Source: Candidatus Heimdallarchaeum aukensis | GTDB lineage: Archaea; Asgardarchaeota; Heimdallarchaeia; Heimdallarchaeales; Heimdallarchaeaceae | Reading direction: 5' to 3' | DNA: 64,000 nt | Assembly: GCA_021513695.1 (NCBI GenBank) | Contig: CP084166.1 | Location: 960,001-1,024,000 of the forward strand | In this document: positions 1-64,000 of the stretch, in pieces | Layout: the number at the start of each line of letters is the position of its first letter | Position numbering within the stretch: position 1 is the stretch's first letter | Notes under the pieces: model-generated | What the model was told of the DNA's origin: nothing | The model's database searches: none | What the model saw: the letters and a program-made list of their open reading frames with translations, nothing else | Made by a program: the position numbers and the translations under genes

Positions 1-1584
1 AAGTAGTGTGAAAATGCTTCATCTGCTAAAAGTTGTAGTTGTTCATAAAGGTTTAAGCTGAACTAAGTAGTGTGAAAATTGTGCTACATATATACACACC
101 TATATCCTGTTTATCGTTTAAGCTGAACTAAGTAGTGTGAAAATATCCTGATAGGTGAGTCCTACAGGAGAAAGAAAAAGTTTAAGCTGAACTAAGTAGT
201 GTGAAAATATCCTGATAGGTGAGTCCTACAGGAGAAAGAAAAAGTTTAAGCTGAACTAAGTAGTGTGAAAATCCCAATAGCATCCTCTTTTATCTGGGGC
301 TTGGTTTATGTTTAAGCTGAACTAAGTAGTGTGAAAATCTGTGATTTCTGCGGAAATAAACATGTGACGGAAAGTTTAAGCTGAACTAAGTAGTGTGAAA
401 ATGCAACTCTTTCCGTCCAGCGCACTAAAGCTGCTTTTGGGTTTAAGCTGAACTAAGTAGTGTGAAAATGTTTTTCATGGTAGCTTGCTACCAAAAATTT
501 ACTTAAAAGTTTAAGCTGAACTAAGTAGTGTGAAAATGAGACTGTTAATAGCGAAGTCAGATTCCTCAAAAGGTGTTTAAGCTGAACTAAGTAGTGTGAA
601 AATTTGTCTTTACACAGGGCATTCTCAGTTCTGGAGGAAGTTTAAGCTGAACTAAGTAGTGTGAAAATCACATAAACAAATTAGAAAGCGAAATAACCAC
701 AGTTGTTTAAGCTGAACTAAGTAGTGTGAAAATCAATATTCTTCATCTTCTTCTAAATCATACAATAGCGTTTAAGCTGAACTAAGTAGTGTGAAAATAG
801 AAAAGAGGAACCGTTGTTCTTAAAGGTAAAAATCGTTTAAGCTGAACTAAGTAGTGTGAAAATAAAGAGTATTGAACTCCTGGTTCAAAACTGATTTTGC
901 AGTGTTTAAGCTGAACTAAGTAGTGTGAAAATTAATTGCTTTTTTGTCTGCATGACTTGGTAATTCAAAGTTTAAGCTGAACTAAGTAGTGTGAAAATTT
1001 CAAGGTGAGACCAACGATCCTGGTTACTTCGGTTGTTTAAGCTGAACTAAGTAGTGTGAAAATAATATGTAATTAAATAAGTTTTTATTGTGGTAAAATG
1101 TTTAAGCTGAACTAAGTAGTGTGAAAATACATTAAGAAAACGCTTACCATCTAAAGAAACAATCGTTTAAGCTGAACTAAGTAGTGTGAAAATTCATAAG
1201 TTGACCAATATTCAGAAATTACATAACGTTTAAGCTGAACTAAGTAGTGTGAAAATGAAAGCGTTTAGAATTGGTGGCGGTTCTGGTTGCAGGTTTAAGC
1301 TGAACTAAGTAGTGTGAAAATTACTGGGCAATGGAAAAAAGCTGTTGCCGCATTCAAGTTTAAGCTGAACTAAGTAGTGTGAAAATTAACTCACTCGCTC
1401 ACCCTCAGAGAGAGCCACAAACGTTTAAGCTGAACTAAGTAGTGTGAAAATTAATTTACGTCATGACTATGATGCGACCCCCAACGAGGTTTAAGCTGAA
1501 CTAAGTAGTGTGAAAATATTTGACTACTAGGTTTAGGTTTGAATATGAACCAGAGTTTAAGCTGAACTAAGTAGTGTGAAAAAA
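1..1584 (+). CRISPR. CRISPR array: 25 direct repeats (first one partial at the window edge) of the 29-bp unit GTTTAAGCTGAACTAAGTAGTGTGAAAAT, with 24 spacers of 34-40 bp. The last repeat (1555-1584) is degenerate (GAAAAAT).
   Basis: Seen directly: perfectly conserved 29-mer at regular 64-69 bp spacing (e.g. 51-79, 116-144, 180-208 ... 1489-1517, 1555-1583). The array continues beyond the 5' window edge. Orientation is inferred from the GTTT...GAAAAT repeat ends and from the degenerate repeat sitting at the 3' side. Confidence 0.97.
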
Positions 1585-1606
1585 TAGATTGCCGATTAAA
1601 TTTTCT

Positions 1607-2407
1607 TTATTTGTAGAACAAATGTGAAATTGAACAATAATATCTTTTCAATTCAATTAATTCTTTTTCACTTTGTAATTTATTTTTCTGCTTTTCTATT
1701 TCAGAAAAAACAAATTCTACATCCTCAACATCTGTAAGATCTAATATATTCATTATTGTTTCATTTACTATTCTATCCCAAACTGTTATTCTTTTTATGC
1801 ACTTGTTAAAGAAGTTGCTAATTGGATTTTGAAGATTAATCAATTTTCTTAATTCTATTAATGAAATTAATTGTTCATTCTCAAAATTCTTTAGATATCT
1901 TCTATTCATTTCTATTATAACTTCAATAATAGCTTTGATATTCTCTTCATTTATTTTATTTCCTCTTGATTCTTTTATTTTCGTCTTTTTATAAGAATTC
2001 ATCAGTAGATTAACCACAGTTACTAAATGTAAATCAAATTCCTGATTAATCGTTTCTTTTTTGTCTATTAACAAGTCTCTTGCTTTTAGGCCAAGCATCC
2101 AGGAAAAAAGTCCACTTAATTGTGAATTTACTAATAATTTACTATTTTCTTGTGATGTTTTAATTTCTCTAAGTTTGTCTTGATAGAAGGGATTAAACAT
2201 ACCAAAAACGTGAGATACAATCAAGTTGTCAATAAAGAAAGATTCAATTTGTTTTTTAATTTCTTTCTCTTCTGGATTTTTTGAACTTTTTTTCATCTTT
2301 TCAGCTATTTTTTTTAAATCAGTAAAATAGTCACATAATTTCTTATTTGAACTAGCCAAAAATTCGAAATCACTATTACCCATATCGTTAATATATCTCT
2401 TCAACAC
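1607..2407 (-). CDS. Hypothetical protein (266 aa) whose stop lies 22 bp from the last CRISPR repeat. No recognisable Cas motifs.
   Basis: Long ORF with protein-like composition. Adjacent to the array and convergent with it. Confidence 0.5.
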   Translation of the reverse strand: MLKRYINDMGNSDFEFLASSNKKLCDYFTDLKKIAEKMKKSSKNPEEKEIKKQIESFFIDNLIVSHVFGMFNPFYQDKLREIKTSQENSKLLVNSQLSGLFSWMLGLKARDLLIDKKETINQEFDLHLVTVVNLLMNSYKKTKIKESRGNKINEENIKAIIEVIIEMNRRYLKNFENEQLISLIELRKLINLQNPISNFFNKCIKRITVWDRIVNETIMNILDLTDVEDVEFVFSEIEKQKNKLQSEKELIELKRYYCSISHLFYK

Positions 2408-2761
2408 ATCACATCCTGCCTAAAAGAAAGATTTCGTGTATTTCCTGTTTGTTTTAACTGTTTTGATTTAACAATAGGCTTTTTCGTGATCAGAGAATTT
2501 CTTATCATTTTTTTCACTTTAGGAATGATGATTAATATTGATTAATAGATTGAATCTTTTTTATCTTATATTTATTAGATTTTATTTTTCCTAAAAAGTT
2601 ATAAAATTCACACTAAAAATTATAACTTTGTGTTCTCTCTTTCCTGTTGTTAAATACACATTTTTGCTCCAAAGCGAATTATTTTATTCCAAACGGCTAG
2701 AAACAGAAGGTTAATTTCGTTTAAGAAAAGTTCTTAATAGGTTGAATTATTTAGTGTTTAG

Positions 2762-4246
2762 ATGGTTGATTTTGGTCTTATTGATCTTCAAGAAGCAATG
2801 AATGAAGCTGAGACCATATTAGGTGACAAATATACTTATTTTCAGTCATTAATTACAAAATATTCTGTAAAGCCAAGCAAGCCATTTTGGGATATAATTA
2901 TTTTTCTTACAGGTTTAAAGGTATACAAAGATACTGAACTATTTAACAAATGGATTAATTTTTGGAACAAGTATTCAGTATCAAGAAAATACAAGAACCT
3001 TATTTATCAGCCTTCTGCTTCTTTTTCTCCTTTCTTAACTGAAGAAGAAGCAGAAAAAAAGTTCACTAAACTGCTGAAAATGCTTTATAACCGCGATAGT
3101 GAACTTACCGAAGATCAACTTTGGACTTTATTTTTTTCTCTTTTTTATAAGCTTCGAAATGCAATTAAACCTAAATTCAGTAAGGTTGAATTTAGAGTAT
3201 TTCTAACTATTCTTAGCGAACAAACAACTATTCTTTCTACCCTCAACAAAAGTTTGATGATGGCAAAATCCAATCTTTCTGCATACATAAAAAGAATTAG
3301 AGAGAAAAAAGTTATTTTCGAAGGTTTTTTACTAAACCTAAGAAAATTTAACCTAAGTATTTTCTATTCAAGGATTAAATATCCTTTGTCATGTAATGAA
3401 AAAATTACTAAAATTATTCCTAGAGGAAAATTCTTAAGAAGAGTTTATGAGGGTCATATTGCATGTAATTATACTTTTCTGAGCTATTTAGCACCAAATT
3501 TAGATGAAATTAAAAAAGAATTTCTAAAAAACAAAAAAGAGATTTTGGAAGTTATTCCAAATGCTGAAATAGATTTTTTTAGAAGTGATAGAAATAGTAG
3601 ACTATATTCTTTCAATTACAGTAATTATGATTTCAAAAAGGGAAAATGGAATTTTGATATAGATGACATAAATTATAATTTATTTTGGCTTAATAATACA
3701 AAGAATAGCAAAACAGACAATTTAGTTAAGATAATTGAAAATTTTCCTTCTAACGAAGATTATGAACTAAAATTTGATAAAGAAACACTAGACATCCTAA
3801 GGTTTTTCTACTTAAATCCACAAAAGTCAGTTTCACAGATTATTGAAGAAATGGATGTAAGAGAAAGCAAAATAAGAAAAGCTATCAGTGACTTTGAAGA
3901 AAATCAAATTTTAAGAGCGAGAGTGAACCCTGCACCAGTATTTGGTTTGTCTAACATTATTCTCTATATTAAAGAGAAAAAAGACAAATTGAGAAAAATA
4001 CATGAAGAGCTTTCTTTTTTCCCAGAAGTTTATAGTGAACCTTTAGTTAATATCGAGACACAAGAGGAAGAGCTAATGATTATTGTAAGAGCTCCTGAAG
4101 CAATAACATTTCAAGTTGTAGAAGCTCTTTATCAAAAATATGAAAAAAAGATAGTGGGTTTATTCCTTATTGATCAAATGTACTCAACAAGGCAGGATCT
4201 TCCTCTAGAGAACTTTGATACTTTATTTAAGAGATGGAAAATATAA
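2762..4246 (+). CDS. Hypothetical protein (494 aa) with a probable C-terminal winged-helix DNA-binding region (…LDILRFFYLNPQKSVSQIIEEMDVRESKIRKAIS…).
   Basis: Long ORF divergent from 1607..2407. Contains one Rx4H (RVYEGH) string; this is not diagnostic on its own. Confidence 0.5.
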   Translation: MVDFGLIDLQEAMNEAETILGDKYTYFQSLITKYSVKPSKPFWDIIIFLTGLKVYKDTELFNKWINFWNKYSVSRKYKNLIYQPSASFSPFLTEEEAEKKFTKLLKMLYNRDSELTEDQLWTLFFSLFYKLRNAIKPKFSKVEFRVFLTILSEQTTILSTLNKSLMMAKSNLSAYIKRIREKKVIFEGFLLNLRKFNLSIFYSRIKYPLSCNEKITKIIPRGKFLRRVYEGHIACNYTFLSYLAPNLDEIKKEFLKNKKEILEVIPNAEIDFFRSDRNSRLYSFNYSNYDFKKGKWNFDIDDINYNLFWLNNTKNSKTDNLVKIIENFPSNEDYELKFDKETLDILRFFYLNPQKSVSQIIEEMDVRESKIRKAISDFEENQILRARVNPAPVFGLSNIILYIKEKKDKLRKIHEELSFFPEVYSEPLVNIETQEEELMIIVRAPEAITFQVVEALYQKYEKKIVGLFLIDQMYSTRQDLPLENFDTLFKRWKI

Positions 4247-4493
4247 TCCAAAAGTAAGATTATTTTGAACCATTTTTTAGGAATAAGAAAAAATGGTTAT
4301 AGATGTAAAAAAAATCGGTAGATGTATGAAATATACTTTTCACAAGTTTTGTGATGGAAAATATAGGTATCACATCATTTACTTGTAGATCATTTGTCAT
4401 ATTTACTTGGTTCCTAAATTAATAGAGTAAACATTCGTTGTTTTTTTATCCAAAAATTATAATAATGCTTTCTTTATTTTATAAGTGAAAAAA

Positions 4494-5351
4494 ATGAGTG
4501 ATGATAATAATTTTTCTTCTGATTTAAATAATGCCGATAGTGATTTTCTTTTTTCTTCCTCTTCTTTTGAGTCAAACCTTATTAATGGTGAAAAGGTCTT
4601 TAACGATTTTCTTATTCCTTATCGAACTATTTCTTTTTTTGGTCTTGTAGTCTTGACTTTATCCTTTCTTTTGCCTTTGATAGTTATTTTAGTTGTTCAG
4701 TTTGGTACTGATTTTTCTAGAGCTGTTAAATACACTATTGATGTCATAATGGGTTTGTGGCTATTTTTCACTTTCTTGTTTTTCTTTTTCATTGGTTCAA
4801 GTAATCAACGACTTATTATTACTAACTTTCGTTTAATTTGCATTAGAGAGTATTTTCCTTTTTTCTTTAAGAAGTTTAGAATTCTCAAGGAATGTTCTAC
4901 TGATATTAATAGTGTTACTCTTGTTGAGCGCAAAAAGTTTTCTCGTCCTGAACCTTTTATGTTTTTCACTGGATTGTTGATGTTTTTTGTTAGTTTATTA
5001 CTTTTTATTTCTATTAAGATTGTTGAGCAGTTCAACATTTCTTCTTTCATTCAATATAAGAAAACCATTCTTATTAGTAGTTCAATACTTTTGATTCTTT
5101 CTTTTATGCTTATTATTTATGCTATATTCTTTTTCTCCAAGAATATTTACAAACTAGCTTTTTCCATTGGTCAAACTTATCCTCTACCGCCTGTTATTGA
5201 CAGATTATTTTCAAGGAGTTTGAAAGCTGGTTATTGGGTAATTTACGGTTGGGAAAAAGATTCAAAAAGGATGTATGAAGAAGCTCCTCAAATACTATTT
5301 TCTCTTAAATTTGATAAGCATCTTCAACAGAATAATTTGAAGGAGCATTAA
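4494..5351 (+). CDS. Polytopic membrane protein, unknown function.
   Basis: Several long hydrophobic segments. The ORF-track start at GTG 4485 is probably the SD-like GGTGA-type motif ahead of ATG 4494 (MSDDNN…). Confidence 0.5.
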   Translation: MSDDNNFSSDLNNADSDFLFSSSSFESNLINGEKVFNDFLIPYRTISFFGLVVLTLSFLLPLIVILVVQFGTDFSRAVKYTIDVIMGLWLFFTFLFFFFIGSSNQRLIITNFRLICIREYFPFFFKKFRILKECSTDINSVTLVERKKFSRPEPFMFFTGLLMFFVSLLLFISIKIVEQFNISSFIQYKKTILISSSILLILSFMLIIYAIFFFSKNIYKLAFSIGQTYPLPPVIDRLFSRSLKAGYWVIYGWEKDSKRMYEEAPQILFSLKFDKHLQQNNLKEH

Positions 5352-5789
5352 TTTTTTTTATTACTTTCAACAAGTGGGACTTTTTTAACTAACTTACTAG
5401 CATAATAATTTTTTACTAACTTATTTTTCACTTATAATTCTTATTCTTCTCCTTTTTCTTTACTTTTTTCTTTCTTTATCCTTCTTTATTAATTTCTGTT
5501 AGTACCGACAATTCTTTAACCACATTATTAATTTTAAAAAATGGAATATGAATTCTTAAGCTTCCAAAATGGATCTTTATTTAATGAGACTCACTGTTGT
5601 AGAAATTTAATTTAAAACTATGACTTTTGTACAGAAACTTTTTTTACGAAGTTTTGGGTGTACACCTATTGCTAAGTTTTTTCCTGTTTGCTTCTTACTT
5701 TGCTGTTTCTTTGATTGAATTATTCCTATGCTTTTAATTCCTATTGTTAAGGAGTAATAACAGGAGAAGCTCTTGCGTGAGGGAATAAG

Positions 5790-6053
5790 ATGTCACAAGC
5801 AAAATTTCGTATTTATTGGAAGTCCTATTATCCTGAACGCATTACAGAGGAGTACATCAAAGCTGATAATCCTTGTCACGCTTTACTCTTAATTCGTGAC
5901 AAGTTCTTTGCTGAACATTCTGACGATATTTATTGTGCTTATGTATTTAGTCTACAAGTGAGAAAGGAAGGTTGTTGGGCTGATTGGACTTCTGAGAATG
6001 GTTTAGACATTACTACTCTTGCTGAAGAATTAGAGCTATTTACTTACTCTTGA
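5790..6053 (+). CDS. Small hypothetical protein (87 aa).
   Basis: ORF with balanced composition and no recognisable motif. Confidence 0.3.
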   Translation: MSQAKFRIYWKSYYPERITEEYIKADNPCHALLLIRDKFFAEHSDDIYCAYVFSLQVRKEGCWADWTSENGLDITTLAEELELFTYS

Positions 6054-6198
6054 TCTTGGTTCTTGTGTTGACAAGTAAAATATTCATAATTGTGCTTTCT
6101 ATGATGACTGAATAAAGTCCGATTGATTGAATTCTTCGTTGCTATTAAAGTTCTTTGATTTTGTTTAATTTTCTTTTCTTTCTTTTTTCTTTTATTCT

Positions 6199-7230
6199 TT
6201 ATTTTTCTTTCTTTGCTTCGTCTTTTGCTCTGTTTTTTGTTTTTATTTTATTTGTTCGTTCTGTCTCTATTTCTTTTTCTTCTATTTTTTTACTTTTATC
6301 TAGTATAATTATTATTACTCCTGCTATTATTCCTATTCCTCCCAGAATGTAAGATAGTGTTATTGGTTCTTTTAGTATTATTGCGCCTAGTATTATTGCG
6401 AACACTGGTTCATCTAGTAGTAGTAATGAGCTTTTTGATGACTCTTGATATTTTGCTGAGATCATCAACAGTCCATATGGTATTACGCTTCCTGCTAGTG
6501 CGAATCCTATTCCTATTAGTATTATTTTTGTTTTCATTATATTTTCTATTTCCATTTTTGCTAACTCTTCTGGTAGGGGTAGTATTGAGAACATTATTAG
6601 TAGAGGTAGAGCTATAATTATTGCCCATGATATCACCCAAGCTATTGATAGGGAATAGGGAACGTTTTTTCTTTTTTCTGCGCTTGCTCTTCCTACTAAA
6701 AGGTAGAAAGCGTAGAACAGTCCATTTAGTATTGCTAGAGTTGTTCCAACTATTGATGACATAAATGACTCCCATTTCCACACTTCTGTCAATGTGATTA
6801 ATCCTGCTGTTGCTACTATTATTGCTAGTATTTTGCTTTTTGTTATCCTTTCTTTTAGGAATATCCTTCCCAGTATTAGTGTTATGAACGGGTGTATCTG
6901 TATTAGCAGTGCTGCTTCTCCTGCTGGTGTTCCTACTGCTATTGAACTTAGGTAAACAACTATCATCATTACGAAGATTAAACTTTGTAACAGGTATGTT
7001 TTCTGATTTGTTAGCTTAATCGAGTTCTTTACTTGTTCTTTGTTTTTCTTTAATGTGTAGAAAACTATTATTCCTAACCCAAATATCGAACCGAAGAATA
7101 TTCTTAGCAATGATTGTTCTATACTTGAAACATTCAGATCTCTTAATATTGCTGAGATTACTGGTATTGAACCAAAAAATAGTCCTGCTGTGATTGATGC
7201 TAAATATGAAAAATTAGTTTTTTTATCCAT
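6199..7230 (-). CDS. DMT-superfamily (EamA-like) transporter, about 10 TM, with a Lys/Glu-rich C-terminal tail.
   Basis: Two repeated 4-5-TM halves of hydrophobic helices typical of EamA. The T/C-rich plus-strand stretch 6155-6350 is the antisense of its K/E tail. Confidence 0.65.
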   Translation of the reverse strand: MDKKTNFSYLASITAGLFFGSIPVISAILRDLNVSSIEQSLLRIFFGSIFGLGIIVFYTLKKNKEQVKNSIKLTNQKTYLLQSLIFVMMIVVYLSSIAVGTPAGEAALLIQIHPFITLILGRIFLKERITKSKILAIIVATAGLITLTEVWKWESFMSSIVGTTLAILNGLFYAFYLLVGRASAEKRKNVPYSLSIAWVISWAIIIALPLLIMFSILPLPEELAKMEIENIMKTKIILIGIGFALAGSVIPYGLLMISAKYQESSKSSLLLLDEPVFAIILGAIILKEPITLSYILGGIGIIAGVIIIILDKSKKIEEKEIETERTNKIKTKNRAKDEAKKEK

Positions 7231-7445
7231 TCTGGTTCGGGGTGTTTTTCTTTTTCACATTTATCAATCTTTACTCTTTCTCCATTCAATTTTCTATTAT
7301 TTATTCTTTCTTTTTTTCTCATTCTTTTCTGATTTTTACTATTTTTTCTATCAAACTTATCTATCAAACTTTTCTATCAAACTTTTCTATCATTTCTTAT
7401 GCAGCTTTTTCATAATTTTCTTAAATTGAAATTTTTCTTTCTCAT

Positions 7446-7904
7446 ATGGACTGCAGTTGGTGCAATTTAGATAGTTTTTCTGACTATTTCATTTACGACA
7501 GTGAATATTTCAGCGTTTATCTTTCTGAAGATCAAAGTCTTTTAGGTAGACTTATCTTGGTTCTTAATCGTCACGCTTCTTCTTTAAGTGATTTGACTCA
7601 TGAAGAAATACATGATTTTCTTTCTAATGTTAAAATCATTGAAAAAACTTTGACTAAAGCCTTTGGTACAACTATGTTTAATTGGAGTTGTTTGATGAAC
7701 AATTCTTTCAAAAAGCAACCTAGTTTTCCTCATGTCCATTGGCATTGTCGTCCTCGTTATGCTCACGATGTTTCTTTTACTGGTTTAGTTTTTTCTGACC
7801 CTGATTTTGCTCATCATTATAATAACAAAAGAAAACTTTTTGTCTCTCCTGAGGTTCGACAATCTATTATTTCTGCCATCCGAGACAATCTCTCTTCTGT
7901 CTAA
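7446..7904 (+). CDS. HIT-family (histidine triad) protein.
   Basis: HxHxHxx motif 'HVHWHCR' in the C-terminal half of a ~150-aa protein, as in HIT hydrolases. Confidence 0.6.
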   Translation: MDCSWCNLDSFSDYFIYDSEYFSVYLSEDQSLLGRLILVLNRHASSLSDLTHEEIHDFLSNVKIIEKTLTKAFGTTMFNWSCLMNNSFKKQPSFPHVHWHCRPRYAHDVSFTGLVFSDPDFAHHYNNKRKLFVSPEVRQSIISAIRDNLSSV

Positions 7905-8057
7905 TTTATAGAAATTATTTTTTCTCTTCCTTCTTCTTTCCTTCAGATATGTTTGTACTTTACTTCTACTTTTTTTTGTTTCTTTCTTTCTTCCTTCCAC
8001 TTGTTTAAACATATAACCTTTTCTTATTTTATTTTGTAAGGCATTTTATCATTCTAC

Positions 8058-8066
8058 TTTTTATAT
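8058..8066 (+). promoter_or_regulatory. Possible archaeal TATA box (TTTTTATAT) upstream of the surface-protein gene.
   Basis: TATA-like octamer in the upstream intergenic region. AT-rich background gives low specificity. Confidence 0.2.
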
Positions 8067-8187
8067 TCTAGGCCCACCTAATCCATTTGCACTTTTTTTC
8101 GAAACGCTTTTAAACATGCTCAAATATTTTTCATTGATTGAAGAATCTTTCTTCGGTCATAATAATAACAAATTAGAAGGAATTATT

Positions 8188-10281
8188 ATGAAAAAAAGAA
8201 TGTTAATAACAAGCATTTTCATTTTTGCCTTTTTAGTAGCAGTTATTCCTTTAACTGCAAATGCTAAAGTCCTTTCTACTAGAGCTACAAAGGATTTGGG
8301 CGGTGGAGATGCTTATAACGCATATAGTGCATCTGATTATGCAACCCTTATTAGTACACCTATTTCGGGTTACGGAGATATTTACTATTCCAGTGATCAG
8401 TATGATCAATACAAAGTAGCAGTAAGTTCAGGAGATCAAGTAACGATTGAGTTTACTGCCCCTAGTGGAGCAACAGGAATTGATCTTCCTGTTTATGACA
8501 CTGACAAGTCTCGAATACTCATTCGTTACAACATCCAGACTTTCTCCGAGACTGTTACTGCTTCTGGCAACGGTTACATTTACTTTACTATAGATGCAGA
8601 CACTTATGATGATAGAGGTACTTATTATCTCAGTGTTTCTAAATCTGGAGCAGTTGACACTACTCCACCTACTGTAAGTATTACTGACCCTGCTGATGGA
8701 GCAACTGTTTATTCTGCAGATGTCACTGTTTCATGGACTGGTTCTGACAATGTCGGCATAGACTATTACGAGGTCAGAATTGATGGTGGTTCATGGATCA
8801 ATGTCGGAACATCTACAAGCTACACCTTTACTGGTTTAGCTGACGGTAGTCATACTGTAGATGTTAACGCTTATGACGCTGCAGGAAATGTTGGTTCTGA
8901 CAGTGTAACTTTCACTGTTGATACCAGTGCTCCTCCTACTGAGTATACTTTCACTGGTTCACTTAGTGCTGGACAGGACAGTACTCAACACACCTTTAAC
9001 GTTCCTTCCAACACCATTAAGATCGAGGTTCAGCTTCAAATGCCCAGTGGTGCAGATTACGATTTAAGCCTTTGGGACTCTAATGGAGCTCGAACTGGTG
9101 GTTGGACTTCAACTGATAGTAGTACTAAAACAGATATTGCCAACAGTGATTATTCTGGTTATTCTGCTGATCCTGAGTGGGTTACTGTTGATCCTCCTGC
9201 TGTTTTTGGTACCTGGAAGACTGGTTGTTATGCTTACAGTGGTTCTGGTACTTACACCATCACTGTTACTCTAACGCTCAGTGGTCCAGATACTACTGCA
9301 CCTACTGTTACTATAACTGACCCAACAGATGGTTCTACAGTTAATTCTGCTGATGTTACTGTTTCATGGACTGGTTCTGACGATGTTGGTATTGACCACT
9401 ATGAAGTCAGAATCGATGGTGGTTCATGGATCAATGTTGGAACATCTACAAGCTACACCTTTACTGGTTTAGCTGACGGCAGTCACACTGTAGATGTTAA
9501 TGCCTATGATGCTGCAGGTAACGTTGGTTCTGACAGTGTGACTTTCACTGTTGATACCACTACCAATCCTGTTGAAAAATGGGCAGTTATTGTTGGTATT
9601 AGTGACTACAAAGCTATTAGTGATCTTTCTTACTGTGATGAGGATGCAACTGACTGGTATTATCAACTTACCAGCAGTCAAATGAGTTATGACCATATCA
9701 CTGTTTTAGGAGATGGATATTCTTCTAACTATCCTCAATGGGATGGCTATGCTACAGAGTACAATGTTAAACAAGCTTTGAACAACATGGTTAATTCTGC
9801 TGACTCTAATGACATTATAGCTTTCATCAGTTCTGGTCATGGTTCGGGTAATGGTGCAGGTTCTTCATACTTGTGTATGTGGGACTGCAGTTCAGGAGAA
9901 AACGGAGAAGATGGAAATCTCTATGACACTGAATTAGCAGCAATTCTTGACGGAGCTGTTGCTGACAGGATTTTCGTCTTCTTAGACCATTGTTACAGTG
10001 GTGGTTTTGGAGACGACCTCATGAATATGCCTAACAAAGACCGTGTTTACCTAACAACAACCTGTACAGAAAATGGTTATGGTTATGATGACTCCACTCA
10101 TCAAAATGGTGCTTGGACTTACTACTTCCTAGATTACTCTTGGCAGCAACATTTCGGTGGTGCAGCTAATGTTGCTATGGAAGACATCTTCGACTATGCT
10201 TTAGCTGCTTATCCATACAGTGGTGGAGACACTCCTCAAGAGTTCGATGGAAACACAGGTGCGTACTTCTACCTGGCATAA
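8188..10281 (+). CDS. Secreted multidomain protein. It has a signal peptide, two tandem near-identical Ig/FN3-like domains and a C-terminal caspase-like (clan CD; C13/C14-type His-Cys dyad) peptidase domain.
   Basis: MKKRMLITSIFIFAFLVAV signal, preceded by AGAAGG. Repeated motif 'TxPTVxITDPxDGxTVxSADVTVSWTGSD' twice. 'SSGHG' plus 'LDHCYSGGFG' His/Cys dyad. The ORF track starts at 8116, but Met at 8188 with an SD is the more likely start. Confidence 0.7.
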   Translation: MKKRMLITSIFIFAFLVAVIPLTANAKVLSTRATKDLGGGDAYNAYSASDYATLISTPISGYGDIYYSSDQYDQYKVAVSSGDQVTIEFTAPSGATGIDLPVYDTDKSRILIRYNIQTFSETVTASGNGYIYFTIDADTYDDRGTYYLSVSKSGAVDTTPPTVSITDPADGATVYSADVTVSWTGSDNVGIDYYEVRIDGGSWINVGTSTSYTFTGLADGSHTVDVNAYDAAGNVGSDSVTFTVDTSAPPTEYTFTGSLSAGQDSTQHTFNVPSNTIKIEVQLQMPSGADYDLSLWDSNGARTGGWTSTDSSTKTDIANSDYSGYSADPEWVTVDPPAVFGTWKTGCYAYSGSGTYTITVTLTLSGPDTTAPTVTITDPTDGSTVNSADVTVSWTGSDDVGIDHYEVRIDGGSWINVGTSTSYTFTGLADGSHTVDVNAYDAAGNVGSDSVTFTVDTTTNPVEKWAVIVGISDYKAISDLSYCDEDATDWYYQLTSSQMSYDHITVLGDGYSSNYPQWDGYATEYNVKQALNNMVNSADSNDIIAFISSGHGSGNGAGSSYLCMWDCSSGENGEDGNLYDTELAAILDGAVADRIFVFLDHCYSGGFGDDLMNMPNKDRVYLTTTCTENGYGYDDSTHQNGAWTYYFLDYSWQQHFGGAANVAMEDIFDYALAAYPYSGGDTPQEFDGNTGAYFYLA

Positions 10282-10311
10282 CCTTTTTCTTTTTTTCTTT
10301 TTTCAGAGATT
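10282..10311 (+). terminator. Oligo-T tract (CCTTTTTCTTTTTTTCTTTTTTC) right after the stop codon. Possible archaeal intrinsic terminator.
   Basis: Seen directly; archaeal RNAP terminates at T-runs. Confidence 0.3.
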
Positions 10312-10486
10312 CCTTCGAAAATCTCTTTTTTTTCCTTTAATTTTAAGTAAATCTACATGTTTTCAAAAAATATGGATAAAGATTACCAGAAACACATTAT
10401 TGTTTTAGTTTCAAACAGATCAGAATAATTCATTTATTAAAAAAAAGAATAAATAAAGAATCTATTTCTTATTTTCTTTATTTAGT

Positions 10487-10693
10487 TTATTTTTCTGTTA
10501 TCCACATTTTATTGAAAGCTTTTCTTGTTGTTAGAATACTTGCTCCTATCCACGTTCTGTGCATTCTATCTGTGGTTGCTGTAATTCTTACAACTGCATT
10601 TTTTGGTGCAACTTTTTTCAATTCATAATCTATTCTTTCTCTCATTCCAGGTATCATTGAACTTCCTCCACATAAGATAACATTAGGCCACAA
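10487..10693 (-). pseudogene. Orphan C-terminal fragment of an actin-family gene (about 65 residues, lokiactin/actin-like). The rest of the gene is absent.
   Basis: Translation NVILCGGSSMIPGMRERIDYELKKVAPKNAVVRITATTDRMHRTWIGASILTTRKAFNKMWITEK aligns residue-by-residue with the actin C-terminus ([65 protein letters not shown]). It starts on TTG with an in-frame stop two codons upstream. Only ~240 nt separate it from the next gene, so a full ~1.1 kb actin cannot be present. Confidence 0.6.
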
Positions 10694-10930
10694 CAGTTAT
10701 TCTATTTCTTTACATTTTTGTATAGTTTAAACTATTTCTTCAACTAAGCCTTTTTTCTTTTCCTTTTCGCTTTCTTCAAACAATATTTCTGGTGCAAGAA
10801 ACTTTTCTTTGCTAATTGTATACACAAAGAAAGGAGAATTTTTGTGAAAAGGTTTTTGGAAAAGCAGTTTATCAATACAAGGAACCAAGTTTAGGAGTAG
10901 TTAAATGAAAAAAAAAGAAAAAGGAACACA

Positions 10931-11152
10931 CTATTCTTGTTTAACTGTAGATATCTTGAAAACTGTATATAATCCACAGTAACCTGTAATCCCAGTAATC
11001 AACGAGATTAATCCCACGATCAACAATATAATTAACAAGACCAAGTTTATTGGGGAGCTAAGTACAAAGTAGAAAACTATTGCCAAAACAGTTAGAATTG
11101 TTCCTAAAGCTACTCTTATTATTCTATCAGTTTTTCCTTCATTTACTTGCAT
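10931..11152 (-). CDS. Small two-TM membrane protein, DUF2892/YgaP-like (…GYCGLYTVFKIST).
   Basis: 73 aa with two hydrophobic helices and a C-terminal 'CxLY…ST' motif reminiscent of DUF2892. Confidence 0.45.
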   Translation of the reverse strand: MQVNEGKTDRIIRVALGTILTVLAIVFYFVLSSPINLVLLIILLIVGLISLITGITGYCGLYTVFKISTVKQE

Positions 11153-11307
11153 AGTGATTTAAAGTTCTTCAAAAGAGTATAAATATGTTAGTTATTTACA
11201 AAATCCTCGAATTAGCAGTAAAACAAATATAGATGCAAAAATCTGCCTGTTTTTAAGATATCTTAAATGTTCTGAGAGGGTAGTGTCTAGTTTTCTTCCG
11301 ACAAAAA

Positions 11308-12135
11308 TATTTGTGGGGACTCTAATAGTAAGATATGAACATTCAAAAACTATCTACTCTTTTTAAGAGATGCAGAGTCCCCAAAAAGATAATAATAAAA
11401 GTTTTTTATGAATATATTGGTTCAAAGAATGGTTTGAGGACAGTAGCATGGAAGAATGGTTTAACACACCAAACATTATGGTATTGGGTAAAGAAGTTCA
11501 GGCTCTTTAGGAAAAGTTTACATAGAATTGTAGCAGAGAGAGGGGGAATACCAGAGATTATAGTAGTTGATGAGACGGAGATTAAGACCTCTCAAGGCTC
11601 AATGTATATGTGGTTCGCGTTAGATCCTTACAACAAGACTTTACTGGGTTTTAGTATTACTAAAGGACGGAGTAATCTTGAATGTTTACTAACTTTCCGT
11701 TATTGGCTCAAATGTTGGGGTTTTAAGCCCCGTATTGTCGTTACAGATGCAGGGGTATGGTATCCTGCCTTACTTCGTCTAGGTATCAAAATCTCCGTTA
11801 TCAAAGGTGGTTTACGCTCCTATATTGAACGTTTTAATGCTACTCTTAAGAGTTATCGTTGGTTTCATTCTATTCTCCACTGCACTTGTCCTATCCGTGC
11901 CGTCTATGGCTCTACTCATCTTTCTGGTTTTCTTACTCTCTTTATGCTCCATTATAATTTCGTTCGTCCTCATCAGAGCTTGGGACATCCTCCCCTTAGT
12001 TCCTTTTTACCTAGGAGGTGGTATAAAAACTAGACACTACCAAGAAAGCAGGTCCAAAAATTAATTTTTATTAATGTGGGGGTTTATGTCGGAATTATGA
12101 ACTATTTTCAGATTATAGACCCCCACAAAGTAAGA
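11308..12135 (+). mobile_element. IS6-family-like insertion sequence (~0.83 kb), a single DDE transposase gene flanked by imperfect terminal inverted repeats.
   Basis: Left end TTTGTGGGGACTCTAATAG (11310-11328) versus the reverse complement of the right end CTTTGTGGGGGTCTATAATC (12112-12131). An internal transposase ORF lies between them. Confidence 0.6.
11335..12033 (+). CDS. DDE transposase, IS6-like (VDETEIK … VVTDAGVWY … ERFNATLK motifs).
   Basis: DETxIK and ERFNxxLK strings are characteristic of IS6/IS26-type transposases. N-terminal HTH-like region. Confidence 0.65.
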   Translation: MNIQKLSTLFKRCRVPKKIIIKVFYEYIGSKNGLRTVAWKNGLTHQTLWYWVKKFRLFRKSLHRIVAERGGIPEIIVVDETEIKTSQGSMYMWFALDPYNKTLLGFSITKGRSNLECLLTFRYWLKCWGFKPRIVVTDAGVWYPALLRLGIKISVIKGGLRSYIERFNATLKSYRWFHSILHCTCPIRAVYGSTHLSGFLTLFMLHYNFVRPHQSLGHPPLSSFLPRRWYKN

Positions 12136-12372
12136 AAATTCATATCATTAATGAACCTTTCCTTAAGAAACTGGTGAAAAATGGACCGAGAGAAAGTAAG
12201 AGAGGGAGAAAGAGAATAGCAGAAAGGTGGGTAATACTGGCTTTAGCAATCATTGCTAGAATAGAAGTACAACTACTTTTTACTTTTTCGGACCGTTTAT
12301 TAGGTGAAAAAGAATTTTTGGACATGCTTAATAAGAAAAAAGAAAAATTAATTATTTAATATGTTTATTTTG

Positions 12373-14013
12373 TTATTCTTTTTTAGTCCATACATCAATT
12401 ACATCTTTAGATTTCTTGAGAGTTAAAGCGTAAAAGATAACTGCCAAAAAACCAAAAGAACCTGCAACTATCCAGAAAACATAAGGTTTTTGCATCTGTA
12501 TGTCTGTTCTTACATTCAATTTTATTTCTGTTACATCATGTATCCAGGATTTCCCATCTGAAACAGCTACTTTAATGTAATATGAACCAGGTTCTACACC
12601 ATCTAGATCCCACAAGAATGAAGAGTTGTTAACATTTGTTGCTAAAAGATCCCAATATATTCCATCTTGAGAAACAAAAATAGAAGCATTAAGTTTGTCA
12701 TTATCTTCATCTGATGCAATCCATTGAATAGTATAGTTATCAAATACTTGATTAGGGTCTGAAGGGTTTTTTACCTCAATATTAGGCAAATTATTAGTGT
12801 AAGTCAGTTGAGGATTTTCTGCAAGAAAAAGTAACGATGGAAAAATCAATTCACAATTACTAATCACTTCATCAGCATCTGGGTTAAAATAATCAGTCCA
12901 ATAAGAGTAACTGTTTGTTCCAAAAGTTTCAATTGTGAAGCTCTTAATGTTGTGATATAAATAAGAATAGTCTCCCCATTCTCCAGAAGTTATATAGCCA
13001 TAAATTGTATCATTCCATAGGGGAAAATTAAGGATCTCTTGTAATTCAAGTAATAGAGCGTTGAACTCTTTTTCATCTTTTTCTGGTAATGAACCATTAA
13101 TTCCCCAAGGTGCTATTATTGCTTCAACACCACTGTGTAAACTTACAGCAAAATTAAAAGAATGATTATACATGAAATTACGTAATGCTCTTGTTTCTGG
13201 TTCACTGAAGGGATAAGCGCCATGATATGTGTCATCTCTCCTAAATGGAGAAGCACCTTGGTCGCCCCAAAAAGCTCCATAATTCCTATTTAGGTCTACT
13301 CCTCCTGGTCTGTCTTCTCCAATGTACCCGCTTCCGTCAATGTCTTTTTCTTCGATGTCAGAGCTGTTTGTTTCAGTGTTCCAGAAATATACTCTCTCCT
13401 TTTCATCGTCTAAACTTCCATCAAGATCGTCATCAATTGGAGCCAAGTTTTTGCGTTGTTCTGGATACCAGTGTAAAATAGAGATACCATCAGGATTAAG
13501 CATGGGAATTACATAAATTTCTGTACTTTGAAGTAAGTAGTCAAAAATTGAATCATAAATTGTGTTAAATATAATCCAATCAATAAAGTATAGTGCATTT
13601 TCAACAGTAATTACTTCTCTAGCATGATGAGCTGCAACAATGTAATACTCAGTTTTAGCAGAAGTAACAGTTTCATCGGTTAAACGAACAGCCCAGATAG
13701 TTCTGTTTTCCCAAGTCTTCCCAATGGAAAAAACTTCCACTAATTCAGGAAAAGAATTATTCAGAATAATGAGTTTATTTGTAACTTCAGTGTAATTATG
13801 ATATGGTCCAAGTGATTCTCCCCAATAAACAAAATCTTCTCCTGGTATGTCAGAGGGAGCATTAGAAAACTCGTCCCAAATCCAAGAATATTCTGGTTCT
13901 TCTGCTAAATAAACATACTCTGGAGTATTCTTAGCAGAAATTGAAGATATTAAATGTGAGTTTAAGAATAAAACAATTACAATTAAGGAAATAACTTGAT
14001 ACTTTTTCATCAT
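12373..14013 (-). CDS. M14-family zinc carboxypeptidase with a signal peptide and a C-terminal TM anchor.
   Basis: '…YIVAAHHAREVIT…' (the HxxE/HAREW-type zinc-binding region of M14). N-terminal signal. C-terminal hydrophobic helix plus a KKSK tail. Confidence 0.65.
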   Translation of the reverse strand: MMKKYQVISLIVIVLFLNSHLISSISAKNTPEYVYLAEEPEYSWIWDEFSNAPSDIPGEDFVYWGESLGPYHNYTEVTNKLIILNNSFPELVEVFSIGKTWENRTIWAVRLTDETVTSAKTEYYIVAAHHAREVITVENALYFIDWIIFNTIYDSIFDYLLQSTEIYVIPMLNPDGISILHWYPEQRKNLAPIDDDLDGSLDDEKERVYFWNTETNSSDIEEKDIDGSGYIGEDRPGGVDLNRNYGAFWGDQGASPFRRDDTYHGAYPFSEPETRALRNFMYNHSFNFAVSLHSGVEAIIAPWGINGSLPEKDEKEFNALLLELQEILNFPLWNDTIYGYITSGEWGDYSYLYHNIKSFTIETFGTNSYSYWTDYFNPDADEVISNCELIFPSLLFLAENPQLTYTNNLPNIEVKNPSDPNQVFDNYTIQWIASDEDNDKLNASIFVSQDGIYWDLLATNVNNSSFLWDLDGVEPGSYYIKVAVSDGKSWIHDVTEIKLNVRTDIQMQKPYVFWIVAGSFGFLAVIFYALTLKKSKDVIDVWTKKE

Positions 14014-14110
14014 TTGTTTTTTATTTCCAACGCTTAAAAATTATTTGAAAGATTTGAAAAAGACCAATTTTTTTGTTCTCTTTTCGATATTTTTCATTTT
14101 AGACGAAGAG

Positions 14111-14124
14111 AAAGTTTAAATAAG
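14111..14124 (+). promoter_or_regulatory. Possible BRE/TATA element (AAAGTTTAAATAAG) about 45 bp upstream of the first tusA.
   Basis: TATA-like motif at a plausible distance from the start. Low specificity in AT-rich DNA. Confidence 0.25.
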
Positions 14125-14165
14125 GGTTGTGCATAATTGTGTCATAATCAAGAATAATTCATAAG

Positions 14166-14414
14166 ATGAAGAAAATGAGTAAGGAAAAAATCTCAATATC
14201 AATAGATGCAAGAGGGAGTCATTGCCCTGGACCAATGATGGAATTAATTAAAGCCATAAGACAGGCAGAAGTTGGAGAAATTGTTGAGCTTTTGAGTTCA
14301 GAGGAAGGATCTTTAAGTGATATTCCTGCATGGATTGAAAAAGCGAAACATGAACTTGTTGATATGATAAAAGAAGACGGTTATAATCGTTTTCTAGTCA
14401 GAAAAACGAGGTAA
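14166..14414 (+). CDS. tusA: TusA-like sulfurtransferase (SirA/YedF family).
   Basis: Conserved 'CPGP' (SHCPGPMM) active-site motif in an ~80-aa protein. Confidence 0.8.
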   Translation: MKKMSKEKISISIDARGSHCPGPMMELIKAIRQAEVGEIVELLSSEEGSLSDIPAWIEKAKHELVDMIKEDGYNRFLVRKTR

Positions 14415-14420
14415 AGATTA

Positions 14421-15563
14421 ATGAATAAAATTATAGTCATTGGTGGAGGATTTTCAGGTCTTACTATAGCTAACAAACTTGCAAAAAAAGCTAGAAAATA
14501 CAAGTTAGACATAACTCTGATCGAACCAAAAGACCATAATTTTTACGAGCCAGATCTGATTTTTTATGCATTTAACAATAAGAAACTGTCCAAGTTATAT
14601 AAACCGATGCATAAACTCGTGAGGAAAAGAGTTAATCACATTGGGATGCGGGCTAAAAAGGTCGAGACAGAGAAAAAGAAAGTAATATTAGAAGATGGGA
14701 CAGAGTTAGATTACGATTATCTAGTTCTTGCTACTGGAGTTAAATATATAGAAAAAGATTTCAAATATAGTGAACAAAAACACATTCATCACTTCTATAG
14801 CCCACCAGCAACAGAAAAGTTTAGACAAATGATAAAACGTTTTAAAGGAGGAACAATTGTTATCTCACCATCAACTGTGCCCTATAAATGTCCTCCAGCT
14901 CCTGTAGAATTCACTTTTATGTTAGATTCTTATTTAAAGAAAAGAAAGTTAAGAGACAAAGCAACGATAAAGTTTCTCTATCCTCTTTCTGTGCCTTTTA
15001 CAGTTAAAGAAGCTGCTGTTGTGGTAGCTGAGATGTATAAAAAAAGAGGAATAGAATTTGTTCCTTACTGTAATTACGAAAAAGTGGATATTGAGAACAA
15101 AAAATTCATCTCTTTTGAAGGAGAAGAGATAGAATACGATGAACTTGTACTGCTACCCATACATGAAGGTCAAGATATAATCAAAGAATCAGGTCTGGGA
15201 GATAAAGAAGGATATGTTCCTACAGACAAATTCACACTGCAAGTGAAAGGGCATCCAAATATATATGCTATCGGTGACTGTACAGATCTACCTACTTCTA
15301 AGGCTGGAGCAGTTTCTCATTATTCTGCACCTACTATCGTAAAAAATATTATTAACCAGATTAAAGGAAAAGAAGCTTCAGCAAAGTATAACGGAAAGAC
15401 AATTTGCTTCTTAGTAACTAGTTATCAAAAAGCAATGATGTTGGACTTTTCATATAACCATCCTTCAAGAAAGTATGGATTAATTCCAATGAGAATCTAT
15501 ATGCTCTTTAAAAGGCTATTTAGGTTCTTGTATTTTCATATATTAATTAAAGGAATAATATAG
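14421..15563 (+). CDS. FAD-dependent pyridine-nucleotide-disulfide oxidoreductase, sulfide:quinone oxidoreductase (SQR)-like.
   Basis: N-terminal Rossmann 'VIGGGFSGL'. 'YKCPPAPVEF' resembles the SQR/flavocytochrome cysteine motif. Second GD motif 'AIGDCTD'. Confidence 0.6.
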   Translation: MNKIIVIGGGFSGLTIANKLAKKARKYKLDITLIEPKDHNFYEPDLIFYAFNNKKLSKLYKPMHKLVRKRVNHIGMRAKKVETEKKKVILEDGTELDYDYLVLATGVKYIEKDFKYSEQKHIHHFYSPPATEKFRQMIKRFKGGTIVISPSTVPYKCPPAPVEFTFMLDSYLKKRKLRDKATIKFLYPLSVPFTVKEAAVVVAEMYKKRGIEFVPYCNYEKVDIENKKFISFEGEEIEYDELVLLPIHEGQDIIKESGLGDKEGYVPTDKFTLQVKGHPNIYAIGDCTDLPTSKAGAVSHYSAPTIVKNIINQIKGKEASAKYNGKTICFLVTSYQKAMMLDFSYNHPSRKYGLIPMRIYMLFKRLFRFLYFHILIKGII

Positions 15564-15572
15564 GTGAAAAAA

Positions 15573-15812
15573 ATGAGTGAAAATAAAATCACAAAAATAT
15601 TAGATGTAAAAGGGCTTAACTGTCCTTTACCAATTTTAAAAACAAAAAAAGCTATAAACGAAATTGAAGTTGGAGAAATAATAGAAGTTCTTGCCACTGA
15701 TCCAGGTTCAGTAAATGACTTTCAGGCATGGATTGAATCAACTGGACACGAACTAGTGGAATCTGCAGAAGAAAATGGCATTTTCCGCTATTTAATTAAA
15801 AAAACAAAATAA
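15573..15812 (+). CDS. tusA: TusA-like sulfurtransferase.
   Basis: 'LNCPLP' motif. SD-like GGTGA before ATG 15573 (the ORF track begins at GTG 15564). Confidence 0.8.
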   Translation: MSENKITKILDVKGLNCPLPILKTKKAINEIEVGEIIEVLATDPGSVNDFQAWIESTGHELVESAEENGIFRYLIKKTK

Positions 15813-15823
15813 AGGTGAAAAAA

Positions 15824-16297
15824 ATGAGTGAAAAAAAGAAAAAAATAGCTATAATTGCTTCTAAAGCCAATTTAGCAGATGCTTACCCTCCTTTTATCTT
15901 AGCGTCTACAGCAGCTGCAATGGATTATGAAGTATCAATATTCTTTACTTTCTTCGGTCTTAATTTGCTTAAGAAAAAAGGATTGAAGAAAGTTAAGATT
16001 ACTCCTGTAGGAGAAACTGCAATGCCCATGCCTATTCCACAAATAGTTGGAATGCTTCCTGGAATGACTGACATGGCAACAGCAATGATGAAAAATTGGA
16101 TGAAAAAGGCCAATGTGGTCTCTTTAGAAGAGTTAAGAGAATTATCTCTAGAAGCTGGAGTAAAAATGATTGCTTGTCAAATGACAATGGACGTAATGAA
16201 AGTTAAAAGAGAAGAATTAATTGATGAAATAGAGGTTGGAGGAGCTGCCACTTTCCTACAATTTGCATCAGAAGCCGACATTACTTTATACATTTAA
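15824..16297 (+). CDS. dsrE: DsrE/DsrF-family sulfur-relay protein.
   Basis: ~155 aa; 'IAIIASK…' DsrE-like fold signature and the 'IACQM' cysteine region; paralogous to 17564..18001. Confidence 0.65.
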   Translation: MSEKKKKIAIIASKANLADAYPPFILASTAAAMDYEVSIFFTFFGLNLLKKKGLKKVKITPVGETAMPMPIPQIVGMLPGMTDMATAMMKNWMKKANVVSLEELRELSLEAGVKMIACQMTMDVMKVKREELIDEIEVGGAATFLQFASEADITLYI

Positions 16298-16317
16298 CCT
16301 AGTTTGAAGTGATAAGG

Positions 16318-16695
16318 ATGTCTGAACAAAAAAAGAAGATGATTATCGTTGTTACTAGAGGAGAAGAAAGTAAAGAAACCTTAGAACCTCCTCTTCATAT
16401 TGCAACTATGGCTGCTCTGTTAGATGCAGAAGTAAAGATGATATATACTGCTAAAGCCGGACTACTATTAAAGAAAGGTGTACCAGAAAAACTAATTCCT
16501 CAAGAAGGAAGACAACCATTGATAGAAACAATTCGAGAAGCAAAAGAAGCAGGTGTTCAAATATACGTATGCACCCCAGTGCTAGAATGGAATAAACTTA
16601 ATAAAGATGATTTCATAGAAGAAATAGATGGAATTGTCGGAGCAATGACTTTAGTTAAAGAGTCACTTGAAGCTAACTCGACAATATCATTCTAA
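16318..16695 (+). CDS. DsrE/DsrF/DsrH-like small protein.
   Basis: ~125 aa; 'MIIVVTRG…YVCTPVLE' resembles DsrE-fold proteins. Confidence 0.5.
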   Translation: MSEQKKKMIIVVTRGEESKETLEPPLHIATMAALLDAEVKMIYTAKAGLLLKKGVPEKLIPQEGRQPLIETIREAKEAGVQIYVCTPVLEWNKLNKDDFIEEIDGIVGAMTLVKESLEANSTISF

Positions 16696-17120
16696 TGAAG
16701 TGGAAAATAATGTCTCTCTCACTTAACTCGCTGTTATCCAAAGATATTACCTGCTTTGATGTAATAAAGAATCTTTTTGCCTTAACTGATAATGAAATTG
16801 ATGTTTTAGCTTGTATTAACCACCTTCAACCAGTAAGCATAGCTAGAATTACAGAAATAATACCCAAAGATAGAGCCACTATATCAAGATCTATCTCTAG
16901 ATTAATGAGCATCGGAGTTGTACGGAAAGAAAAAGAAAATTTGGAGAAAGGAGGATACCAATTTCTGTATAGTAGCTTACCTATGAACGAATTAAGAAAA
17001 TTTGTAAAAAGTACCTTGAATGCAATAATTGAAAATATGAGTATCGCAATGGATAACTTAACAAAAGAAAAATGTGAAGAAAAATTCCAAGAAGTAAAAA
17101 GGAAATACAGCAAAAAATAG
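16695..17120 (+). CDS. Winged-helix (MarR/TrmB-like) transcriptional regulator.
   Basis: '…VSIARITEIIPKDRATISRSISRLMSIGVVRKE…' HTH plus wing. Confidence 0.5.
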   Translation: MKWKIMSLSLNSLLSKDITCFDVIKNLFALTDNEIDVLACINHLQPVSIARITEIIPKDRATISRSISRLMSIGVVRKEKENLEKGGYQFLYSSLPMNELRKFVKSTLNAIIENMSIAMDNLTKEKCEEKFQEVKRKYSKK

Positions 17121-17236
17121 ATTTCCTTTAACAATTTTCCTTTACATTTTTGTTGGTTAACGTTTTATAAAATAGTTATCCTTTTCATTTTATAGATAAA
17201 AGAATTCAAAAAAACTCTTATATTAAATCTTTTTTT

Positions 17237-17521
17237 TTGAGTAAACAAGAAAATAGTGTGATAATAATGACAGAAGTAGATCTAAATAAAATCAAAGCGC
17301 ATCATATTGTAGATGCTAGAGGTTCAGCATGTCCTGGACCATTATTAGAAGCAAAGAAAGGAATCTCAAAGGTTCCCAAAGGAGGAGTCCTTGAAGTTCA
17401 ATCTAGCGACCCTGGTACAAAAAATGATCTTCCTGCATGGTGTAGACGAGCAGGACATAAATTTTTGGGCGTTTTAGAAGCAGATGGATATGATAGAGTT
17501 TTCATTCAAAGACTAAAATAG
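17237..17521 (+). CDS. tusA: TusA-like sulfurtransferase.
   Basis: 'SACPGP' motif. Confidence 0.8.
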   Translation: MSKQENSVIIMTEVDLNKIKAHHIVDARGSACPGPLLEAKKGISKVPKGGVLEVQSSDPGTKNDLPAWCRRAGHKFLGVLEADGYDRVFIQRLK

Positions 17522-17526
17522 AATAT

Positions 17527-17545
17527 TCCTTTTTTTATTAAATTT
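17527..17545. terminator. T-run/A-run between convergent tusA and dsrE-like genes. Possible bidirectional terminator.
   Basis: CCTTTTTTTATTAAATTTTAAAAAAAA lies between two convergent stops. Confidence 0.25.
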
Positions 17546-17563
17546 TAAAAAAAATAAAAAGAA

Positions 17564-18001
17564 TTATATTAAGATATTTGCTTTTGCTTTTGTTGCTGCT
17601 TCAATATATGAAGCTATACCAGAAATTTCATCTACAAGATCAGAGAAATCATCTTCTGGGATATCAAAAAGTGGGATCATGTTAGAACAAGCAATTATTT
17701 TAACATTTCCTGACTCTTTTGCTTTCTTAAGAGCTGCTCTCCAATTACCTAGTCCTTTTTCTTTCATATTTTTGCGCATCAGTTCCTCATAAGGTTGTCC
17801 CTCTATACTTACTGGAAAATGATCTGGTGCGCCTTTTCTAAAAGCATGAGTTCCCCAAAAAGCTAGAAAAATATGTACATCATAATCCATTGCAATAGCT
17901 CCATTTGTTATTGTTGCAAGAGCTATGAGTTTTTCTTCTGTTCCAGAGGTTACCATTATACTAAATAATTCTCTTTCTTCTGACATAATAAACCACATCA
18001 C
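17564..18001 (-). CDS. dsrE: DsrE-family sulfur-relay protein.
   Basis: '…IIACSNM…' active-cysteine region; global similarity to 15824..16297. Confidence 0.65.
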   Translation of the reverse strand: MMWFIMSEERELFSIMVTSGTEEKLIALATITNGAIAMDYDVHIFLAFWGTHAFRKGAPDHFPVSIEGQPYEELMRKNMKEKGLGNWRAALKKAKESGNVKIIACSNMIPLFDIPEDDFSDLVDEISGIASYIEAATKAKANILI

Positions 18002-18210
18002 ACTGGTTGCGTGTCCAGATTCACAACTGGCATTTTAAAGATTTTGTAGTTTTTATAACAATAAAAATATTTTTTAATAGATTACGAATTGTTTTTTATA
18101 ATAAGCTCTTTTTATAATTGGCTTTTATCTTAACATATATGCTTTTTTAGTTTATTATCGCTCTATAATTTAAAAAAAATTATTATATCTTTTAAAAATT
18201 TTATTCCAAC

Positions 18211-18630
18211 ATGCAACAAAATGCAAAAAGACAAAAAATTAAAACCAAGAAGATTCTGATTATAACAACAAACGATATTTCTTATCTTGGTGCAGACACA
18301 GCAGGACAGCAACATCTAAAGTATTCAGAAGATGCTCTGATAATACGTGTTCCTGATCCTGTAATTTTTCCACCTGATTTTTATGTGAGAACATTAGAGA
18401 AAGGATTTGGGGGGATAATTGTAGCTTCTGCTGGTGATGAATCTCCTTTCTTGAATTCTCATGCCAGATTAGCGAAGAATATTGATGCTGCTTATAAAAT
18501 AATGAATGAAAAAGGAATTGACACAAAAAGGCTTGTTCTTACAGCCATTTGTAGCATTTGTGCAGGAAGTTTTATCAAAGCTGTTAACAACATGACTAAA
18601 TATTTAGACAGTGTTCATGAGCAAGAGTAA
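18211..18630 (+). CDS. MvhD/FlpD-like protein (hydrogenase delta subunit family). It has few cysteines.
   Basis: '…YLGADTAGQQHLKY…IIRVPD…' matches the MvhD core (…SYGGADTAG…IIRV…). Only a CxxC ('ICSICAG') remains. It sits immediately upstream of hdrA, as mvhD often does. Confidence 0.5.
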   Translation: MQQNAKRQKIKTKKILIITTNDISYLGADTAGQQHLKYSEDALIIRVPDPVIFPPDFYVRTLEKGFGGIIVASAGDESPFLNSHARLAKNIDAAYKIMNEKGIDTKRLVLTAICSICAGSFIKAVNNMTKYLDSVHEQE

Positions 18631-18643
18631 AGAGGAGAGATAA

Positions 18644-19927
18644 ATGAAAAATTATGATGCTTTAGTGATTGGAGCAGGGATCTCTGGTATTCAGACTGCG
18701 TTAGATCTAGCAGAACAGGGATTTAAAGTATTAATGATTGATAAAAAGAAAAGTACGGGAGGAGTAATGATTCAATTAAGTAAAGTTTTTCCGACTTTAG
18801 ATTGTGCATCTTGTATTACTACTCCCAAGATGAGTGAAGCGAGTAATCACCCAAATATAGAAACATGGACATTAAGTGAAGTTACAAGCATTAGTGAAAA
18901 TAACGGTTCTTATGTAGTAAATATACTCAAACACCCGCGATATGTAGATCTTGTAAAATGTACTGGTTGTGGAATATGTGAAGAAGTTTGTCCTGTAATA
19001 GTTGAAGATGAATATAATGAATACTATGGAATAAGGAAAGCTGTGGGTGTACCCTTTGGCACTGCAATTCCTCAAAAGGCAGTGTTAGAACCAGAATATT
19101 GCATTTTTTGTGGGGCTTGTGCGAAAAAATGTCCTACACAAGCAATTGAGTATGATCAAGAGCCAGAAAACATAGAAGTTAAAGTAAAAGCTGTAATTGT
19201 TGCTACAGGTTTTGAACAAACGCCAATAAAAGAAGAATATGGGGGAGGACGGTATAAGAATGTAATCAATGCCCTTACTATGGAAAGGCTTTTAGCTCCA
19301 ACAAGTCCTTTTGGTGGAGTTTTTCGCCCAGGAGATGGCAAGAATCCCTATTCTATTGCTTATATTCAATGCGCTGGTTCAAGAGATGCGAGTATTGGTG
19401 TTCCTTATTGTTCTAGAGTCTGTTGTATGTTCGCAGTGAAACAAGCCATGTTACTCTGCGGAGCAGCACCTTTAGCTGATATTACAATCTACTATATGGA
19501 TATCCGAGCTTTTGGTAAAAGGTATGAAGAGTTCTTCCAAGAAGCAAGAGAAATGGGTATAAATTTTGTTAAAGGTAAAGTCGCAAAAATAGAAGAACTG
19601 GAAAATGGTAATCTTAAGCTTAGAGTAGAGGTTCAAGAAGAGGAAGATTATGGAGTTAAGGAAATAGAACATGAACTTGTTGTTTTATCATCTGGAATGC
19701 TTCCCGCTTGGAAACCTGAAAAAGTGAGAGAAATATTACCGCTTGAAATCCACAAGTATGGTTTTATTAAAAGTCTACAACCACATGTAAATCCGTCTCA
19801 AACTAATTTAGATGGAATATTTGTTTCAGGAACAGCTATGGCCCCAATGGATATTGTAGATTCAATTTATAGCGGTAGTACAGCAGCAATGAAAGCTGCT
19901 TTGTACATTAAGAAAATTAAGGAGTAG
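18644..19927 (+). CDS. hdrA: HdrA-like FAD/FeS flavoprotein (heterodisulfide reductase subunit A family).
   Basis: 'DALVIGAGISG' FAD motif; two CxxCxxCxxxCP ferredoxin motifs; HdrA signature 'CAGSRDxxxxxxxxCSRVCC'. Confidence 0.8.
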   Translation: MKNYDALVIGAGISGIQTALDLAEQGFKVLMIDKKKSTGGVMIQLSKVFPTLDCASCITTPKMSEASNHPNIETWTLSEVTSISENNGSYVVNILKHPRYVDLVKCTGCGICEEVCPVIVEDEYNEYYGIRKAVGVPFGTAIPQKAVLEPEYCIFCGACAKKCPTQAIEYDQEPENIEVKVKAVIVATGFEQTPIKEEYGGGRYKNVINALTMERLLAPTSPFGGVFRPGDGKNPYSIAYIQCAGSRDASIGVPYCSRVCCMFAVKQAMLLCGAAPLADITIYYMDIRAFGKRYEEFFQEAREMGINFVKGKVAKIEELENGNLKLRVEVQEEEDYGVKEIEHELVVLSSGMLPAWKPEKVREILPLEIHKYGFIKSLQPHVNPSQTNLDGIFVSGTAMAPMDIVDSIYSGSTAAMKAALYIKKIKE

Positions 19928-19930
19928 ATC

Positions 19931-21958
19931 ATGATGTCAGAGAAAGTGAAAATCGGAGTTTATGTTTGTCATTGCGGCTTCAACATAGCTGAAATGGTAG
20001 ACGTAAAAAAAGTTGCTGAAGTGTTGGGAAAAGAAGAAGATGTGGAAGTTGCAAAAGATTTTATTTTTATGTGTTCTGACGCTGGGCAAAAGATGATTGA
20101 AAATGATATCAAAGAAAAGGGAATAAATAGGGTTATTGTTGCATCATGTTCTCCACTATTGCATGAAAAAACATTTCAAGGTGTTTTGGAGCGTGCAGGG
20201 CTAAATAAATTCCTCTTTGAACACATAAACATTAGAGAGCAAGTAAGTTGGGTAAGTAAAAACAAAGAGTCGGCTACAGAAAAGGCTATTCGTTTAATTA
20301 GAGGAGGAATAGCGAAAATACGGAAACAACAAGCTCTTGAACCAATTCTAAAGAAAGTGACTAAAAGTGTAGCAGTTATAGGAGGAGGAGTTGCAGGGCT
20401 AATTTCAGCAAAGAATTTGGGTGAAATGGGCGTTGATGTAACATTAATAGAAAAAAGTCCTTTTATTGGAGGAATGGTTGCAAGATGGGATAAATTGTTT
20501 CCAAACGATGAAAATGCTCAAGACATAGTTCGTAAACTAATAGAAGAAGTAAAAGATAATAAACATATACGGATTCTTACTAATTCTCAGATAGTGGGAG
20601 GAAAAGGGAGTTTAGGTGGATATTCTGTCACAATAGAGACAATTTCCAGAGGAATCAAAAGACTTCCAGAGAATATAGAAAACATTCTTTCTTCTTGCCC
20701 CATAGAAATAGACTCTCCTGAATCTTTTGGGTTAGAAAAAAGAAAAATTGTTTACAAACCAGAATACATATGCTATCCTGAAGAATATGCCATAGATTGG
20801 GATAATCTATCTGATGCAAAAGAACTAGAGAAATACAAAAAATGGGTTAAAGAGTCTAATCTTGAAGAAAAATTTGAATTAGAAAAAACAGTAACAAAAG
20901 AAGAAATTAATGTGGGAGCAATAATATTCGCTACTGGTTTTGAACCTTATGAACCTTATGAGGGAGAATATGGGTGGAAGAAGCATCCAAATGTTGTTAC
21001 TTTGCCACAATTAATAGAAATTCTAAAAAGAGTAGACAAAAATCAAACTCATTTCGTTTATAATGGGAAGGAAATTAAATCTGTAGCCTTTATTCATTGT
21101 GTTGGAAGTAGACAAATAGAAGGAGAAGATATCCCAGGACCTGATGGAAAGCTAAATACTTACTGCTCACGATATTGTTGTAATGCTACTATACATACAG
21201 CCAATGAATTGAAGAAACTTTACCCAAATTTACACGTTTATGAATTCTATCGTGATATTCGTACATATGGTCTTGACGATGAGGATATGTATACTAAAGC
21301 TTCCAAGAACGATGTTATATTTTTGAGATTTAACAATGAGTATAAACCAGAAGTTCAGATTTTAGAGAATGAAAAGTATAATTTTGTTATATCTGTAAAA
21401 GATCAATTAAGTTACTACGAAGAAGTTGACATACCAGCGGATATGGTAGTGTTAAGTGTTGGAATGGTTCCTCCACAGATAGATGATCTAGTATCTATTT
21501 TCACTGTCTCAAGAGGAAATGATGGTTTCCTACTTGAAGCTCATCCAAAACTAAAACCTGTTGAAACTTCTTCTGGTATTTTCCTTGCTGGAACAGCGCA
21601 AGGACCTATGAATGCAAGTGAAGCTGCTGCAGGAGCTACAGCAGCTGCAGTTAAAGTAGCAGCAGTGGTTTCTAAAGATGAGCTAGCTTTATCTCCATTT
21701 ATTGCTCGTGTTGACATTACAAAATGTGATGCTACTGGAAAATGTGTTGAAGTGTGTGAATATAATGCTATTGAAGTAACTGAGGTTGAAGTCGAAAAAG
21801 GAAAAGTGGAAAGAAAAGCGCAAGTTAATCCTACTTTATGTGTAGGAGGAGGAACATGTGTAAGCGCATGCCCTAACCAAGCTATTCGCATTGTTGGATG
21901 GACGAACGAGCAAATTGAAGATATGATTACTGCGATGATCAAGGAGGTTAAAGAATAA
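19931..21958 (+). CDS. hdrA: HdrA-like paralog (675 aa) with an N-terminal Cys-rich domain and C-terminal 2x[4Fe-4S] domain.
   Basis: 'VAVIGGGVAG' FAD motif; 'CVGSRQ…CSRYCC' HdrA signature; C-terminal 'CxxxGxCxxxCE' / 'CVGGGTCVSACP'. Confidence 0.75.
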   Translation: MMSEKVKIGVYVCHCGFNIAEMVDVKKVAEVLGKEEDVEVAKDFIFMCSDAGQKMIENDIKEKGINRVIVASCSPLLHEKTFQGVLERAGLNKFLFEHINIREQVSWVSKNKESATEKAIRLIRGGIAKIRKQQALEPILKKVTKSVAVIGGGVAGLISAKNLGEMGVDVTLIEKSPFIGGMVARWDKLFPNDENAQDIVRKLIEEVKDNKHIRILTNSQIVGGKGSLGGYSVTIETISRGIKRLPENIENILSSCPIEIDSPESFGLEKRKIVYKPEYICYPEEYAIDWDNLSDAKELEKYKKWVKESNLEEKFELEKTVTKEEINVGAIIFATGFEPYEPYEGEYGWKKHPNVVTLPQLIEILKRVDKNQTHFVYNGKEIKSVAFIHCVGSRQIEGEDIPGPDGKLNTYCSRYCCNATIHTANELKKLYPNLHVYEFYRDIRTYGLDDEDMYTKASKNDVIFLRFNNEYKPEVQILENEKYNFVISVKDQLSYYEEVDIPADMVVLSVGMVPPQIDDLVSIFTVSRGNDGFLLEAHPKLKPVETSSGIFLAGTAQGPMNASEAAAGATAAAVKVAAVVSKDELALSPFIARVDITKCDATGKCVEVCEYNAIEVTEVEVEKGKVERKAQVNPTLCVGGGTCVSACPNQAIRIVGWTNEQIEDMITAMIKEVKE

Positions 21959-22260
21959 TGTCTGAAGAAAAATATGATTATCGAACAGCCCTAAAAAAGC
22001 TGAAAGAAAAAATGGGTGGAACAAAAGCTGAATTGTTAGAGAGAAACAAGCAAAGAAACAAAGACAAGAAACTAGTGGTACAAGCAATTAAGGAGGGTCT
22101 TTCAACTGTTCCTAAGGTTGCAGAGAAAACTGGTCTTCCAACAGATAGGGTGTTTTCTATAATTAACCAACTAGTAAAATATGAAGGGCTTGTGATGAAA
22201 GACAAGCGAAGCGAATATCCTGTGTATGGTTTTGTAGAAGAAGGTGAAAAAGATGAGTAA
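21958..22260 (+). CDS. Small winged-helix-like protein (100 aa).
   Basis: '…GLSTVPKVAEKTGLPTDRVFSIINQLVKYEGLV…' HTH-like. Confidence 0.4.
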   Translation: MSEEKYDYRTALKKLKEKMGGTKAELLERNKQRNKDKKLVVQAIKEGLSTVPKVAEKTGLPTDRVFSIINQLVKYEGLVMKDKRSEYPVYGFVEEGEKDE

Positions 22261-23473
22261 TATTACAGTTGATCTAAATCTAATTAAAGAAATTAAAAAA
22301 TATGGAGCATTTGATGTCTCTGCTTGCTTTAACTGCGGAACATGTACAGCAATTTGTCCTTTGACTGATGAAGAAGGTAATTTTCCAAGACGTATTATTA
22401 GATATGCACAATTAGGTCAAAAAGAAAAACTTGAAGGTTCAAAAGAGTTATGGTTATGTTATTACTGTGGTGAGTGTTCTGACACTTGCCCTCGTGAAGC
22501 AGATCCAGGAGAGTTCATGATGTCAGCAAGGAGATATGCAATAGCTAGTTATGATCCTACAGGTATCTCCAAACTTCTTTACAAATCTAAACTTTTTTCT
22601 GGTTTTATGGTCGCTTTAGTAGCATTTTTGGTAGGATTGGCTTTTTACATTGTACGTGGAAATGAGGTACACGCAGATTCTTTGCTTTTTGAAATCGATC
22701 CTGCTTATATTCATTGGGGTGGTTATGCTCTTATGGCATTTTTAGCCATAGTTGTAGTTGCTGAACTGTGGAAAATGACGACTAGGATTTATAAGAAGGA
22801 AAAAGAAAAACTGGAGAAAGAAGGAGTAGAAATAGATGAGAAAATTTTTCCAAAGCTTGTTAGATGGGTGAAAAATGCGTTTAACATTGTATTTGTTGAA
22901 TTTATAGCTCAAAAAAGATACTTTAGAAGAGAAAAAGTTGAAGAAGAAAAATGGATTTTTTCTAAATGGTTTATTCACTTAAACATAGTTCTTGGTTTTT
23001 CTGGATTATTTGTGGCAACTGCACTAGATTTCTTTTTAGATATTATAAACGTAAAGAAAACTCCAATCGGTGCAGTACCTTTATTCTATCCCACAAGATT
23101 GTTAGGAACAATTGCTGGATTAATGTTACTATATGGAATAATTCTCGCTTTCTTCTTTAGACTTAAGAAACAAGACTCTTCAAGAGAACATTCACGATTT
23201 TCTGATTGGTTTCTTTTATCCTTGCTTTTTGGACTAGCTGTTTCAGGATTTATACTAGAAATTCTAGTCTACTTTCCTTTAGCTAATGAACAATTTGCTT
23301 TCTGGACTTTTATTGTGCATGTGGTTTTTGCTGTAGAGATGATTATTTTTGCACCATTTTCAAAACTTGCTCATCTTATGTATAGAACCTATGCTCTTTG
23401 GATTTACAAAAATTTACAAACAGCACCCAAAAAATATCCAGAAATAGCTGATCTAATAATATATGAAGATTAA
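22253..23473 (+). CDS. HdrC-like 2x[4Fe-4S] ferredoxin domain fused to a polytopic His-rich membrane domain (HdrE/NarI-like cytochrome b candidate).
   Basis: 'CFNCGTCTAICP' and 'CYYCGECSDTCP' followed by ~5 TM helices containing conserved-looking His. SD GGTGA before ATG 22253. Confidence 0.6.
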   Translation: MSNITVDLNLIKEIKKYGAFDVSACFNCGTCTAICPLTDEEGNFPRRIIRYAQLGQKEKLEGSKELWLCYYCGECSDTCPREADPGEFMMSARRYAIASYDPTGISKLLYKSKLFSGFMVALVAFLVGLAFYIVRGNEVHADSLLFEIDPAYIHWGGYALMAFLAIVVVAELWKMTTRIYKKEKEKLEKEGVEIDEKIFPKLVRWVKNAFNIVFVEFIAQKRYFRREKVEEEKWIFSKWFIHLNIVLGFSGLFVATALDFFLDIINVKKTPIGAVPLFYPTRLLGTIAGLMLLYGIILAFFFRLKKQDSSREHSRFSDWFLLSLLFGLAVSGFILEILVYFPLANEQFAFWTFIVHVVFAVEMIIFAPFSKLAHLMYRTYALWIYKNLQTAPKKYPEIADLIIYED

Positions 23474-23497
23474 AGAGAAAATCTTTTTCTCTTTTTT

Positions 23498-24217
23498 TTA
23501 GAATTTTCCAAGATAATTTTCAATTTCTGGAACTTCTGACAATTTGGAAGAAGGACCAAAAAATAGTGTTTCTCCCCTATTTAGAAACAGAACATTGTCA
23601 GACCAATTTTCAATTAATAATCGTGAATGACTAGTAAAAATTAATGTCTTACCTTTTTCAATCACATCTTTTTCCAAAATTTCCTGCAAGGATTTTCTAG
23701 TTGGATAATCAATATTAGCAAAAGGTTCATCCAAAACAATTATTGAAGGATCCATAACTAAAACTCCTGCAATAGCTACTCTTTTCCTTTGCCCAAAAGA
23801 GAGTCTGAAAGGAGAATGATCCTTATATTCTCTTAAATCCACAATTTCCAAAGCTTTTTCTACTTTTTCTTCCACTTCTTCTTCAGTAAAACCTAAATTC
23901 CTAGGCCAAAAGGCTACATCTTCATATACGCTTGCAGAAAAAACTTGTGAATCAGGGTTTTGAAAAACGAATCCTACTCTTTTTCTAATTTCTTTAATTG
24001 TTTCTCTATTTAATTCAAGTTCTTGAACCTTTATTCTTCCTTTCTGGTGAAATTCAAGTCCAAGTAGTAATCTTAACAGAGTTGTTTTACCAGCTCCATT
24101 ATTTCCACAAATAGCAAATTTTTCTCCAATATTAATTGTAAAAGAGAGATTCTTTAACGCAAAAGATTTGTCTGGATACTCAAAGTGAACGTTTTCAAAA
24201 ACTATTTCATGATGCAT
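23498..24217 (-). CDS. cbiO: ECF-transporter ATPase (CbiO-like).
   Basis: Walker A 'GNNGAGKTTL'; ABC signature 'LSFGQRKR'; Walker B 'IIVLDEP'. Confidence 0.8.
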   Translation of the reverse strand: MHHEIVFENVHFEYPDKSFALKNLSFTINIGEKFAICGNNGAGKTTLLRLLLGLEFHQKGRIKVQELELNRETIKEIRKRVGFVFQNPDSQVFSASVYEDVAFWPRNLGFTEEEVEEKVEKALEIVDLREYKDHSPFRLSFGQRKRVAIAGVLVMDPSIIVLDEPFANIDYPTRKSLQEILEKDVIEKGKTLIFTSHSRLLIENWSDNVLFLNRGETLFFGPSSKLSEVPEIENYLGKF

Positions 24218-24984
24218 TTTTGAATAATACCTCCTGATATTAGACTAAAAAGAGTACTAATGAAAATGAGAAAAAGAAAATCTGCAATTGTTACTCTTTC
24301 TCGTTTTATAAGTAAATTATCTTCTAAACCTCGAAGAACCATTGCTTCGTAAACCTCTGTTCCATGTTTAATAGATTTTATAAGAATCCCACCCATCAAA
24401 GCCGCAGCAGCTTGAAACTTCCTTTTTCTTGATGCAGAATCTAATCCTCTCATCTTTTGAGCTGTTCTAATGTTTTCTCCTTCTTCAACAAGAAGAGGAG
24501 TATAACGCAACATAAGTAAAATGATAGTAACAATAATATTAGGAATAAAAAGACTGCGAAGACTCTGAATAAATTGTTGCATTGTCACACAAGTCGTATA
24601 CAGAGTAATTACAGAAACAGAGAAAATACCTCTAACCCAGATAAATAGAGCTCTATTTAATCCGTCGGAATAAATCTCAAAATTAATACCAATAAAGGAA
24701 TTTGAATAAATTACTTCTCCAAGTTTTAGAAATAAAGATGGAATACCTAAAAAGAAAATTAAAACTGAAGCTGGAATTATAAGCCTAATAGTTCTTACAA
24801 TTGAAGCTTTTATTGACAAAAAGAAAATTAAGGCTCCTAAGTAAATAATAAAAATGTTAAACAAATTGTTACTTAATAAAAATAAAACGATTACTAATAT
24901 GGTAAAGATAAGTAGTGCAACAGAAGAGAATATTCTCTGATTTTTCTTATCACTAAATGGAAATAAAAATTTTGTATTGTTCAT
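24202..24984 (-). CDS. cbiQ: ECF-transporter transmembrane T component (CbiQ-like).
   Basis: ~260 aa with 5-6 TM, overlapping the ATPase gene start (operon coupling). Confidence 0.65.
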   Translation of the reverse strand: MNNTKFLFPFSDKKNQRIFSSVALLIFTILVIVLFLLSNNLFNIFIIYLGALIFFLSIKASIVRTIRLIIPASVLIFFLGIPSLFLKLGEVIYSNSFIGINFEIYSDGLNRALFIWVRGIFSVSVITLYTTCVTMQQFIQSLRSLFIPNIIVTIILLMLRYTPLLVEEGENIRTAQKMRGLDSASRKRKFQAAAALMGGILIKSIKHGTEVYEAMVLRGLEDNLLIKRERVTIADFLFLIFISTLFSLISGGIIQKCIMK

Positions 24985-25051
24985 CGCTTATTCTCTTTTT
25001 GCTTATAAAGAAAAAAAAATAAAGAGTTATTAACTCTTACTTTTTTTAAGA

Positions 25052-26053
25052 TTATTCACCTTTTTCTTGGACAGCTTTTTGTCCTTTTTTGAATTTATAA
25101 AGCCTGAATCTGTAAAGTAAGTAGCTAAATCCAATTAGTACGAAGAAGAGTATGATCATTACAATTGCCATAGCCAAGATATCCCAACCTAACCCTTCAG
25201 GAAAGCCAAATATTCCGGATTCAAGAACTGTAACATCGATACCATTTTCAGAAAGAACTTCAAAAGTTTTCTCTAGTCCATCAGGATTACTGCTGGCTAC
25301 TATACCAAAAATAGACATTACGGCAAAAGAAGCAAAAGTAGCAATACCCGCCCAAATAGGTATTCTAAATTTGGGTTCTGCTTCTTCAGTTCTTTTGGTA
25401 AAGAATAAGGCACTTCTTGCATCTTCGAATAAACTTGGTTCTGCTCTGAAAACAAAGAAAACTATAGCAAAAGTGATTAAACCCTCAGCTACCCCAATTA
25501 TTGAATGTAAGATTAGCATCCATGAGAATATTAGACCTGCAGCTGCACTCTGAGCAAGAGTAAGCTCAATTGAAGCAAATAAAGCCATACATATTGTTGA
25601 AAAGAAAGCAGCGATTCCAGCAGCAATGGCAAACTTCTTTCTATCTTCCTTCCATTTATCAGGTAGGAAATAGTAAATTGCATAAGTAGTAAAAGCACCT
25701 ATTATAGCCATGTTAATAACATTGGCACCATAAGCTAAGAAACCTCCATCTCCAAACATTGCTTGAACAATGAGTATTGAAGAGATGATGAGTATACCAA
25801 CCCATGGGCCAACAAGCGTCGTAGCTAAAGCTGTTCCTATTAAATGTCCGCTTGAACCAAAAGGAACAGGAAAGTTAAACATCTGTGCGGCGAATAATCC
25901 TGCAGCTAAAACTCCTACTAGAGGAATTTGCTTCATCGTTAATCTTGATCTACTTTGCCATATGGCAACTAGTATCATGATTACGGCAATAACTAAATAG
26001 ACAATTGCTTGTCCTATCGGTAAGATTCCATCAGGCATGTGCATGAGTAACAC
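25052..26053 (-). CDS. cbiM: CbiM-like cobalt/nickel ECF substrate component with a C-terminal PDGLE-domain extension (CbiM-CbiN-like fusion).
   Basis: N-terminal 'MHMPDG' (CbiM/NikM hallmark); C-terminal '…SNPDGLEKT…' PDGLE motif after an extra TM. Confidence 0.75.
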   Translation of the reverse strand: MLLMHMPDGILPIGQAIVYLVIAVIMILVAIWQSRSRLTMKQIPLVGVLAAGLFAAQMFNFPVPFGSSGHLIGTALATTLVGPWVGILIISSILIVQAMFGDGGFLAYGANVINMAIIGAFTTYAIYYFLPDKWKEDRKKFAIAAGIAAFFSTICMALFASIELTLAQSAAAGLIFSWMLILHSIIGVAEGLITFAIVFFVFRAEPSLFEDARSALFFTKRTEEAEPKFRIPIWAGIATFASFAVMSIFGIVASSNPDGLEKTFEVLSENGIDVTVLESGIFGFPEGLGWDILAMAIVMIILFFVLIGFSYLLYRFRLYKFKKGQKAVQEKGE

Positions 26054-26165
26054 CTTTTTTGAATTCGTGTTACCAGATTTTATCTAATATATAAATCTAT
26101 TGGAAAAGAGTAGAGCAAAGAGAAAAGAAAAAAAAATAAATAAAGTTGAAAAATAGAACAAAAAT

Positions 26166-26471
26166 ATGAACGGTAAAACAAAGATCATTGCAGAACTAGT
26201 AATCTCTCCTGTGGGCGAAGGAACTAGCCTTTCAAAATATGTTAAAGAAGCAGTAAAAGTAATTGAATCGTTTCCTAATATAAGAGTGGAACATCATTCT
26301 ATGGGGACAAATATTGAAGCTGATGATATAGACACAATTCTTGAAGTTACAAAAAAAGCGCATGAATCTCTATTCAAAATTGGCTGTCAAAGAGTAGTAA
26401 CGACATTAAAAATAGATGACAGAAGAGATAAACCCAGAAAAATGGAAGATAAGGTAAAAGCATTACATTAA
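26166..26471 (+). CDS. MTH1187/YkoF-family (UPF0045) small protein.
   Basis: ~100 aa; 'ISPVGEGTSLSKYV…' pattern typical of this family. Confidence 0.5.
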   Translation: MNGKTKIIAELVISPVGEGTSLSKYVKEAVKVIESFPNIRVEHHSMGTNIEADDIDTILEVTKKAHESLFKIGCQRVVTTLKIDDRRDKPRKMEDKVKALH

Positions 26472-26861
26472 TTATTTTCTATAAGCATTAATAATAGGCT
26501 GTAGAATATTGCTAATTCTTAACTCGATAAGATTAATCAACTCTTCTAATTTTTTCTTTCCTTCTTCAGTGATTTGGTATAATCTTGTTTTTCTTTTATC
26601 CTCTGTTAAAACAGAAATAACTAGGCCCTCTTTCTCTAATTTTCTCAATTCAGGGTATAAAGTACCCGATTTCAATTTAACAAGATCATTTGTTAAACTT
26701 CTAATGCTTTTAATTAAAGAGTAGCCTGATGAATTAGGTTTTTTTTGTAAACAAATAAGAATAAGTGTCCTTGTGATTGGTAAACTTTCAATTGTTTTAA
26801 ATTTGGACAATAAAGATTTTTGCCCATCTTTTTCTATGTGCTTTTTTTTCATTCTCTGCAA
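26472..26861 (-). CDS. PadR-family transcriptional regulator.
   Basis: '…GYSLIKSI…LKSGTLYPELRKLEKEGLV…' PadR winged-helix signature. Confidence 0.7.
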   Translation of the reverse strand: MQRMKKKHIEKDGQKSLLSKFKTIESLPITRTLILICLQKKPNSSGYSLIKSIRSLTNDLVKLKSGTLYPELRKLEKEGLVISVLTEDKRKTRLYQITEEGKKKLEELINLIELRISNILQPIINAYRK

Positions 26862-26911
26862 CTCAGTATTATTTGTGATTATAAAGAAGGTAAAAAAAAT
26901 TTTGTGGTTAA

Positions 26912-27391
26912 TTAACTAACTGGGATTCTTGCAATTAAACCACTTAAAACAAGAACAGTTATTCCGAAAATAATATTCACGATAAGAAGAACAAAGTTTA
27001 GTTTCTCAGTTGTCTTTTTGTTTTTAAAGGATATTTTCTTAATAAATATGCTCCTGAACAGCGCTGTTATTACCATAAGTAATACAATTATGTGCTTAAT
27101 TGATAGCATTACCCCATAGTTTGTTGAAAAACTCATTAGACCACTGAAATTTGGAGATGCCTTTCCTAAAGGTAGTCCAGTTATAATTAACCCTATAATG
27201 CTAATGTATGTGGTTATACTAAGTTTCTTCTTTATATTTTCTAATAGTTTCTTTCTTTCTTGTTCTTTTTCAATTGTTTTTCTTACAGCAGGTAAAACCG
27301 CAAGAAACAGAGCTAACATTCCACCTATCCACATAGCTGTAAATAAATCGTGTAATGCCGATATTATTCCCATAAATACCCAACTTGCCAT
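26912..27391 (-). CDS. Small 4-TM membrane protein, co-oriented with the PadR regulator.
   Basis: Hydrophobic helices; no catalytic motif. Confidence 0.4.
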   Translation of the reverse strand: MASWVFMGIISALHDLFTAMWIGGMLALFLAVLPAVRKTIEKEQERKKLLENIKKKLSITTYISIIGLIITGLPLGKASPNFSGLMSFSTNYGVMLSIKHIIVLLMVITALFRSIFIKKISFKNKKTTEKLNFVLLIVNIIFGITVLVLSGLIARIPVS

Positions 27392-27560
27392 AAAATCACC
27401 ATGTTATGTTGTTAATCAACATGTAGGGTCTCTACATATAAAGTTTACTCTTAAACGCTTGAATGATGAATGGAAGAAAATTGTAAATCTGAAAAATTGT
27501 TTTAAAAAATCCAATTTTAAGATAAATCTAAAAAAGAAAAAGTTAGAGAAAAGTTAAGTT

Positions 27561-28085
27561 TTAAAGTGTTTTTCTCTTTTTTCTAAGGGTAAGTAACCCA
27601 CTAACAAGTAGTAGTCCCGATAGAGTAATGATAAGGGTATATCCTGGTACTTTTGAAGTAAGAACTAGACTCAGTACAATTGTTACATTGACTTCTCCTG
27701 TTGATATTGCTCCATTAGAAGTGATGTTTGCATTTTCTATCACAATGTAACGAACAACATCTTCTGTTTGAGTGATGTTGAATTCTATCAGTGAGGTATT
27801 AGTATATAGGTGTTCAGCTGTATACGCTGTTGGGTTACCATGAAATGTAGAATTGTAGTTTAGAAAATTCTCTTCATCTAATATTAAAAGGTCGATATTT
27901 TGTGTGCTGTTTACTTTAAGATGGTAAGTATTGTCTTTTTCTATTACTGCTCTTAATCCGTAGTAACTATCTTGAGGCATAGCTTCTGTATTATTGAACA
28001 GTTCTCTTTCAAGTGCGAGAGCAGGCAAAGCGCTAATTAAAACAATGAACCAGCTTATAATTAGAATTTTTATTTTTTTATTCAT
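27561..28085 (-). CDS. Secreted protein with a PGF-CTERM-like sorting signal variant (VPGY + TM + RKKRK).
   Basis: N-terminal signal peptide. C-terminus '…KVPGYTLIITLSGLLLVSGLLTLRKKRKTL'. Confidence 0.5.
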   Translation of the reverse strand: MNKKIKILIISWFIVLISALPALALERELFNNTEAMPQDSYYGLRAVIEKDNTYHLKVNSTQNIDLLILDEENFLNYNSTFHGNPTAYTAEHLYTNTSLIEFNITQTEDVVRYIVIENANITSNGAISTGEVNVTIVLSLVLTSKVPGYTLIITLSGLLLVSGLLTLRKKRKTL

Positions 28086-28095
28086 TTTTATCCCT

Positions 28096-29514
28096 CTAGT
28101 AATTTCTTGCAGCTCTTTCTGGTTTGACTAAAGCGATAATTGCCAAACCAATGATCAACATTAAGCCTATGAATAGTAGTGCTAATGCATATGTCTTATA
28201 GTTCCATGTCCTATAGAATATCAAAAATGTAGCACCCCATATTAAAGGTCCAACAGCGGAACTAAGTTTACCACTGAATTTAGAAAAGCCAAAGTATTCT
28301 CCAAACTTCTCCTTTGGTGCAAGCGTCGCTATCATAGCTCGTTGACATACCCATGTTCCTCCAAGAGCTGGACCTGCTAACACTCCCATCAAGATTATCA
28401 TTATAAAAGGAAAGTTAGCACCGATTTCTACTGGAGACCATAACATTATTCCTACAAATCCAATTATGACAGCAGCAATCCAGAGTCCACCAACCAAGAA
28501 AAATGCATTTTTAGCACCTTTTTTATCTGCAAACATACCTACAAAGTAAGTAAATATTACTGCAGAAATTGTAGAAAGCACGATGAATACCATTCCAAAC
28601 GTCTCTGACATTAATAGTCCATCTCTAACAATTGGAAACATATATGCAACTATTACATTTGCAGCATCGACGAATAAGAAGTAACCAATAATGAAAATGA
28701 ACATCTCTCTGTGGGTCTTGATTTCCTTGAATGTTGTCTTCAGTTGTCTAAATGCTTGTTTTATCAGTTGCATCGTAGGTGGTTTTTCACCTTTTTTCTG
28801 CCTTTCTTTAACAAATAAGAAAGGTATTGCAAATACAAGAAACATACCCATAGCGATCAAAAATGGCCAAGGTACTCCATAATAACCATATTGTAACTGT
28901 ACTGGAGGCTTGTAAGAGGCAATTTCAGCTACTTTGGGTAATTGACTTATTGGCGTTCCCCATATGCCTTCACAAATAATCATAACAGGTAAAGATAGTA
29001 AAGTACCAAAGTATCCAAAAGCAACACCAAAGGCTCCAACTTTACCAACATCTTTAGGTGCAGCTATAAATGCTAACATTGCATCGTAGTAAGCAAGACT
29101 CCATTGATAACTAACGTTCGCAATAACATAAAATATCAGTACTAGTGTTAAATTGTGCCAAAAGCCTAAAAGGCTTGCAAATAAGAGTATTGCAAATGTT
29201 AACCCTACTACAAATGGTTTTCTTTTTCCTGCTGAATCGCTAACAGCTCCCATCACAGGCATGCTAAAAGCAATTATGATTTGCATCGCAGCAACAACAC
29301 CACTAAAAATAGCATTAGCTTTATCGTAACTAAGACCGTTTTCAAGTTGTCCAACGATTAAAACGTAGCGGTTGATTATTAGTGAAACAATAACCATACT
29401 GTATATAGTATTTGCCAAATCATACATGCTCCATTTAAAAACATTAAGCCAAGAAGTGTTAGATTCTACCTCCACTTCTGTTTCTAGCGAAGTAACTTTT
29501 TTTTCATTTGACAT
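28096..29514 (-). CDS. MFS transporter (12 TM).
   Basis: 472 aa with two 6-TM halves and a basic loop between them. Confidence 0.7.
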   Translation of the reverse strand: MSNEKKVTSLETEVEVESNTSWLNVFKWSMYDLANTIYSMVIVSLIINRYVLIVGQLENGLSYDKANAIFSGVVAAMQIIIAFSMPVMGAVSDSAGKRKPFVVGLTFAILLFASLLGFWHNLTLVLIFYVIANVSYQWSLAYYDAMLAFIAAPKDVGKVGAFGVAFGYFGTLLSLPVMIICEGIWGTPISQLPKVAEIASYKPPVQLQYGYYGVPWPFLIAMGMFLVFAIPFLFVKERQKKGEKPPTMQLIKQAFRQLKTTFKEIKTHREMFIFIIGYFLFVDAANVIVAYMFPIVRDGLLMSETFGMVFIVLSTISAVIFTYFVGMFADKKGAKNAFFLVGGLWIAAVIIGFVGIMLWSPVEIGANFPFIMIILMGVLAGPALGGTWVCQRAMIATLAPKEKFGEYFGFSKFSGKLSSAVGPLIWGATFLIFYRTWNYKTYALALLFIGLMLIIGLAIIALVKPERAARNY

Positions 29515-29754
29515 GACTGTTTTTTTTATTACTGATTTATAAAAATTGTCGCTATCTTTGTTAATTTCTAAATGAATATTTCTTAATTAATTTGGTTATT
29601 TGTTATTAGTTGAACTATGAATTTCTAACTTTTATTATCGATTATTTCTATGCAAGTAAATTTCAAAAAAAGATACAACTATAATATTGAAGTAATTAAT
29701 AGTTGTTTAGTATTTTTTTCTGATTTTCTACTTTTTTCAATTTATTATTTCTAA

Positions 29755-31119
29755 TTAAGGTAAATGGTGATTGTAGAAAGGATCTACCTCTGTGTATTTT
29801 TCTCCGTCATAAATGAAAAATTCTGAATGAACATCATGAATTTCATCATATTGCTGGAAAAGAGGAGAAGTAGCAAGTATACTCCACTTTTTAGCTATTT
29901 CTGGATGAACAAAAATTATTTTGTTTGTCTCTTCATATCTTTTAATTGCTTCACAGAGAGATAAAGAAGCTGCCAGTGTTATCGCTGTTGGACTTCTTCT
30001 GAAGCTTGAATGATTCCAAAATTTTGTATTTTTTACAATAGTTTTCCTGCTTTTATCAGGATAAATATCCTTTGAAATTTTAGAAAGATCGATCAATTTG
30101 TTCAATAATTCTCTGTAATTTTTCTTGCTAAACTGGTATTTTGTACTAATGTCAAAGACAGTGAATCTAGCATCTAAAAATTCTGGTAATTCTTTTGCTG
30201 CACTTATAACATAATAATTTAATTCAAATTTTGATTGTTGTTCCAGAAGTTTATCAAGTAATTTTAGATCAATATCTACTTCATCTATAAAAATTACTGT
30301 TTTGTCAAATTTCATTTTTTCTGCTACCCATTTAGAAACATTTTCAGCCTTATTTGCTTCAATTTCTTCTTCATCTACATAGTTTCCTTCTTCGTCTTTC
30401 CAGAATTCAGTTCGATAAATAAAGGGTAGATTCTTTCTTTTACATTCTTTAATTAAAGAGTAAACTATCTGTGTTTTGCCTGACCCACCGTATCGACCAT
30501 AAATATGGACATATTTTTTTGGCTTTTTTCCCTTTAGTAATTTGTTAAATTCTCTTTCTATCTTTCTAGTTATTTTATGTTTTATTGTGAACTTATGTCT
30601 AGCCCAACAGATTGAAGGATCAACTAAAGGTAAAAAATTGTTGTACTTTTTAGCTATATTTTTTGCTTCCTCACGAGTTAGGCCTAGATGAAAAGAAAGT
30701 AGCTTTTCTTCATCGTAAGGAAGAGGTTTTTTTTCTATAATGTCTTCTCCATAAAGAAGTTCTTTTGTTTTATTGAGATTAATCATATCTTCTGGAAGAA
30801 GGAATCTTGGGTTAAAAAGATTGATTTTCCACAAGTCTGATTCTTTTATTATATATCCACGAGAAAAAGAATTAGCAATTTTTACTCCATCAGGCCAACC
30901 AAATTGGTCTTGTATTTTATCGTAGATATAGTCTATTTTCCTTAATTTTTTCTCTTTTACTTTGTCATTAAATATTAAAACTAGTCCTTCTCTATCTTTT
31001 AGAATAGTATTAAATCTGCTTATTTCTCGCTTAAAAGAATAAATGGCTGTGAGATTATTATTGTATGTTCTTACTAATTCATCAACAAGTTTTGTTTTAG
31101 CCAAATTTTCCTCATTCAT
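29755..31119 (-). CDS. P-loop NTPase (AAA-like) of unknown function.
   Basis: Walker A 'GRYGGSGKTQ' and Walker B 'VIFIDEVD'. Confidence 0.5.
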   Translation of the reverse strand: MNEENLAKTKLVDELVRTYNNNLTAIYSFKREISRFNTILKDREGLVLIFNDKVKEKKLRKIDYIYDKIQDQFGWPDGVKIANSFSRGYIIKESDLWKINLFNPRFLLPEDMINLNKTKELLYGEDIIEKKPLPYDEEKLLSFHLGLTREEAKNIAKKYNNFLPLVDPSICWARHKFTIKHKITRKIEREFNKLLKGKKPKKYVHIYGRYGGSGKTQIVYSLIKECKRKNLPFIYRTEFWKDEEGNYVDEEEIEANKAENVSKWVAEKMKFDKTVIFIDEVDIDLKLLDKLLEQQSKFELNYYVISAAKELPEFLDARFTVFDISTKYQFSKKNYRELLNKLIDLSKISKDIYPDKSRKTIVKNTKFWNHSSFRRSPTAITLAASLSLCEAIKRYEETNKIIFVHPEIAKKWSILATSPLFQQYDEIHDVHSEFFIYDGEKYTEVDPFYNHHLP

Positions 31120-31308
31120 TTGAATTCACTAATTATTGTTAAATTAGAAGTAAAACAACCCCTAAATAACTCTTATTAAAAGATCTCAATTTTCACTAAA
31201 AACTTATTGCAAATTAATAGTGACTTTTTCTATAAATTATATCACAAACCTTCTATATCTATTTCTTTGAAATAAAAAAATACTTAAATCAATCCTTAAC
31301 TTTTTTTT

Positions 31309-32646
31309 ATGCACATTTACGACGCAAAAGATGAGCAATCCTGCTTTTACTGTAGGAAGATAAATGAATACGAAAAGGATTATCCAATACGAAAAGGAGT
31401 ATTCACATTAGATAATTATGTTTATCGATGTCCTTTACACTCTCAATACAAATGTTCTAAATGTGGAGAATTTCACCATTTTAATTGGATGTATTATTGT
31501 CCTGAAGAGAAAAAACTTTTTTGTGGTTCATGTAACCCACCTACGTTACATCCTGTAGAGTTTTTTGATAGAACTTATGCGTATAAATTCAAGTGCACGA
31601 TTTGTGGTGAAGAGCATTTTGATTTGTATTTTGAAGAATATAAAGGAACCCACCCTTTTGAAATAAACCAAACAGAAGCTTTAGAGACAATAATAAGTGA
31701 TGTGAAACAATTACCGCATTGGAAACCTAAACAAGTAAGAGAAGGAAAAAAAATAAGCATAGAAGATGTAATTAGTAAGAACAAATTGTTTAAAGATCTA
31801 AAAAATGAATTTCATATTGGCTCTCTTGGAATTTATTCTGAACGAGAAGATATTGATCAGATTAACTTTGATGATACAAAGAATAAATGGGAACAGAATG
31901 CTGAAATTTGGATATCAGCGTATGATACAATGTCTGAACAAGATGAAGGAGATTTAAATAGACAATTAGTGATTGATCCTGTTTTAATGAATCTTATAGG
32001 AGATGTAAAGGGTCTTTCAATCTTAGATGCTGGATGTGGAAATGGATATTTAGCTAGAAAACTAGCAAAGCTAGGAGCTAAGGTTACTGGAGTAGATTTT
32101 TCAAAGAATTTTATTGATTATTGCAAAAGTAGAGAAGAGCAAGAGAAACTAGGATGCAAATTCTTTACTGCTTCGTTAGATGATTTGAGTATTTTTGATG
32201 AAGAGAGTTTCGATCTAGTTGTATCAAATATAGTTTTTATCGATGTAAAAAACTATGAACAATCCTTTTCAGAGATCAGCAGAGTATTAAAACAAAATGG
32301 AAGGTTTATCTGGTCAAATCTTCATCCATGTTTTGGAAGAATAAACCAATTTAACATGAAATTACCTTTTGATAATCCGAGAAATGAAGATAAAATAATT
32401 ATTTTTGACCGTTATTTCGATTCTAGAGCTAAACTTATCTCGTGGGGAAAAATAAAACCTATTTGGCAATTTGAAAGAACTTTGACAGAGTATTCTAAGG
32501 CTTTAAAAAATGCAGGATTTGTAATAACAGAAATAGTAGAACCTAAACCAGAAATAGAAAAAATACAGAAACACCCAAAATTTCTAGCTTTTGAATATGA
32601 GAGAGCTCCAACTTTTATAATCTTTGAATGTCAAAAAATTAAATAA
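31309..32646 (+). CDS. N-terminal multi-CxxC zinc-finger domain fused to a class I SAM-dependent methyltransferase.
   Basis: Six or more CxxC pairs in the first 110 aa. Motif I 'ILDAGCGNGYLARKLAKLGAKVTGVDFS'. Confidence 0.6.
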   Translation: MHIYDAKDEQSCFYCRKINEYEKDYPIRKGVFTLDNYVYRCPLHSQYKCSKCGEFHHFNWMYYCPEEKKLFCGSCNPPTLHPVEFFDRTYAYKFKCTICGEEHFDLYFEEYKGTHPFEINQTEALETIISDVKQLPHWKPKQVREGKKISIEDVISKNKLFKDLKNEFHIGSLGIYSEREDIDQINFDDTKNKWEQNAEIWISAYDTMSEQDEGDLNRQLVIDPVLMNLIGDVKGLSILDAGCGNGYLARKLAKLGAKVTGVDFSKNFIDYCKSREEQEKLGCKFFTASLDDLSIFDEESFDLVVSNIVFIDVKNYEQSFSEISRVLKQNGRFIWSNLHPCFGRINQFNMKLPFDNPRNEDKIIIFDRYFDSRAKLISWGKIKPIWQFERTLTEYSKALKNAGFVITEIVEPKPEIEKIQKHPKFLAFEYERAPTFIIFECQKIK

Positions 32647-32807
32647 TCTTAAAACAAAGTCTTTTTTCATTTTTTTAACAGTAACTTACAACTAAATCAG
32701 ATATTTTCTTCAAAATGTCCTGTGTTGCACTCTGTTTCGTTATTAGTTAAACTATTGGCGGAAAAAGGTAAAAGTAACATTAAAAAAAGTTAAACATACG
32801 ATAGAAA

Positions 32808-33065
32808 ATGAATATGAAAATGAAAATTGTAGAATGGAAATGGACTATACTTTCTGTTTTAATTACAACAATTTCCTTAATTTTAACAATAGTTTACGGC
32901 TTTCCATTTTTATTTCTAATGATTTTTCCTCCCCTATTCTTAGGAAGAAAAAAATGGAAATTTTACGAAGAAGAACTAGTTGGGCAATACTGTGAGAATT
33001 GTGGATACCAATACCAAGGTTTTGAACAATACTGCCCTATATGTGGTTTTAAGAAAAATAAATGA
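32808..33065 (+). CDS. Small membrane protein with a C-terminal zinc ribbon (CENCG…CPICG).
   Basis: TM segment plus CxxC…CxxC. Confidence 0.4.
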   Translation: MNMKMKIVEWKWTILSVLITTISLILTIVYGFPFLFLMIFPPLFLGRKKWKFYEEELVGQYCENCGYQYQGFEQYCPICGFKKNK

Positions 33066-33085
33066 ATAAAAAAAAGAAGGGAGAA

Positions 33086-34231
33086 TTAAAGAATTTGTGT
33101 AATGTTTTTTTCTACCCATTCAATAGGTTGATCGAACACTTCTTCTTTTCCTGCTTTCCATGATTTTGTTTCTGTATCAAAGTTTTTGTGATAAAACCAA
33201 TAGAGCATACTGTGGATATGATCCAGATGGTAATACTCAAGTTTGTCACATATCCCCCATAATAGATTGCTAAAAGCAGATGTATATACGGGAGGTAAAT
33301 TAAGTCTCCATAAAAACCCATCTTCTAGAAGAACAAATCCTGAATCAAAGGGAACCGGTGAATCATGAAGTAATTTGTAAAGTTTAAACTTGACTTCATC
33401 TGAACAATAAGCTCTAAACATTATTAGATCAACAAATTGAACTTTAGCTCTCCTATAGCCTAATCTGTATTCTTTGATTACATTATCGTTGAGAAATTTT
33501 ATTCTGCGAGTAATTGTAGCAGGAGAAACAGAAAATTTATTTGCTAATTCAATTTTTGAAAATTCTCTAGCATCCTTTGTTAACTGACGTAGTAATAAAA
33601 GGTCGATTTCAGTTAGTTTTTCCATCACATTTTTACATTGGTGAGGTTGATAGTTGTTTTCAAAAGACATGGTTAAGAAGTGCTTAAACCAAGAACCTAG
33701 GTTTATTTTTCCATCTTCAATTTGCCAGACCCATTCTCCTTTGTCATTGTCATAAAAAGTGAAATCAGGAAAATTGCTGTGGTGATAATCTAGTGAAGGA
33801 AGAGTATTGAAGCTGTCAATTATATTGAGTTTCATTAGTTCTGTAAAAAGATCTTCCAAATATCTGTATGCAGACTGAGGAATGTTGAATTGCAAAAAAA
33901 GTCCTTGTCTACTACCAATAACCCTGTTTCTGTAACTTGTGAAATTATGAAAATCGGCAAGTTTTTCCAAGAATTTTATATTAGATAATTTATTTGATTC
34001 GACAAAAACACTGTAGGTTTTAAGACCTATTGAATCCACACAAATTCTGGCTTGAACACTTTCTAACCCAGCTTTATTTCCAACTTTTTTACCAATATAC
34101 CCTTCAGAGACTAAAATATTATAATGTGCTTTAGCTGTTTTATCTGTAATTCCTAATGCACTAGCTATTTCAGTGAAACTAGCTAATGGATTCTTCTGTA
34201 AATACTGAAATTCTTTGAAGTACGGAATCAT
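33086..34231 (-). CDS. Dual-HTH regulator (two Lrp/AsnC-type HTH-like segments).
   Basis: 'SFTEIASALGITDKTAKAHYNILVSEGYI' and 'LLRQLTKDAREFSKIELANKFSVSPATITRRIKFL'. Confidence 0.45.
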   Translation of the reverse strand: MIPYFKEFQYLQKNPLASFTEIASALGITDKTAKAHYNILVSEGYIGKKVGNKAGLESVQARICVDSIGLKTYSVFVESNKLSNIKFLEKLADFHNFTSYRNRVIGSRQGLFLQFNIPQSAYRYLEDLFTELMKLNIIDSFNTLPSLDYHHSNFPDFTFYDNDKGEWVWQIEDGKINLGSWFKHFLTMSFENNYQPHQCKNVMEKLTEIDLLLLRQLTKDAREFSKIELANKFSVSPATITRRIKFLNDNVIKEYRLGYRRAKVQFVDLIMFRAYCSDEVKFKLYKLLHDSPVPFDSGFVLLEDGFLWRLNLPPVYTSAFSNLLWGICDKLEYYHLDHIHSMLYWFYHKNFDTETKSWKAGKEEVFDQPIEWVEKNITQIL

Positions 34232-34281
34232 CTATTTTGTCTCCTAACAAGGTTAATAATAAAGTTGAGAAAAATTAATTT

Positions 34282-34740
34282 TTAAATAACTCTTATACCA
34301 ACGTATGGATCTCCTTCACTTCCTCCAGGGGGGTCAAAAATCATTATGTCAGTTACCGATAACCATCCATTGTTATTGGTTATGATAGAAGCTTCAACTA
34401 TATAGTCTCCAGAAACAGTAGCATGATTATAGAAAATAACTTCAAATCTTAATGATTTCAAGGAAGTAAATACGTGATACATAACTGTACTTTCTTCATT
34501 AATGGGGTTAGTTAGCGTCACTACTAAATAGTATTTTTCAGTGGTTGAACTTGTATCTACATTAACTGTTAAGTAAGTATAAATGTCAGTATCGATATAA
34601 TACGCGTCATCAATTATAATTTCATGTACATCAACAGAAAGTGTTCTCACAGATGCTGCATCTACTGCAGCGATTTGAGAAATAAAAAATAAACTAGAGA
34701 TCAAAAGCAAATATGAGAGCAATTTATATTTACTATTCAT
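34282..34740 (-). CDS. Small secreted protein (signal peptide), unknown function.
   Basis: N-terminal hydrophobic signal; beta-rich composition. Confidence 0.4.
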   Translation of the reverse strand: MNSKYKLLSYLLLISSLFFISQIAAVDAASVRTLSVDVHEIIIDDAYYIDTDIYTYLTVNVDTSSTTEKYYLVVTLTNPINEESTVMYHVFTSLKSLRFEVIFYNHATVSGDYIVEASIITNNNGWLSVTDIMIFDPPGGSEGDPYVGIRVI

Positions 34741-34824
34741 ATGAAAAAGAAAGTTTTTTATTATAAAAATTTTTCCGAAAAATTTACTTTCAATTGAATA
34801 AGAAAAAAAGAAATTTCTATCTCG

Positions 34825-35625
34825 TTAGAGATAGAAGAAAACTCCGGTATCGCCATCAAATTCTTGAGGTGTATCTCCACCGTCATAAGGATAAACGGAT
34901 AGAGCACTATCAAAAGTCTCTTCCATTGAAGCTGAACCACCATATATTCCAATAAGAGTGTATTCTAAGAAGTAATAGGTCCAAGCTCCATTTTGATGAG
35001 TAGGATCATCATATCCGTATCCATCGTCGGTGCAGGTTGTGGTCATATACACCTTAGCAGCATTAGCGTTTTCCATAACTTCATTCATACCGCCACTGAA
35101 GCAGTGATCAAGGAAAATGAAGGTGTTACTTACAGATGGGGCCATCATATCTTTAAGTTCTGAGTCATAAATTAGACCATCTTCTCCATTTTGACCAGCA
35201 CTTGTGTCCCACATGCATAATGCTTGAACATAGACACGAGTCCATCTGCTTCTTCCACCAATGTTGACCTCTGTTCCATGACCTGAACTTATGAATGCTA
35301 CGATATCGTTTTCGTCAGCTTGTGCAAGTATGTTTGCCCAAGCAGTTTTTACGTTATATTCTGTGGCTAATCCATCATATTGTGGATAATTTGCAGGATT
35401 GCTATCTCCTAATAATACTATTTGATAGCCTAATCCATTTAAGTAATTATACCAATCGGTAGCATCTTCATCGCAGTATGATAAGTCGCTAATTACGTCA
35501 TAGTCGCTTATACCGATAATAAGAGCATATTTGTCAACAGGATCAACTACAGCTTTTGCTGCTGTTATTGATGTAAACAATACCATCAAACCGATAAAAC
35601 CCATAAGGATTGTTTTTCTTTTCAT
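34825..35625 (-). CDS. Secreted caspase-like (clan CD) peptidase, paralog of the C-terminal domain of 8188..10281.
   Basis: Signal peptide. 'YALIIGISDYDVISDLSYCDEDATDWY', 'FISSGHG', 'FLDHCFSGG' collinear with the domain in 8188..10281. Confidence 0.65.
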   Translation of the reverse strand: MKRKTILMGFIGLMVLFTSITAAKAVVDPVDKYALIIGISDYDVISDLSYCDEDATDWYNYLNGLGYQIVLLGDSNPANYPQYDGLATEYNVKTAWANILAQADENDIVAFISSGHGTEVNIGGRSRWTRVYVQALCMWDTSAGQNGEDGLIYDSELKDMMAPSVSNTFIFLDHCFSGGMNEVMENANAAKVYMTTTCTDDGYGYDDPTHQNGAWTYYFLEYTLIGIYGGSASMEETFDSALSVYPYDGGDTPQEFDGDTGVFFYL

Positions 35626-36033
35626 TTGTTATCACTTGGGTTAAACCCAATTAAATTCGATTTTTTTAATTAATAAAGGTTATGAAAAAAATCAGAAAAA
35701 GCAAATTAAAAATTCCGAAAAATATTATATATCTTTCTTTTTTCAATATTCTGAAGAAAATAATAAAAAAAGGTAAAGTAAGGCAAAAAAATAGAAAAAA
35801 GAAGGAAAAGTGATGTCAGAAAAAACAGAAATTAACAAATTTACATAGAAATTTTCTTATTTAGTGTAAGTAATGCAAATGAGAATTGAAATGAAACGAA
35901 GTTAAATTGTTAAATTAGCTTAAAGAACATATTTGTAAATTAATGAAGAAAGGTGTATCCGAAAAATAAAACTTTTGAAATAGTGCAAAAACGTACAGAT
36001 AAACTATTTAAACAGATTTTTTAATATTAATTT

Positions 36034-36765
36034 ATGTCTCATAATTTTCAGTTTTTAACTTGGGAAGATGTAAAGAATCTAGATAAAGAGAAAACAGTTA
36101 TACTTCTTCCTTTAGGAAGCATTGAACAACATGGACCTCAAAATCCTATAGGGACTGATTATCTTATTTCTTCATATATTGCAGAAAAGTCTTCAGAAAA
36201 AAACCCGATGGCTTACTGTTTACCTCCAATACCTGTAGGTGTTTCTTCACATCACCGTAACTTTCCTGGAACTTTATGGTTCAGTCCAGAAGTGTTTAGA
36301 TCTATAATTAAAGAAATATTTCTGGCTCTTAAACACCACGGATTCAAGAAAATTATCGTTGTAAATGGACATGGAGGAAATACTGCTTCAATAATGGAAG
36401 TTATTGGAGAATTTAATGATAAACATGATTTTGTCTCCCTATTGTTTGAGTGGTGGAAAGATGAAAAGATATTAGAAGAAGTTATAGGTCATTCACAAGT
36501 TATCCATGCAGATGAGGTAGAAACTTCTGTAATCTGGGCTGTTAATGAGGAATACGTGAAGAAAGAGAAATTTGAAAATTTGACTTCATCTCCAAAGTGG
36601 GGAAGATATATTGGTGATCTATTTCTTTCTTCTCGGACAGACCAATTCACAGAGAGTGGTATTGCTGGGGCTTTAAATAACATTTCTCGTGAGAATGGTT
36701 TGAAAATATTAGAAGAATGTATAAAGAAACTTGATAGACACATTGATCTTTTAAGTAAGTACTAA
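36034..36765 (+). CDS. Creatininase-family amidohydrolase (archaeal ArfB/MptB-like).
   Basis: 'LLPLGSIEQHGP…' and 'VVNGHGGN' motifs. Confidence 0.7.
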   Translation: MSHNFQFLTWEDVKNLDKEKTVILLPLGSIEQHGPQNPIGTDYLISSYIAEKSSEKNPMAYCLPPIPVGVSSHHRNFPGTLWFSPEVFRSIIKEIFLALKHHGFKKIIVVNGHGGNTASIMEVIGEFNDKHDFVSLLFEWWKDEKILEEVIGHSQVIHADEVETSVIWAVNEEYVKKEKFENLTSSPKWGRYIGDLFLSSRTDQFTESGIAGALNNISRENGLKILEECIKKLDRHIDLLSKY

Positions 36766-36825
36766 TTTTTTACTTTTTTTTAAAGGTAAATAGGATGATT
36801 CTCTTTTTCCGAAATTCGAAATTAT

Positions 36826-36960
36826 AGGAAAAGGGGAAAAAAGAAGAGAAGAGGAAAAAAAGAAGAAGAAAGGAGAGGGGAGGAGAGAAGAGGAGTGGAG
36901 TGAAGATGAGGGTTTTAAATAGGGAAAAAAAGTAAGATAAATGAAAAAAAATGAGGAAAA
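36826..36960 (+). repeat. Polypurine tract: 70 nt of pure A/G (36826-36895), continuing purine-rich to about 36960, immediately upstream of the TnpB-like gene.
   Basis: Seen directly (GGAAAAGGGGAAAAAAGAAGAGAAGAGGAAAAAAAGAAGAAGAAAGGAGAGGGGAGGAGAGAAGAGGAG). Confidence 0.8.
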
Positions 36961-38208
36961 AGGTGTGGCGAACTGAGGAAATATGGGTGAAAGATTCGAT
37001 CACTCTAAAACAGTTAGCACACAAGGTAAAAAACTTGTATAATCAAGCAAATTACATTATTAAGTATCAGTTAAGAAGAAGTAAATATTTCACAAAAGAG
37101 TTTGAACTAATGAATATTTTAAGGTATCACCCCGACTTACACAGCTTTACCTGGTCATACGGCACAACAGACGATAAAGTTTCTATGTTTAGCGTGGAAA
37201 GGGTATTTTAGGTCTTTAGAAGAATGGAAAAAGGAACCAGAAAAGTTTAACGGTAAACCTCGTCCTCCAAGATATAAGAAGAAAGAGGGACTAGGTATAA
37301 TCTATTTTACTAACTCTCAAGTGAAAATTAAAGAAGAAAAAGAAAAAGAAAAGAAAAGTAAAGGTAAATTCTTTATCTCTTTTCCTAAACGTGTAGGACT
37401 AAAGATAGTTACAAGACTCGACCCTTCAACTAAAGTGAAGTTTGCCCGGCTCATACCTATGGGAACGAAGTTTAAATTAGAGATAGTTTACGAGAAAGAG
37501 ATAGAAGAGCTAAAAGAACGACCAGCAGAAAGAGTTTTAGCTCTTGTTCTGGGAGTGAATAACCTTGTAGCTGGTTTGACCACTATTCCTGGTGAAAAAG
37601 GCTTCCTGATAAATGGTCGGCCCATTAAAGCTGTTAATCAGTGGTTCAACAAACGTAAAGCAAAATTACAGTCAATCTATGACAGACAAGGGTTAACCAC
37701 TTGGGGAAGAAAAATGCTCACCCTCCAGTTAGAGCGAATGTGTAAAATAGCTGACTATTTCCATAAAGCAAGTAGAAAAATAGTAGACTACTGTTTAGAA
37801 AAAAACATTGATACAATAGTTATAGGTTATAACCCCCGATGGAAACAGAAGGTTGATATGGGTAAAAAAAATAACCAAAACTTCGTTTTTATCCCCTTCA
37901 AAACCCTCATTGATAAAATCACTTACAAAGCAGAAGAAAAAGGAATAAAAGTTATTCCTACCAAAGAATATTACACTTCTGTCTGCAGTTTCTTGGATAA
38001 TGAAGAGATAGCTTTTCACACTCATTATGCTGGTAAAAGGATCCACCGTGGACTGTTTATCAGTGCCCAAGGATTAAGAATTAACGCTGATATCAACTCT
38101 GCAGGTAATATCGGTCGCAAAGTATTCCCCACGTTATTCTCTGTTATGTCTAACTACGGGATAGTCTGGGGTGCCGTGGTTCACCCTGTCCGTTGGAAAA
38201 TAAGTTAG
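36951..38208 (+). pseudogene. tnpB: TnpB-like (IS200/IS605 OrfB family) gene interrupted by a +1 frameshift near the C4 run at 37130-37133. RuvC-I Asp and RuvC-II Glu appear substituted.
   Basis: Frame 0 carries the N-terminal segment. Frame +1 from ~37122 reads '…YTALPGHTAQQTIKFLCLAWKGYFRSLEEWKKEPEKFNGKPRPPRYKKK…', the classic TnpB helix. Downstream: '…NADINSAGNIG' RuvC-III. Zn-finger cysteines are largely absent. Confidence 0.65.
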
Positions 38209-38375
38209 CAAGTTAAGTTAGTCCAGCTCTTACGCTGTTCTTTCTCTTTCTTTATTTTTCGACCGACTAAACTTACTACTTCTTCCGATTTTTAATCAAA
38301 ATCGGAATTTGGGAAAAGGTAAACCATAAAACTTAAAACACCCTTTTTTTTGCTTGCTTATCTTAAGGTGTTTAA

Positions 38376-39662
38376 ATGACTGAACAGTTGGATCTCTCTT
38401 TGGTATATACTCCTAAAGAACAATATCTTACTCTAATTGGGGTAGTTATGGCTTGGATGTTTGATGCAGCAGATTTTTTGCTGTTGACATTCTTAATTAT
38501 ACAAATTGGAGAAGATTTTGGGATAGACTCTCATACAAAGAGCTGGTTATTAGGATTGCAGTTACTGGGTACAGGATTAGGAGGATTACTTTTTGGTTAC
38601 TTAGGTGATATTTTAGGAAGAAAAAGAACTTTGATTTTTGTTATTAGTATATATAGTATTTGTACAGCAGCAACAGCTTTCGTATGGACTATTGAAGCTT
38701 TATTTGTAGTTCGGATATTAACTGGATTTGGTGTAGGAGGAGTATGGGCTTTAGGTTCAAGTCTTATTTCAGAAATATGGCCAAAAGAAAAAAGAAATGT
38801 AGGAATAGCAATAACACAAGCAGGATGGCCTTTAGGTGAACTGATCGCTGCTTTAATTGTATCATTTATTGTTCCAGTTTTTGATGCTTCACATGTTGTT
38901 GTAGGCTCAAAAGTATTGCATGGATGGAGAATGGCTTTTCTCTTTGGGGGTTTAGCACTTTTTAGTGCATTATTTATTCACCTTTTTGTTCCAGAATCAA
39001 AGGGGTGGAAGAAAAAACAATCCTTAAAATTGAAAGACAGAGGAGAAAATAATCTAGAAATAAGAGTTTTCAGGGAACTTTTCTCTAAAAGATTGTTCAA
39101 AACGTTTCTTTTAGGTTTATTATTTGGTATTACTGGAATGATGACTTTCTATTCAATAAATTCATGGCTACCTGAATATTTCCAAAGAAATGGTTTAAAA
39201 CTGAAAGATTCTGCTTTAATGATCGGTTTATTTTGGGGAACCTCTGGATATATTGGACATGTGCTTTTTGGATTTATATCAAATAAAATAGGTAGAAAAC
39301 CTACTTTTATTGGTTATACTTCTTTGGTTGTATCTTCTGGAATCATAATGTATCTCTGGGTAACTGAAACATGGGCAAAATATTTAGGTTTGGCCTTATT
39401 TACATTTGGTTGTGGATACTTCTCAAGTTTTGGTGCAGTGTTCAGCGAGATTTATCCAACTGAGGTGAGAAGCACAGCTTCATCAATCTCATATAATGGA
39501 GCTAGAGGTTTTTCATTAGTTGCACCTCCATTGGTCATTTGGGTAGGAGACGTCTTTAATAACATGGGTGCAGGCTTAATGGTTGGTGGATTCTTTGTTA
39601 TTTTAAGTTCTATAATATTGTTCTTTCTTCCAACAAAAGAAGGACAAGATATTATAGACTAA
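38376..39662 (+). CDS. MFS transporter.
   Basis: 428 aa, 12 TM; 'GxLxDxxGRKR'-like motif 'GDILGRKRT'. Confidence 0.7.
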   Translation: MTEQLDLSLVYTPKEQYLTLIGVVMAWMFDAADFLLLTFLIIQIGEDFGIDSHTKSWLLGLQLLGTGLGGLLFGYLGDILGRKRTLIFVISIYSICTAATAFVWTIEALFVVRILTGFGVGGVWALGSSLISEIWPKEKRNVGIAITQAGWPLGELIAALIVSFIVPVFDASHVVVGSKVLHGWRMAFLFGGLALFSALFIHLFVPESKGWKKKQSLKLKDRGENNLEIRVFRELFSKRLFKTFLLGLLFGITGMMTFYSINSWLPEYFQRNGLKLKDSALMIGLFWGTSGYIGHVLFGFISNKIGRKPTFIGYTSLVVSSGIIMYLWVTETWAKYLGLALFTFGCGYFSSFGAVFSEIYPTEVRSTASSISYNGARGFSLVAPPLVIWVGDVFNNMGAGLMVGGFFVILSSIILFFLPTKEGQDIID

Positions 39663-39835
39663 TTTTTTATTTTTTAAATAACTATTAAGAGACTGTTAGG
39701 AATAATTGTATTAACTTTTTGGCATATTCGTTTAAATAGATTATTTAAGTTCAATTTAATCTCTTTTTCAAAAAACTTTGCTTAATTCAAACGAAAAAAT
39801 TCTTAAATACTTCATAGATTTTAGTCTTGTTGAAT

Positions 39836-41539
39836 ATGAGTACGCTAGATGAAGTTCCACAAGAATTAATTGAACAAAGATTAAGATATGAAGCATTAGG
39901 ATTAAGTATCAATACAGGAAATAAAATTGCAAGCTGGTTGAAAGTTTTGTATACTTTTTGCTTGATTATACTTTTGCCTACTTTACTATTACTATCTGAT
40001 CCATTAAAGGATAATGTCACATACATGTACCAGGCACTAGGTATTGGATTCAGAATCTTGTTAGCTTCAATGATTATTTATTTTATTTCAAAAATAGCTC
40101 CACTTCTTTATGCAGCTAAAAATGATTATAATAAATTGTTAAGTACAGTAGGCTACAATGACCCTGAAAAAAATACTAAAGATGAGGTTCAATTAGTTAG
40201 AAGGAAGTTTGTTATCGATTACATTTACTTAATATCTTTAATATCTGTTCTTCTAAGCGTGTTTGTAGTTAATAACAGAAACAATATTGCTTTTATTATA
40301 GGTCATGAAGTAATTGTTTTTGTTATTCTTGTTGGATTAATTCTAATTTGGAAATTTTGGTTGTATAAAGATTCTACAAAAGTGCCCTTTTTAGGAGGAC
40401 GGTTACTCGTTTTGTCTTTCATTCCTTTAGTAACCGTTTGGGGAATTGAAATATTTATAGAATTTTTCAGTACTCTATCAAAACCAAGATTTGATTTTAA
40501 CAGGCTACAATTAACTTATTCATTAGTTTATCCAATTGTCTTCATTTTGATATCAGTTGCTGTTTTAATTTCTACAAAGAAAACAAAAAGAGAAAAGCTA
40601 GCATTAAGAAAAGAGAAAGATTATGAAATTACTCGTAAGTCAAAGTTTATTGAAGATAAAAATGTATTAAGCAAAGCCTTTTTCAAAATTGAAACAACAA
40701 TATACAAGATAAAGTCAACTTTTCGAAAAGAAATGGACGAACAGAAACTTGAGAAAAAACTGGATAAAAAACCAAGTTATATACTAGTCCAAAGTATTTG
40801 GATTGCATTGATTCTTTCCTTTATACCTCTTTCAATTCTGATATCATGGAACCTTTTCCCGCATGATGGAATCTTTATGATTGTTTCTGTTATAACAGCA
40901 TATGTTTATTCAATGGTTAAATATCATCGCTATGACATAGATGTAATAGGATATATAGAGAAAAAAGCAGAAAAAGAACCTCCATTACTCAGAAAACCAG
41001 AAATTTCTTCACAACTATTTCAATCTCTCTCATTAGTTAGTGTAGTATTTATTGTAGCAATTATGATCGTAGGACCTATTATTACAAAAGGAGATTACTC
41101 TGGTTTTAACGGAATGATTGTTACTGCATTCTCCTGGATCAGTGTTATTCTTTCGTTTCCTCTTTCTATTAGACTTATGTACTTCTTGAAACAAGGATTT
41201 GATGAAACTAGAAGAAAAGAAGATACTGCACTTCCTCTACAAACTCTTCTACCTATATTAATAATGGAACTTGCATTAGTAATCGGAATGTTTGCAGCAC
41301 ACATTTATGTGCCAAATTTTGGGATACAATTTCTAGCTAACATCTCTTTCTACTTGATTTTATTAATTATATTCTTAGTTCTAGTTATTCCTATTTCATA
41401 CATTCTTGTAGTACCATTTGCAAAAGATGATAAACAATACCAAATTATTACAATAGGTTTCTATGCTTTGCTATTCTGTTCTATTATGGGTTCATTTGTT
41501 TGGTTTATTTTTGATGTTATAATAGGACAATTTTCTTAA
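39836..41539 (+). CDS. Large polytopic membrane protein upstream of the ABC-2 transporter pair.
   Basis: More than 12 hydrophobic segments. Confidence 0.45.
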   Translation: MSTLDEVPQELIEQRLRYEALGLSINTGNKIASWLKVLYTFCLIILLPTLLLLSDPLKDNVTYMYQALGIGFRILLASMIIYFISKIAPLLYAAKNDYNKLLSTVGYNDPEKNTKDEVQLVRRKFVIDYIYLISLISVLLSVFVVNNRNNIAFIIGHEVIVFVILVGLILIWKFWLYKDSTKVPFLGGRLLVLSFIPLVTVWGIEIFIEFFSTLSKPRFDFNRLQLTYSLVYPIVFILISVAVLISTKKTKREKLALRKEKDYEITRKSKFIEDKNVLSKAFFKIETTIYKIKSTFRKEMDEQKLEKKLDKKPSYILVQSIWIALILSFIPLSILISWNLFPHDGIFMIVSVITAYVYSMVKYHRYDIDVIGYIEKKAEKEPPLLRKPEISSQLFQSLSLVSVVFIVAIMIVGPIITKGDYSGFNGMIVTAFSWISVILSFPLSIRLMYFLKQGFDETRRKEDTALPLQTLLPILIMELALVIGMFAAHIYVPNFGIQFLANISFYLILLIIFLVLVIPISYILVVPFAKDDKQYQIITIGFYALLFCSIMGSFVWFIFDVIIGQFS

Positions 41540-41563
41540 CTTTCTCTTTTTTTTGTGATTTGA

Positions 41564-42313
41564 ATGACCTATATGATAAAGACACTAAATTTGACAAAAT
41601 CATTCAAAGAAAAAGTAGCTGTAAATAACATGAACTTACTTGTACCAAAAGGTACTATATATGCTCTTCTTGGACCTAATGGGGCAGGAAAAACAACCAC
41701 TATTCGTTTACTTTTAGGTTTGTTAAAACCTGATTATGGAAAAATCGAAATAAATAACATTGATGTTGTATCACAACCTAAGGAAATAAGAGGAAAAATA
41801 GCCCTATTGCCCCAAATATCTGCTGCATACCATGATCTGACTCCAATGCAAAATATAAAATTCATACTTGAGTTAAATAATATTCAGTTTGATGAGGTAA
41901 AAGCGGAATTAAACTATTATTTGAGAAGGTTAGAAATAACAGCTGATCTTCTTCTAAAACCTTTCTCCAAACTATCAGGAGGAGAACAAAGAGCTATTTC
42001 TTTTATCATGACCATTATACTAAATAAAGACTTTCTTATCCTAGATGAACCTACAAGTGGGCTCGATATCTCTAGAGGAAAATATGTTCGCGAAATAATT
42101 CTTGATCTCGCGAAAAAAGGAAAAACGATAATGTTATCTTCCCATATTATCTCAGATTTGGAAGAACTGGCAGAGTATTGCGGTATAATGAAAAATGGTT
42201 TTCTCACTTTCCAAGATAAAAAAGAGAAGCTTATAGAGAAGTATGCTCCGAACACTGAAGATTTCGAAGAAGCTATTATACAAGCATTTAGAGCTCCTAT
42301 AAACGGTGAATAA
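41564..42313 (+). CDS. ABC transporter ATP-binding protein (ABC-2 type).
   Basis: Walker A 'GPNGAGKTT'; signature 'LSGGEQRA'; Walker B 'FLILDEP'. Confidence 0.8.
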   Translation: MTYMIKTLNLTKSFKEKVAVNNMNLLVPKGTIYALLGPNGAGKTTTIRLLLGLLKPDYGKIEINNIDVVSQPKEIRGKIALLPQISAAYHDLTPMQNIKFILELNNIQFDEVKAELNYYLRRLEITADLLLKPFSKLSGGEQRAISFIMTIILNKDFLILDEPTSGLDISRGKYVREIILDLAKKGKTIMLSSHIISDLEELAEYCGIMKNGFLTFQDKKEKLIEKYAPNTEDFEEAIIQAFRAPINGE

Positions 42314-43541
42314 GATGAAAGAAACTAAAAAGACTTTGAAGAAAAAATTAAACTTACAACAATTTAAGGCAATTTTAAAGAAAGATTTATCCTTACTATT
42401 TAGAAAAAAAATAGCTTTCTTCATATTTGGAGGACCGTTCTTATTAATGTTTTTTATGTTTATAATCCCAACTCTTTTTTCGACTTCTACTCAATTGAAT
42501 CTTCTGATATATAATGAAGATCAAGGATACATGGATCAAAATATAGGGGACTTAATAGTTCAATCATTAAATCTATATTATTCATCAAATGATTCTCTTG
42601 TATCAGTAATTTTGGTCGATAATTACTCTGCAATTTTAAAAACAGAAGACCTGGGATTATATATTCCCTCGAATTTTTCTACTCTCGCATTTTCTTCATC
42701 ACCAAGTTTGTACATAGTTGATACCCTACAAACAATCACTTCTCAAACGCAAATATCAATTATCTACAATATTTGTCAGAAAGTCATGACCACTGCTATA
42801 GCAAATAGATCTATTCCTGACATTCAAACTGTTCAAGTTTCTCCAGTTTCAGGAACAGGAGAACAAAGTCTAAGCGTTAAAGCTTCAATTGTCGCGTATC
42901 CTCTGGGATATATGATCTTTTTACTGATTGCATTGAACTCTTCATCAAATAGTCTAATAGGTTTTGCAAGAGAAAAAAGAATGCGAACTATGGAAATAAT
43001 GCTAGCATATACAATAAACCATCGTTCTCTCATTATCTCAAAAGTAATTACTGGCGTAGTAGCTTCTGTAGGGTCAACACTCTCTTATTTTCTAGGAGTA
43101 GGAGCTGCAGCATTAATTATTAATAGAAACTCTGAAACTAATTTCTTTGATATCTTTTCTTTAAATCTTAACTTGCTCAATTTTTGGGATATTCTTTTGG
43201 TAATATTGAGTGTAATTGTTGCTCTATTTCTTTCTACTTTAATGACTATGGCCGTTGACTGTAATTTAACAAGAGAAGCTAGTGAAAGATTAAGCCCTTT
43301 GATATCAATAGGCTTTAGTTTCTTCTTCTATTTCTTGATAATTGTAAATCCTTTTGCTTTTTCAACAGCGTTGATGATTAATCCTTTTTATTGGCCATAT
43401 AGACTTGTACTACTAGTAGTATCAAAGAAATTCACCATAGAGGTGATAATATATATAATTGAAATCATATCATTAACTTTCATACTAATATATTTTGCAA
43501 CAAGAGGAATTGAAAAAGAGAAAAACTTATACTTAGAATAA
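42306..43541 (+). CDS. ABC-2 family permease.
   Basis: N-terminal TM, large extracytoplasmic loop, C-terminal cluster of TMs. Overlaps the ATPase stop. Confidence 0.6.
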   Translation: MNKMKETKKTLKKKLNLQQFKAILKKDLSLLFRKKIAFFIFGGPFLLMFFMFIIPTLFSTSTQLNLLIYNEDQGYMDQNIGDLIVQSLNLYYSSNDSLVSVILVDNYSAILKTEDLGLYIPSNFSTLAFSSSPSLYIVDTLQTITSQTQISIIYNICQKVMTTAIANRSIPDIQTVQVSPVSGTGEQSLSVKASIVAYPLGYMIFLLIALNSSSNSLIGFAREKRMRTMEIMLAYTINHRSLIISKVITGVVASVGSTLSYFLGVGAAALIINRNSETNFFDIFSLNLNLLNFWDILLVILSVIVALFLSTLMTMAVDCNLTREASERLSPLISIGFSFFFYFLIIVNPFAFSTALMINPFYWPYRLVLLVVSKKFTIEVIIYIIEIISLTFILIYFATRGIEKEKNLYLE

Positions 43542-43547
43542 GAAAAG

Positions 43548-44024
43548 TTACTGAATATTTTTCCAAATAATCCAAATTAGGCCATTTAAAGCTGAAACCA
43601 TTGCAAAGCTGACAAATATGATGAAAAGAACATCAATAAATTGCTTCCTGAAAATCGATAGTTTACCTATAGAATTATCCTCCTTTTCTGGGGGAGTAAC
43701 CTTTTTTCTGTTTGTAGAAGCATAGAGTTCTACTAAACCACCAAAGATAGTATTACTAATTGCAATGAATATGTCAACACTCTCTTTAATGCCTTGAGAA
43801 AAACGTAATAGAGAGTAGATAACAGCAAACATGAAAAATGCACTAGACGCAATCATAGGAATGATATAGAACCTGGGGTATTCATACCAATATGAAACTA
43901 GTTCATTTGAACAGACAGGACAATCATGCTTTTCAACAATGTCTTTTTTTCTTGTAAATAGTTTGAATAGAAAAACCTCTTTTTTGCAACTAGTACAGTA
44001 GTGTTTTCGTTCAAGGAAAATCAT
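43548..44024 (-). CDS. Zinc-ribbon plus membrane protein.
   Basis: 'CTSCKK…CPVCSN' followed by TM helices. Confidence 0.4.
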   Translation of the reverse strand: MIFLERKHYCTSCKKEVFLFKLFTRKKDIVEKHDCPVCSNELVSYWYEYPRFYIIPMIASSAFFMFAVIYSLLRFSQGIKESVDIFIAISNTIFGGLVELYASTNRKKVTPPEKEDNSIGKLSIFRKQFIDVLFIIFVSFAMVSALNGLIWIIWKNIQ

Positions 44025-44146
44025 TATAATTCTGCTTAAAATTGAATATAAAAATTCATCGATTTTAAGTTTAATTTGCTTTGCAAAACTTTTTAAATGT
44101 TCTTAAGTCGATGTTTTCAGTATTGTATACGTAAGAGGTTTAATAG

Positions 44147-46624
44147 ATGAAATTTACAAATCGGTTACAAGTACTGATTAATTCTGTAATAATTTTAAGT
44201 TTAATAACAGTAGGAATGGTTACATCTTCTGCAATTCAGATCAATTCAGAAGAGAATTCTTCTGTTAGAGAAACAATTACTGAGGATACAGTCTGGGAAG
44301 GTATAACAATCTACATTAATGAATCAATGCTTTTCAATGCCAAATTAACAATATCTAACTCAATTGTAATTTTTAAAGCAAATGCTACAAATGAGGTTAT
44401 TTTAGAAATAGGGGATACTTTAAACATAACTGACAGTCAAATATTAGCAGATGATCCTGATTACAACGGAAAAATCAAAAGTTTGCTCGGAGAAGAAATA
44501 ATTATAAGTAATTCTGAAATAAAGAATATAGATATTAGCGTCAATAGTGCAGAAGTGACTATAATTGACTCAGTTTTTGACAACTGCTATGAAGTAAAAT
44601 TCTTGACATTGCCAGAAACAAGTATTATAGCAAGAAACACTTTCAAGAATAATGAAACAGGATTATCACTTACTTACTCTCCAATAGAGTTAATAAATAA
44701 TACTTTCGAGAACTTAGATATAGGTGTATCAGTATCCTCTAGCGAAGGTATTTTGATTAAAGGAAATTCCTTTACCAACATTGCAGAAACTGCTATTTAC
44801 CAAACAAAACAGGGTGCAACAATAGAAAATAATGAGTTTACTGATGTTAATCGTGGAATAACCATTCAACAATCCAAAGCTGTATTAATTAAAGAAAATA
44901 CTTTTGAAAAATCTTATACAGCTATCATGACTCTAGACTCAAGCTATGTTACTATATCTACAAACAGTTTCGCAAACAATGAATTTAGTATTGACATGTC
45001 TGAAACTTATTATTCTGAAGTTTCAGATAACACAATAGAAAACACAACTGAAATAGCAATGCAAATACTAGAGTCAGATTATGTTGATATTCTAAATAAT
45101 GAGATAACTAATAGTTCAATTGGAATAAAATTAAATGAAAATAGAGCTTCTGCAATTCAATATAACACAATTACAGATGCTTTACTTTCCATTGATATCG
45201 AACATTCAAGATCCATCGATGTGATAGCAAATACAATTATAAACTCTGAAACAGCAATGTATATCGAAGATTCAGACAAAGCAACTTTAACTGCAAATGA
45301 TATCTTGACTTCCAATATTGGTATATCCATTTGGTCTTCAACTTCTCCTGCATTATCAAGTAACAAAATACTTGATACTAATATAGGAACAGAGTTGATA
45401 CTTGTTTCAGAAGGGTTATTACTAGGAAATGAATTTACTAACTCTCAAATGGGTATTTATGTTGTAGATACCAGTGAAACAAAGGTTGTAGATGGAACAT
45501 TAGTTAATGTTGCAGATGGTATAAAAATAGTCGAAAGTCCTAATTTTGAAGTAAGTGGAAACACTTTTGAAGACATTTCTGGAGATGCAGTAATTTTTGA
45601 TGATAGCAATGACTCTGTTGTTTATCATAATAACTTTTACAATATTACTGGTAAATATGGTAGCATAATTGATTGTATTGTTAACTTTGAATACGAAGTT
45701 TCTAATGGAACAATTCACGGTAACTACTATGAAGGAGTAGACGAAACATCAGTCTATATTGACACAGTCACTTATGAAGGAAAAGAAATTGAAATCTATG
45801 ACAATCATCCATTGACAGAAAAATACACTGTTCCTCCAGCAATAAGTGTTGTAGAAAGAGATGTACAAGATCCTGATGACACAATGATCGTAAATGTCAC
45901 AGCACAAATCTATAAACCATCAGAACTTTCAATTTCAGCATACTTAGATTACATGTCAAACTTTGATGATGATTGGACATCAGTTGAAATGACAATTGTA
46001 TCTTCTGTTGGTCAAATATACATCTATCAATCTTCTATACCTAAATTAGACTACGGACTTGAAATAACCTACAGGATTAGAGTAGTTTATGAATCTGAGT
46101 CTACTATATCAAGCAATTATACATATGTTGTCGAATACTCTGATGAAACACCTATCATCATTAATAATCCAACAGTAGTCGTAAGAGCTGAAGGTTCAGA
46201 TAAATTTACTTACACAAGTGTATACTATGATCTATACTATATAGTTGTGCAAGTTAGAGTAAAGAATCAAACAGCTAATCTCGCAAAAATAGATGGAAGA
46301 GATTATGTCAATATCTCATGGACATTAATAACAAATGAAGGAAATGAAACACATGATAACATAATGTTCTACAACACCACTACAGGAGTGTTCGAACTAG
46401 AATTAGGAAAGTTTACAGCCAATTCTAACATTACTTATCGAATATATGCAGAAGACGAACTAGGTAATTCAAGATGGACATTAGAAACCTATGAAATACA
46501 CATCACCTCTGAAACTACTGAAGAAACAGGTTTCGATAGCGTTACATTAATAGGAATAACAGCAAGTTTATTCATAATTCAAACTATAGTTGTTATTCAA
46601 AGAAGAAAAAGACAAGAAAACTAA
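44147..46624 (+). CDS. Surface protein with right-handed parallel beta-helix repeats (NosD/pectin-lyase-fold-like) and a C-terminal TGF+TM+RRKRQ anchor.
   Basis: Repeated 'NxFxNxxxGIxI…' ~22-aa units. Signal peptide. C-terminus '…TGFDSVTLIGITASLFIIQTIVVIQRRKRQEN'. Confidence 0.6.
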   Translation: MKFTNRLQVLINSVIILSLITVGMVTSSAIQINSEENSSVRETITEDTVWEGITIYINESMLFNAKLTISNSIVIFKANATNEVILEIGDTLNITDSQILADDPDYNGKIKSLLGEEIIISNSEIKNIDISVNSAEVTIIDSVFDNCYEVKFLTLPETSIIARNTFKNNETGLSLTYSPIELINNTFENLDIGVSVSSSEGILIKGNSFTNIAETAIYQTKQGATIENNEFTDVNRGITIQQSKAVLIKENTFEKSYTAIMTLDSSYVTISTNSFANNEFSIDMSETYYSEVSDNTIENTTEIAMQILESDYVDILNNEITNSSIGIKLNENRASAIQYNTITDALLSIDIEHSRSIDVIANTIINSETAMYIEDSDKATLTANDILTSNIGISIWSSTSPALSSNKILDTNIGTELILVSEGLLLGNEFTNSQMGIYVVDTSETKVVDGTLVNVADGIKIVESPNFEVSGNTFEDISGDAVIFDDSNDSVVYHNNFYNITGKYGSIIDCIVNFEYEVSNGTIHGNYYEGVDETSVYIDTVTYEGKEIEIYDNHPLTEKYTVPPAISVVERDVQDPDDTMIVNVTAQIYKPSELSISAYLDYMSNFDDDWTSVEMTIVSSVGQIYIYQSSIPKLDYGLEITYRIRVVYESESTISSNYTYVVEYSDETPIIINNPTVVVRAEGSDKFTYTSVYYDLYYIVVQVRVKNQTANLAKIDGRDYVNISWTLITNEGNETHDNIMFYNTTTGVFELELGKFTANSNITYRIYAEDELGNSRWTLETYEIHITSETTEETGFDSVTLIGITASLFIIQTIVVIQRRKRQEN

Positions 46625-46632
46625 AAAGTCTC

Positions 46633-46670
46633 TCTTTTACTTTTTATTTCTTTTTTATGTTTTTGAAAAA
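46633..46670 (+). terminator. T-rich tract after the beta-helix protein gene. Possible terminator.
   Basis: CTCTCTTTTACTTTTTATTTCTTTTTTATGTTTTTG. Confidence 0.2.
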
Positions 46671-46773
46671 GTTTTATATTTATTTCAAACTCTTTAAATA
46701 AAACAGTTTATAAACAACACCGACATTTTTAATATTGAAACTTCAAAAATTAAATAAGAAAAGAGGAAAAGTA

Positions 46774-47448
46774 ATGAAAAAAAAATTTATTATGATTTTT
46801 TTGTTTATAGCTATTATATTTAGTTCAGTTCCCTTTTTGGCAAAAGGAGAAACGAAAACCGAAACTGTATTGGAAGAATATAATATAATTTTTGATTGGG
46901 GATATGTTTATTATTTTACAGAAACAACTCCTGCAAAGCAAACCGAAGTTACTCTTGAAATAAGTAGTGATCAATCTCTCATTTTCTTTGTATGCAATAA
47001 GGAAGACGCAGAAAACTACGCAAATGGTGAAGAAATAGATGTATATTATGTTAACTATGATGTGTCAGTTACAACATTAACTTTTGTTTTGGATGAAAAA
47101 AGAACCTATGACTTTGCTTTTGATAATACAAACTCAGAAAATGCTGCAGCTAACATCGATTATGTTATTATTACCTTTACTTATGAAACATCAAGCAGTG
47201 GATGGATAGTATGGGTTATTATCCTTGCAGCAGTAATTGGTTTTGTAATCTTAATTGTTAAAAAACGCAGCAAACCTACTGCAGAAGGGTACATTCAACC
47301 TTCACAATATACTGCCTATGAACCTCCTTCAACAGTTCAACAAACCTATCAACAACCAGTGACGCCGTCTAATTATTGTACAAATTGTGGAGCAACAAAT
47401 GAAGAAAACGCAATGTTTTGTACTAACTGTGGAGCAAAACTAGTTTGA
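46774..47448 (+). CDS. Membrane-anchored protein with a C-terminal double zinc ribbon (CTNCG…CTNCG).
   Basis: Signal/TM, Thr/Gln-rich linker, 'YCTNCGATNEENAMFCTNCGAKLV'. Confidence 0.45.
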   Translation: MKKKFIMIFLFIAIIFSSVPFLAKGETKTETVLEEYNIIFDWGYVYYFTETTPAKQTEVTLEISSDQSLIFFVCNKEDAENYANGEEIDVYYVNYDVSVTTLTFVLDEKRTYDFAFDNTNSENAAANIDYVIITFTYETSSSGWIVWVIILAAVIGFVILIVKKRSKPTAEGYIQPSQYTAYEPPSTVQQTYQQPVTPSNYCTNCGATNEENAMFCTNCGAKLV

Positions 47449-47573
47449 TTGTTGTAAGAAAGTGATGAATAATGTTTCCACTTTTTCTTTTTCTTGAACT
47501 AAAAATTTCTAGTAAAATAAAAATAGATTTTATTACTATACAAAACTCTTTAAATGTTTAAATAATTCAAGGG

Positions 47574-48323
47574 ATGAGGAAAATGGGTCATTATGTACCA
47601 AAAAGAAGAAAATTCATCGATCGTAGGAATTTAGTTCAAAATATAGTTTTAGGAGTAGTATTAACAGCATCGGTTGTATTAGGTTTTATTTCAGGAAATC
47701 CCCTTTTTAAAATAATCGGATTTATTATTATTGCAATACTCACGGGGACATTCTTCTCTGGAGTTATGATCCGCTTTTTGACAGGAAGAGGATATGCTAT
47801 AGCTAGTGCTATAAATGAACTATTGTATATTTTTGTAGCTATACCAATAATTGTGATGGCTGCGACATACTTACCTGTTAGTATATATCTAACCTTTTTC
47901 GGAACTCAATGGTCATCACAAATCTTGATTGGAATATTTTTTATTACTGGAATGTTAATGTTAGGTTCCATTCTCTATCTAATTAAAGGTCATCTTAGAG
48001 ATAAGAAAATGGGTTTATTTAGCTACATAGCCTATTTATTTGATTTTGAAAAAAGAGCTCAAGAAAGAATAAAACAAAAAGAAAGAGTGAAAAGAATTGA
48101 TGAATTCTATGCTGGATTTCATCAAATAGAATCTGCTGTAGCTGCTAAAATGGAAAAAAGAATGACTGGTTTCCAAGAGTTTGATTGGAAAGCAAGATTG
48201 AACGAGACTCCAGAATGGATGAAAGAACAAGAGCAGGAACAAGAGCAAGAGCAAGAGCAAGAACAAGAGCAGGAACAAGAGCAAGAGCAAGAGCAAGAAC
48301 AAGAGCAGGAACAAGAAAATTAG
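47574..48323 (+). CDS. 4-TM membrane protein with a C-terminal (EQ)n tail.
   Basis: Hydrophobic helices; C-terminus EQEQEQ…. Confidence 0.5.
   Translation: MRKMGHYVPKRRKFIDRRNLVQNIVLGVVLTASVVLGFISGNPLFKIIGFIIIAILTGTFFSGVMIRFLTGRGYAIASAINELLYIFVAIPIIVMAATYLPVSIYLTFFGTQWSSQILIGIFFITGMLMLGSILYLIKGHLRDKKMGLFSYIAYLFDFEKRAQERIKQKERVKRIDEFYAGFHQIESAVAAKMEKRMTGFQEFDWKARLNETPEWMKEQEQEQEQEQEQEQEQEQEQEQEQEQEQEQEN
48224..48317 (+). repeat. Imperfect hexanucleotide microsatellite (GAACAA/GAGCAA/GAGCAG)n encoding about 17 EQ dipeptides.
   Basis: Seen directly. Confidence 0.9.
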
Positions 48324-48393
48324 ATATACTTAAGCTTAAAGCAGTTCTAAAAAAATAGTATAAAAATATACTTTATAAACTAAATTAATTTTT

Positions 48394-49050
48394 TTGATTA
48401 AAATGATTAAAGTTGTTATTTTTGATTTTGATGGGGTAATTTCTGATTCAAAAAGAGCATACGCTCTGCAAATGCAAGAAACAATAAAAAAGATTTCAGG
48501 AAAAGATATCTCTATTTCAGAGTTTGATAAAAGGGGAGGAAATACTGATCAAATAGACGATTTCAAGCATTTGTTACAAACAGAAGATAGAAGTGTTCTT
48601 GATAAAGCGTCAAAAATATATCAAGAATTAACTGTAAAATATAAAAACATGCGTAAACTTTATCCTGGAGTGAAAGAAACTCTGAAGAAAGTTAGAGAAA
48701 TGTGTAAAATAGCAATTGTGTCAAGAAAAGAACAAAATAGGTTAATTGAATGGATCAATTTTTATTCTATTGGTGAACTCATAGATAAAGCAATAGGAAC
48801 ACTTGACCATTCTAAAGCTCCAGCAATTAAAAGAGTTCTTGAAGAGTTCAATTGCCAACCAGAAGAAGCTCTAATGGTGGGAGATACTGCATTTGATATT
48901 GTAAGTGCAAAAGAAGCAAAGGTTAGAAGCGTTTTAGCAAAGTATGGAACAACAATGTATGAAGAAGCTGTTGAACAAAAACCAGACTTTATTATTGACT
49001 CAATAAGCGAAATTATAACATTAATAAATCAGCTAAATAATGAAGAGTGA
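48394..49050 (+). CDS. HAD-superfamily phosphatase.
   Basis: Motif I 'VIFDFDGVISDS'; motif III/IV 'VGDTAFDI'. Confidence 0.7.
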   Translation: MIKMIKVVIFDFDGVISDSKRAYALQMQETIKKISGKDISISEFDKRGGNTDQIDDFKHLLQTEDRSVLDKASKIYQELTVKYKNMRKLYPGVKETLKKVREMCKIAIVSRKEQNRLIEWINFYSIGELIDKAIGTLDHSKAPAIKRVLEEFNCQPEEALMVGDTAFDIVSAKEAKVRSVLAKYGTTMYEEAVEQKPDFIIDSISEIITLINQLNNEE

Positions 49051-49093
49051 ATTCCAAAAGTAACTTTTTAAATATCCCAATACATTTCTTTTT

Positions 49094-49891
49094 ATGAAAA
49101 TTGGCTTCTTTCAATTTGAACCTAAATTTTTAGATGTAGAAGAAAATATAAACCAGATTATATCTGAATTAGAAAAATCTCAAACTTTTGATTTGATAGT
49201 TTTACCAGAGTTAGCTAATTCAGGTTACCTCTTTAAGAAAAAGGAAGAGTTAGAACAAGTAGCTGAAGAAATACCTGGGGGAACATTTGTTTCACATTTA
49301 GAAAGCATTTGCAAGAGTAAGAATGCATATATTGTTGCTGGAGTTGCAGAAAAAAAAGGTTCAATATTCTTTAATTCTTCAGTGTTAGTTGGTCCTGAAG
49401 GGTATGTTTCTACTTATAGGAAGTTACATCTGTTTGATAGAGAGAAACTGTTTTTTGAACCAGGTAATAAACCGTTAGAAGTCTATGATATTGGAAAAGC
49501 CAAAGTGGGATTAATGATTTGTTTTGATTGGATATTCCCTGAAACAGTTAGAGTCCTTGCTCTAAAAGGTGCTGAAATCATATGTCACTCTGCAAATCTT
49601 GTTTTACCGTACAGTCAAACAGCAATGTTAGCACGATCAGTAGAAAATGCAGTCTTTACAATAACAGCAAATAGGATTGGAACAGAAAAAAATGATGAAC
49701 TTATCTTAAGTTTTACAGGACAAAGCCAGATTACATCTCCAAAAATGAAAACTCTAGCTAAAGCAGAAAAAGATACAATAGAAATAAAAATTGTTGAAAT
49801 AGACCCTGAATTGGCAAAAAATAAGTGGATAAATGAAAGAAATAATTTATTCGAGGATAGAAGAGTAGATTATTACGCAATTTTAACCTAA
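49094..49891 (+). CDS. Carbon-nitrogen hydrolase (nitrilase superfamily).
   Basis: Glu-Lys-Cys triad context: 'VLPELANSGY', 'YRKLHLF', 'MICFDWIFPE'. Confidence 0.75.
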   Translation: MKIGFFQFEPKFLDVEENINQIISELEKSQTFDLIVLPELANSGYLFKKKEELEQVAEEIPGGTFVSHLESICKSKNAYIVAGVAEKKGSIFFNSSVLVGPEGYVSTYRKLHLFDREKLFFEPGNKPLEVYDIGKAKVGLMICFDWIFPETVRVLALKGAEIICHSANLVLPYSQTAMLARSVENAVFTITANRIGTEKNDELILSFTGQSQITSPKMKTLAKAEKDTIEIKIVEIDPELAKNKWINERNNLFEDRRVDYYAILT

Positions 49892-49947
49892 AAATAATAA
49901 AAAAAACATCAAAACCTTTTTTAAATTTTAGTAGATTATAATTAGTT

Positions 49948-50841
49948 GTGAGGATTATGAGTGTTGAAGAGTATTCAGGTAAAGACAGAGTTAATTTGGA
50001 GTACCTTGTGAAAGTGATTGATGATTTAATTAAAAAAACAAATCTTATTGAGAAAATGTTAACTGATGAAAAAGAGGGTAGAATTAATCAATATAAAGAA
50101 TTAACAAAGAAAATTGAAAAAAGTGAAAAAGAAACTAAAAGTATTAACACTCAACTGTCAAATTTAAAAACAAAACAACTGTCAAGCCTTTCTAAAGAAA
50201 TTGAAGATTCAAAGAAGGCGTTATTAATTATAAAAGAAAGAATTGATGAAAAAGATAAAGATATTGAAAATCTTGAGATGAAAATTAGTGAAGTAAACAA
50301 ACTGTTTGAACAGTTTAAATCTAATCTAAACGAAGAAAAACAGATCAGAGAAGAAAAAGAACAAGAAATACAAGAGCTAAAAGAAAAGAATAGCGAACTA
50401 AGCATAAGGTTAGAAGAAAAAGAAGAAAGACTGAAACAACTTGAGAATGAATTAACAAAATTAAAAGAACAACTAGGTTCATTGAAAGATAAAAAAGAAA
50501 ATCTTACTTCTAAAATTGAGAAATTAAAGGAAGAAAAGAAAGAACTAAACGAAAAATTGAAAGAAATCGAAAAAGAATATAAAAACTACAAAGACAATAT
50601 GGAACCAGTAATTGCTCAAAATACACATATTAAAAAACTACTTGACGAGAGTTTACAAGGAAAAATATATCTTTACTTACTAGAAAAATATCCAAAAACA
50701 TCAAATATTGATGATATAGCGAAAGAAATAGACTCTCCTGCTGTGAAAATAAAGTCAGAAATACTAGCAATGCAAGAAATGGGTGTAATAAGATACAATA
50801 CTGATACAAGAGAAGTTTTTATCACAGAAAAAAAAGTCTAA
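49948..50841 (+). CDS. Coiled-coil protein with a C-terminal winged-helix-like domain.
   Basis: ~200 aa of heptad-like K/E-rich sequence, then '…YLYLLEKYPKTSNIDDIAKEIDSPAVKIKSEILAMQEMGVIRYN'. Confidence 0.45.
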   Translation: MRIMSVEEYSGKDRVNLEYLVKVIDDLIKKTNLIEKMLTDEKEGRINQYKELTKKIEKSEKETKSINTQLSNLKTKQLSSLSKEIEDSKKALLIIKERIDEKDKDIENLEMKISEVNKLFEQFKSNLNEEKQIREEKEQEIQELKEKNSELSIRLEEKEERLKQLENELTKLKEQLGSLKDKKENLTSKIEKLKEEKKELNEKLKEIEKEYKNYKDNMEPVIAQNTHIKKLLDESLQGKIYLYLLEKYPKTSNIDDIAKEIDSPAVKIKSEILAMQEMGVIRYNTDTREVFITEKKV

Positions 50842-51107
50842 GATATTTTTAGTTAATTTTTTTATCATTCTTTTATTTGAAAAAATAAGTAATACAAAAA
50901 AGAAAATGTATTACGACTTGTTTTTGATTTATCAACTCTAAGCCTATTTAAAAAAATCTTTTAATTAGGAAAAACTATTTTAATGGAATAAAGTGCTTTT
51001 TCAAAAAACTATGTAGTTGAGTGTGGTGCATATAAAATAAATATTTGTGGAGTAACTTTTTACTTTTGTGCATGGTAAGGTTTATAAAAATTTAATAAAA
51101 AAATAAC

Positions 51108-51368
51108 TTGATGATGCAAACGAAGTTTCCTATTCCTTACTCAACGGACAGTGAAAGAGAAGAATTTATTGATCATATGTTTTGCCCTATTTGTAAACTG
51201 TCAAGCAAAAAAGATATTGTCTCTAAGTCCGAGTTAGAAGAGCAAAGAATTACCTATATTGTATTCACTCTTCGTTGTGATAACTGTGATAAACTGTATG
51301 AAGTAACTTTTTTTGACGAAAATCAAATAGATTCAATTGAAAAATTGAAAACTTATTCATTTTATTAA
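51108..51368 (+). CDS. Small zinc-ribbon protein (CPICK…CDNCD).
   Basis: Two CxxC pairs in 86 aa. Confidence 0.35.
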   Translation: MMMQTKFPIPYSTDSEREEFIDHMFCPICKLSSKKDIVSKSELEEQRITYIVFTLRCDNCDKLYEVTFFDENQIDSIEKLKTYSFY

Positions 51369-51613
51369 CTTCTAATTTTATTCATATCTCTAAATCTATT
51401 AAGTTGTTCTTCATCATAGAATTTCAAAGGAAAAACTACAAAAAAATAATTTCACCTGATAATGGTCAAATTAAAGGTGTAGTTCTCTTCTTCTTTCTTT
51501 TTTGTTGTAAACAACAACAATGATTACTTGTTTTACACTTTGGACAATACATTCTGATCTTTAACTATATGAATTTTTCATTTGTTCCTTTATATGTTTA
51601 AGTAAACACAAGC

Positions 51614-52264
51614 TTATCTCCAGTCAAAATAAACTGAACTAAACTTTTCTGGAATTTCGATATTGTTAAGTAAAATAATGTCGAAACTTAATTTCTTAGG
51701 GAAAAATACAAAGTTAGCTTTTTGTAAAGGCTTAGAGTTATAATACGGAATATAAGGAGATTGTAATCCAACCCATCCTTTTGCATTACTTGTTTCTGAT
51801 AAGTACAGACTTAAATCTTTTGCTTCTTGTATAGATAGGTTTTTTATGTGGATAATGTCGATCCAACCAAAGGGAATAGAATTCCCAAAACCTGCTAATT
51901 GAAATTCCCAAGCAAGCATGAATCCTTTAACTTCTTTATTTTTTTCATAAATAACACAATTAGTAATTGGTTGTTCTAGTAACCATTTAAAATCTTCAAA
52001 GTTTGGCTCTATAGATGCGTTAAAATCTTTAGTTAGATTAGTAATCAACTCAAATAAAATAGGGATATCATCTTTTCTAAATTTCCTAAGATTTGCTCTG
52101 TTTTTTATTTTCTTATTCTTTTCTTTCAATTTGAAAAAATATTTTTCGTAAAATTTTAGTTTAACAACTTTTGAAACCTTTTCTGAATTGAAAACCCTAA
52201 TGATGAACTTGTTAGTTTCATATGGACGAAAAACTTGAAAACTTTTTTCTCTAGCAACTGACAA
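51614..52264 (-). CDS. Hypothetical protein (216 aa).
   Basis: ORF with protein-like composition. Confidence 0.4.
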   Translation of the reverse strand: MSVAREKSFQVFRPYETNKFIIRVFNSEKVSKVVKLKFYEKYFFKLKEKNKKIKNRANLRKFRKDDIPILFELITNLTKDFNASIEPNFEDFKWLLEQPITNCVIYEKNKEVKGFMLAWEFQLAGFGNSIPFGWIDIIHIKNLSIQEAKDLSLYLSETSNAKGWVGLQSPYIPYYNSKPLQKANFVFFPKKLSFDIILLNNIEIPEKFSSVYFDWR

Positions 52265-52345
52265 AGCTGTATCAATTCCATGTTGTAGGTTTTTTGGGCT
52301 TAATTCCTAGAGAATTTAGGATAAAGAAAGAAACTTACAAATTTG

Positions 52346-52699
52346 CTATTCCTGCTTGGTTAGCTGTACATCACCAACATAGAAGAAAAGGTTTAGCAAA
52401 AATGATGGGCAAAAAGATGCTTGAGATTGCTCAACAGGAATCATTTGATGGAGGTCTTGCTTTATTTGAACCAGAACAACATCGTTTGTTTTCTTGTAAA
52501 CAGCTCTAACAAAATAGTTTTTCTTAACTGTTGGAGAACCAAAAATTAACTTTATAGTTTTACCAGAAAAAAGAATAGAAGCTCCTTCTTCAATAGCTGC
52601 AGGGTCAGATAAGAAAGATTCAGAGAGTAGATCAGCTATTTTATTGTATTCTTTTTCTTCCAGCGTATATTGTTCTATTAGATAATCCTCATTATTCAT
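52346..52699 (-). CDS. Hypothetical protein, with its start placed at MNNEDY.
   Basis: The protein-like portion begins at 52699. Its 3' third overlaps a plus-strand ORF carrying a GNAT-like motif, so the extent is uncertain. Confidence 0.3.
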   Translation of the reverse strand: MNNEDYLIEQYTLEEKEYNKIADLLSESFLSDPAAIEEGASILFSGKTIKLIFGSPTVKKNYFVRAVYKKTNDVVLVQIKQDLHQMIPVEQSQASFCPSFLLNLFFYVGDVQLTKQE

Positions 52700-52920
52700 C
52701 TGTTTCAAAAACTTGAAGTTGTTTTTATTTTTTTCTCGATTTAAGAAAAAAGAGAAGTCAAAGATTTTTACAATTGAACAGTAATAGTCTAAGTTCGACA
52801 ATAATAGTCTATATCCGATAGTAATAATAAACACTTTATTAATACAACGATAAATTGAAAAGTTTTATATTTGTGTGTTATTTTATTAAAGTGGCAAAGA
52901 AAAATAAAGGAAGAAGAAAA

Positions 52921-53361
52921 GTGATTGAGTCAGTCTATATTATTTCCCGAACAGGATTACCTTTACTTTATGTAGATTTTGTTTCACAAGAAGATGATGT
53001 AGATGCCGTAACTTTATTTTCTGGAATAATTTCAGCGATACAAGTAGCAATGGCTGAAATTGATGTAGGTGTTCCGTCATTCTTTGATACAGAAAAAAAT
53101 GAAATCTTCATGAATGTAACAGAAAAATTTGCTATTGCTGTAGTAAAAAACCAAGAACCAATAGATAGAAATGAAATGAATAAACTAATGGATCAAATTC
53201 AAACCCTAGTATCATTTGATCAAGAAGTGGAAGATTTTAGTACCATTAGTGATGAAACAAAAAATAAAATTTCCAAAAAAATAAGGGAAATAGTTAATAA
53301 CTGGGAAGACTATATTAGCGAGAGAGAAGCAACAAAAAGAATAACGGAATCATTATGGTAA
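52921..53361 (+). CDS. Roadblock/LC7 (MglB-like) domain protein.
   Basis: 'VIESVYIISRTGLPLLYVDF…DAVTLFSGIISAIQVAMAEIDVG…EIFMNVTEKFAIAVVKN' follows the roadblock beta-alpha-beta-beta pattern. GTG 52921 is the likely start; the ORF track gives 52855. Confidence 0.55.
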   Translation: MIESVYIISRTGLPLLYVDFVSQEDDVDAVTLFSGIISAIQVAMAEIDVGVPSFFDTEKNEIFMNVTEKFAIAVVKNQEPIDRNEMNKLMDQIQTLVSFDQEVEDFSTISDETKNKISKKIREIVNNWEDYISEREATKRITESLW

Positions 53362-53378
53362 AAAGGTGAAAAATACAA

Positions 53379-54122
53379 ATGGTTGTCTGGCAAAATAAAA
53401 TTCCAATAAGTTCTATAATCTTTGAACTAGTGGTTGTTATTGCGCTAACTTTTATGGTAATAACAATTTTTGCAAGGTATTTTGCAAAAAGAAAAAAACC
53501 TGTGTTATATCTGGCTTTAGCATACCTGTTTTACGATCTTGCAACTTTAACAAGCTGTATCGGTCGGTGGTTAGGTTATTTCTCTTCAATTCCCTATACC
53601 GAGTTCTCATATACTGACTTTACAACCTTATTTGCATATGTGCTAATGGCTATAGCGAACGTATTTATTGCTGCATTTATTGACACAATATTTATTCAAA
53701 AAGGAGTAGATTTTGTCGCATTCTTTGCTATATTGAGCGGAATAATAATAGGTATGATAGTCCCTATACTGAATTTTGAATGGGGAAACATGAGATCACA
53801 TGTCTTAATAGTATCTTACCATTTAATACTTTCAATATTAATATTTCTAATACTAGCAATTGTGTCTTTAAGAGAAGCTAAAATGAATAAAAAGAAAATA
53901 GCAAAAATAGGTTTCGCTCTAATTGGAACCTATGCTATATTCATGATTCTATTATTTGTTTCATTTACATCAGATTCACTGCTTATAACTTATGTAGACG
54001 CATTTTCAAAGGGATACTCTCCTGCATATTACTTTGGATGGACACTTTTAGTTATAGGATCAATAATAGGTTATCTTGGACTAATTATGCCTAAATGGTT
54101 CGTAAAGATGCTTAAGTTATAA
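53379..54122 (+). CDS. Seven-TM membrane protein.
   Basis: Seven hydrophobic helices of ~20 aa counted by eye; 4-nt gap to the roadblock gene. Confidence 0.5.
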   Translation: MVVWQNKIPISSIIFELVVVIALTFMVITIFARYFAKRKKPVLYLALAYLFYDLATLTSCIGRWLGYFSSIPYTEFSYTDFTTLFAYVLMAIANVFIAAFIDTIFIQKGVDFVAFFAILSGIIIGMIVPILNFEWGNMRSHVLIVSYHLILSILIFLILAIVSLREAKMNKKKIAKIGFALIGTYAIFMILLFVSFTSDSLLITYVDAFSKGYSPAYYFGWTLLVIGSIIGYLGLIMPKWFVKMLKL

Positions 54123-54239
54123 TTAAATTAAATAAAATATAAAATCACTTTTTTCTTTTTTTTTAATATTACTTCATTATTCATGAGTTGAAATTTTACT
54201 TAATTTCTTCAGGACTCTACCCAACCAGTCAACAAACAT

Positions 54240-54400
54240 ATCGAAAGTTGTGAGGACTGGGTTAAGAGAACATGAAAGACACAGTCTTAATTAAGTTCTC
54301 TAGGGGGTTCATCTCCTGATTCCGGGCACTCATCACTCCCACAGGGAAGACCGGGTGTCGTAGGAATGAAACCTACGTCTTTAAGCATCTAGCTCAAGAC
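54240..54400 (+). ncRNA. Candidate structured ncRNA: a GC-rich island (~55% GC against a ~30% background) with hairpins. Identity and strand unknown.
   Basis: GC count of 39/70 for 54291-54360. Hairpins CGTAGG-AATGAA-ACCTACG (54359-54377) and GACTG…CAGTC (54255-54285). No ORF. Confidence 0.3.
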
Positions 54401-54593
54401 ACTATATAAATGATAATTGATTATATAAAGACAGCTGAAAAGTCTTGACACTCCCCCATATCGTGTAATCTTTCTAATAACTCCACAAACTAAAAATTTA
54501 GTTCTTTACGTAAAAAAGTATTTCATCTATATTTGTGTTAAGCAAAAATGGTTGATGAAACATATTCTTTATAAAAGTTAATGTGAAAGATAA

Positions 54594-55313
54594 ATGCGTA
54601 ATGTGGGTTTTATGAACAAATCATCCGTGAAAAGAAATTTAATGATTGTAAGAGAACAGGATGTTGTTGTTACTGGCGGTGTGGTTTTTATTGGAGATGG
54701 ACATACTGGCAAAACGCATACAGCTCTTAATCTTGTAAGAAATAAGGATAGATATAAGAAAACAGACTTGATCTCGAAGTCAATAAATGTAGAATTTGAC
54801 TATTTTGTTTATCAATCTAATTACCAACAGTATAAATTTACAATAAGTGCACAATTGTTTATATTTCCCGGGCAAAAAGGACGAGCGAAAAAAGGAGAAG
54901 GGTTAGCATTTGAGGATGCTCTAGACCTGTATTTTGATGTTAGAACGGTGAAAGAGGTTATTGTTCTAATACTAACTTTCAATCTTACAGATATAGCTAC
55001 ATTTCAAAACTTAGAATATTGGGTTAAAACAGCTATAGAGAATAATTTAGTCTCAGAAGCAACTAACATAATTTTGTTAGGTACTCACTACGATAAGAAA
55101 TCAAACATTGCTGTGAATGAAACAGATATTATACATGGAAAAAAATTTGTTCAAGAACAAATTGCTAATGAATTGAATATTGATTTTCCTCTGAAACAGA
55201 TCACTGAAGTGAATATATCAAATTTGACAGAAGAAGGTATCGAAAATTTAATTGGAGCGATTATAGACGCTTTTTTCAACGTTTTTAATATAGATGAGTT
55301 TAATTTAATTTAG
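54594..55313 (+). CDS. Divergent small GTPase (Ras-superfamily-like).
   Basis: P-loop 'GDGHTGKT'; G3-like 'IFPGQ'; G4-like 'LLGTHYDKK'; G5-like 'ISNL'. Confidence 0.6.
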   Translation: MRNVGFMNKSSVKRNLMIVREQDVVVTGGVVFIGDGHTGKTHTALNLVRNKDRYKKTDLISKSINVEFDYFVYQSNYQQYKFTISAQLFIFPGQKGRAKKGEGLAFEDALDLYFDVRTVKEVIVLILTFNLTDIATFQNLEYWVKTAIENNLVSEATNIILLGTHYDKKSNIAVNETDIIHGKKFVQEQIANELNIDFPLKQITEVNISNLTEEGIENLIGAIIDAFFNVFNIDEFNLI

Positions 55314-55334
55314 AAATAAAAAAGGTAAAAAGAA

Positions 55335-58300
55335 ATGAAGTTTCAAAAGCATATAATAATCACAATAAATTTTTTATTAATTTTACAGTCATTGTTATAT
55401 ATTCAAAATATTAGCAATTCACAAAAAGATAGACAGAATATTACTCAGATTATCCCAGGAAACATTGAAAACAATCAACAAGAGAGTATTTATCATTCAG
55501 ATGTTTCCTCAACAAATGTACATACAACTCTTACTCAAGGAACAAACAAAACTTTTGGTTTCTTTACGCAAGATAGCTATGTAAATTTAGATTCTGATGG
55601 AAATGTGTTTCAATGGGAAAAGTATGATGTTGTAAAAGATACAGGTGATAATAGTGTTTATGCTGATTTTGCAATGGATTACTCTTATTCTTATACTTGG
55701 CCAAGTTCTCCTAATAGCTATGTTCCATTAATTGATATTGAAACAGGAACACAACTAGCTTCAACCTTTAGTCCTCCTTTTTCAGAGACTACTTATCTAT
55801 CAGGAAAAGTTTACTTCTTAACATATATTTCCACTTATGTATCAAGTTTTACCATTACTTTAACTCTCAGAATTCGATTGTGGTTATATAATCCTAATGA
55901 TGGAGGACTTACAGAAATTTTAACTATCGAATCTGTTCTTCCCGATAATTCTGATTTAACACAACGTGTTTATTCTTCAACTTTAGAAGATAAAGTTACC
56001 ATCCCCTCAGGTTATAGATTAAAAGTAACTTATGAAGCAAAAACGAGCAGAATAGATAGAGCTGCTTATGTTCATCTTGAAACTGGAGAATATTCAGATG
56101 GTGACCAAGTTAACTGGCAGATAAATGACGCAGAGTATTCTAACACTTATACTTTAAATGACGTTACTTCAGCTCTAGGTGTACAGTTGTATATGTATGA
56201 TGAAACATATCCTACTATTTCAATTTCTGGAGCAGAAAACAATACGATTTATTACGATACTAATGAAATAACAATCAGTACATCTGGAGCAGTAAGTAAT
56301 TCCTACAAATGGGACAGTAATTCATATACTGCTTTTGATCCTCCTGTGAATACAACTCTCCCTTCATCAACAGGTTGGCATTATTTGTATATTCAAGCAC
56401 TAGATGAATATGATAACAAAAATGAAGTAGTATACAAAATAGGCTATGAAAGTTCTAGCATAGTTTTACATAATGCAAACAATAATTCTTTAGTTCCAAA
56501 TAATTTTCTTCTTAACTTTAGTTTGTCTGGATACGATTCAGCGCAATATGCTTGGGATAGTGGAGGAAATTATACTTTTTCTGATCCTTATGACATTTCA
56601 GTACCAGATTTCTCAGGAGAGCACACACTCTATATTTATACAGTAAGCAGCTTTGGAGAAAATAAAACTGTTTATGTTTTTGAAGTTGATAACAGCCCGC
56701 CCTTAATCTCCTTAAGAGACTTAAGCAACGATACTACACAACCTACAAACAAGAAAATTGAACTGAATATTACAGATCAAACTTCAACTATTGAAGTTCT
56801 ATATAATTGGGATAATGTTGCTAATTCAACCTGGAGCCCATTAGAAGGAACAATCTACCAAACTTTTGCTCCAGATACTGATGGTTTTCATTGGCTCAAT
56901 GTATATGCAAACGATAGTTTTGGTCATATTATTGATGTACATTACAGATTTAATATTAGTTCAGACTATTTGCTGGTAGAATTAAGAACAATGATAAATG
57001 ACAGTTATTATTACGGAGGAAACACAGTTGAGGTTACGATTACAGGTACAAATGGGACAATAAAGTATCAGTGGGACTCAAATGGATTCAAAGATGGGGT
57101 AACAGTTGATTCAATCTTGTCTTTATCAGGTTCAGAATCATTACCGAAAGACCTTGGAGTGCATTATCTTACAATAATAGTTGGAGATGTAGATGACAAT
57201 CCCAAATCAACTTTGTTTAAATTTACAATTGACCAAGAAAATCCTGTAGTTTCTAATTTTGGAAATTACAATAATTCAAGATTACACAGTTCCACAATAA
57301 TTGATCTTGAAATAACAGATAATTTTACTTTAAGTAGTGAAATAGAAGCATGGGTATCAATAGATGGAGGAGGAAATATATCTTTTACGTATCCCTATGA
57401 TATTAAAATATCTTCTTTAGAAGATGGAGTTCATAATATTACTGTTTTTGCCTTTGATATTGCGCGAAATAATGTTTCTTGCTTAATAATTTTTGAAATT
57501 GATACGACAGCTCCAGAAATAGATATTGTTTCCATTCAAGGGTTAGAAGTTTCTTCTAGCGGTGTTTCATATATTCCCGGAAATGCAGCAATTGAATGCT
57601 CTTTTGTTGATGCAGACCCCGAAATTTATCACTTTTATTCATGGAATAACTCAGCTTTTACACTATTTGCTGGAAATACTTTTAATTTACCTGATACTGA
57701 TGGAAACGCAACCCTACGCATTTTAGCTAATGATACATTAGGAAATGAGAAAATTTTAACATTAGATCTTTTTATAGACACTACTCCTCCTCAATTGTCT
57801 ATACTGTTTCCTAATAACTACTCTAAAATCAATGAAGCGACACCTTTATTGTTTTTTGCTAATGATAGTGCAAGTGACACCATTTCTTCAATTTCTGCAA
57901 AATGGGACCAATTTCTAGAAGGAAAAATAGACCTTTCTCCACCTTATTTTACAATTTATTTATCAAGTCTTAAAAAACTCTATGAAGAGTTATCAGTTGC
58001 AGAGTTATATATTGATGCAAAAGATATTCTAGGAAATAATTTTACGTATATTTATTCATTTAATCTTGATTTTTCTCCGCCTTCCTACAATTTAGTAGGT
58101 GCCCAAAATAATACTTTTGTAAGAAGTGATACAATCCTTCAATTTGAAAATTTAAGTAATGACTTAATGAAGTTCGTTTATTATTGGGATTCTAATGATA
58201 TATCTATCTTAGATGATCCGTGGACTATATCAATACCAAATAATGATGGGGTACATAATCTTACAGTAATTCTTTACGATAACACAGGTGAGGGATATTA

Positions 58301-59942
58301 CCCAAATTGGGTTAAATCATTTTACACTTTTGTTGTTGATGATATTGGGATTGAAATTACTAGTCCGTCAAGTTTTTCCAATAATACAGAAGTTGGAATT
58401 GTATATAAACAATCATTTACCTTTTCTGTTGATGTCTACGATACAGCAGACAATCAAATTATAGATAATCTTAATTTTGTAATTTTAAACAATACACTGA
58501 ATCTAGAAATAGAGAATGAAACCTTAGATGGAAAAACATATACGATAACCATTCATGGTACAAATGTTGGATCAACAAGATTAATTTTTCAGTTTTCTAA
58601 GGGAAATTCGAATAAACATCAAATTGTTGTTCCTCTTACGATTGAAAAGAAAGAAGGAACAGTTTCATTGTTAGGGACAAGCGTCTTAAGCGTGATATAT
58701 GAAGAAAATTTCACTATAATACTGAATTTAGAGGATGAAAACTCTAATCTTTTAAATATTACCCGGGTGACTGTTAATGGTAGTTTAGTGAGCGATTTTA
58801 TCTATTTAGATGAATATCATGCTATACAATTTAATTATTCTTCAAGAGAAACAATAGGAAAAGGAGAATATAATCTGTTAGTTAATATTGAATCTAATTA
58901 TTACTATGGAGAAAAAATAATTGGCATTGAGGTTAAACCTATCCCTATTATTCTAAGTTTATCAGTCTCAAGTTATACTGTAATTGAAGGTTCTCAAGTT
59001 GCAATTACAGGAACTCTTACTTTTACAAATGGGACTCCGATACCTTCTATAACTCTATACTTTTCTATATATATAGTCTATAAGAATCAGTCCAATAATA
59101 ATGTCATGGCTCTGCCTTCAGAATACGGAAGTAAGGTTGTTTTCTCAGGATTAACTAATTCCTCTGGACAAGTAACGATTGCTTTTGAAATGACTTCAGA
59201 GATAGATTATATTTCAGTTGATTGTTCTTTTGGAGGGAGTAATATCTTTGACACAGTTTACTATGAAATGGAGGAATATATTTATTCTATACCTACTCCA
59301 AAACTTCCAACTTGGATATTATACACAATAATTGGTGGAAGTATTATATTGGCAGCAATAATCTCCTTTGTTGTTTATAAGCTTACTAGACCTAAACCAT
59401 TTGATGAGATATTAAATTCAATTTCTGATAATGATATCGTGATGAACATGACCCGTATCTGCCCTGGTGTTGTTCTATCAATCTTTGATCAACGCAAAGG
59501 TGCAATTCCATTAGTGTCTGATCATTCATTGGATTATAGTTACAGTGGAAGAATTAGGATAGGGCTTGAAAACTTTATGTTGAAAATTTCAGATCAAGCT
59601 TACTCTTCATTGGGCTTTGAAGAGCACCATTCTGGGCGTAGAACAGGAACAATTACTCTACCAAATGAAGGACTTGTAGGTTTTATTCATGGGATACAAT
59701 TGGAAAATAAAGCTGCGAGAGGAGGTTTTGAAAACCTTTCACTTATTGTGCTTGTAGAAAATGAGTACGGGACAATGTTACTTAGTTATCAAGAATACCT
59801 GTATCCCTTAATTGATGAGTTAATTTCCATGCTAAAAAATAAGAAACCGTTGGAGGATATTGAAGAACAATTATCGAATATACGTAGTCAAGCAACAAAA
59901 ACAGTTTTAGCTTCATTAGAATATGAAAATGCAATGTCTTAA
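55335..59942 (+). CDS. Giant (1535 aa) type-I membrane protein. It has a signal peptide, at least 7 extracellular Ig-like repeats each with a W-D-S motif, a single TM (59310-59390) and a ~180-aa cytoplasmic roadblock/longin-like domain.
   Basis: Repeated '…Y(K/A/Q)WDSN…' modules; TM 'WILYTIIGGSIILAAIISFVVYKL'; cytoplasmic '…ICPGVVLSIFDQRKGAIPLVSD…LSLIVLVENEYGTMLL…'. Confidence 0.6.
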   Translation: MKFQKHIIITINFLLILQSLLYIQNISNSQKDRQNITQIIPGNIENNQQESIYHSDVSSTNVHTTLTQGTNKTFGFFTQDSYVNLDSDGNVFQWEKYDVVKDTGDNSVYADFAMDYSYSYTWPSSPNSYVPLIDIETGTQLASTFSPPFSETTYLSGKVYFLTYISTYVSSFTITLTLRIRLWLYNPNDGGLTEILTIESVLPDNSDLTQRVYSSTLEDKVTIPSGYRLKVTYEAKTSRIDRAAYVHLETGEYSDGDQVNWQINDAEYSNTYTLNDVTSALGVQLYMYDETYPTISISGAENNTIYYDTNEITISTSGAVSNSYKWDSNSYTAFDPPVNTTLPSSTGWHYLYIQALDEYDNKNEVVYKIGYESSSIVLHNANNNSLVPNNFLLNFSLSGYDSAQYAWDSGGNYTFSDPYDISVPDFSGEHTLYIYTVSSFGENKTVYVFEVDNSPPLISLRDLSNDTTQPTNKKIELNITDQTSTIEVLYNWDNVANSTWSPLEGTIYQTFAPDTDGFHWLNVYANDSFGHIIDVHYRFNISSDYLLVELRTMINDSYYYGGNTVEVTITGTNGTIKYQWDSNGFKDGVTVDSILSLSGSESLPKDLGVHYLTIIVGDVDDNPKSTLFKFTIDQENPVVSNFGNYNNSRLHSSTIIDLEITDNFTLSSEIEAWVSIDGGGNISFTYPYDIKISSLEDGVHNITVFAFDIARNNVSCLIIFEIDTTAPEIDIVSIQGLEVSSSGVSYIPGNAAIECSFVDADPEIYHFYSWNNSAFTLFAGNTFNLPDTDGNATLRILANDTLGNEKILTLDLFIDTTPPQLSILFPNNYSKINEATPLLFFANDSASDTISSISAKWDQFLEGKIDLSPPYFTIYLSSLKKLYEELSVAELYIDAKDILGNNFTYIYSFNLDFSPPSYNLVGAQNNTFVRSDTILQFENLSNDLMKFVYYWDSNDISILDDPWTISIPNNDGVHNLTVILYDNTGEGYYPNWVKSFYTFVVDDIGIEITSPSSFSNNTEVGIVYKQSFTFSVDVYDTADNQIIDNLNFVILNNTLNLEIENETLDGKTYTITIHGTNVGSTRLIFQFSKGNSNKHQIVVPLTIEKKEGTVSLLGTSVLSVIYEENFTIILNLEDENSNLLNITRVTVNGSLVSDFIYLDEYHAIQFNYSSRETIGKGEYNLLVNIESNYYYGEKIIGIEVKPIPIILSLSVSSYTVIEGSQVAITGTLTFTNGTPIPSITLYFSIYIVYKNQSNNNVMALPSEYGSKVVFSGLTNSSGQVTIAFEMTSEIDYISVDCSFGGSNIFDTVYYEMEEYIYSIPTPKLPTWILYTIIGGSIILAAIISFVVYKLTRPKPFDEILNSISDNDIVMNMTRICPGVVLSIFDQRKGAIPLVSDHSLDYSYSGRIRIGLENFMLKISDQAYSSLGFEEHHSGRRTGTITLPNEGLVGFIHGIQLENKAARGGFENLSLIVLVENEYGTMLLSYQEYLYPLIDELISMLKNKKPLEDIEEQLSNIRSQATKTVLASLEYENAMS

Positions 59943-60049
59943 CAAATTTTTTATAGAAAAATAAAACTAATGCTTTTTTTATTTTTTATTTGCACCTAGG
60001 AAAATGTTATTTATTGTTAACGAACTATTGGTATAATAGGAGAAGCAAT

Positions 60050-61462
60050 ATGTCTTATCTTTTAGATGAGTTAAAGAGGAAAAAACAAGCTGAAACCGAC
60101 GAAACCATTGATAAAATACTTCTAATGGGACTTCAAGAAGCTGGAAAAACAGCTATTAAAGATGTTGTTTTTTTTGATAAAGATCCTGAAGAAGTTGTAG
60201 AATATATGGCAACAACTCATTATCAAAGACAAATCATTGGAGACAAAAAAAAGAATTTACTTATCGATTCAGGAGGACAAGAAACTTACTGGAACGAAGC
60301 AGTAACATATTTTCGCTACTTGATTTTTTCTAATGCTAAAATCCTTATTTGGGTGGTAGATTTAACTCATCCTGAACTTTTTGATGAATCAGAAAGAAGA
60401 TTTAGCTTCACAATTAGACAATTTAAGAAAGAGAACAAAGATGGAAAGGTCTATGTTTTTTGTCATAAAGCTGATGTTGTTGAACCAGAAAAACTAGATG
60501 CAGTAGTTGAGCATGTAAAAGAACTGTTATCTGATCCCAAATTTGAGATTGAATTTAAAATTACATCAATATTCAAAAAAAATGAGTTAAAGCAAATAAT
60601 GAATAAAATTCTCGAAGAATCTTCAATTGATCAAGAACAAATAGAACTTGTCACTGATGTTGAAAAGAAAATTGAAGAAAGCCCTGAATTTGTTAAATTT
60701 CTAGAAGAACATAAAGCAGATCCACGAGTTAAAGAACTCATGGAATATATTAAACCTCAACCAAAACAATATTTACCTTCATTTGGGAAAGTAGAAGTAG
60801 ATGTGAACCTTGAAAATTATGGTATTATTGAAATCATTATACTTGATAAAGAAACATTGAAGCCAGCAATAGGAGCTTCATCACATATCATCTCTAATAA
60901 AAAACAATCATTTGAATATATTCTGGCTCTTAATTATTTTAAAAACTTAATAAAATCAAAAGAACAGAAAATTGAAGCTCTTGGAAGTACCTTTAGTTAT
61001 CCTGAAGGTGAAGTTCATGCATTGATTTTTAATTTGAAGAATAGTTACATTATAATTACCTCATTTAATGAAATAGATGAAAACATAAAAAAGGAATTAT
61101 ACAAATTTATTCTCAAATTTTCAGATGAAATGGTAAAAGAAAAATCACTCGTTAAAGAAGAAAGCATTTCTAAACCCCCTAGTATAGCAACTGAACAAAG
61201 CGTTGAAATAGAACAATCAATAGCCCAAGAAGTGAAAAAAGATGAAAAGAAGGTTTTTGCAGAAGAAGTTTCTTCAACGCAAAAAGAAACTTTAGTCAAA
61301 GAAGATGAAGAACAAAAACAAATGATAAAACAAGTCTCCTCTGAAAAAGCTAAATTAGAAGAAAAGAAAAATGGAGTAGGTTTAGATATTACAGAGAGAG
61401 ACATAACTAAAATAGCTAAATTTCTATATGATCAGCTGGATAAAGAAAAAAAAGAAGAGTGA
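60050..61462 (+). CDS. Rag/Gtr-like GTPase with a C-terminal roadblock-like domain and an acidic/lysine-rich tail.
   Basis: G1 'GLQEAGKT', G3 'DSGGQE', G4 'CHKADV' (HKxD as in Rag/Gtr), 'ITSIF' after the G domain. CRD '…YGIIEIIILD…VHALIFNLKNSYIIITSF'. SD AGGAG before ATG 60050. Confidence 0.7.
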   Translation: MSYLLDELKRKKQAETDETIDKILLMGLQEAGKTAIKDVVFFDKDPEEVVEYMATTHYQRQIIGDKKKNLLIDSGGQETYWNEAVTYFRYLIFSNAKILIWVVDLTHPELFDESERRFSFTIRQFKKENKDGKVYVFCHKADVVEPEKLDAVVEHVKELLSDPKFEIEFKITSIFKKNELKQIMNKILEESSIDQEQIELVTDVEKKIEESPEFVKFLEEHKADPRVKELMEYIKPQPKQYLPSFGKVEVDVNLENYGIIEIIILDKETLKPAIGASSHIISNKKQSFEYILALNYFKNLIKSKEQKIEALGSTFSYPEGEVHALIFNLKNSYIIITSFNEIDENIKKELYKFILKFSDEMVKEKSLVKEESISKPPSIATEQSVEIEQSIAQEVKKDEKKVFAEEVSSTQKETLVKEDEEQKQMIKQVSSEKAKLEEKKNGVGLDITERDITKIAKFLYDQLDKEKKEE

Positions 61463-62686
61463 TTAAACTGGTCTACTTTTTCCAATACTTCTGTATTCAC
61501 AGTTATTGTCAAGAAGAATTGGAATCTCTCTCATTTCAGTTATACATTCATGAATTGGGTATAATTCTATAGTTGTAGTACCAAATCCTTTCTTAATTTG
61601 AATTGCATGCTCAAAATTATCAGCATTCTCTAAAGCTACCTCTAATATTGATTTATGTAATTCTCTTCCACAAATGTCACATTTAAAGTAAATTTGCTTA
61701 TTGATCTTGGTTTCTAATTGTTCTTTGTTTAATATGTTATGAGATTCGAAAAAGGTAATCAATTTATCTTTAACCTTTATTTTAGCAACAGAGATGACTT
61801 CTTCTGTTTTGAACATTTTTCTCATTTGATCACAAATTTCATGAAAAGTAGAAATCTGCTGATTTAACTGTTCTTGCGAAGAAAAAACTGAAGTAATGAC
61901 AAGGTCTTCTTCGATTTCTCTAATAAATATCCTTGAGTCACTCAAAGAAAAGACAATATAATTCAAATCAAGACTAGGTGAGTAGATCTTAACTAGTTCA
62001 GAGCGTAATCTGGAAAGATTGAGATTAACTTCTTTTTCTGGTTCAGAGTATAAAACCAAACCTTTGGAAGTTGATAGGGTTAGAAGATTTAGATTATATT
62101 CTGATACTATCTCTTGAATGTTAGAAGCTTTTGTTAGGTCTCTAGGATAAACAACAGAAAAAATTCTTTGCATTGCATCCCATATATTCTCTTCAAAGAT
62201 AGAAGTTTCATAGATTTCAGAATTGGGATACTTGCTCAACTCAAAAATATCTTTAATTGAACGTGTAATAGCAGCCCTTTTGTCAACAGGAACAACATCC
62301 ATTTTATGGGCGAAAACATAGATTCTAGCGCTAGAACCAATTTTTTTAAGATTATCCAAAGTAAGATCAAAATAATATTTAGAACGCATGATGTTAGAAG
62401 CATCAGAAATATCAACAACATAAATCAAAGCTTTAAGGTCACTAAAAGTTCTTTCAGTATATTTCTCAAAAAGCTCATTTAAATAAGAAGATTGACCTCC
62501 TACATCAACAAGATTAATAGAACTTCCTGCAAAATTGAAAAGCTTACGATTAATTCGAACTGTAGCAGGATTAAGAGAAGTTGCTTGAGGAGCAAAGCCT
62601 TCAAAAACAACTTGACGAATAGAAGTTTTACCAGATTGAGATAACCCCAGAATAACAATTTTTGATTGAAGTGAACGATCATTCAT
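61463..62686 (-). CDS. Rag/Gtr-like GTPase with a C-terminal roadblock-like domain and a terminal zinc ribbon.
   Basis: G1 'GLSQSGKTS', G3 'LVDVGGQ', 'LIYVVDI', G4 'AHKMDV'. '…YETSIFEENIWDAMQRIFSVVYPR' parallels RagA '[21 protein letters not shown]'. 'CDICG…' zinc ribbon. Confidence 0.8.
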   Translation of the reverse strand: MNDRSLQSKIVILGLSQSGKTSIRQVVFEGFAPQATSLNPATVRINRKLFNFAGSSINLVDVGGQSSYLNELFEKYTERTFSDLKALIYVVDISDASNIMRSKYYFDLTLDNLKKIGSSARIYVFAHKMDVVPVDKRAAITRSIKDIFELSKYPNSEIYETSIFEENIWDAMQRIFSVVYPRDLTKASNIQEIVSEYNLNLLTLSTSKGLVLYSEPEKEVNLNLSRLRSELVKIYSPSLDLNYIVFSLSDSRIFIREIEEDLVITSVFSSQEQLNQQISTFHEICDQMRKMFKTEEVISVAKIKVKDKLITFFESHNILNKEQLETKINKQIYFKCDICGRELHKSILEVALENADNFEHAIQIKKGFGTTTIELYPIHECITEMREIPILLDNNCEYRSIGKSRPV

Positions 62687-63344
62687 TATATAATAATTAA
62701 ATCATACGAACTTAAAAAAGTGATTATTATCAAATTTATTTTGCAAAAAAAAGTAATTTCTATTATTCTTTATGCTAAAGGGTATTTGGAAATAAAACAT
62801 GCTTATTACACCCTATTCAAAAATTCAAACTAGTACTTAAAATAACTAAAATAATTTTAGTAAAAGTGAATTTAACATCTATCTAAATCTTAATAAAATT
62901 TTAACATTGTTTGAATTCGGTGGCAAAAAATGGGTGAATACGTTTGTCTACAAAGATTTTATGAATAATAAAGTATTCTCACTTAGCAGACCCACTAAAA
63001 AGCCACAGCAGTATTTTTCTAGCTACTTGGAGTTAATAGGTAATACACCTTTAGTTTTTTTGAATAAGGTGAGTAAAGCTATTAACCACGAACTCTATGA
63101 TTTACTTTTTTACGTAAAGTTTTTCGCGCTCTGTCTTGCAAGAGAGAAAACAAGTAAAAGTTTAATCTCTTGAACTCAACCAAGCCATACAATGCTATGA
63201 AGAGGATGAGACAGACATCATACACGAATCGTGGGAATCATAAAGAAGAAAAGAACTAAAAACTCTTTTCTTCACTCCACGAGAGACAAAAAGAAAGAAA
63301 GATTTCCTCCTCCTACAGGAGAGAATTTGTCCTTTCGTTTTTGT

Positions 63345-64000
63345 CTACTGGGACTGCAACCAATGGCTGAGCCCTAGGCAAACAGTGAAATGGGTAGAAC
63401 TGTATCTTTGACCAGTGAGGTAATCAGTGATAGTGTTTCCTTGAGGACTGAAAAGAGCACCAAGGAACTTACGAGCGATATTCATTGCTCCTGTGAGGTC
63501 AGAGTGGAAAGTGTAATTGCAAGAAGAACAATGAACTAAACCTCTTACTGGACGGACAACTTTCCTTCCACAACGAGCACAGTGAGAAGATGTCCCTTTT
63601 TCCTCTATCGTTAATATTCGGTGAGGGTCAAAACCTCTTAATATTAGTGCCCGACGGAGAAGAGTAAGAACAAGGTAAAAATTCCACTGATGAAGTTTCC
63701 TGCGAAACTTACGAGTACTTTTACCTTTCTCTTTTCCTTTCTCCTCGCGAACATGTTTAGGGTAACCTACAACGACGAAAAGGTCATACATTCGCGCATA
63801 GGTCTCTATCGTCTGCACAACCTCACTTACAAATTGGTAAATATAGGCTCGTTTAACGTTTCTATATCTTCTTCGAAGAAGACTAAGAAAACGATAAACT
63901 TGATGTTTTTTACCCGACTGGTCGTTTAAAGCTGCTTTTCTCTGAAGACGGGAAAGTTTGACTTTATATCGATGGTTGACTCTATTCCACTGTTTGGTAT
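63345..64000 (-). CDS. tnpB: TnpB-like (IS200/IS605 OrfB family) protein, C-terminal ~215 aa. The gene continues past the 3' window edge.
   Basis: Minus-strand frame is open to the window end ('TKQWNRVNHRYKVKLSRLQRKAALNDQSGKK…'). Zinc finger 'CARCGRKV…CSSCN'; RuvC-III-like 'SDLTGAMNIA'. Confidence 0.65.
   Translation of the reverse strand, partial: TKQWNRVNHRYKVKLSRLQRKAALNDQSGKKHQVYRFLSLLRRRYRNVKRAYIYQFVSEVVQTIETYARMYDLFVVVGYPKHVREEKGKEKGKSTRKFRRKLHQWNFYLVLTLLRRALILRGFDPHRILTIEEKGTSSHCARCGRKVVRPVRGLVHCSSCNYTFHSDLTGAMNIARKFLGALFSPQGNTITDYLTGQRYSSTHFTVCLGLSHWLQSQ

What the first reader, a model, noticed from the sequence alone, without database searches (positions are those of the whole stretch)
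1..1584. CRISPR array with a tandemly duplicated spacer and no cas genes in the window
Spacer ATCCTGATAGGTGAGTCCTACAGGAGAAAGAAAAA occurs twice in succession (145-179 and 209-243), i.e. a repeat-spacer unit duplication. The leader and any cas operon must lie beyond the 5' window edge, because the 3' end abuts the stop of a convergent gene at 1607 and the terminal repeat is degenerate. All 24 spacers (34-40 bp) are otherwise unique by eye.
Basis: seen in the sequence. Interest (0 to 1): 0.5.

Follow-up and report, generated by a model that had tools for sequence, protein, structure and literature searches.

The report
Published Heimdallarchaeum CRISPR array, one duplicated spacer
This is the far end of a real CRISPR immune-memory array, already catalogued as system "C5" in the published genome of the Asgard archaeon Candidatus Heimdallarchaeum aukensis, and its back-to-back duplicated spacer is an ordinary by-product of recombination between identical repeats.

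Summary
Window 1-1583 holds one cut repeat plus 24 full copies of a 29-nt repeat (GTTTAAGCTGAACTAAGTAGTGTGAAAAT). There are 24 spacers of 34-40 nt. Spacers 145-179 and 209-243 are identical, and the 64-nt units 116-179 and 180-243 match 100%. The last repeat differs only at its final base, and a convergent gene stops at 1607.

The window comes from the circular genome of Ca. Heimdallarchaeum aukensis (Wu et al. 2022, PMC8813620). Spacer lengths and locus synteny identify the array as that paper's system C5, which has 70 spacers and is described as a complete operon. The window therefore holds only the leader-distal third.

No core cas gene is in the window. ORF 2762-4246 is a tandem Lrp/AsnC-like protein whose close orthologs sit inside or beside cas operons in relatives. 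The repeat is 22/29 identical to the Clostridioides difficile type I-B repeat, but the cas type could not be tested.

No spacer target was found in any collection searched. One spacer is the reverse complement of a spacer in the sister species' type III-A-linked array. The duplication is best explained by repeat-mediated unequal recombination or slippage.

Verdict: already known, low interest.

The parts
1..1583 (+). CRISPR array, leader-distal part. It has 1 truncated plus 24 full 29-nt repeats (GTTTAAGCTGAACTAAGTAGTGTGAAAAT) and 24 spacers of 34-40 nt. It is inferred to be the last third of system C5 of Ca. H. aukensis.
   Evidence: identification as C5
116..243 (+). Tandem duplication of one repeat-spacer unit (116-179 = 180-243, 64 nt, 100% identical). 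The spacer copies lie at 145-179 and 209-243.
538..574 (+). Spacer 9. It is the reverse complement, over 36/36 nt, of a spacer in the Ca. H. endolithica type III-A-linked array (L012:16078-16117).
1555..1583 (+). Terminal (leader-distal) repeat with a single substitution at its last base (T->A).
   Evidence: a related mini-array (L024) also varies at this base in its last repeat
1584..1606 (+). Short trailer between the last repeat and the stop codon of the convergent gene. Similarity to the array-free relative L009 breaks off around 1625.
1607..2383 (-). Convergent 258-aa gene of unknown function (no Pfam, PADLOC or NCBIfam family). It is split into 139-aa and 98-aa ORFs in the close relative L009.
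2762..4246 (+). 494-aa protein (UJG41612.1, K9W45_03895) with an N-terminal helical domain plus two Lrp/AsnC-like wHTH+RAM modules. Its close orthologs are embedded in or next to cas operons in relatives.

Best explanation
Window 1-1583 is the leader-distal end of a functional-type class 1 CRISPR array, system 'C5' of Candidatus Heimdallarchaeum aukensis. It is read left to right on the + strand. About 46 more spacers, the leader and the cas operon lie upstream of the window edge.

Each 29-nt repeat would be cut by a Cas6-type nuclease to give crRNAs that carry one 34-40 nt spacer. This step is inferred.

The identical neighbouring spacers 3 and 4 arose as a DNA-level duplication of one 64-nt repeat-spacer unit. 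The likely route is replication slippage or unequal recombination between identical repeats, not a biological novelty.

The array sits at a genomic hotspot where whole CRISPR-Cas modules are exchanged between close relatives. The hotspot lies next to a conserved tandem Lrp/AsnC-like gene.
For: Anatomy.

Source genome: exact protein matches to Ca. H. aukensis (3,081,793-bp contig; UJG41612.1 and others).

Identification as C5:
- The paper describes seven systems, with C5 and C6 a 'complete local operon swap' and C5 among the complete operons.
- In its source data only C5 (70 spacers, 34-41 nt) can contain the window's spacer-length set, including a 34-nt spacer.
- The orthologous locus in Ca. 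H. endolithica (L012) carries a III-A operon plus an array with spacers of 37-45 nt, which fits 'C6-right'.

Orientation:
- The only mutated repeat is the right-hand terminal one.
- There is no room for a leader on the right.
- Synteny with an array-free relative ends at the convergent gene's 3' end.
- The repeat is 22/29 identical to the C. difficile I-B repeat in the same orientation.
- That system has documented variant leader-distal repeats (PMC4556805).

Duplication by recombination:
- In the related array L014 both copies of a duplicated spacer are followed by the same mutated repeat.
- L014 also has a spacer-less repeat-repeat junction. Both features show unit-level rearrangement in this lineage.

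Against an artefact: the genome was assembled with metaSPAdes at k up to 99 from 150-nt reads and polished at 346x. For two copies of a 64-nt unit every 99-mer is unique. The spacer-repeat-spacer junction therefore has to be present in reads. This last point is my own reasoning.
Against: The upstream DNA could not be retrieved. The only other assembly of this locus, Logan SRR15988954, breaks inside the last repeat. The leader, the cas genes and the cas type are therefore not seen directly.

No H. aukensis Cas1 surfaced in the homology search.

No protospacer was found for any spacer. Activity and PAM are therefore unproven.

The shared protospacer lies in opposite orientation to the sister species' spacer. 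If the window array were read on the minus strand, the 5' ends of the two spacers would differ by only 1 nt. This leaves some doubt about orientation.

Identical repeats make slippage and two successive acquisitions indistinguishable from sequence alone.
Confidence: 0.8

Rival explanations
1. The two identical spacers are two independent, successive acquisitions of the same 'hot' protospacer during one infection episode, not a DNA duplication.
For: Exact spacer duplicates with identical boundaries occur non-adjacently in related arrays: L012 spacers 60 and 63, and L009 spacers 6 and 11. The same protospacer was also captured by two different CRISPR classes in two species. Both observations suggest preferred protospacers.
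Against: The pair lies deep in the array, roughly spacers 47-48 of 70 from the leader if the array is C5. In L014 the duplicated spacer carries its mutated downstream repeat with it, which shows unit-level duplication. Adjacent identical units are the classic product of slippage.
Confidence: 0.2
2. The duplication is an assembly or scaffolding artefact of a repetitive region.
For: The genome is a short-read metagenome assembly scaffolded with Nanopore reads from MDA-amplified DNA. The independent Logan assembly breaks at the array and cannot confirm its internal order.
Against: With k=99 and a 64-nt unit, a two-copy tandem gives only unique 99-mers. The spacer-repeat-spacer junction must therefore exist in reads, and a collapse would remove copies rather than create them. 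This is reasoning from the methods. The assembly was pilon-polished at 346x.
Confidence: 0.06
3. It is an orphan array with no dedicated cas operon, served in trans by another system of the genome.
For: No core cas gene lies within 62 kb downstream. A near-identical repeat occurs as a cas-less two-repeat mini-array in another metagenome contig (L024). C. difficile arrays with the most similar repeat are often remote from cas genes.
Against: The source paper lists a single orphan array, C4, with 18 spacers, fewer than the 24 seen here. It counts C5 among the complete operons.
Confidence: 0.08

Closest known systems
CRISPR-Cas system 'C5' of Candidatus Heimdallarchaeum aukensis (Wu et al. 2022, Nat Microbiol, PMC8813620)
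   Same: It is the same genome, shown by exact protein identities. The spacer-length profile is compatible only with C5. The locus is the same as C6 of the sister species, with which C5 is reported as a local operon swap.
   Different: Nothing differs, because this is the same object. The paper's text does not mention the tandem spacer duplication or the reverse-complement spacer shared with C6. The cas subtype is given only in a figure that could not be read here.
Clostridioides difficile type I-B CRISPR arrays (29-bp repeat GTTTTATATTAACTAAGTGGTATGTAAAT; Boudry et al. 2015, PMC4556805)
   Same: Both have a 29-nt repeat and they share 22/29 identical positions, including the block AACTAAGT.GT.TG.AAAT. 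In both, the leader-distal repeat can be variant. The window repeat has little predicted structure.
   Different: The host is a bacterium, whereas this is an Asgard archaeon. Seven repeat positions differ. The cas genes here are unseen. The C. difficile PAM is CCW, whereas the single inferred 5' flank here is ATTA.
CRISPR-Cas 'C6' of Ca. H. endolithica (type III-A effector, DUF2797-Cas1-Cas2-Cas4, 37-nt repeat)
   Same: It occupies the orthologous locus, contains the ortholog of the 494-aa gene (65% identity), and shares one protospacer with the window array.
   Different: Its repeat is 37 nt (GTTGCAATTAGGATCTCAGAATAGTGAGAATTGAAAT) and its spacers are 37-45 nt. The shared spacer is in the opposite orientation. 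The cas genes are visible and of type III-A.
Rfam CRISPR-DR families (best match: CRISPR-DR41, RF01350)
   Same: The model has the same length (29) and gives a weak match of 21.7 bits.
   Different: The match is below the gathering score of 36 bits, and no Rfam family is matched at gathering threshold.

Membership tests
CRISPR array (generic) | Three or more near-identical direct repeats of 23-55 nt at regular spacing | tested here: met
   There are 24 full repeats plus 1 partial repeat of 29 nt, with a period of 63-69 nt.
CRISPR array (generic) | Non-repetitive spacers of similar length | tested here: met
   There are 23 distinct spacers of 34-40 nt and one exact adjacent duplicate.
CRISPR array (generic) | AT-rich leader and cas genes next to the array | not testable with these tools
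   The array runs off the window's 5' edge. The literature lists C5 as a complete operon.
CRISPR array (generic) | Spacers match mobile elements | tested here: not met
   No match was found in the GenBank phage collection. Five spacer cores gave no match in IMG/VR. The rest of the window gave no match. The paper's mobilome FASTA gave no match. One spacer shares a protospacer with another species' array, which is indirect evidence of a common foreign target.
Type I-B (C. difficile-like repeat family) | Repeat sequence and length belonging to the family | tested here: inconclusive
   The length matches (29 nt) and 22/29 positions are identical. No curated model reaches threshold.
Type I-B (C. 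difficile-like repeat family) | Adjacent cas8b-cas7-cas5-cas3-cas6 operon | not testable with these tools
The Cas1 profile search did not surface an H. aukensis protein.
Type I-B (C. difficile-like repeat family) | 5' PAM next to protospacers | tested here: inconclusive
   Only one flank could be reconstructed, 5'-ATTA, from the overlapping H. endolithica spacer.
Heimdallarchaeaceae 37-nt-repeat arrays (DUF2797-Cas1-Cas2-Cas4 module) | 37-nt repeat ending ATTGAAAT with spacers of about 37-45 nt | tested here: not met
   The window repeat is 29 nt, ends GTGAAAAT, and has spacers of 34-40 nt.
Orphan array (C4 of Wu et al.) | 18 spacers, next to a tRNA gene | tested here: not met
   The window alone holds 24 spacers, and no tRNA gene is present in the window.

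The most novel reading that the evidence does not exclude
The conserved 494-aa tandem Lrp/AsnC-like gene beside the array may mark, and perhaps regulate, a swap hotspot where complete CRISPR-Cas modules of different types replace one another in Heimdallarchaeaceae. The types seen are III-A, I-D and the 29-nt-repeat class. Particular viral protospacers may also be sampled repeatedly by these unrelated modules. Evidence for this is the same 36-nt target stored in opposite orientations in two species, and exact duplicates in every long array examined. Together these could point to a shared upstream step that generates prespacers.
Probability: 0.2. Interest if true: 0.45.

Novelty: already known. 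Interest (0 to 1): 0.18.

Why it matters
CRISPR spacers are the main handle for linking uncultured viruses to Asgard archaea, the closest prokaryotic relatives of eukaryotes. This array has already been used for that purpose in the source paper.

The finding adds only small points:
- a tandem unit duplication
- one protospacer shared, in reverse orientation, with the sister species' type III-A-linked array
- a regulator-like gene that travels with CRISPR loci in this family

None of these changes current understanding. The shared protospacer could help locate a common Heimdallarchaeum virus and read off two PAMs at once.

Tried and rejected
- **Exact 29-nt repeat.** No hits in genome contigs, metagenome contigs or viral contigs.
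- **19-nt repeat core in metagenomes.** One related two-repeat mini-array without cas genes (L024) and four chance hits.
- **Rfam.** Nothing at gathering threshold and only sub-threshold CRISPR-DR matches.
- **Extending the contig.** Only a Logan contig that starts inside the last repeat was found.
- **Second genome scan with the HdrA-like protein.** It gave only 44-54% relatives from other lineages.
- **Searching for the H. aukensis cas operon.**
  - A Csc2 search found no aukensis protein, so the system is not the I-D type seen in the close relative L009.
  - A Cas1 profile search and cluster listing found no aukensis protein.
  - Two Logan Cas1 contexts came from unrelated samples.
  - A Heimdallarchaeota I-B-like locus turned out to carry a 37-nt repeat.
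- **Spacer targets.**
  - GenBank phages gave only chance-level hits with E >= 2.
  - Five IMG/VR scans were negative.
  - The rest of the window gave matches of 14 nt at most.
  - The paper's mobilome FASTA was negative for 14-15-mers taken from all 23 unique spacers. Both strands were searched except for spacer 17, which was searched on one strand only. A positive control term was found. The file is line-wrapped, so about 20% of true matches could be missed per spacer.
- **PAM-derived last repeat base.** I considered that the repeat's last T might come from the PAM, as in E. coli I-E. I rejected this because the base 5' of the one reconstructable protospacer is A.
- **Literature.** Full-text searches for the repeat, the run accession and the C. 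difficile repeat returned nothing.
- **L025 510-aa protein.** I considered that it belongs to the 494-aa family and rejected this.

Full report
**Observation**

The window begins inside a repeat (bases 1-15). It then carries 24 complete copies of the 29-nt repeat GTTTAAGCTGAACTAAGTAGTGTGAAAAT, starting at 51, 116, 180 ... 1555. The 24 spacers are 34-40 nt long. Spacers 3 (145-179) and 4 (209-243) are identical. Tandem Repeats Finder scores 116-272 as 2.5 copies of a 64-nt unit at 100% identity. All other spacer pairs share at most 13 nt. Only the last repeat (1555-1583) deviates, by T->A at its final base. A convergent ORF has its stop codon at 1607-1609. No curated Rfam family is matched at gathering threshold. 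The best sub-threshold match is CRISPR-DR41 at 21.7 bits against a cut-off of 36. The repeat has essentially no predicted structure.

**Source of the window**

Ten window proteins were looked up by exact sequence. All ten are in the collection. Seven of these exact sequences are recorded from the 3,081,793-bp chromosome of Candidatus Heimdallarchaeum aukensis. For example, ORF 2762-4246 is UJG41612.1, locus tag K9W45_03895. That genome was published by Wu et al. 2022 (PMC8813620). The paper catalogues seven CRISPR-Cas systems, C1-C7, across the two Heimdallarchaeum genomes. [quoted passage not shown] C5 and C6 are described as 'a complete local operon swap'. The authors also reported no homologous repeats in GTDB and no spacer matches in viral databases. 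This agrees with my zero hits for the exact repeat in genome, metagenome and viral collections.

**Which system it is**

The paper's source data give spacer-length distributions for each array. The window's spacer set is 34:1, 35:4, 36:11, 37:5, 38:1, 39:1, 40:1. It fits only C5, which has 70 spacers of 34-41 nt.
- C2 has no 34-nt spacer.
- C1 has a single 35-nt spacer.
- C4 and C6-left have too few spacers.
- C3 and C6-right have spacers of 37-46 nt.

Synteny gives an independent argument. The ortholog of the window's 494-aa gene in Ca. H. endolithica (P0151, 65% identity) lies in a locus with these genes in order: cas10, csm2, csm3-like, csm4, csm5-like, cas6, the 494-aa ortholog, a DUF2797 protein, cas1, cas2, cas4. 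They are followed by an array of at least 86 repeats of 37 nt, with spacers of 37-45 nt. This matches 'C6-right'.

The window array therefore occupies the C6-equivalent position in H. aukensis, which makes it C5. The window holds only about the last third of the array. According to the paper a cas operon accompanies it. I could not see that DNA. That contig is identical to window 1553-8835 and starts inside the last repeat.

**Orientation**

Several lines place the leader to the left:
- The single variant repeat is the right-hand terminal one.
- Only 23 nt separate it from a gene's stop codon, whereas leaders in related loci are about 125-200 nt.
- Similarity to an array-free close relative (L009) ends at the 3' end of that convergent gene.
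- A related two-repeat mini-array (L024, repeat 28/29 identical) also varies at the last base of its right-hand repeat.
- A degenerate-pattern scan showed the repeat is 22/29 identical, in this orientation, to GTTTTATATTAACTAAGTGGTATGTAAAT. This is the only sequence type, apart from one single-base variant, found in 36 prophage contigs. One of these contigs (L041) was compared with GenBank phages and matched C. difficile phages.

C. difficile arrays with 29-bp repeats belong to an experimentally characterised type I-B system with variant leader-distal repeats (PMC4556805). This makes a type I-B-like system the best guess, but it is a resemblance and not a tested membership.

**A swap hotspot**

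A JGI contig from a very close relative (L009) shows a different arrangement. Its orthologs of the 494-aa and 285-aa genes are 97% and 93% identical to the window's. The 258-aa gene is split there. Next to these genes it has two further genes and a full type I-D operon: cas10d, csc2, csc1, cas3, cas6, a DUF2797-like protein (44% identical to the L012 DUF2797 protein), cas1, cas2, cas4. Its array has a different 37-nt repeat. Three close relatives thus carry three different CRISPR-Cas modules at one place, as the paper already noted for two of them.

**The 494-aa neighbour**

ORF 2762-4246 has no Pfam or NCBIfam family. Its only library match is a weak PADLOC hit to the Csa3 winged-helix region. 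A profile of its family matches Lrp/AsnC regulators twice, at residues about 143-257 and 330-442. An AlphaFold model (pLDDT 81.6) shows an N-terminal helical domain plus two wHTH+RAM modules. Its best whole-chain match is the fused tandem Lrp/AsnC-fold protein NirDL.

Orthologs at 54% identity or more lie between cas6 and the adaptation genes in three type III-A loci (L012, L014, L063) and beside the I-D operon in L009. A 34% relative is not next to cas genes. A role as a locus-linked transcription regulator is an inference.

No core cas gene is present elsewhere in the window. There are only two TnpB-like fragments, at 37321-38208 and 63345-63818.

**Spacer targets**

No protospacer was found. 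The searches were:
- GenBank phages: nothing better than E = 2.
- IMG/VR: five spacer cores, all negative.
- The remaining 62 kb of the window: nothing longer than 14 nt.
- The paper's mobilome FASTA: negative for 14-15-mers taken from all 23 unique spacers. Both strands were searched except for spacer 17, which was searched on one strand only. A positive control term was found, but the file's line wrapping reduces sensitivity.

One link did emerge. Spacer 9 (538-574) is the reverse complement, over 36 of 36 nt, of a 40-nt spacer in the H. endolithica C6 array. The two species therefore stored the same foreign site in two different CRISPR classes, in opposite orientation relative to their repeats. 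From the overlap, the 5' flank of the window's protospacer reads ATTA. This rules out the idea that the repeat's last T is PAM-derived. It leaves the PAM unresolved, since there is only one example.

**The duplication**

Exact spacer duplicates occur in every long related array I could read: L012 spacers 60/63, L014 32/44 and L009 6/11. In L014 both copies are followed by the same mutated repeat, and a spacer-less repeat-repeat junction lies next to one of them. This shows that repeat-mediated rearrangement of whole units happens in this lineage.

The window's adjacent, perfectly identical 64-nt units deep in the array are most simply explained by slippage or unequal recombination. Two successive acquisitions of a preferred protospacer cannot be excluded.

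An assembly artefact is unlikely. The genome was assembled with k up to 99 from 150-nt reads and polished at 346x. For two copies of a 64-nt unit all 99-mers are unique. The junction must therefore exist in reads, and errors would tend to collapse copies rather than create them. I could not check the reads.

**Verdict**

This is a real, ordinary and already published CRISPR array. The cas subtype and the leader remain unseen from here. The side observations are minor leads and not a new kind of system. They are the shared reverse-complement spacer, the CRISPR-linked tandem Lrp/AsnC-like gene, and the DUF2797-Cas1-Cas2-Cas4 module that always accompanies 37-nt repeats.

Noticed in passing
window 538-574; L012:16078-16117: Spacer 9 is the exact reverse complement (36/36 nt) of a spacer in the Ca. 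H. endolithica type III-A-linked array. The same protospacer is stored by two CRISPR classes in sister species in opposite orientation. The source paper's text does not mention it.
   Followed up: partly
window 2762-4246 (+): A 494-aa protein with an N-terminal helical domain plus two Lrp/AsnC-like wHTH+RAM modules. Orthologs at 54% identity or more are embedded between cas6 and cas1 in type III-A operons (L012, L014, L063) or flank a I-D operon (L009).
   Followed up: partly
L012:11651-12577, L009:14389-15249, L025:9065-9985, L063:11691-12620: A DUF2797-family protein directly precedes cas1-cas2-cas4 in Heimdallarchaeaceae loci with III-A, I-D and I-B-like effectors. In the three loci whose arrays are visible (L012, L009, L025) the repeats are 37 nt and end ATTGAAAT; L063 ends within cas1. 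It may be an uncharacterised adaptation-module accessory gene.
   Followed up: no
L014:17258-17334 and 18186-18300; L012:19408-19448 and 19645-19685; L009:17731-17769 and 18121-18159: Every long related array contains one exact non-adjacent spacer duplicate. In L014 both copies carry the same mutated downstream repeat, and one copy is followed by a spacer-less repeat-repeat junction.
   Followed up: partly
L024:130-230 (Ga0164318_10076213): A two-repeat, one-spacer mini-array with a repeat 28/29 identical to the window's lies next to ABC-transporter genes. There are no cas genes on the 3.1-kb contig.
   Followed up: partly
window 54594-62686: A cluster of eukaryote-like small GTPases surrounds a 1535-aa ORF (55335-59942) that has no Pfam or PADLOC hit; UniRef names it an Ig-like domain-containing protein. 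The GTPases are Ras/Roc-like at 54594-55313 and Gtr1/RagA-like at 59990-61462 (+) and 61463-62686 (-).
   Followed up: no
window 37321-38208 (+) and 63345-63818 (-): Two short TnpB/IS605 OrfB-like ORFs carry a Cas12f1-like TNB domain. They are probably transposon remnants and are not associated with the array.
   Followed up: no
window 34825-35625 (-): A caspase-domain (Peptidase_C14) protein lies next to an unannotated 152-aa ORF.
   Followed up: no
window 15815-23473: A sulfur and heterodisulfide-reductase-like gene cluster: three DsrE-family proteins, MvhD/FlpD, two HdrA-like flavoproteins, an Fe-S membrane protein and TrmB-like regulators. The closest genome-collection relatives of the HdrA-like protein are only 44-54% identical and come from Thermoproteota and Anaerolineales MAGs.
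   Followed up: no

What the first reader, a model, noticed from the sequence alone, without database searches (positions are those of the whole stretch)
1..64000. Provenance inference: Asgard (Lokiarchaeia-like) archaeon
Several features together point this way: ~30% GC; archaeal-type promoters and oligo-T terminators; an actin-like relic; Rag-type GTPases with HKxD; multiple roadblock domains; abundant zinc-ribbon proteins; HdrA/MvhD; TnpB-rich mobile content. This is the profile reported for low-GC Lokiarchaeia genomes. If so, the GTPase island is directly relevant to the origin of eukaryotic nutrient-signalling machinery.
Basis: inference. Interest (0 to 1): 0.5.

Follow-up and report, generated by a model that had tools for sequence, protein, structure and literature searches.

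The report
Asgard window is Heimdallarchaeum, not Loki
This 64-kb window is a piece of the already published closed genome of the Asgard archaeon Candidatus Heimdallarchaeum aukensis (class Heimdallarchaeia, not Lokiarchaeia), so the provenance guess is right at the Asgard level and wrong at the class level, and its GTPase island proves to be a conserved Rag-like GTPase plus folliculin-type longin gene cluster worth testing.

Summary
GC is 31.6%. TATA-like boxes pile up 20-29 nt before start codons, and oligo-T runs follow 33 of 52 stop codons. The window also holds a truncated actin pseudogene, two Gtr1/RagA-family GTPases with HKMD/HKAD, roadblock/longin domains, zinc ribbons, MvhD plus two HdrA, and two TnpB genes.

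The provenance call is only half right. Sixteen of 20 window proteins are residue-identical to GenBank proteins UJG41612-UJG41672, in colinear order. These come from the circular 3,081,793-bp genome of Candidatus Heimdallarchaeum aukensis (Wu et al. 2022). Three assembled contigs of run SRR15988954 match the window at 100% over 33 kb. No named relative is Lokiarchaeial. The window is therefore Asgard, class Heimdallarchaeia, and already known.

The order small GTPase, 1535-aa surface protein, Rag-like GTPase, then a convergent second Rag-like GTPase recurs in all 21 informative Heimdallarchaeota loci. The giant protein's cytoplasmic tail is a confident longin domain. Its best eukaryotic structural matches are folliculin, Lst4, FNIP2 and NPRL2, the Rag-GAP longins. 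The family keeps the "GP motif" (GA in this window's copy) and an invariant arginine in the same loop as folliculin R164. A membrane-anchored Rag regulator is inferred, not shown.

The parts
1..1583 (+). CRISPR array. It has 24 perfect copies of GTTTAAGCTGAACTAAGTAGTGTGAAAA(T) plus a partial copy at the window edge. There are 23 spacers of 34-40 nt, one of them duplicated. The array runs off the window start.
8116..10281 (+). 721-aa surface protein with bacterial Ig-like domains. GenBank UJG41617.1, annotated 'caspase family protein'.
10490..10825 (-). Actin pseudogene fragment. It covers the C-terminal ~112 codons and ends at the natural stop. It has two in-frame stop codons, and the N-terminal two thirds are absent.
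11279..12041 (+). Small IS bounded by perfect 16-nt terminal inverted repeats, with an rve-type integrase ORF (11335-12033). Its right end coincides with a synteny breakpoint against 98-99% identical strains.
14166..23473 (+). Sulfur-relay / heterodisulfide-reductase-like cluster. It holds three TusA-like genes, an FCSD/SQR-like flavoprotein, three DsrE-like genes (one on the minus strand), wHTH regulators, MvhD (18211-18630), two HdrA-type genes (18644-19927, 19931-21958) and a 2x[4Fe-4S] membrane protein (22244-23473).
36990..38208 (+). TnpB (OrfB_IS605 plus Cas12f1-like TNB domains). It is frameshifted: the N-terminal ~100 codons lie in another frame.
52921..53361 (+). Small protein of ~146 aa in the roadblock/longin superfamily. 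It is not syntenic with the GTPase cluster in other species.
54612..55313 (+). Divergent Ras-superfamily small GTPase. P-loop is GDGxxGKT, G3 is xPGQ, and G4 is THxD in place of NKxD. It lies 21 nt upstream of the giant gene.
55335..59942 (+). 1535-aa type-I membrane protein. It has an N-terminal signal/anchor, a ~1300-aa ectodomain with no confident Pfam domain, and a TM helix. The cytoplasmic tail (window 59262-59939) is a folliculin-class longin domain.
60050..61462 (+). Rag/Gtr-like GTPase (470 aa from the ATG; the ORF opens at 59990), with HKAD as G4. The post-G region has a roadblock-like secondary-structure pattern. An acidic linker and a conserved C-terminal motif follow.
61463..62686 (-). 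Rag/Gtr-like GTPase of 407 aa (UJG41672.1), with HKMD as G4. It has a C-terminal roadblock domain, a long helix and a Cys2-His-Cys beta-rich domain. It is convergent with the previous gene, stop codon to stop codon.
63345..64000 (-). Second TnpB, C-terminal part with its zinc finger. It is unrelated at the DNA level to the first copy and is cut by the window end.

Best explanation
The window is a contiguous 64-kb stretch of the published, circularised genome of Candidatus Heimdallarchaeum aukensis PM71. This is an Asgard archaeon of class Heimdallarchaeia, family Heimdallarchaeaceae, enriched from Auka hydrothermal-vent sediment in the Pescadero Basin.

The window holds ordinary chromosomal content: transporters, a sulfur-relay/Hdr cluster and peptidases. 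It also holds the repeat-rich mobile content described for that genome: a CRISPR array, an IS, two TnpB genes and an intragenic tandem repeat.

Its 'GTPase island' is a gene cluster conserved across Heimdallarchaeota. The order is a divergent small GTPase, then a giant type-I surface protein whose cytoplasmic tail is a folliculin/NPRL2-class longin domain, then a Rag/Gtr-like GTPase, then a second, convergent Rag/Gtr-like GTPase with a C-terminal roadblock domain.

Inferred mechanism, at about 0.4:
- The two Rag-like proteins pair through their roadblock domains, as RagA/RagC and Gtr1/Gtr2 do.
- They are held at, and regulated from, the cytoplasmic membrane by the longin tail of the giant protein, acting as GAP or as tether.
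- This would couple something sensed outside the cell to a GTPase switch inside.

Shown: provenance, domain folds, motif conservation and gene-order conservation. Inferred: dimerisation, GAP activity, and which GTPase is the client.
For: Provenance.
- 16 of 20 window proteins are residue-identical to UJG41612.1 ... UJG41672.1 of Ca. H. aukensis, on a 3,081,793-bp contig. Accession order follows window order. The four misses are ORFs whose longest-ORF start probably differs from the called start, as checked for the 490-aa ORF: the same-run Logan assembly calls that gene at 470 aa. The annotated 233-aa small GTPase likewise starts downstream of its 239-aa ORF.
- Logan contigs of run SRR15988954 are 100% identical to the window over 8,627, 4,832 and 19,752 bp.
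- The source paper describes the closed genome, its placement with 76 marker genes, and its CRISPR arrays, transposases and intragenic repeats.
- Named homologues of the Rag-like GTPase and of the longin tail are almost all Heimdallarchaeota.

Island.
- Both Rag-like proteins pass the Pfam Gtr1_RagA threshold. Their best PDB sequence hits are Gtr1/RagA.
- The model of the 407-aa protein shows an alpha-beta-beta-alpha-beta-beta-beta-alpha domain at residues 184-291. Its top 40 Foldseek hits are two-domain Rag/Gtr chains.
- The longin tail model has pLDDT 89.6.
- The FDQxKG[P/A]xP motif sits at the start of beta2, with GP in 24/29 sequences. An invariant R lies in the ARGG motif of the beta4-beta5 loop. 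[quoted passage not shown]
- Gene order is conserved in 21/21 informative loci for the GTPase pair, 20/20 for the giant gene and 12/14 for the small GTPase. The genes stay linked in the rearranged locus L027.
Against: Provenance.
- An exact 70-mer from hdrA was not found in the GTDB representative-genome collection. The best locus there is only 58% identical, so neither Heimdallarchaeum genome seems to be in that collection.
- I therefore did not align the window to the GenBank chromosome itself.

Mechanism.
- There is no sequence-level similarity between the tail and any solved structure.
- hhalign against folliculin is not significant (probability 0.5%).
- The window's own copy has GA, not GP.
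- The roadblock domain of the 490-aa GTPase could not be confirmed by sequence.
- The G domain of the 407-aa model is poorly predicted at residues 15-64.
- The two Rag-like genes are convergent, not co-transcribed.
- Archaea have no TOR, so any 'nutrient signalling' output is unknown.
Confidence: 0.95

Rival explanations
1. One reading: the window comes from a low-GC Lokiarchaeia genome, such as a relative of Prometheoarchaeum or Lokiarchaeum.
For: GC of 31.6%, Asgard signature proteins, TnpB and zinc ribbons are also typical of Lokiarchaeia. Solved Lokiarchaeal Rag-like GTPases and a Lokiarchaeal longin domain are structural neighbours of the window's proteins.
Against: Exact protein identities point to Ca. 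Heimdallarchaeum aukensis. No Lokiarchaeal name appears among cluster mates, 66 + 45 homologues or 29 GTDB loci. The Lokiarchaeal structures match only at fold level, at 13-18% identity.
Confidence: 0.01
2. The window is Asgard but from another class, or is a chimeric or mis-binned assembly. Some cluster members are labelled Freyarchaeota, Thorarchaeota or Bathyarchaeia.
For: - P0162 and P0254 sit on a 2,280-bp contig labelled Freyarchaeota.
- P0049, P0087 and L011 are labelled Thorarchaeota, and L019 is labelled Bathyarchaeia.
Against: - These are single short contigs or MAG bins among dozens of Heimdallarchaeota labels.
- The source genome is circular and closed, with PCR-verified end joining.
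- Accession order is colinear over the whole window.
- An independent assembly of the same run reproduces 33 kb at 100%.
Confidence: 0.03
3. Island, alternative mechanism A. The longin tail is not a GAP. It would be a passive membrane anchor or dimerisation platform, Ragulator-like, or a GEF like most longin complexes (Mon1-Ccz1, TRAPP, DENN).
Against: The top eukaryotic matches are specifically the Rag-GAP longins. The family keeps both the GP position and an invariant loop arginine.
Confidence: 0.3
4. Island, alternative mechanism B. The GTPases serve the biogenesis, secretion or surface display of the giant protein, SR-beta/SRP-receptor-like. Alternatively they serve cell polarity or protrusion control, MglA/MglB-like. 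Either way they would not be signalling.
For: The 407-aa protein also matches Pfam SRPRB and Arf, and sources name it 'signal recognition particle receptor subunit beta'. The small GTPase's G3 xPGQ recalls MglA (own knowledge). A roadblock/longin protein lies 1.2 kb upstream.
Against: Gtr1_RagA is the best Pfam and PDB match for both large GTPases. A profile of the small GTPase finds Rab-like proteins, not MglA. The upstream roadblock/longin gene is not conserved with the cluster.
Confidence: 0.2

Closest known systems
Candidatus Heimdallarchaeum aukensis PM71, circular genome (Wu et al. 2022, Nat Microbiol, PMC8813620)
   Same: Residue-identical proteins in the same order. The same kinds of repeats are present: CRISPR array, transposases and an intragenic tandem repeat. 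The same sequencing run reproduces the DNA at 100%.
   Different: Nothing detected. The window appears to be part of this genome.
Lokiarchaeia genomes (Prometheoarchaeum syntrophicum MK-D1, Lokiarchaeum ossiferum)
   Same: Low GC, actin, Rag-like GTPase-roadblock fusions, roadblock and longin proteins. One MK-D1 Rag-like pair sits in an operon and is predicted to heterodimerise.
   Different: A different class. No close or named Lokiarchaeal homologue was found for the proteins tested. MK-D1 is reported to have few repeats, and its GTPase genes are generally not linked to roadblock or longin genes.
Eukaryotic Rag/Gtr GTPases with their longin GAP complexes (FLCN-FNIP / Lst7-Lst4; GATOR1 / SEACIT Nprl2-Nprl3)
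   Same: - GTPase plus C-terminal roadblock architecture, with HKxD as G4.
- Two paralogues encoded side by side.
- A longin domain whose nearest eukaryotic structural neighbours are FLCN, Lst4, FNIP2 and NPRL2.
- G-[P/A] at the start of beta2, and an Arg in the beta4-beta5 loop like FLCN R164.
   Different: - The longin domain is the tail of a 1535-aa transmembrane surface protein, not part of a soluble DENN-type heterodimer.
- There is no DENN domain, Ragulator, TOR or lysosome.
- The 407-aa GTPase has an extra Cys2-His-Cys domain.
- Neither paralogue is clearly RagA-type as opposed to RagC-type.
- Activity is untested.
Solved Asgard Rag-like GTPases LokiRagO (8yl2) and LokiRagM (8zla, 9m28), and the Lokiarchaeal roadblock-longin protein (8yqg)
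   Different: Identity is only 13-18%. They come from a different class. They are soluble proteins, and the tools used here gave no genomic context or published gene-cluster information for them.
GP-motif 'FLCN/SMCR8-type' longin proteins of Heimdallarchaeia (PMC12290439, Traffic 2025)
   Same: GAP-longin-like fold with a GP motif and a conserved arginine, and presence in Heimdallarchaeia.
   Different: That paper leaves the client GTPase open. I could not check whether its 15 sequences include this family, because no supplement is held. UniRef calls this protein only 'Ig-like domain-containing', and no Pfam domain is on record for any tail homologue.
MglA/MglB (bacterial and archaeal small GTPase with roadblock GAP)
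   Same: A small GTPase with a nearby roadblock-superfamily protein, and a roadblock/longin fold acting on a Ras-superfamily GTPase.
   Different: A profile of the small GTPase does not retrieve MglA. The nearby roadblock/longin gene is not conserved with the cluster.

Membership tests
Candidatus Heimdallarchaeum aukensis genome (Heimdallarchaeia) | Proteins identical to the deposited genome and in the same order | tested here: met
   16/20 exact matches to UJG41612-UJG41672, colinear with window coordinates. Lineage.
Candidatus Heimdallarchaeum aukensis genome (Heimdallarchaeia) | Nucleotide identity to the deposited chromosome | tested here: inconclusive
   The chromosome itself could not be fetched. 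Three Logan contigs of run SRR15988954 are 100% identical over 33.2 kb. Related JGI contigs are 96-99% identical.
Candidatus Heimdallarchaeum aukensis genome (Heimdallarchaeia) | Marker-gene phylogeny placing the genome in Heimdallarchaeia | not testable with these tools
   The window has no ribosomal proteins, rRNA or tRNA. Placement rests on the 76-marker tree of PMC8813620.
Lokiarchaeia | Closest relatives of the window's genes are Lokiarchaeial | tested here: not met
   No Lokiarchaeal name among cluster mates, homologues or GTDB loci.
Asgard archaea (Promethearchaeati) | Eukaryotic signature proteins (actin, Rag/Gtr GTPase, roadblock/longin) in an archaeal genomic background | tested here: met
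Rag/Gtr GTPase family | G domain of the Gtr1/RagA type | tested here: met
   PF04670 at 112.8 and 84.3 bits, cut-off 22. The best PDB hits are Gtr1/RagA.
Rag/Gtr GTPase family | G4 motif HKxD in place of NKxD | tested here: met
   HKMD and HKAD. H127, K128 and D130 are invariant in 30 orthologues. That this motif is typical of Rag/Gtr is from my own knowledge.
Rag/Gtr GTPase family | C-terminal roadblock domain | tested here: met
   Met for the 407-aa protein: model topology, and two-domain Foldseek matches over 240-330 columns. The model has a mean pLDDT of only 67. For the 490-aa protein the result is inconclusive.
Rag/Gtr GTPase family | Obligate heterodimer of two paralogues through the roadblock domains | not testable with these tools
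   Only adjacency is shown: convergent neighbours in 21/21 informative loci. No complex prediction was available.
GAP-type longin domains (FLCN, NPRL2, SMCR8, C9orf72) | Longin fold closest to this class | tested here: met
GAP-type longin domains (FLCN, NPRL2, SMCR8, C9orf72) | GP motif at the loop/beta2 boundary | tested here: met
   Met for the family: GP in 24/29 sequences. The window's own copy and four others have GA. G80 and P83 are invariant. The definition is from PMC12290439.
GAP-type longin domains (FLCN, NPRL2, SMCR8, C9orf72) | Catalytic arginine finger next to the GP motif | tested here: inconclusive
   An invariant R lies in the 'ARGG' beta4-beta5 loop. It aligns with FLCN R164 in a non-significant hhalign alignment, using an FLCN sequence recalled from memory and checked only by its length (579) and the position of R164. 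Spatial proximity was not measured.
GAP-type longin domains (FLCN, NPRL2, SMCR8, C9orf72) | GAP activity on a Rag or Arf GTPase, within a longin heterodimer | not testable with these tools
   This needs biochemistry. No partner longin was identified in the conserved cluster.
Actin | Intact actin-fold ORF | tested here: not met
   Only residues equivalent to 247-360 are present, with two in-frame stops. A 68-aa ORF from the same relic in a near-identical contig carries PF00022.

The most novel reading that the evidence does not exclude
Heimdallarchaeia carry a conserved four-gene module. In it, a giant surface-exposed transmembrane protein presents a folliculin/NPRL2-type GAP longin domain to a pair of Rag/Gtr-like GTPases, and to a divergent small GTPase, at the cytoplasmic membrane. 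This would be a prokaryotic, plasma-membrane forerunner of the lysosomal Rag / Rag-GAP switch. It would also name Rag-like GTPases as the long-sought partners of the GP-motif Asgard longins.
Probability: 0.4. Interest if true: 0.75.

Novelty: already known. Interest (0 to 1): 0.35.

Why it matters
The provenance itself is a bookkeeping result. The sequence is a published genome, and the correct class is Heimdallarchaeia. That correction matters for any evolutionary argument built on the window, because Heimdallarchaeia are one of the lineages proposed as closest to eukaryotes.

The useful by-product is the gene cluster. [quoted passage not shown] Here such a longin domain is physically linked, across at least 20 Heimdallarchaeota species-level genomes, to two Rag-like GTPases and one small GTPase, and it is fused to a transmembrane surface protein.

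This yields a concrete experiment with four purifiable parts. The question it addresses is how the eukaryotic nutrient-sensing Rag switch began.

Tried and rejected
- Exact 70-nt hdrA string in the GTDB representative genomes: no match. The later protein-guided scan found only loci at 58% identity or less, so the two Heimdallarchaeum genomes seem absent from that collection.
- Full-text search for SRR15988954: nothing.
- tRNA scan and Rfam scan of the window: nothing.
- Three CRISPR spacers against IMG/VR: no exact match. No spacer has an 18-nt self-match in the window.
- Roadblock domain of the 490-aa GTPase: a profile against PDB, hhalign against the 407-aa family, and Pfam over 10 orthologues all gave nothing. 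It stays an inference from the secondary-structure pattern.
- The 168-aa ORF against the Rag and longin-tail profiles by hhalign: no relation. It was classified only after a library-wide search gave a family.
- Sequence profile of the longin tail against PDB: nothing. hhalign against human folliculin was not significant.
- The idea that the small GTPase is MglA-like, because of its xPGQ G3 motif: not supported, since the profile finds weak Rab-like hits only.
- The idea that the actin gene was cut by the neighbouring IS: not supported as such. The relic ends about 450 bp from the IS, with no actin-like sequence between them.
- Flanking inverted repeats for the inverted GNAT segment: none convincing.
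- Supplement of PMC12290439, to see whether this longin family was already listed: not held.

Full report
**Task and outcome.** The finding is a provenance guess for the whole 64-kb window, "Asgard, Lokiarchaeia-like", based on a list of sequence features.

**Composition and expression signals.**
- The window has 31.6% GC, and 28-37% in 4-kb bins.
- About 52 ORFs of 85 aa or more cover about 81% of it.
- TATA-like hexamers upstream of these genes are strongly concentrated 20-29 nt before the start codon. That one 10-nt bin holds 31 of 87 hits, where about 7 are expected (p about 1e-12).
- Runs of five or more T lie within 40 nt after 33 of 52 stop codons. The rate is 26.5% in intergenic background on both strands (p 2.5e-8).
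- This is the pattern of archaeal promoters on short-leader or leaderless mRNAs with oligo-T termination. The assignment of that pattern to archaea is from my own knowledge.
- No tRNA and no Rfam family was found.

**Gene content (Pfam scans).**
- EamA and MFS transporters, a HIT protein and an Ig-domain surface protein.
- An rve-type integrase and an M14 carboxypeptidase.
- A sulfur-relay/Hdr cluster: TusA x3 (precomputed hits), an FCSD/SQR-like flavoprotein, DsrE-like x3, MvhD, two HdrA-type proteins and a 2x[4Fe-4S] membrane protein.
- A CbiMQO-type ECF transporter, a caspase-domain protein and a creatininase.
- Two TnpB genes, a beta-helix surface protein, a HAD hydrolase, a nitrilase-family hydrolase and a coiled-coil protein.
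- The GTPase island.
- Zinc-ribbon-type CxxC pairs outside Fe-S proteins occur in about eight proteins.

**Actin relic.** tblastn with human beta-actin (sequence from memory) matches residues 247-360 to window 10825..10490 on the minus strand, at 36% identity and E 4e-17, with two in-frame stops. Upstream of that point the frame holds nothing actin-like, so the N-terminal two thirds are missing. A 68-aa ORF from the same relic, 94% identical and carrying a precomputed Pfam Actin hit, sits on a 2,280-bp MAG contig. That contig also carries the neighbouring Ig/caspase gene. The relic is therefore real and shared by close relatives.

**Provenance.**
- Exact-sequence look-ups of 20 window proteins found 16 in the collection. 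Each is identical to a GenBank protein of "MAG: Candidatus Heimdallarchaeum aukensis" on a 3,081,793-bp contig. Accessions run UJG41612.1 to UJG41672.1 and locus tags K9W45_03895 to K9W45_04185, both rising in step with window coordinates.
- The four misses are ORFs whose longest-ORF start probably differs from the called start. This was checked for the 490-aa ORF, which the Logan assembly calls at 470 aa. The small GTPase is likewise annotated at 233 aa against its 239-aa ORF.
- NCBI taxonomy places the species in Promethearchaeati; Heimdallarchaeota; Heimdallarchaeia; Heimdallarchaeales; Heimdallarchaeaceae.
- Contigs assembled independently (Logan) from run SRR15988954 are 100% identical to the window over 8,627, 4,832 and 19,752 bp. 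Five JGI metagenome contigs are 96-99% identical.
- The genome is described in Wu et al. 2022 (PMC8813620). It was circularised from an alkane-amended enrichment of Auka vent sediment in the Pescadero Basin, and placed by 76 concatenated markers in the Heimdall group. It is noted for CRISPR arrays, multiplied transposases and intragenic tandem repeats. All three kinds of repeat are visible in the window.
- Among more distant relatives, the named homologues of the 407-aa GTPase (66 hits) and of the longin tail (45 hits), and the titles of 29 GTDB loci, are overwhelmingly Heimdallarchaeota, Heimdallarchaeaceae or "Asgard group". None is Lokiarchaeial. A few carry Thor-, Frey- or Bathyarchaeial labels on short contigs or single bins, most likely binning noise.
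The listed features are generic Asgard traits and cannot separate the two classes.

**The two Rag-like GTPases.**
- ORF 61463-62686(-) (407 aa) and ORF 59990-61462(+) (470 aa from the ATG at 60050) both pass the Pfam Gtr1_RagA threshold.
- Both find Gtr1/RagA as their best solved relatives, at E 1e-23 and 2e-11. RagC/Gtr2 follow.
- They have HKMD and HKAD as G4. Their G domains are 34% identical to each other.
- Thirty orthologues of the 407-aa protein are 48-58% identical over the full length. Invariant residues include H127, K128, D130, C336, C339, H379 and C381.
- An AlphaFold2 model (mean pLDDT 67; G-domain residues 15-64 poorly predicted) shows an alpha-beta-beta-alpha-beta-beta-beta-alpha domain at 184-291, a long helix, and a beta-rich C-terminal domain holding the Cys2-His-Cys residues.
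- Its 40 best Foldseek matches in the PDB are all two-domain RagA/C or Gtr1/2 chains. Solved Lokiarchaeal Rag-like GTPases (8yl2, 8zla) and roadblock proteins follow.
- For the other GTPase, the region after the G domain has a roadblock-like secondary-structure pattern, but no sequence method confirmed it.

**The giant protein.**
- ORF 55335-59942 encodes 1535 aa. It has an N-terminal hydrophobic anchor, a long ectodomain without confident Pfam domains, a TM helix followed by K/R residues, and a tail of about 185 aa.
- The tail is the best conserved part, at 51-65% identity against about 36% for the ectodomain.
- Its homologues carry no Pfam annotation, and the named ones are Heimdallarchaeial.
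- With a 29-sequence alignment, the model has mean pLDDT 89.6 and a beta-beta-alpha-beta-beta-beta-alpha-alpha longin core after the TM helix.
- Foldseek's best hits are a Lokiarchaeal longin domain (8yqg), GATOR1, FLCN-FNIP2 and Lst4.
- The family motif FDQxKG[P/A]xP places G-P (24 of 29 sequences; G-A in the window) at the first residues of beta2. An arginine in the "ARGG" motif of the beta4-beta5 loop is invariant.
- PMC12290439 defines exactly these two elements, a GP motif at the loop/beta2 boundary and a neighbouring arginine finger, as the signature of GAP longins (FLCN, NPRL2, SMCR8, C9orf72). It reports them in a class of Heimdallarchaeial longins and leaves the client GTPase open.
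- In human folliculin the catalytic R164 lies in "SLARGFQR" between the equivalent strands. I recalled the FLCN sequence from memory and checked it only by its length of 579 and the position of R164. A non-significant hhalign alignment puts the two arginines in register. I count this as consistent, not as proof.

**Conservation of the cluster.**
- The protein-guided scan of GTDB representative genomes returned 29 loci. I searched them with the island's proteins.
- Wherever the contig extends more than 1 kb beyond the 407-aa gene (21 loci), the second Rag-like gene is its convergent neighbour.
- The giant gene follows in 20 of 20 informative loci.
- The small GTPase follows in 12 of 14. Two loci have a second giant paralogue there instead.
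- In L027 the order is rearranged, yet the four genes remain adjacent.
- The upstream roadblock/longin gene (52921-53361) and the membrane protein (53379-54122) are not part of the conserved set.
- That small protein belongs to a family of ~147-aa proteins. The family profile hits dynein roadblock at E 5.5e-4. Individual members match Pfam Fuz_longin_1 (14 of 36), Robl_LC7 (12) and Sybindin (10).
- The small GTPase (54612-55313) is a divergent Ras-superfamily protein with invariant GDGxxGKT, xPGQ and THxD motifs, and only weak Rab-like matches.

**Mechanism.**
- Shown: the folds, the motifs and the conserved linkage.
- Inferred (about 0.4): the two Rag-like proteins dimerise through their roadblock domains, as Gtr1/Gtr2 do, and the membrane-anchored longin tail regulates or tethers them. 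This would link an extracellular protein to an intracellular GTPase switch.
- Rivals: a non-catalytic scaffold or GEF role for the tail (about 0.3), and a role of the GTPases in biogenesis of the giant protein or in polarity (about 0.2).
- Asgard Rag-like GTPases with roadblock or longin fusions, and a predicted heterodimeric pair in MK-D1, are already published. Lokiarchaeal Rag-like structures are in the PDB.
- What I did not find described is the fusion of a folliculin-class longin to a giant surface protein and its conserved linkage to Rag-like genes. Two full-text searches found no such report, but my literature access is partial.

**Verdict.** The island offers a specific, testable lead.

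Noticed in passing
window 1-1583: A CRISPR array that the finding does not mention. It has 24 perfect 28/29-nt repeats (GTTTAAGCTGAACTAAGTAGTGTGAAAAT) and 23 spacers of 34-40 nt. One spacer is present twice in tandem (145-179 and 209-243). The last repeat is slightly degenerate, and the array continues beyond the window start. Three spacers had no exact match in IMG/VR, and none self-targets the window.
   Followed up: partly
window 51614-52834, inverted piece about 52309-52500: A GNAT acetyltransferase gene on the minus strand has its central ~190 bp, carrying motif A (HHQHRRKGLAKMM), in the opposite orientation. Re-inverting it in silico restores one 361-aa ORF and raises the Pfam Acetyltransf_9 score from 26.6 to 34.9 bits. 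An independent Logan assembly of the same run has the same arrangement at 100% identity, so it is not a scaffolding artefact. No flanking inverted repeats were seen. Whether it is a dead gene or a switch is unknown.
   Followed up: partly
window 11279-12041; L032, L033, L035: The small rve-type IS with perfect 16-nt terminal inverted repeats sits exactly at a synteny breakpoint. Contigs 98-99% identical to the window match only to the right of position ~12042. To the left they carry a different region, which includes a stretch 77-81% identical to window 63091-63611, next to the second TnpB. This suggests mobile-element-associated rearrangement between very close strains.
   Followed up: partly
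window 36990-38208: The first TnpB gene is frameshifted. The N-terminal ~100 codons are in another frame, so it is probably a pseudogene or contains a sequencing error. It has no DNA similarity to the TnpB at the window end.
   Followed up: partly
window 14166-23473: A compact cluster combines three TusA-like, three DsrE-like and one FCSD/SQR-like gene with MvhD, two HdrA-type genes and a membrane Fe-S protein. It looks like a sulfur-transfer module coupled to an Hdr/Mvh-type electron-bifurcating unit rather than methanogen-type heterodisulfide reduction. It is conserved in all five related JGI contigs.
   Followed up: no
window 48223-48316: An intragenic tandem repeat encodes about 20 Glu-Gln dipeptides at the C-terminus of a membrane protein (47574-48323). 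This is the kind of intragenic repeat reported for this genome.
   Followed up: no
window 59990-61462; L003-L030: Orthologues of the 490-aa Rag-like GTPase are 520-730 aa. The extra length is a long acidic, proline- and glutamate-rich linker placed before a conserved C-terminal motif (..I.F.A.DI..FA.FL..). The window's copy has the shortest linker. The function of the terminal motif is unknown.
   Followed up: no
L021, L022, L025, L017; proteins P0112, P0131, P0133: In some Heimdallarchaeota the TM helix plus longin tail seems to be a separate protein of 250-350 aa rather than the end of the giant protein. The evidence is split tblastn hits and complete short homologues. The longin module may therefore be separable from the ectodomain.
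   Followed up: no
L032:504-1601 (minus strand): In the related strains, a 365-aa multi-pass membrane protein at the position of the window's IS ends in a segment that reads like another roadblock/longin domain (..VLIVDREGNPILGY..AASGFLSSLF..). Membrane-anchored roadblock/longin tails may be a recurrent theme in this lineage.
   Followed up: no
window 8116-10281 and 34825-35625: There are two caspase-related genes. One is a 721-aa Ig-domain surface protein annotated 'caspase family' in GenBank, although Pfam found only Ig-like domains here. The other is a 266-aa protein with a Peptidase_C14 domain.
   Followed up: no
Database quirks. Neither Heimdallarchaeum closed genome appears in the GTDB representative collection that was searched. 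Several short contigs with near-identical Heimdallarchaeaceae genes are deposited under Freyarchaeota, Thorarchaeota or Bathyarchaeia labels.
   Followed up: no

What the first reader, a model, noticed from the sequence alone, without database searches (positions are those of the whole stretch)
8188..10281. Secreted caspase-like peptidase with a very recent intragenic domain duplication; standalone paralog at 34825-35625
The two Ig-like domains are duplicated at the nucleotide level: 8681-8935 and 9301-9553 are near-identical by eye (roughly 85-90%). Both caspase-like domains (His in SSGHG, Cys in DHC[YF]SGG) are predicted to be exported. Extracellular clan-CD peptidases in archaea are little studied. 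The repeat is also a hotspot for slippage or recombination, and for mis-assembly.
Basis: seen in the sequence. Interest (0 to 1): 0.55.

Follow-up and report, generated by a model that had tools for sequence, protein, structure and literature searches.

The report
Secreted Asgard caspase-like protease, homogenised Ig repeats
This gene from a Heimdallarchaeum-like Asgard archaeon encodes an exported, multi-domain caspase-family (C14) cysteine protease of an already annotated type, and its two look-alike Ig domains are an old duplication kept similar by gene conversion, not a recent one.

Summary
The repeat is real: 8656-8942 and 9289-9575 are 287 nt, 86% identical, in frame, with sharp edges.

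The gene (8188-10281) encodes signal peptide, PPC-like domain 1, Big_7 Ig-a, PPC-like jelly-roll domain 2, Big_7 Ig-b, and a C-terminal Peptidase_C14 domain with an intact His551/Cys602 dyad. The model has a metacaspase/paracaspase-like fold.

The paralog at 34825-35625 is a signal peptide plus the same C14 domain, 58% identical.

"Very recent duplication" is not supported. The same five-domain architecture occurs in Ca. Heimdallarchaeum endolithica (91-97% identical, annotated "caspase family protein") and in three further lineages. Within each gene the two Ig copies are closer (dS 0.3-0.55) than positional orthologues are between distant lineages (dS about 1 or more). Synonymous sites group by genome too. 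That pattern indicates concerted evolution by intragenic gene conversion, and it rules out mis-assembly.

The family is exported, mostly Asgard, Bathyarchaeia and Thermoplasmata, with shuffled accessory domains. One homologue is fused to subtilisin in Lokiarchaeum ossiferum.

The most likely role is extracellular Arg/Lys-directed proteolysis. That role is inferred, not shown.

The paralog sits in a conserved cassette with a 152-aa secreted Ig-like protein and an HTH regulator.

Verdict: a new member of a known kind, of modest interest.

The parts
8103..8110 (+). TATA-box-like element (TTTTAAAC region) upstream of the probable true start at 8188
   Evidence: Read directly from the sequence; inference only. 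Together with a GAAGGA purine run 8 nt before ATG 8188, and with orthologues P0122, P0123 and P0126 starting at the equivalent MKK/MRK, it favours 8188 over the upstream in-frame ATG at 8116.
8188..10281 (+). CDS of the 697-aa secreted multi-domain C14 caspase-family peptidase
   Evidence: ORF list. Orthologues at 64-97% identity with the same architecture.
8188..8265 (+). Sec-type signal peptide, MKKRMLITSIFIFAFLVAVIPLTANA (26 aa), with predicted cleavage after ANA
   Evidence: Translation. Hydrophobicity and charge heuristic, and conservation of such N-termini across the family. No dedicated predictor was run.
8266..8655 (+). Domain 1: beta-rich, PPC-like accessory domain (residues 27-156)
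   Evidence: Pfam PPC E 0.007, 17.6 bits, below the 25.9 cut-off. Found as a module in 17 related proteins. No significant PDB sequence hit. Not detectably related to domain 2.
8656..8942 (+). Ig-a: Big_7 Ig-like domain, repeat copy 1
   Evidence: the repeat finder. Pfam Big_7, two stretches, 76.8 bits. Codon analysis.
8943..9288 (+). Domain 2: PPC / beta-jelly-roll accessory domain (about residues 247-367), unique sequence between the repeats
   Evidence: Profile A3 matches the C-terminal beta-jelly-roll domain of Thermococcus subtilisin Tk-SP (3afg residues 423-514) at E 6.6e-5. It is a recurrent module in 71 domain hits, including a clostripain-type (PF03415) protein.
9289..9575 (+). Ig-b: Big_7 Ig-like domain, repeat copy 2
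   Evidence: the repeat finder. Pfam. Gene-conversion analysis.
9559..10278 (+). Peptidase_C14 catalytic domain with caspase/hemoglobinase fold. Catalytic His551 (9838-9840) and Cys602 (9991-9993). Predicted S1 Asp residues at 9643-9645 (CDED motif) and 9985-9987 (DHC motif).
   Evidence: Pfam PF00656 E 4.5e-9. AF2 pLDDT 96.5. Foldseek PDB. Profile alignment to yeast Yca1 and AtMC4. Coordinates checked.
10282..10305 (+). Oligo-T tract directly after the stop codon, a likely archaeal transcription terminator
   Evidence: Sequence read; inference.
34825..35625 (-). Standalone paralog: 266 aa, signal peptide plus C14 domain (His116 at 35278-35280, Cys175 at 35101-35103)
   Evidence: ORF. Pfam PF00656 E 8.5e-13. 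58% identity to the large protein's catalytic domain. Orthologues in 13 loci.
34282..34740 (-). 152-aa secreted Ig-like beta-sandwich protein, an obligate downstream neighbour of the standalone paralog
33086..34231 (-). 381-aa double winged-HTH protein, third gene of the conserved cassette and a possible regulator
   Evidence: Pfam HTH_24 and HTH_AsnC-type. Present in all 13 cassette loci. Distant homologues lie near other family members in 12 more loci.

Best explanation
The gene encodes an exported cysteine endopeptidase of the caspase/metacaspase family (MEROPS C14, clan CD).

A Sec signal peptide takes it out of the cell. Two unrelated PPC-like beta-sandwich domains and two Big_7 Ig-like domains form an N-terminal stalk. 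These are inferred to serve stability, spacing, or binding to substrate or cell surface. The C-terminal domain carries a His-Cys dyad and the two acidic S1-pocket residues of metacaspases, so it most likely cleaves after Arg or Lys. Its most probable job is extracellular breakdown of proteins for uptake, the lifestyle proposed for sediment Asgard, Bathyarchaeia and Thermoplasmata archaea.

The two Ig domains are an old tandem module duplication. The copies keep exchanging sequence by intragenic gene conversion, which is why they look recently duplicated.

Shown: the repeat, the domain architecture, the fold, dyad conservation, family-wide signal-peptide-like N-termini, and the concerted-evolution pattern.
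Inferred: actual export, Arg/Lys specificity, the nutritional role, and the role of the accessory domains.
For: Family and fold:
- PF00656 is above its cut-off for both paralogs. It was the only Pfam family to match the isolated catalytic domain of the large protein (E up to 10) and the paralog (E up to 1), so no C11, C13 or C25 match.
- AF2 pLDDT 96.5. Foldseek top hits are metacaspase-9, MALT1, GSU0716, legumain and Yca1, at TM 0.65-0.72.
- The family profile aligns to Yca1 at E 7e-12. Catalytic His and Cys and both S1 Asp positions (C-x-x-D and D-x-C) match.
- SGHG and D-H-C-x-S/A-G-G are near-universal in 120 homologues.

Export:
- N-terminal signal-like sequences in both window proteins and in 117 of 148 M-starting homologues.

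Extracellular degradative context:
- The homologue in cultured Lokiarchaeum ossiferum is fused to a Peptidase_S8 subtilisin, with 4 Big_7 and 3 PPC domains.
- A Myxococcota homologue is fused to a Porphyromonas-type peptidyl-arginine deiminase and proprotein-convertase P domains.
- Domain 2 resembles the Tk-SP subtilisin jelly-roll and also occurs in a clostripain-type protein.
- A signal-peptide-bearing M14 carboxypeptidase lies 2 kb away at 12373-14013.
- The family is spread over Asgard, Bathyarchaeia and Thermoplasmata MAGs. Extracellular clan-CD peptidases are documented for Thermoprofundales (MBG-D) sediment archaea, which that paper describes as sharing protein-degrading capacity with Bathyarchaeota (PMC6461988).

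Gene conversion:
- The same dom1-Ig-dom2-Ig-caspase architecture occurs in 5 lineages.
- Within-gene Ig-a/Ig-b identity is 0.88-0.90 with dS 0.29-0.55. Positional orthologues between distant lineages are 0.74-0.82 identical with dS about 1.0-3.4.
- Informative sites group by genome 23-37 times against 0-2 by position. This includes 6-23 sites in codons with unchanged amino acids.
- Window versus H. endolithica shows a clean breakpoint. 13 position-grouping sites lie in nt 3-69 of the repeat and 12 genome-grouping sites lie in nt 129-267.
Against: - No biochemical or expression data exist for any member.
- Signal peptides were judged by heuristic, not by a trained predictor.
- S1 specificity rests on sequence alignment at 12-19% identity to solved metacaspases.
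- There is no conserved operon with peptide transporters. The neighbours of the large gene differ between orthologues.
- The copies in the window itself have not been homogenised recently (dS about 0.55). Conversion is therefore episodic and is inferred from comparison, not observed.
- Part of the within-genome similarity at non-synonymous sites could reflect parallel selection.
Confidence: 0.6

Rival explanations
1. One reading: a very recent intragenic duplication of the Ig domain in this lineage.
For: 86% nucleotide identity over 287 nt with sharp edges.
Against: The doubled architecture, with the same unique domain 2 between the copies, is present in Ca. H. endolithica and three more lineages down to 64-76% protein identity. 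dS between the window's copies is about 0.55, which is no younger than the split from H. endolithica (gene-wide dS 0.21-0.49). 23 of 34 differing codons are synonymous.
Confidence: 0.04
2. The repeat is an assembly artefact, a collapsed or duplicated region.
For: Close homologues P0001 and P0002 sit at contig ends inside the gene. This shows that such modular genes do break short-read assemblies.
Against: The copies differ at 14% of positions and are separated by 346 nt of unique coding sequence in frame. The ORF is intact. The identical layout occurs in the closed CP084167.1 genome and in three independent contigs.
Confidence: 0.01
3. A cell-surface maturation or sorting enzyme: a clan-CD protease or transpeptidase that processes or attaches S-layer or other envelope proteins, in the manner of PorU, legumain or GPI8, rather than a nutritional protease.
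For: Clan CD includes several transpeptidases, and legumain is among the structural matches. Ig/PPC stalks are typical of envelope-associated proteins. The paralog is strictly paired with a small secreted Ig-like protein that could be a substrate or partner. Several paralogs occur per genome: at least 4 in H. endolithica.
Against: No membrane anchor or known archaeal sorting signal at either end. No conserved linkage to S-layer or archaeosortase genes in the loci examined. The fusion to subtilisin in L. ossiferum fits degradation better.
Confidence: 0.15
4. A secreted weapon or defence factor that attacks proteins of competitors, partners or viruses. Under this reading the concerted yet fast-changing Ig domains reflect an arms race.
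For: Extensive shuffling of accessory domains. Lineage-specific amino-acid changes are fixed in both Ig copies. The NCBIfam EACC1-associated caspase model gives a weak hit.
Against: The EACC1-type hit is far below its cut-off (39.8 vs 140 bits). dN/dS in the Ig domains is low, with dN 0.035-0.05 against dS 0.3-0.55. No toxin, immunity or defence-island context was seen in the gene lists of the loci examined, although no defence-system library was searched.
Confidence: 0.1
5. A non-catalytic adhesin in which the caspase fold serves as a binding module (pseudo-protease).
For: Pseudo-orthocaspases are common in bacteria (PMC6426788).
Against: His and Cys, and the surrounding motifs, are invariant or nearly so across the family. 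None of the 93 archaeal sequences in the PMC6426788 survey was a pseudo-variant.
Confidence: 0.04

Closest known systems
Archaeal orthocaspases with an N-terminal Big_7 domain (Klemencic et al. 2019, PMC6426788); NCBI 'caspase family protein' of Ca. Heimdallarchaeum endolithica (P0121, CP084167.1)
   Same: Same family and, for P0121, the same five-domain architecture at 91-97% identity per domain, with shared upstream synteny (EamA, HIT). p20-type domain with an intact His-Cys dyad.
   Different: Nothing of substance. The window gene is a species-level variant. The literature had not noted the export signal, the PPC-like modules or the homogenised Ig pair.
Eukaryotic type I/II metacaspases (yeast Yca1 4f6o, Arabidopsis MC4 6w8s and MC9 8a53, T. 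brucei MCA2 4afp)
   Same: Caspase/hemoglobinase fold at TM about 0.7. Catalytic His and Cys, and the two S1 Asp positions, align. Arg/Lys specificity is therefore expected.
   Different: Only 12-19% identity. The protein is exported rather than cytosolic. It has no N-terminal prodomain or zinc finger and no long p20-p10 linker. Ca2+ dependence is unknown. The sequence profile aligns only to the p20 part.
Secreted clan-CD peptidases of anaerobes and sediment archaea (gingipain C25, clostripain C11, legumain C13) proposed to degrade detrital protein
   Same: Exported clan-CD cysteine endopeptidases with Ig-like or PPC accessory domains and Arg/Lys preference. Same ecological groups (PMC6461988). 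Domain 2 is shared with a clostripain-type protein.
   Different: A different MEROPS family (C14 by Pfam). The accessory domains are N-terminal rather than C-terminal.
Tk-SP subtilisin of Thermococcus kodakarensis (3afg): protease plus beta-jelly-roll domain
   Same: Domain 2 matches its jelly-roll domain at E 6.6e-5. It is an accessory beta-sandwich on a secreted archaeal protease.
   Different: Domain 2 carries an insertion of about 25 residues (RTGGW...PEW) and sits N-terminal to a cysteine protease, not a serine protease.
Concerted evolution of tandem Ig-like repeats in bacterial surface proteins (general phenomenon, from background knowledge, not tested against a specific case here)
   Same: Repeats within one gene stay more alike than orthologous repeats between species, through recombination.
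   Different: Here there are only two copies. They are separated by a unique 115-residue domain, and the organism is an Asgard archaeon.

Membership tests
MEROPS C14 / Pfam PF00656 Peptidase_C14 | Match to the family HMM above the curated threshold | tested here: met
   36.8 bits (large protein, C-terminal domain) and 49.0 bits (paralog) against a 21.4 cut-off. PF00656 was the only Pfam family to match the isolated catalytic domain (E up to 10) and the paralog (E up to 1), so no C11, C13 or C25 match.
MEROPS C14 / clan CD | Caspase/hemoglobinase alpha-beta-alpha fold | tested here: met
   AF2 pLDDT 96.5, pTM 0.93. Foldseek E 1e-10 to 1e-8, TM 0.65-0.72 to metacaspase-9, MALT1, GSU0716, legumain and Yca1.
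MEROPS C14 / clan CD | Catalytic dyad with His before Cys, in the G-H-G and D-x-C-x-S-G contexts | tested here: met
   His551 in SSGHG and Cys602 in DHCYSGG. They align to the catalytic residues of Yca1 and AtMC4. Invariant in alignment A1.
Metacaspase/orthocaspase branch (Arg/Lys-specific) | Acidic S1 pocket: Asp in the C-x-x-D motif after strand 1, and Asp two residues before the catalytic Cys | tested here: met
   CDED (Asp at nt 9643-9645) and DHC (Asp at 9985-9987) align with CIND and DSC of Yca1 and CVND and DSC of AtMC4. The specificity itself is inferred.
Metacaspase sensu stricto (p20 + p10) | Recognisable p10 domain with its Ca2+-binding Asp | tested here: inconclusive
   Sequence profiles align only to the p20 part, and Pfam covers positions 2-191 of 233. 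The 90 residues after the Cys complete the fold structurally. No p10-specific model was available.
MEROPS C14 | Proteolytic activity dependent on the catalytic Cys | not testable with these tools
   Needs enzyme assays.
NCBIfam NF047832 caspase, EACC1-associated type | Score above the curated cut-off (140 bits) | tested here: not met
   39.8 and 21.7 bits. Not a member.
Pfam PF17957 Big_7 (bacterial Ig domain) | HMM match above threshold, two copies | tested here: met
   76.8 bits, two stretches, against a 24.1 cut-off.
Pfam PF04151 PPC (pre-peptidase C-terminal domain) | HMM match above threshold | tested here: not met
   Domain 1 scores 17.6 bits against 25.9. Domain 2 has no Pfam PPC hit, but its profile matches the Tk-SP jelly-roll at E 6.6e-5. 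Both are called 'PPC-like' by resemblance only.
Sec-dependent secreted protein | N-terminal signal peptide with n-, h- and c-regions and an A-x-A cleavage site | tested here: inconclusive
   The features are present by inspection and by a hydrophobicity heuristic, and they are conserved family-wide. No trained predictor and no experiment.

The most novel reading that the evidence does not exclude
Two readings are not excluded by the evidence.

1. The standalone secreted caspase, its strictly co-inherited 152-aa secreted Ig-like partner and the adjacent double-wHTH protein form a previously undescribed extracellular protease-cofactor (or protease-inhibitor or protease-substrate) module with its own regulator.

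2. More broadly, this exported Asgard clade, rather than a cytosolic cell-death enzyme, is the archaeal sister of eukaryotic metacaspases. That would mean the ancestral C14 enzyme of the eukaryotic lineage was an extracellular digestive protease.
Probability: 0.12. Interest if true: 0.6.

Novelty: new member of a known kind. Interest (0 to 1): 0.3.

Why it matters
Caspase homologues in Asgard archaea have been cited as possibly inherited by the first eukaryotes (PMC5753285). In this family most members carry export signals, and homologues are fused to degradative enzymes such as subtilisin. The family is also shared with unrelated sediment archaea. All this points to extracellular protein digestion rather than programmed cell death, so their presence should be read with caution as a eukaryotic signature.

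The homogenised Ig pair is a clean small example of intragenic gene conversion in an Asgard genome. It also shows that high nucleotide identity between repeats does not date a duplication.

Neither point changes current understanding much.

Tried and rejected
- **Exact-sequence look-ups.** Look-ups of both window proteins found nothing. Orthologues had to be reached through homologues.
- **First homologue search.** The search with the catalytic domain missed the true full-length orthologues. They appeared only when the N-terminal 460 residues were used.
- **Genome-collection scan.** It also did not return the H. endolithica orthologous locus among its best 80. The reason is unknown.
- **A duplicated two-domain unit.** I tested whether domain 1 and domain 2 are diverged copies, that is a duplicated PPC-Ig unit. 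BLASTP and hhalign found no similarity, so only the Ig domain is demonstrably duplicated.
- **Partner protein as a relative of domains 1 or 2.** I tested whether the 152-aa partner is related to domain 1 or domain 2. hhalign probability was below 2%.
- **Weak BsuPI hit.** The Pfam BsuPI hit of domain 2 (E 0.02) was judged to be noise for the same reason.
- **afdb50 fold library.** It was unavailable.
- **RNA searches.** tRNA and Rfam scans of the window were empty.
- **Promoter and terminator scan.** The bacterial-type scan was uninformative for an archaeon.
- **Literature.** No paper in the searches run here ties Asgard archaea to exported metacaspases.
Full report
**1. Observation**

The ORF runs from 8116 or 8188 to 10281 on the plus strand. 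It contains one strong direct repeat: 8656-8942 against 9289-9575. The repeat is 287 nt at 86% identity, and the 633-nt spacing keeps the reading frame. A blastn self-comparison gives E about 1e-96, and there is no third copy in the window. Sixty bases outside either edge, identity drops to 20-30%.

The second is 13 nt out of register: 8681-8935 pairs with 9314-9568 at 86.7%, not with 9301-9553. The SSGHG and DHC[YF]SGG motifs, and the paralog at 34825-35625 on the minus strand, are as described.

**2. What the gene encodes**

The probable start is 8188. Orthologues begin at the equivalent MKK/MRK. A TATA-like TTTTAAAC lies at about 8103-8110, and a GAAGGA run precedes the ATG (inference).

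The 697-aa product has six parts:
- **Signal peptide** (residues 1-26): basic n-region, hydrophobic core, and TANA|K cleavage site.
- **Domain 1** (27-156): beta-rich. It gives a sub-threshold Pfam PPC hit and no significant PDB sequence match.
- **Ig-a** (157-246): Big_7.
- **Domain 2** (247-367): its family profile matches the C-terminal beta-jelly-roll of the Thermococcus subtilisin Tk-SP at E 6.6e-5.
- **Ig-b** (368-457): Big_7.
- **Peptidase_C14 domain** (458-697): Pfam E 4.5e-9, 36.8 bits against a cut-off of 21.4.

Domains 1 and 2 are not detectably related to each other. Only the Ig domain is demonstrably duplicated.

An AlphaFold2 model of the catalytic domain is confident (pLDDT 96.5). 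Foldseek against the PDB returns Arabidopsis metacaspase-9, MALT1 paracaspase, Geobacter GSU0716, legumain and yeast Yca1, at TM 0.65-0.72 and 12-19% identity.

The family profile aligns best to Yca1 (E 7e-12). The following pairs line up:
- catalytic His: SGHG with SGHG;
- catalytic Cys: DHC with DSC;
- both acidic S1-pocket positions: C-D-E-D with C-I-N-D, and the Asp two residues before the Cys.

From established metacaspase structural knowledge, this predicts cleavage after Arg or Lys. That is an inference.

The gene ends in oligo-T tracts typical of archaeal terminators. There is no C-terminal anchor.

The paralog is 266 aa: a signal peptide followed directly by the same domain. It is 58% identical and matches Pfam at E 8.5e-13.

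**3. The organism and the family**

The closest proteins come from Heimdallarchaeaceae. The orthologue in the closed genome of Ca. Heimdallarchaeum endolithica (CP084167.1, P0121) is annotated "caspase family protein". It is 91-97% identical domain by domain and shares the upstream EamA and HIT genes. Four further MAGs carry the paralog locus in synteny.

Across a collection of one genome per species, at least 448 relatives were found. Among the best 80 loci listed, most are from Asgard lineages (Heimdall, Thor, Loki, Njord, Hermod, Harpocratesius). Some are from Bathyarchaeia and Thermoplasmata, and a few from bacterial MAGs.

An exhaustive search of 1.84 billion cluster representatives gives 171 clusters at E of 1e-30 or better, and 1740 at E of 1e-3 or better. 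In most of the 150 best hits listed the domain ends at or within a few residues of the C-terminus.

The dyad motifs are near-universal. 117 of 148 homologues that start with Met have a signal-like hydrophobic N-terminus. Most of the rest come from short contigs and are probably truncated.

The N-terminal regions are a shuffled set of the same modules. Seen combinations include caspase alone, Ig-caspase, dom2-Ig-caspase, dom1-Ig-dom2-Ig-caspase and dom2-Ig-dom2-Ig-caspase.

Two fusions are informative:
- In cultured Lokiarchaeum ossiferum the homologue is the C-terminus of a 1496-aa protein that begins with a Peptidase_S8 subtilisin, followed by four Big_7 and three PPC domains.
- In a Myxococcota MAG it follows a Porphyromonas-type peptidyl-arginine deiminase, two proprotein-convertase P domains and four PKD domains.

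Domain 2 also occurs three times in a clostripain-type (PF03415) protein.

**4. The repeat is old and homogenised, not recent**

Five proteins share the exact dom1-Ig-dom2-Ig-caspase order: the window protein, P0121, P0122, P0123 and P0126. Identity goes down to 64-76%. The second Ig domain therefore predates their divergence.

With DNA for three orthologues, I compared the 270-nt Ig cores.

| Comparison | Nucleotide identity | dS |
|---|---|---|
| Ig-a vs Ig-b within one gene | 0.88-0.90 | 0.29-0.55 |
| Same-position copies, distant lineages | 0.74-0.82 | about 1.0-3.4 (saturated) |

The non-repeat domains of the same genes also have dS above 1.

In four-sequence comparisons, informative sites that group the two copies of one genome outnumber sites that group copies by position. 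The counts are 23-37 against 0-2. Of the genome-grouping sites, 6-23 lie in codons whose amino acid is the same in all four sequences. Parallel selection on protein sequence therefore cannot be the whole explanation.

The window and H. endolithica pair shows a breakpoint:
- All 13 position-grouping sites lie in nt 3-69 of the repeat, and all 12 genome-grouping sites lie in nt 129-267.
- In H. endolithica the 3' part of the two copies has dS 0.16. The same part differs between the two genomes at dS 0.53-0.76.

This is the signature of conversion tracts covering the 3' two-thirds after the two species split.

In the window itself the copies differ at dS about 0.55, with dN 0.035. Of the 34 differing codons, 23 are synonymous. 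That is at least as much divergence as the whole gene shows against H. endolithica (dS 0.21-0.49). The last exchange in this lineage was therefore not recent.

Mis-assembly is excluded by three facts. The copies differ at 14% of positions. Unique in-frame sequence lies between them. The layout was recovered independently in a closed genome and in three other contigs. Two close homologues do end at contig edges inside the gene, so such genes do fragment assemblies.

**5. Most likely function and rivals**

The best-supported reading is an exported, probably Arg/Lys-directed endopeptidase used for extracellular protein breakdown. The Ig and PPC-like modules would act as a stabilising or binding stalk. 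The support is:
- the export signals;
- the intact catalytic machinery;
- the subtilisin fusion;
- the jelly-roll module shared with Tk-SP and with a clostripain-type protein;
- a signal-peptide-bearing M14 carboxypeptidase 2 kb away at 12373-14013;
- the distribution of the family, mostly in Asgard, Bathyarchaeia and Thermoplasmata MAGs. Secreted clan-CD peptidases (C11, C25, C13, and expressed C14B) have been reported for Thermoprofundales (MBG-D) archaea of that lifestyle, whose protein-degrading capacity is said to be shared with Bathyarchaeota (PMC6461988).

Against it: there are no biochemical or expression data, there is no conserved transporter linkage, and the neighbours vary.

Rivals are:
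- an envelope-protein maturation enzyme or transpeptidase;
- a secreted antagonistic or defence protease (the EACC1-type NCBIfam hit is far below its cut-off);
- a non-catalytic adhesin (contradicted by dyad conservation).

An intracellular cell-death caspase is unlikely given the signal peptides.

**6. The paralog cassette**

All 13 loci whose caspase is at least 73% identical to the paralog carry a 152-aa ORF 84-105 nt downstream on the same strand. In the window this is 34282-34740. None of 16 more distant relatives carry it.

The ORF has a signal peptide, no Pfam or NCBIfam match, and only seven clusters in a 5.8-billion-protein database. Its C-terminal motif FDPPGG-x-GDP has ten invariant positions and one variable one, usually Glu. 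The predicted fold is an eight-stranded Ig/FN3-like sandwich.

It evolves faster (41-97% identity) than the caspase (73-99%).

The next gene (33086-34231) encodes a 381-aa protein with two winged-HTH domains. It is present in all 13 cassette loci. Distant full-length homologues lie within 5 kb of other family members in 12 more loci, including L. ossiferum, and directly upstream of the P0123 orthologue of the large gene.

Whether this exceeds chance cannot be judged without genome-wide copy numbers.

One reading is that the standalone enzyme receives an Ig-like module in trans, where the large enzyme has Ig domains in cis. An inhibitor or a substrate is equally possible.

**7. Comparison with what is known, and novelty**

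Membership of C14 is met for the HMM threshold, the fold, the dyad and the S1 residues. A p10-specific test was not possible, and activity is untestable here.

Archaeal orthocaspases with an N-terminal Big_7 domain were catalogued in 2019 (15 proteins, PMC6426788). C14 in Asgard proteomes was noted in 2017 (PMC5753285). The near-identical H. endolithica protein is already annotated.

The finding is therefore a new member of a known kind. The added points are modest:
- family-wide signal-peptide-like N-termini;
- the modular PPC-like and Ig stalk;
- the gene-conversion history of the Ig pair;
- the conserved partner cassette.

**8. Verdict**

Interest is about 0.3.

Noticed in passing
window 34282-34740 (-), with 34825-35625 (-): A 152-aa secreted protein with no family assignment lies 84 nt downstream of the standalone caspase. 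Its predicted fold is an Ig/FN3-like 8-strand sandwich, and its C-terminal motif FDPPGG-x-GDP has ten invariant positions (the variable one is usually Glu). The pair is conserved in all 13 loci whose caspase is at least 73% identical (partner 41-97% identical) and is absent from more distant relatives.
   Followed up: yes
window 33086-34231 (-); also L014, L021, L034, L037, L038, L040, L043, L053, L064, L066, L072, L090: A 381-aa protein with two winged-HTH domains is the third gene of the paralog cassette. Distant full-length homologues (22-30% identity) lie within 5 kb of other members of the caspase family in 12 further loci, including L. ossiferum, and directly upstream of the P0123 orthologue of the large gene. 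It may be a dedicated regulator. Chance adjacency is not excluded.
   Followed up: partly
window 10487-10693 (-): A 68-aa ORF with a strong Pfam Actin match (E 2.7e-19, profile positions 328-394 of 410). It is a C-terminal actin fragment just downstream of the large gene, with no upstream continuation in frame. A 63-aa ORF sits at the same place in H. endolithica (L088 10328-10519). Its sequence was not compared with the window fragment. It may be a relic or a split actin-like gene.
   Followed up: partly
window 12373-14013 (-): A 546-aa Peptidase_M14 zinc carboxypeptidase (E 6.9e-49) with an N-terminal signal-like sequence and a C-terminal hydrophobic anchor, 2 kb from the caspase gene. It fits an extracellular proteolysis neighbourhood.
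   Followed up: partly
window 11335-12033 (+): A 232-aa ORF with weak integrase-core (rve/rve_3) matches, probably an IS transposase. The gene list of the H. endolithica locus shows no rve-type gene at the corresponding position, and gene content downstream of the caspase gene differs there.
   Followed up: partly
L040 1206-5696 (Lokiarchaeum ossiferum CP104013.1): A 1496-aa secreted protein that combines a Peptidase_S8 subtilisin, four Big_7 domains, three PPC domains and a C-terminal caspase domain of this family (63% identical). It is a dual-protease fusion in a cultured Asgard archaeon and a good experimental handle.
   Followed up: partly
L083 1941-6143 (Myxococcota MAG JAKLGA010000004.1): A 1400-aa bacterial protein that combines a Porphyromonas-type peptidyl-arginine deiminase, two proprotein-convertase P domains, four PKD domains and a caspase domain of this family (51% identical). 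The pairing is reminiscent of Arg-gingipain with PPAD and fits Arg-directed cleavage.
   Followed up: partly
L008 3468-5729 (Heimdallarchaeota MAG_147): The catalytic domain closest to the window's among the genome-collection loci (82%) sits in a 753-aa protein with a different module order: dom2, a divergent Big_7, an unassigned domain of about 190 aa, Big_7, caspase. This shows rapid domain shuffling among close relatives.
   Followed up: partly
(search behaviour): The word-seeded protein search and the genome-collection scan, both queried with the catalytic domain, failed to return the 97%-identical H. endolithica orthologue. It surfaced only when the N-terminal region was the query.
   Followed up: no

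Follow-up and report, generated by a model that had tools for sequence, protein, structure and literature searches.

A short actin-like open reading frame (ORF) lies on the minus strand at 10487..10693 of the 64,000-nucleotide stretch of archaeal DNA analysed here (the window). The question that it raises is whether this piece of actin is a working gene, a scar left by a neighbouring insertion sequence (IS), an artefact of assembly, or the remainder of a decayed gene and, in the last case, which kind of actin the decayed gene encoded. The locus is very probably a non-functional pseudogene, in which the 3' third of a gene of the actin family has survived as a relic; the host is an Asgard archaeon labelled Freyarchaeota. 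It is an ordinary pseudogene.

Extent, Reading Frame, and Lesions of the Relic

The ORF starts on TTG, comprises 68 codons plus a stop, and encodes MWPNVILCGGSSMIPGMRERIDYELKKVAPKNAVVRITATTDRMHRTWIGASILTTRKAFNKMWITEK. This peptide matches the Pfam family Actin (PF00022) with 69.5 bits (E 2.7e-19), with the curated gathering score of 27 bits taken as the cut-off, and the locus is the sole significant match of human beta-actin in a tblastn comparison with the 64-kb window (E 3e-17). A sequence-only reading of this DNA had described an orphan C-terminal fragment of the actin family and had named the Pfam model as a check, and both searches bear out the assignment. Its account of the size and placement of the fragment stands in part: the ORF is real, but has 68 rather than 65 codons, and homology covers ~113-122 codons (10490..10825, possibly to 10855) that are collinear with actin residues ~247-360. 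The ORF itself corresponds to actin ~293-360 and not, as had been proposed, to the very last ~65 residues at the canonical end; the number of missing N-terminal codons is about 250 instead of ~310.

The frame of the ORF runs on upstream across two in-frame TAA codons (Table 1), the nearer of which stands two codons before the TTG start (TAA-CTG-TTG), as had already been read correctly. When the stops are masked, the conceptual translation of 137 aa matches PF00022 with 90.3 bits (E 1.3e-25) at profile positions 270-394 of 410. It reads VYTISKEKFLAPEILFEESEKEKKKGLVEEIV, stop, TIQKCKEIE, stop, LLWPNVILCGG and onward, collinear with actin 247-360 (ITIGNERFRCPEALFQ and onward). Only this C-terminal part of the profile is matched, and the complete actin/Hsp70/hexokinase-type fold is absent. 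The homologous block has no start codon, and no other actin-like segment, the N-terminal part included, was detected in the 64-kb window by tblastn and homology searches. The 5' breakpoint lies somewhere within 10826-10907, with robust homology beginning at ~10825.

Within the 122 codons, the actin frame contains two stops, and the remaining frames of this strand contain 11 and 8. TAA is the stop codon of 36 of the 50 long ORFs in the window; it is thus the usual stop here, and both TAA codons of the relic are therefore true nonsense codons. Recoding or readthrough of the stops was considered and rejected on the same count, and the N-terminus would be missing in any case. Most residues that are invariant in the family (GG, PG, R, W.G, W) are kept. 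No frameshift occurs in the 122 codons, and nearly every residue that is invariant in the family is kept; both findings indicate that the relic has decayed to a limited degree.

At the 3' end, the parent gene probably had its native stop at the terminal TAA of the ORF: in the alignment, the closest relatives (P0009, P0161, P0162, and P0163) end here as well, and a T-rich run follows 27-50 nt downstream. This run looks like an archaeal oligo-T terminator and would fit the native 3' end of a gene. A 3' truncation by a third nonsense mutation is less likely: canonical actins have E/Q where the relic stops, but the relatives end at this point and the T-run follows. No trace of the EYxExGP tail was seen in frame downstream of the relic stop.

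Table 1. Features of the relic locus and its surroundings, in window coordinates
Feature	Position	Strand	Remarks
721-aa secreted Big_7/caspase-like (Peptidase_C14) protein gene	8116..10281	+	Convergent downstream neighbour of the relic
T-rich run, 27-50 nt downstream of the relic stop	10439..10460	-	Read from the sequence; putative
Terminal TAA of the relic	10487..10489	-	Aligned with the ends of relatives, WIT(E/K)K and stop
3' block of the relic, TTG ORF	10490..10693	-	Actin ~293-360; LxGG 'adenosine' motif and WIGxSIL; PF00022
Second in-frame TAA	10697..10699	-	Aligns with K/R/S of relatives; in all three assemblies
Nine codons between the nonsense codons, TIQKCKEIE	10700..10726	-	Collinear with actin
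First in-frame TAA	10727..10729	-	Aligns with Y/D/F of relatives; in all three assemblies
Upstream homologous block VYTISKEKFLAPEILFEESEKEKKKGLVEEIV	10730..10825	-	Collinear with actin 247-281
Tentative 5' extension, KPFHK..Y	10826..10855	-	Weak, by alignment only with RKIHK..Y of relatives
Oligo-T run directly after the YgaP-like stop, between that gene and the relic	10908..10925	-	Read from the sequence; putative
YgaP-like 73-aa membrane protein gene, intact	10931..11152	-	PF11127, E 2.9e-19; 0 strain substitutions
IS6-like element, 763 bp	11279..12041	+	Perfect 16-bp terminal inverted repeats GGTAGTGTCTAGTTTT; 232-aa transposase ORF 11335..12033

Independent Assemblies and Strain Divergence

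The 68-aa peptide has one near-identical relative in the databases, P0001, annotated as 'hypothetical protein ACTSP1_19655 [Candidatus Freyarchaeota archaeon]'. Its contig, which was retrieved twice (L001 and L034; NCBI GCA_054383975.1, JGI 3300033141; 2280 bp), belongs to a metagenome-assembled genome (MAG) of another sample and strain and aligns end to end with window positions 11390..9067 at 97.4%, with 17 mismatches over 2.3 kb. On this contig, the order is again YgaP-like gene, relic, C14 gene. A contig of the Logan resource (L035, 953 bp), from an independent assembly of SRR15988959, corresponds to 11253..10299 with 0 mismatches and spans the YgaP-like gene, the relic, and intergenic DNA. 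The 5' truncation and both nonsense codons are identical in the window and in these two assemblies. The neighbouring M14 peptidase region has matches of 100% identity in two further contigs (L002 and L003, from SRR15988954 and SRR15988959).

The two strains differ at five of the 369 nt of the relic (1.4%). The corresponding values are 1.0-2.1% for the flanking intergenic stretches and 0.35% for the flanking coding DNA (5 in 1437 nt; 0/222 in the YgaP-like gene and 5/1215 in the C14 gene). The relic has therefore diverged at about the intergenic level and ~4-fold more densely than its coding flanks (Fisher p = 0.035, from small counts of 5 versus 5). Each of the five differences in the relic replaces the encoded amino acid (K>E, K>R, V>D, R>T, and, in the LxGG strand, C>Y); in the C14 gene, three of five are synonymous. 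Five non-synonymous differences out of five have a probability of 0.33 under neutrality and weakly exclude strong purifying selection. These observations fit neutral evolution of the remaining relic sequence.

Neighbouring Genes and the IS6-Like Element

The upstream neighbour of the relic, the YgaP-like gene, stands between it and the IS and ends 238 nt upstream of the ORF, in agreement with the ~240 nt noted before. The downstream neighbour, the Big_7/caspase-like gene, shows several features of its own. It contains an internally duplicated Big_7 module (8656..8929 and ~9300..9570), the DNA copies of which are ~86% identical, and a stand-alone Peptidase_C14 paralogue of 266 aa at 34825..35625 has ~64% DNA identity to its C14 domain. 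On the MAG contig of the other strain, a deletion of 43 nt (window 9543..9585) splits this gene into two called genes, which may mean either that the gene is decaying in that strain or that the region of repeated Ig domains was misassembled.

The IS begins at 11279, 586 nt from the ORF, and the earlier description of an IS6-like element at about this distance is correct. It fits the IS6 format, defined by a length of ~0.7-0.9 kb, one ORF for a DDE transposase, and short terminal inverted repeats that start with GG. The best model for the transposase is NF033587 (IS6), with 47 bits and E 2.4e-12 against a cut-off of 125; models of IS3, IS1, and IS481 also match weakly, and the Pfam scores for rve_3 and rve are under their cut-offs. 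The flanks of the element, TCTGAGAG and AAGAAAGC, contain no 8-bp target-site duplication. The window contains one copy of the element. The genome probably has more, because other assemblies have contig breaks at the element or close to it. Neither a solo inverted repeat of the IS nor any other repeat was found at the 5' junction of the relic. Rfam and tRNA scans of the window returned no RNA genes.

Affiliation of the Parent Gene

The fragment had been called lokiactin-like, with a similarity to eukaryotic actin typical of lokiactins, and this attribution does not hold. In the 122 columns that it covers, the relic has 33% identity to human beta-actin, compared with 54-65% for lokiactin-type Asgard proteins and 34-39% for a group of actin-like proteins that includes P0009 (hereafter the P0009 group). 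Against the lokiactin-type sequence Thor_L008, the values are 38% for the relic, 57-89% for other lokiactin-type proteins, and 40-44% for the P0009 group. The lokiactin-type set comprised eight Asgard sequences (Thor, Baldr, Sigyn, Kari, Wukong, and Loki), for which an identity of 66-89% within the group over these columns is also given.

Sub-family hidden Markov models (HMMs) point the same way. The lokiactin-type model gives 107.7 bits for the relic and 186-230 for held-out members. The relic scores highest with the P0009-group model (122.6 bits; held-out members 156-253); its scores with the remaining models are 113.9 bits for eukaryotic actin-like proteins, 107.6 bits for other Asgard actin-related proteins (ARPs), and 105.9 bits for Arp1-like proteins. 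However, lokiactins themselves reach 112-124 bits with the P0009-group model, and the relic's best score among the five groups is no better than theirs. In a neighbour-joining tree with bootstrap on the 122-column alignment, the relic joins the P0009 group in 56% of replicates and a long-branch fungal actin in 31%; pairing with lokiactin-type sequences is in no common bootstrap outcome of this method on these columns.

When phmmer matches were re-ranked using the full conceptual translation, the closest proteins by identity (~120 columns) were P0163 (45%), P0009, P0161, and P0162 (42-43%), and P0164 (42%). The relic shares LW(P/S)N, WIGASIL, and R.xF(N/S)K.WIT(E/K)K with these proteins. Its C-terminal end, WITEK and stop, is that of P0163, and P0009, P0161, and P0162 end in WITKK and stop, without the EYxExGP tail. 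To judge from these comparisons, the parent of the relic is a divergent ARP-type actin paralogue and not the conserved lokiactin; they also point weakly to the P0009 group as its nearest relatives.

None of the searches turned up a closely related intact protein. An exhaustive phmmer search with the 68-aa ORF against 1.84 billion cluster representatives (~15 billion proteins) returned nothing above 49% identity except P0001, the relic's own ortholog, and thus lent no support to the suggestion that part of an intact gene was duplicated recently. A word-indexed search with the relic returned two proteins, and an actin-wide profile search gave no match to the relic above 43% identity. A scan of genome contigs yielded 12 prokaryotic loci with the family pattern, all from genomes other than that of the relic and all encoding actin relatives; by their MAG labels, nine are from Asgard lineages and the other three from an uncultured archaeon, Bathyarchaeia, and an uncultured bacterium. 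In metagenome contigs, the matches were limited to short contigs and to 31-34% identity. The database searches with the relic and the 68-aa peptide revealed no homologous short ORF in other lineages. Exact look-ups of the 721-aa neighbour, the 68-aa ORF, and the transposase returned no record, and the YgaP-like, C14, M14, and transposase proteins had no matches near the actin genes of other Asgard loci.

Alternative Explanations

Misassembly into a chimera, or an error of sequencing, is extremely unlikely to account for the truncated locus. A repeat (the IS) is nearby and the data are short-read metagenomes, but the same junctions and both stops occur on the MAG contig of another sample and strain, which differs by its 17 mismatches, and the independent Logan assembly crosses the whole locus without a mismatch; the chimera that had been contemplated for this region is thus set aside. 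A rearrangement scar of the IS6-like element, by adjacent deletion or by recombination between IS copies, would account for the truncation in another way and is unlikely. The position of the breakpoint (10826-10907) relative to the IS end (11279) speaks against it, as an IS-adjacent deletion would put the break right at the end of the element, and here an intact and perfectly conserved YgaP-like gene with its T-run lies in between. The junction, too, is free of solo inverted repeats and of other repeats. In favour of such a scar are the proximity of an element with perfect 16-bp inverted repeats, the breakage of contigs of other assemblies at or near it, and the missing target-site duplication, which suggests that the IS took part in a rearrangement. 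The role in the truncation that was earlier assigned to the IS is accordingly not retained.

It is highly improbable that the fragment is a relic or partial duplicate of lokiactin, with an intact lokiactin elsewhere in the genome sharing this 3' end. The fragment does belong to the actin family and comes from an Asgard host, and all Asgard classes are reported to have lokiactin (PMC9834061); nevertheless, both identity comparisons and the lokiactin HMM place the relic far below lokiactin-type proteins, and the exhaustive phmmer search shows nothing above 49% identity except its ortholog. The remaining alternative, that the short ORF (68 aa from the TTG or 56 aa from an internal ATG) is a functional actin-derived microprotein that might, for example, bind or cap the cell's own actin filaments, is very unlikely. 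The ORF is intact in three assemblies and was called by gene callers in two, it keeps most of the invariant residues of the family, and a T-rich, terminator-like run follows it. Against these points, all three strain differences within the ORF change amino acids, including V>D and the C>Y change in the LxGG strand, its substitution density is that of intergenic DNA, its TTG start lies two codons past a stop in a continuous decayed frame, other lineages yielded no homologous short ORF, and the fragment is without the nucleotide-binding half of the fold. Expression of the leftover ORF of 56-68 aa as a microprotein that interferes with or caps host actin filaments is a more speculative idea.

Probable Origin and Decay of the Relic

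The pseudogene reading calls for a short series of events. An actin-family parent gene would once have been located downstream of the YgaP-like gene. In the simplest history, an internal deletion of ~750 bp would have removed its 5' part, and the nonsense mutations by which two sense codons of the parent have become TAA would have come before or after this deletion. The ~250 missing N-terminal codons would carry phosphate-1, connect-1, and phosphate-2, and consequently ATP binding and the whole fold are lost. Since there are only two stops and no frameshift in 122 codons, the inactivation may be fairly recent relative to the divergence of the parent, yet it would predate the split of the two sampled strains. 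In the relic sequence, a stop would arise from about 5.6% of single-base changes, so the two stops correspond to roughly 0.1 substitutions per site since inactivation. The relic itself presumably does nothing, and the ORFs called in it (68 aa at NCBI; 56 aa and 53 aa at JGI) would be by-products of decay. The earlier view that the fragment is a non-functional remnant agrees with the missing 5' part, the two in-frame stops, and the neutral-looking substitutions.

The past of Asgard ARPs is described as one of 'gene losses, gains and duplications', as opposed to the strictly conserved lokiactin (PMC9834061). The locus described here would be a concrete and datable example of such ARP loss: a divergent paralogue after a 5' deletion and two nonsense mutations, in a state common to two strains. 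There is also a very slim chance that nothing but this relic survives of an otherwise unsampled clade of actin-related paralogues, with ARP loss in progress in Freyarchaeia. Pieces of the relic stand in public annotation as 'hypothetical protein' with an Actin Pfam match (NCBI ACTSP1_19655, 68 aa; JGI, 56 aa and 53 aa), and annotated pieces of this kind can inflate the counts of eukaryotic signature proteins in Asgard MAGs. The relic has no bearing on how Asgard actin works.

Other Features of the Window

Gtr1/RagA-type GTPases are eukaryotic signature proteins and are typical of Asgard archaea. Two adjacent convergent genes of the window, with abutting 3' ends (59990..61462, plus strand; 61463..62686, minus strand), encode small GTPase domains of this type with long extensions (PF04670, E 1e-23 and 2e-32). 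The Asgard origin to which the actin fragment had been taken to point is corroborated by this pair, by the Candidatus Freyarchaeota label of the orthologous contig, and by the 12 actin loci of the genome-contig scan, nine of which carry Asgard labels. Directly upstream of the RagA-like GTPase gene lies an ORF of 1535 aa (55335..59942, plus strand) that has no Pfam match at E <= 1e-5.

Several other genes of the window were recorded in passing. A cluster at 14421..23473 resembles sulfur-relay and heterodisulfide-reductase systems and encodes a pyridine-nucleotide disulfide oxidoreductase, TusA, DsrE, FlpD, HdrA-like FAD/Fe-S proteins, and an Fe-S protein. A Logan contig from SRR15988954 matches this cluster at 100% identity. 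A TnpB-like ORF of 295 aa (37321..38208, plus strand) combines OrfB_IS605 with a Cas12f1-like TNB domain and may be truncated. The gene at 49948..50841 (plus strand) encodes a coiled-coil protein of 297 aa with weak similarity, below curated cut-offs, to the crescentin rod and to ATG16.

Comparison with Known Actin Families

The closest known counterparts of the relic are the Heimdallarchaeial actin-like proteins of 379-385 aa (P0009, P0161, P0162, P0163, and P0164), an uncharacterised Asgard group of ARP type. P0162 is encoded by JAHLWR010000011.1 of Candidatus Heimdallarchaeota 18H4_34 (contig L007), P0164 is from Candidatus Heimdallarchaeaceae, and the closest solved structure of the group is PDB 9wc4, 'HC1 actin'. 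Their 42-45% identity to the relic is its highest with any group; they are similarly distant from beta-actin (34-39%) and have the same C-terminal end. Unlike them, the relic is truncated and carries nonsense codons, its host belongs to another Asgard lineage, and its score of 122.6 bits with their HMM is below their own range of 156-253.

The genes for members of this group have an overlapping upstream partner of ~243-246 aa, found on contigs L004, L005, and L006 and without a match in the window; the partner gene could have been lost along with the 5' part of the relic's parent. The partner precedes P0009, P0162, and P0164 (L004 561..1301, L005 5268..6008, and L006 654..1385) and has no Pfam match. 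Together with the Heimdall-type actin-like gene, it may form a conserved actin-like operon. The partner protein on L005, the only copy that was read, starts with a basic stretch, GRPRKYATSAERKRAYRERKKERL, that by eye recalls the basic region of bZIP proteins, and L006 has a further actin gene immediately upstream.

Lokiactin, which is conserved in Asgard archaea and forms the sister group of eukaryotic actin (Rodrigues-Oliveira et al., 2022; PMC9834061), is like the relic in superfamily, Pfam family, and host kingdom, and the two share the collinear motifs ERF.APE, LSGG, PG, an APPER-like motif, and WIGGSIL. The relic differs from it in having WIGAS in place of WIGGS and in being without the C-terminal tail EYxExGPxIVHRK. 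The viractins, actin-related genes of giant viruses (Da Cunha et al., 2022; PMC8850707), are 36-40% identical over the relic region, are no closer to the relic than Asgard proteins, and sit in giant-virus contigs. A viral origin of the relic was rejected, since these viractins were all that the scan of viral contigs returned.

Among solved structures, the best match of the relic is eukaryotic Arp1/centractin (PDB 5adx_A, E 3.5e-21), with 41% identity over 108 columns of the same collinear region. The context of the relic is nevertheless prokaryotic, and the Arp1-like HMM gives it a lower score than the models of the other groups. The top rank of Arp1 probably reflects a general ARP-like divergence, and not orthology.
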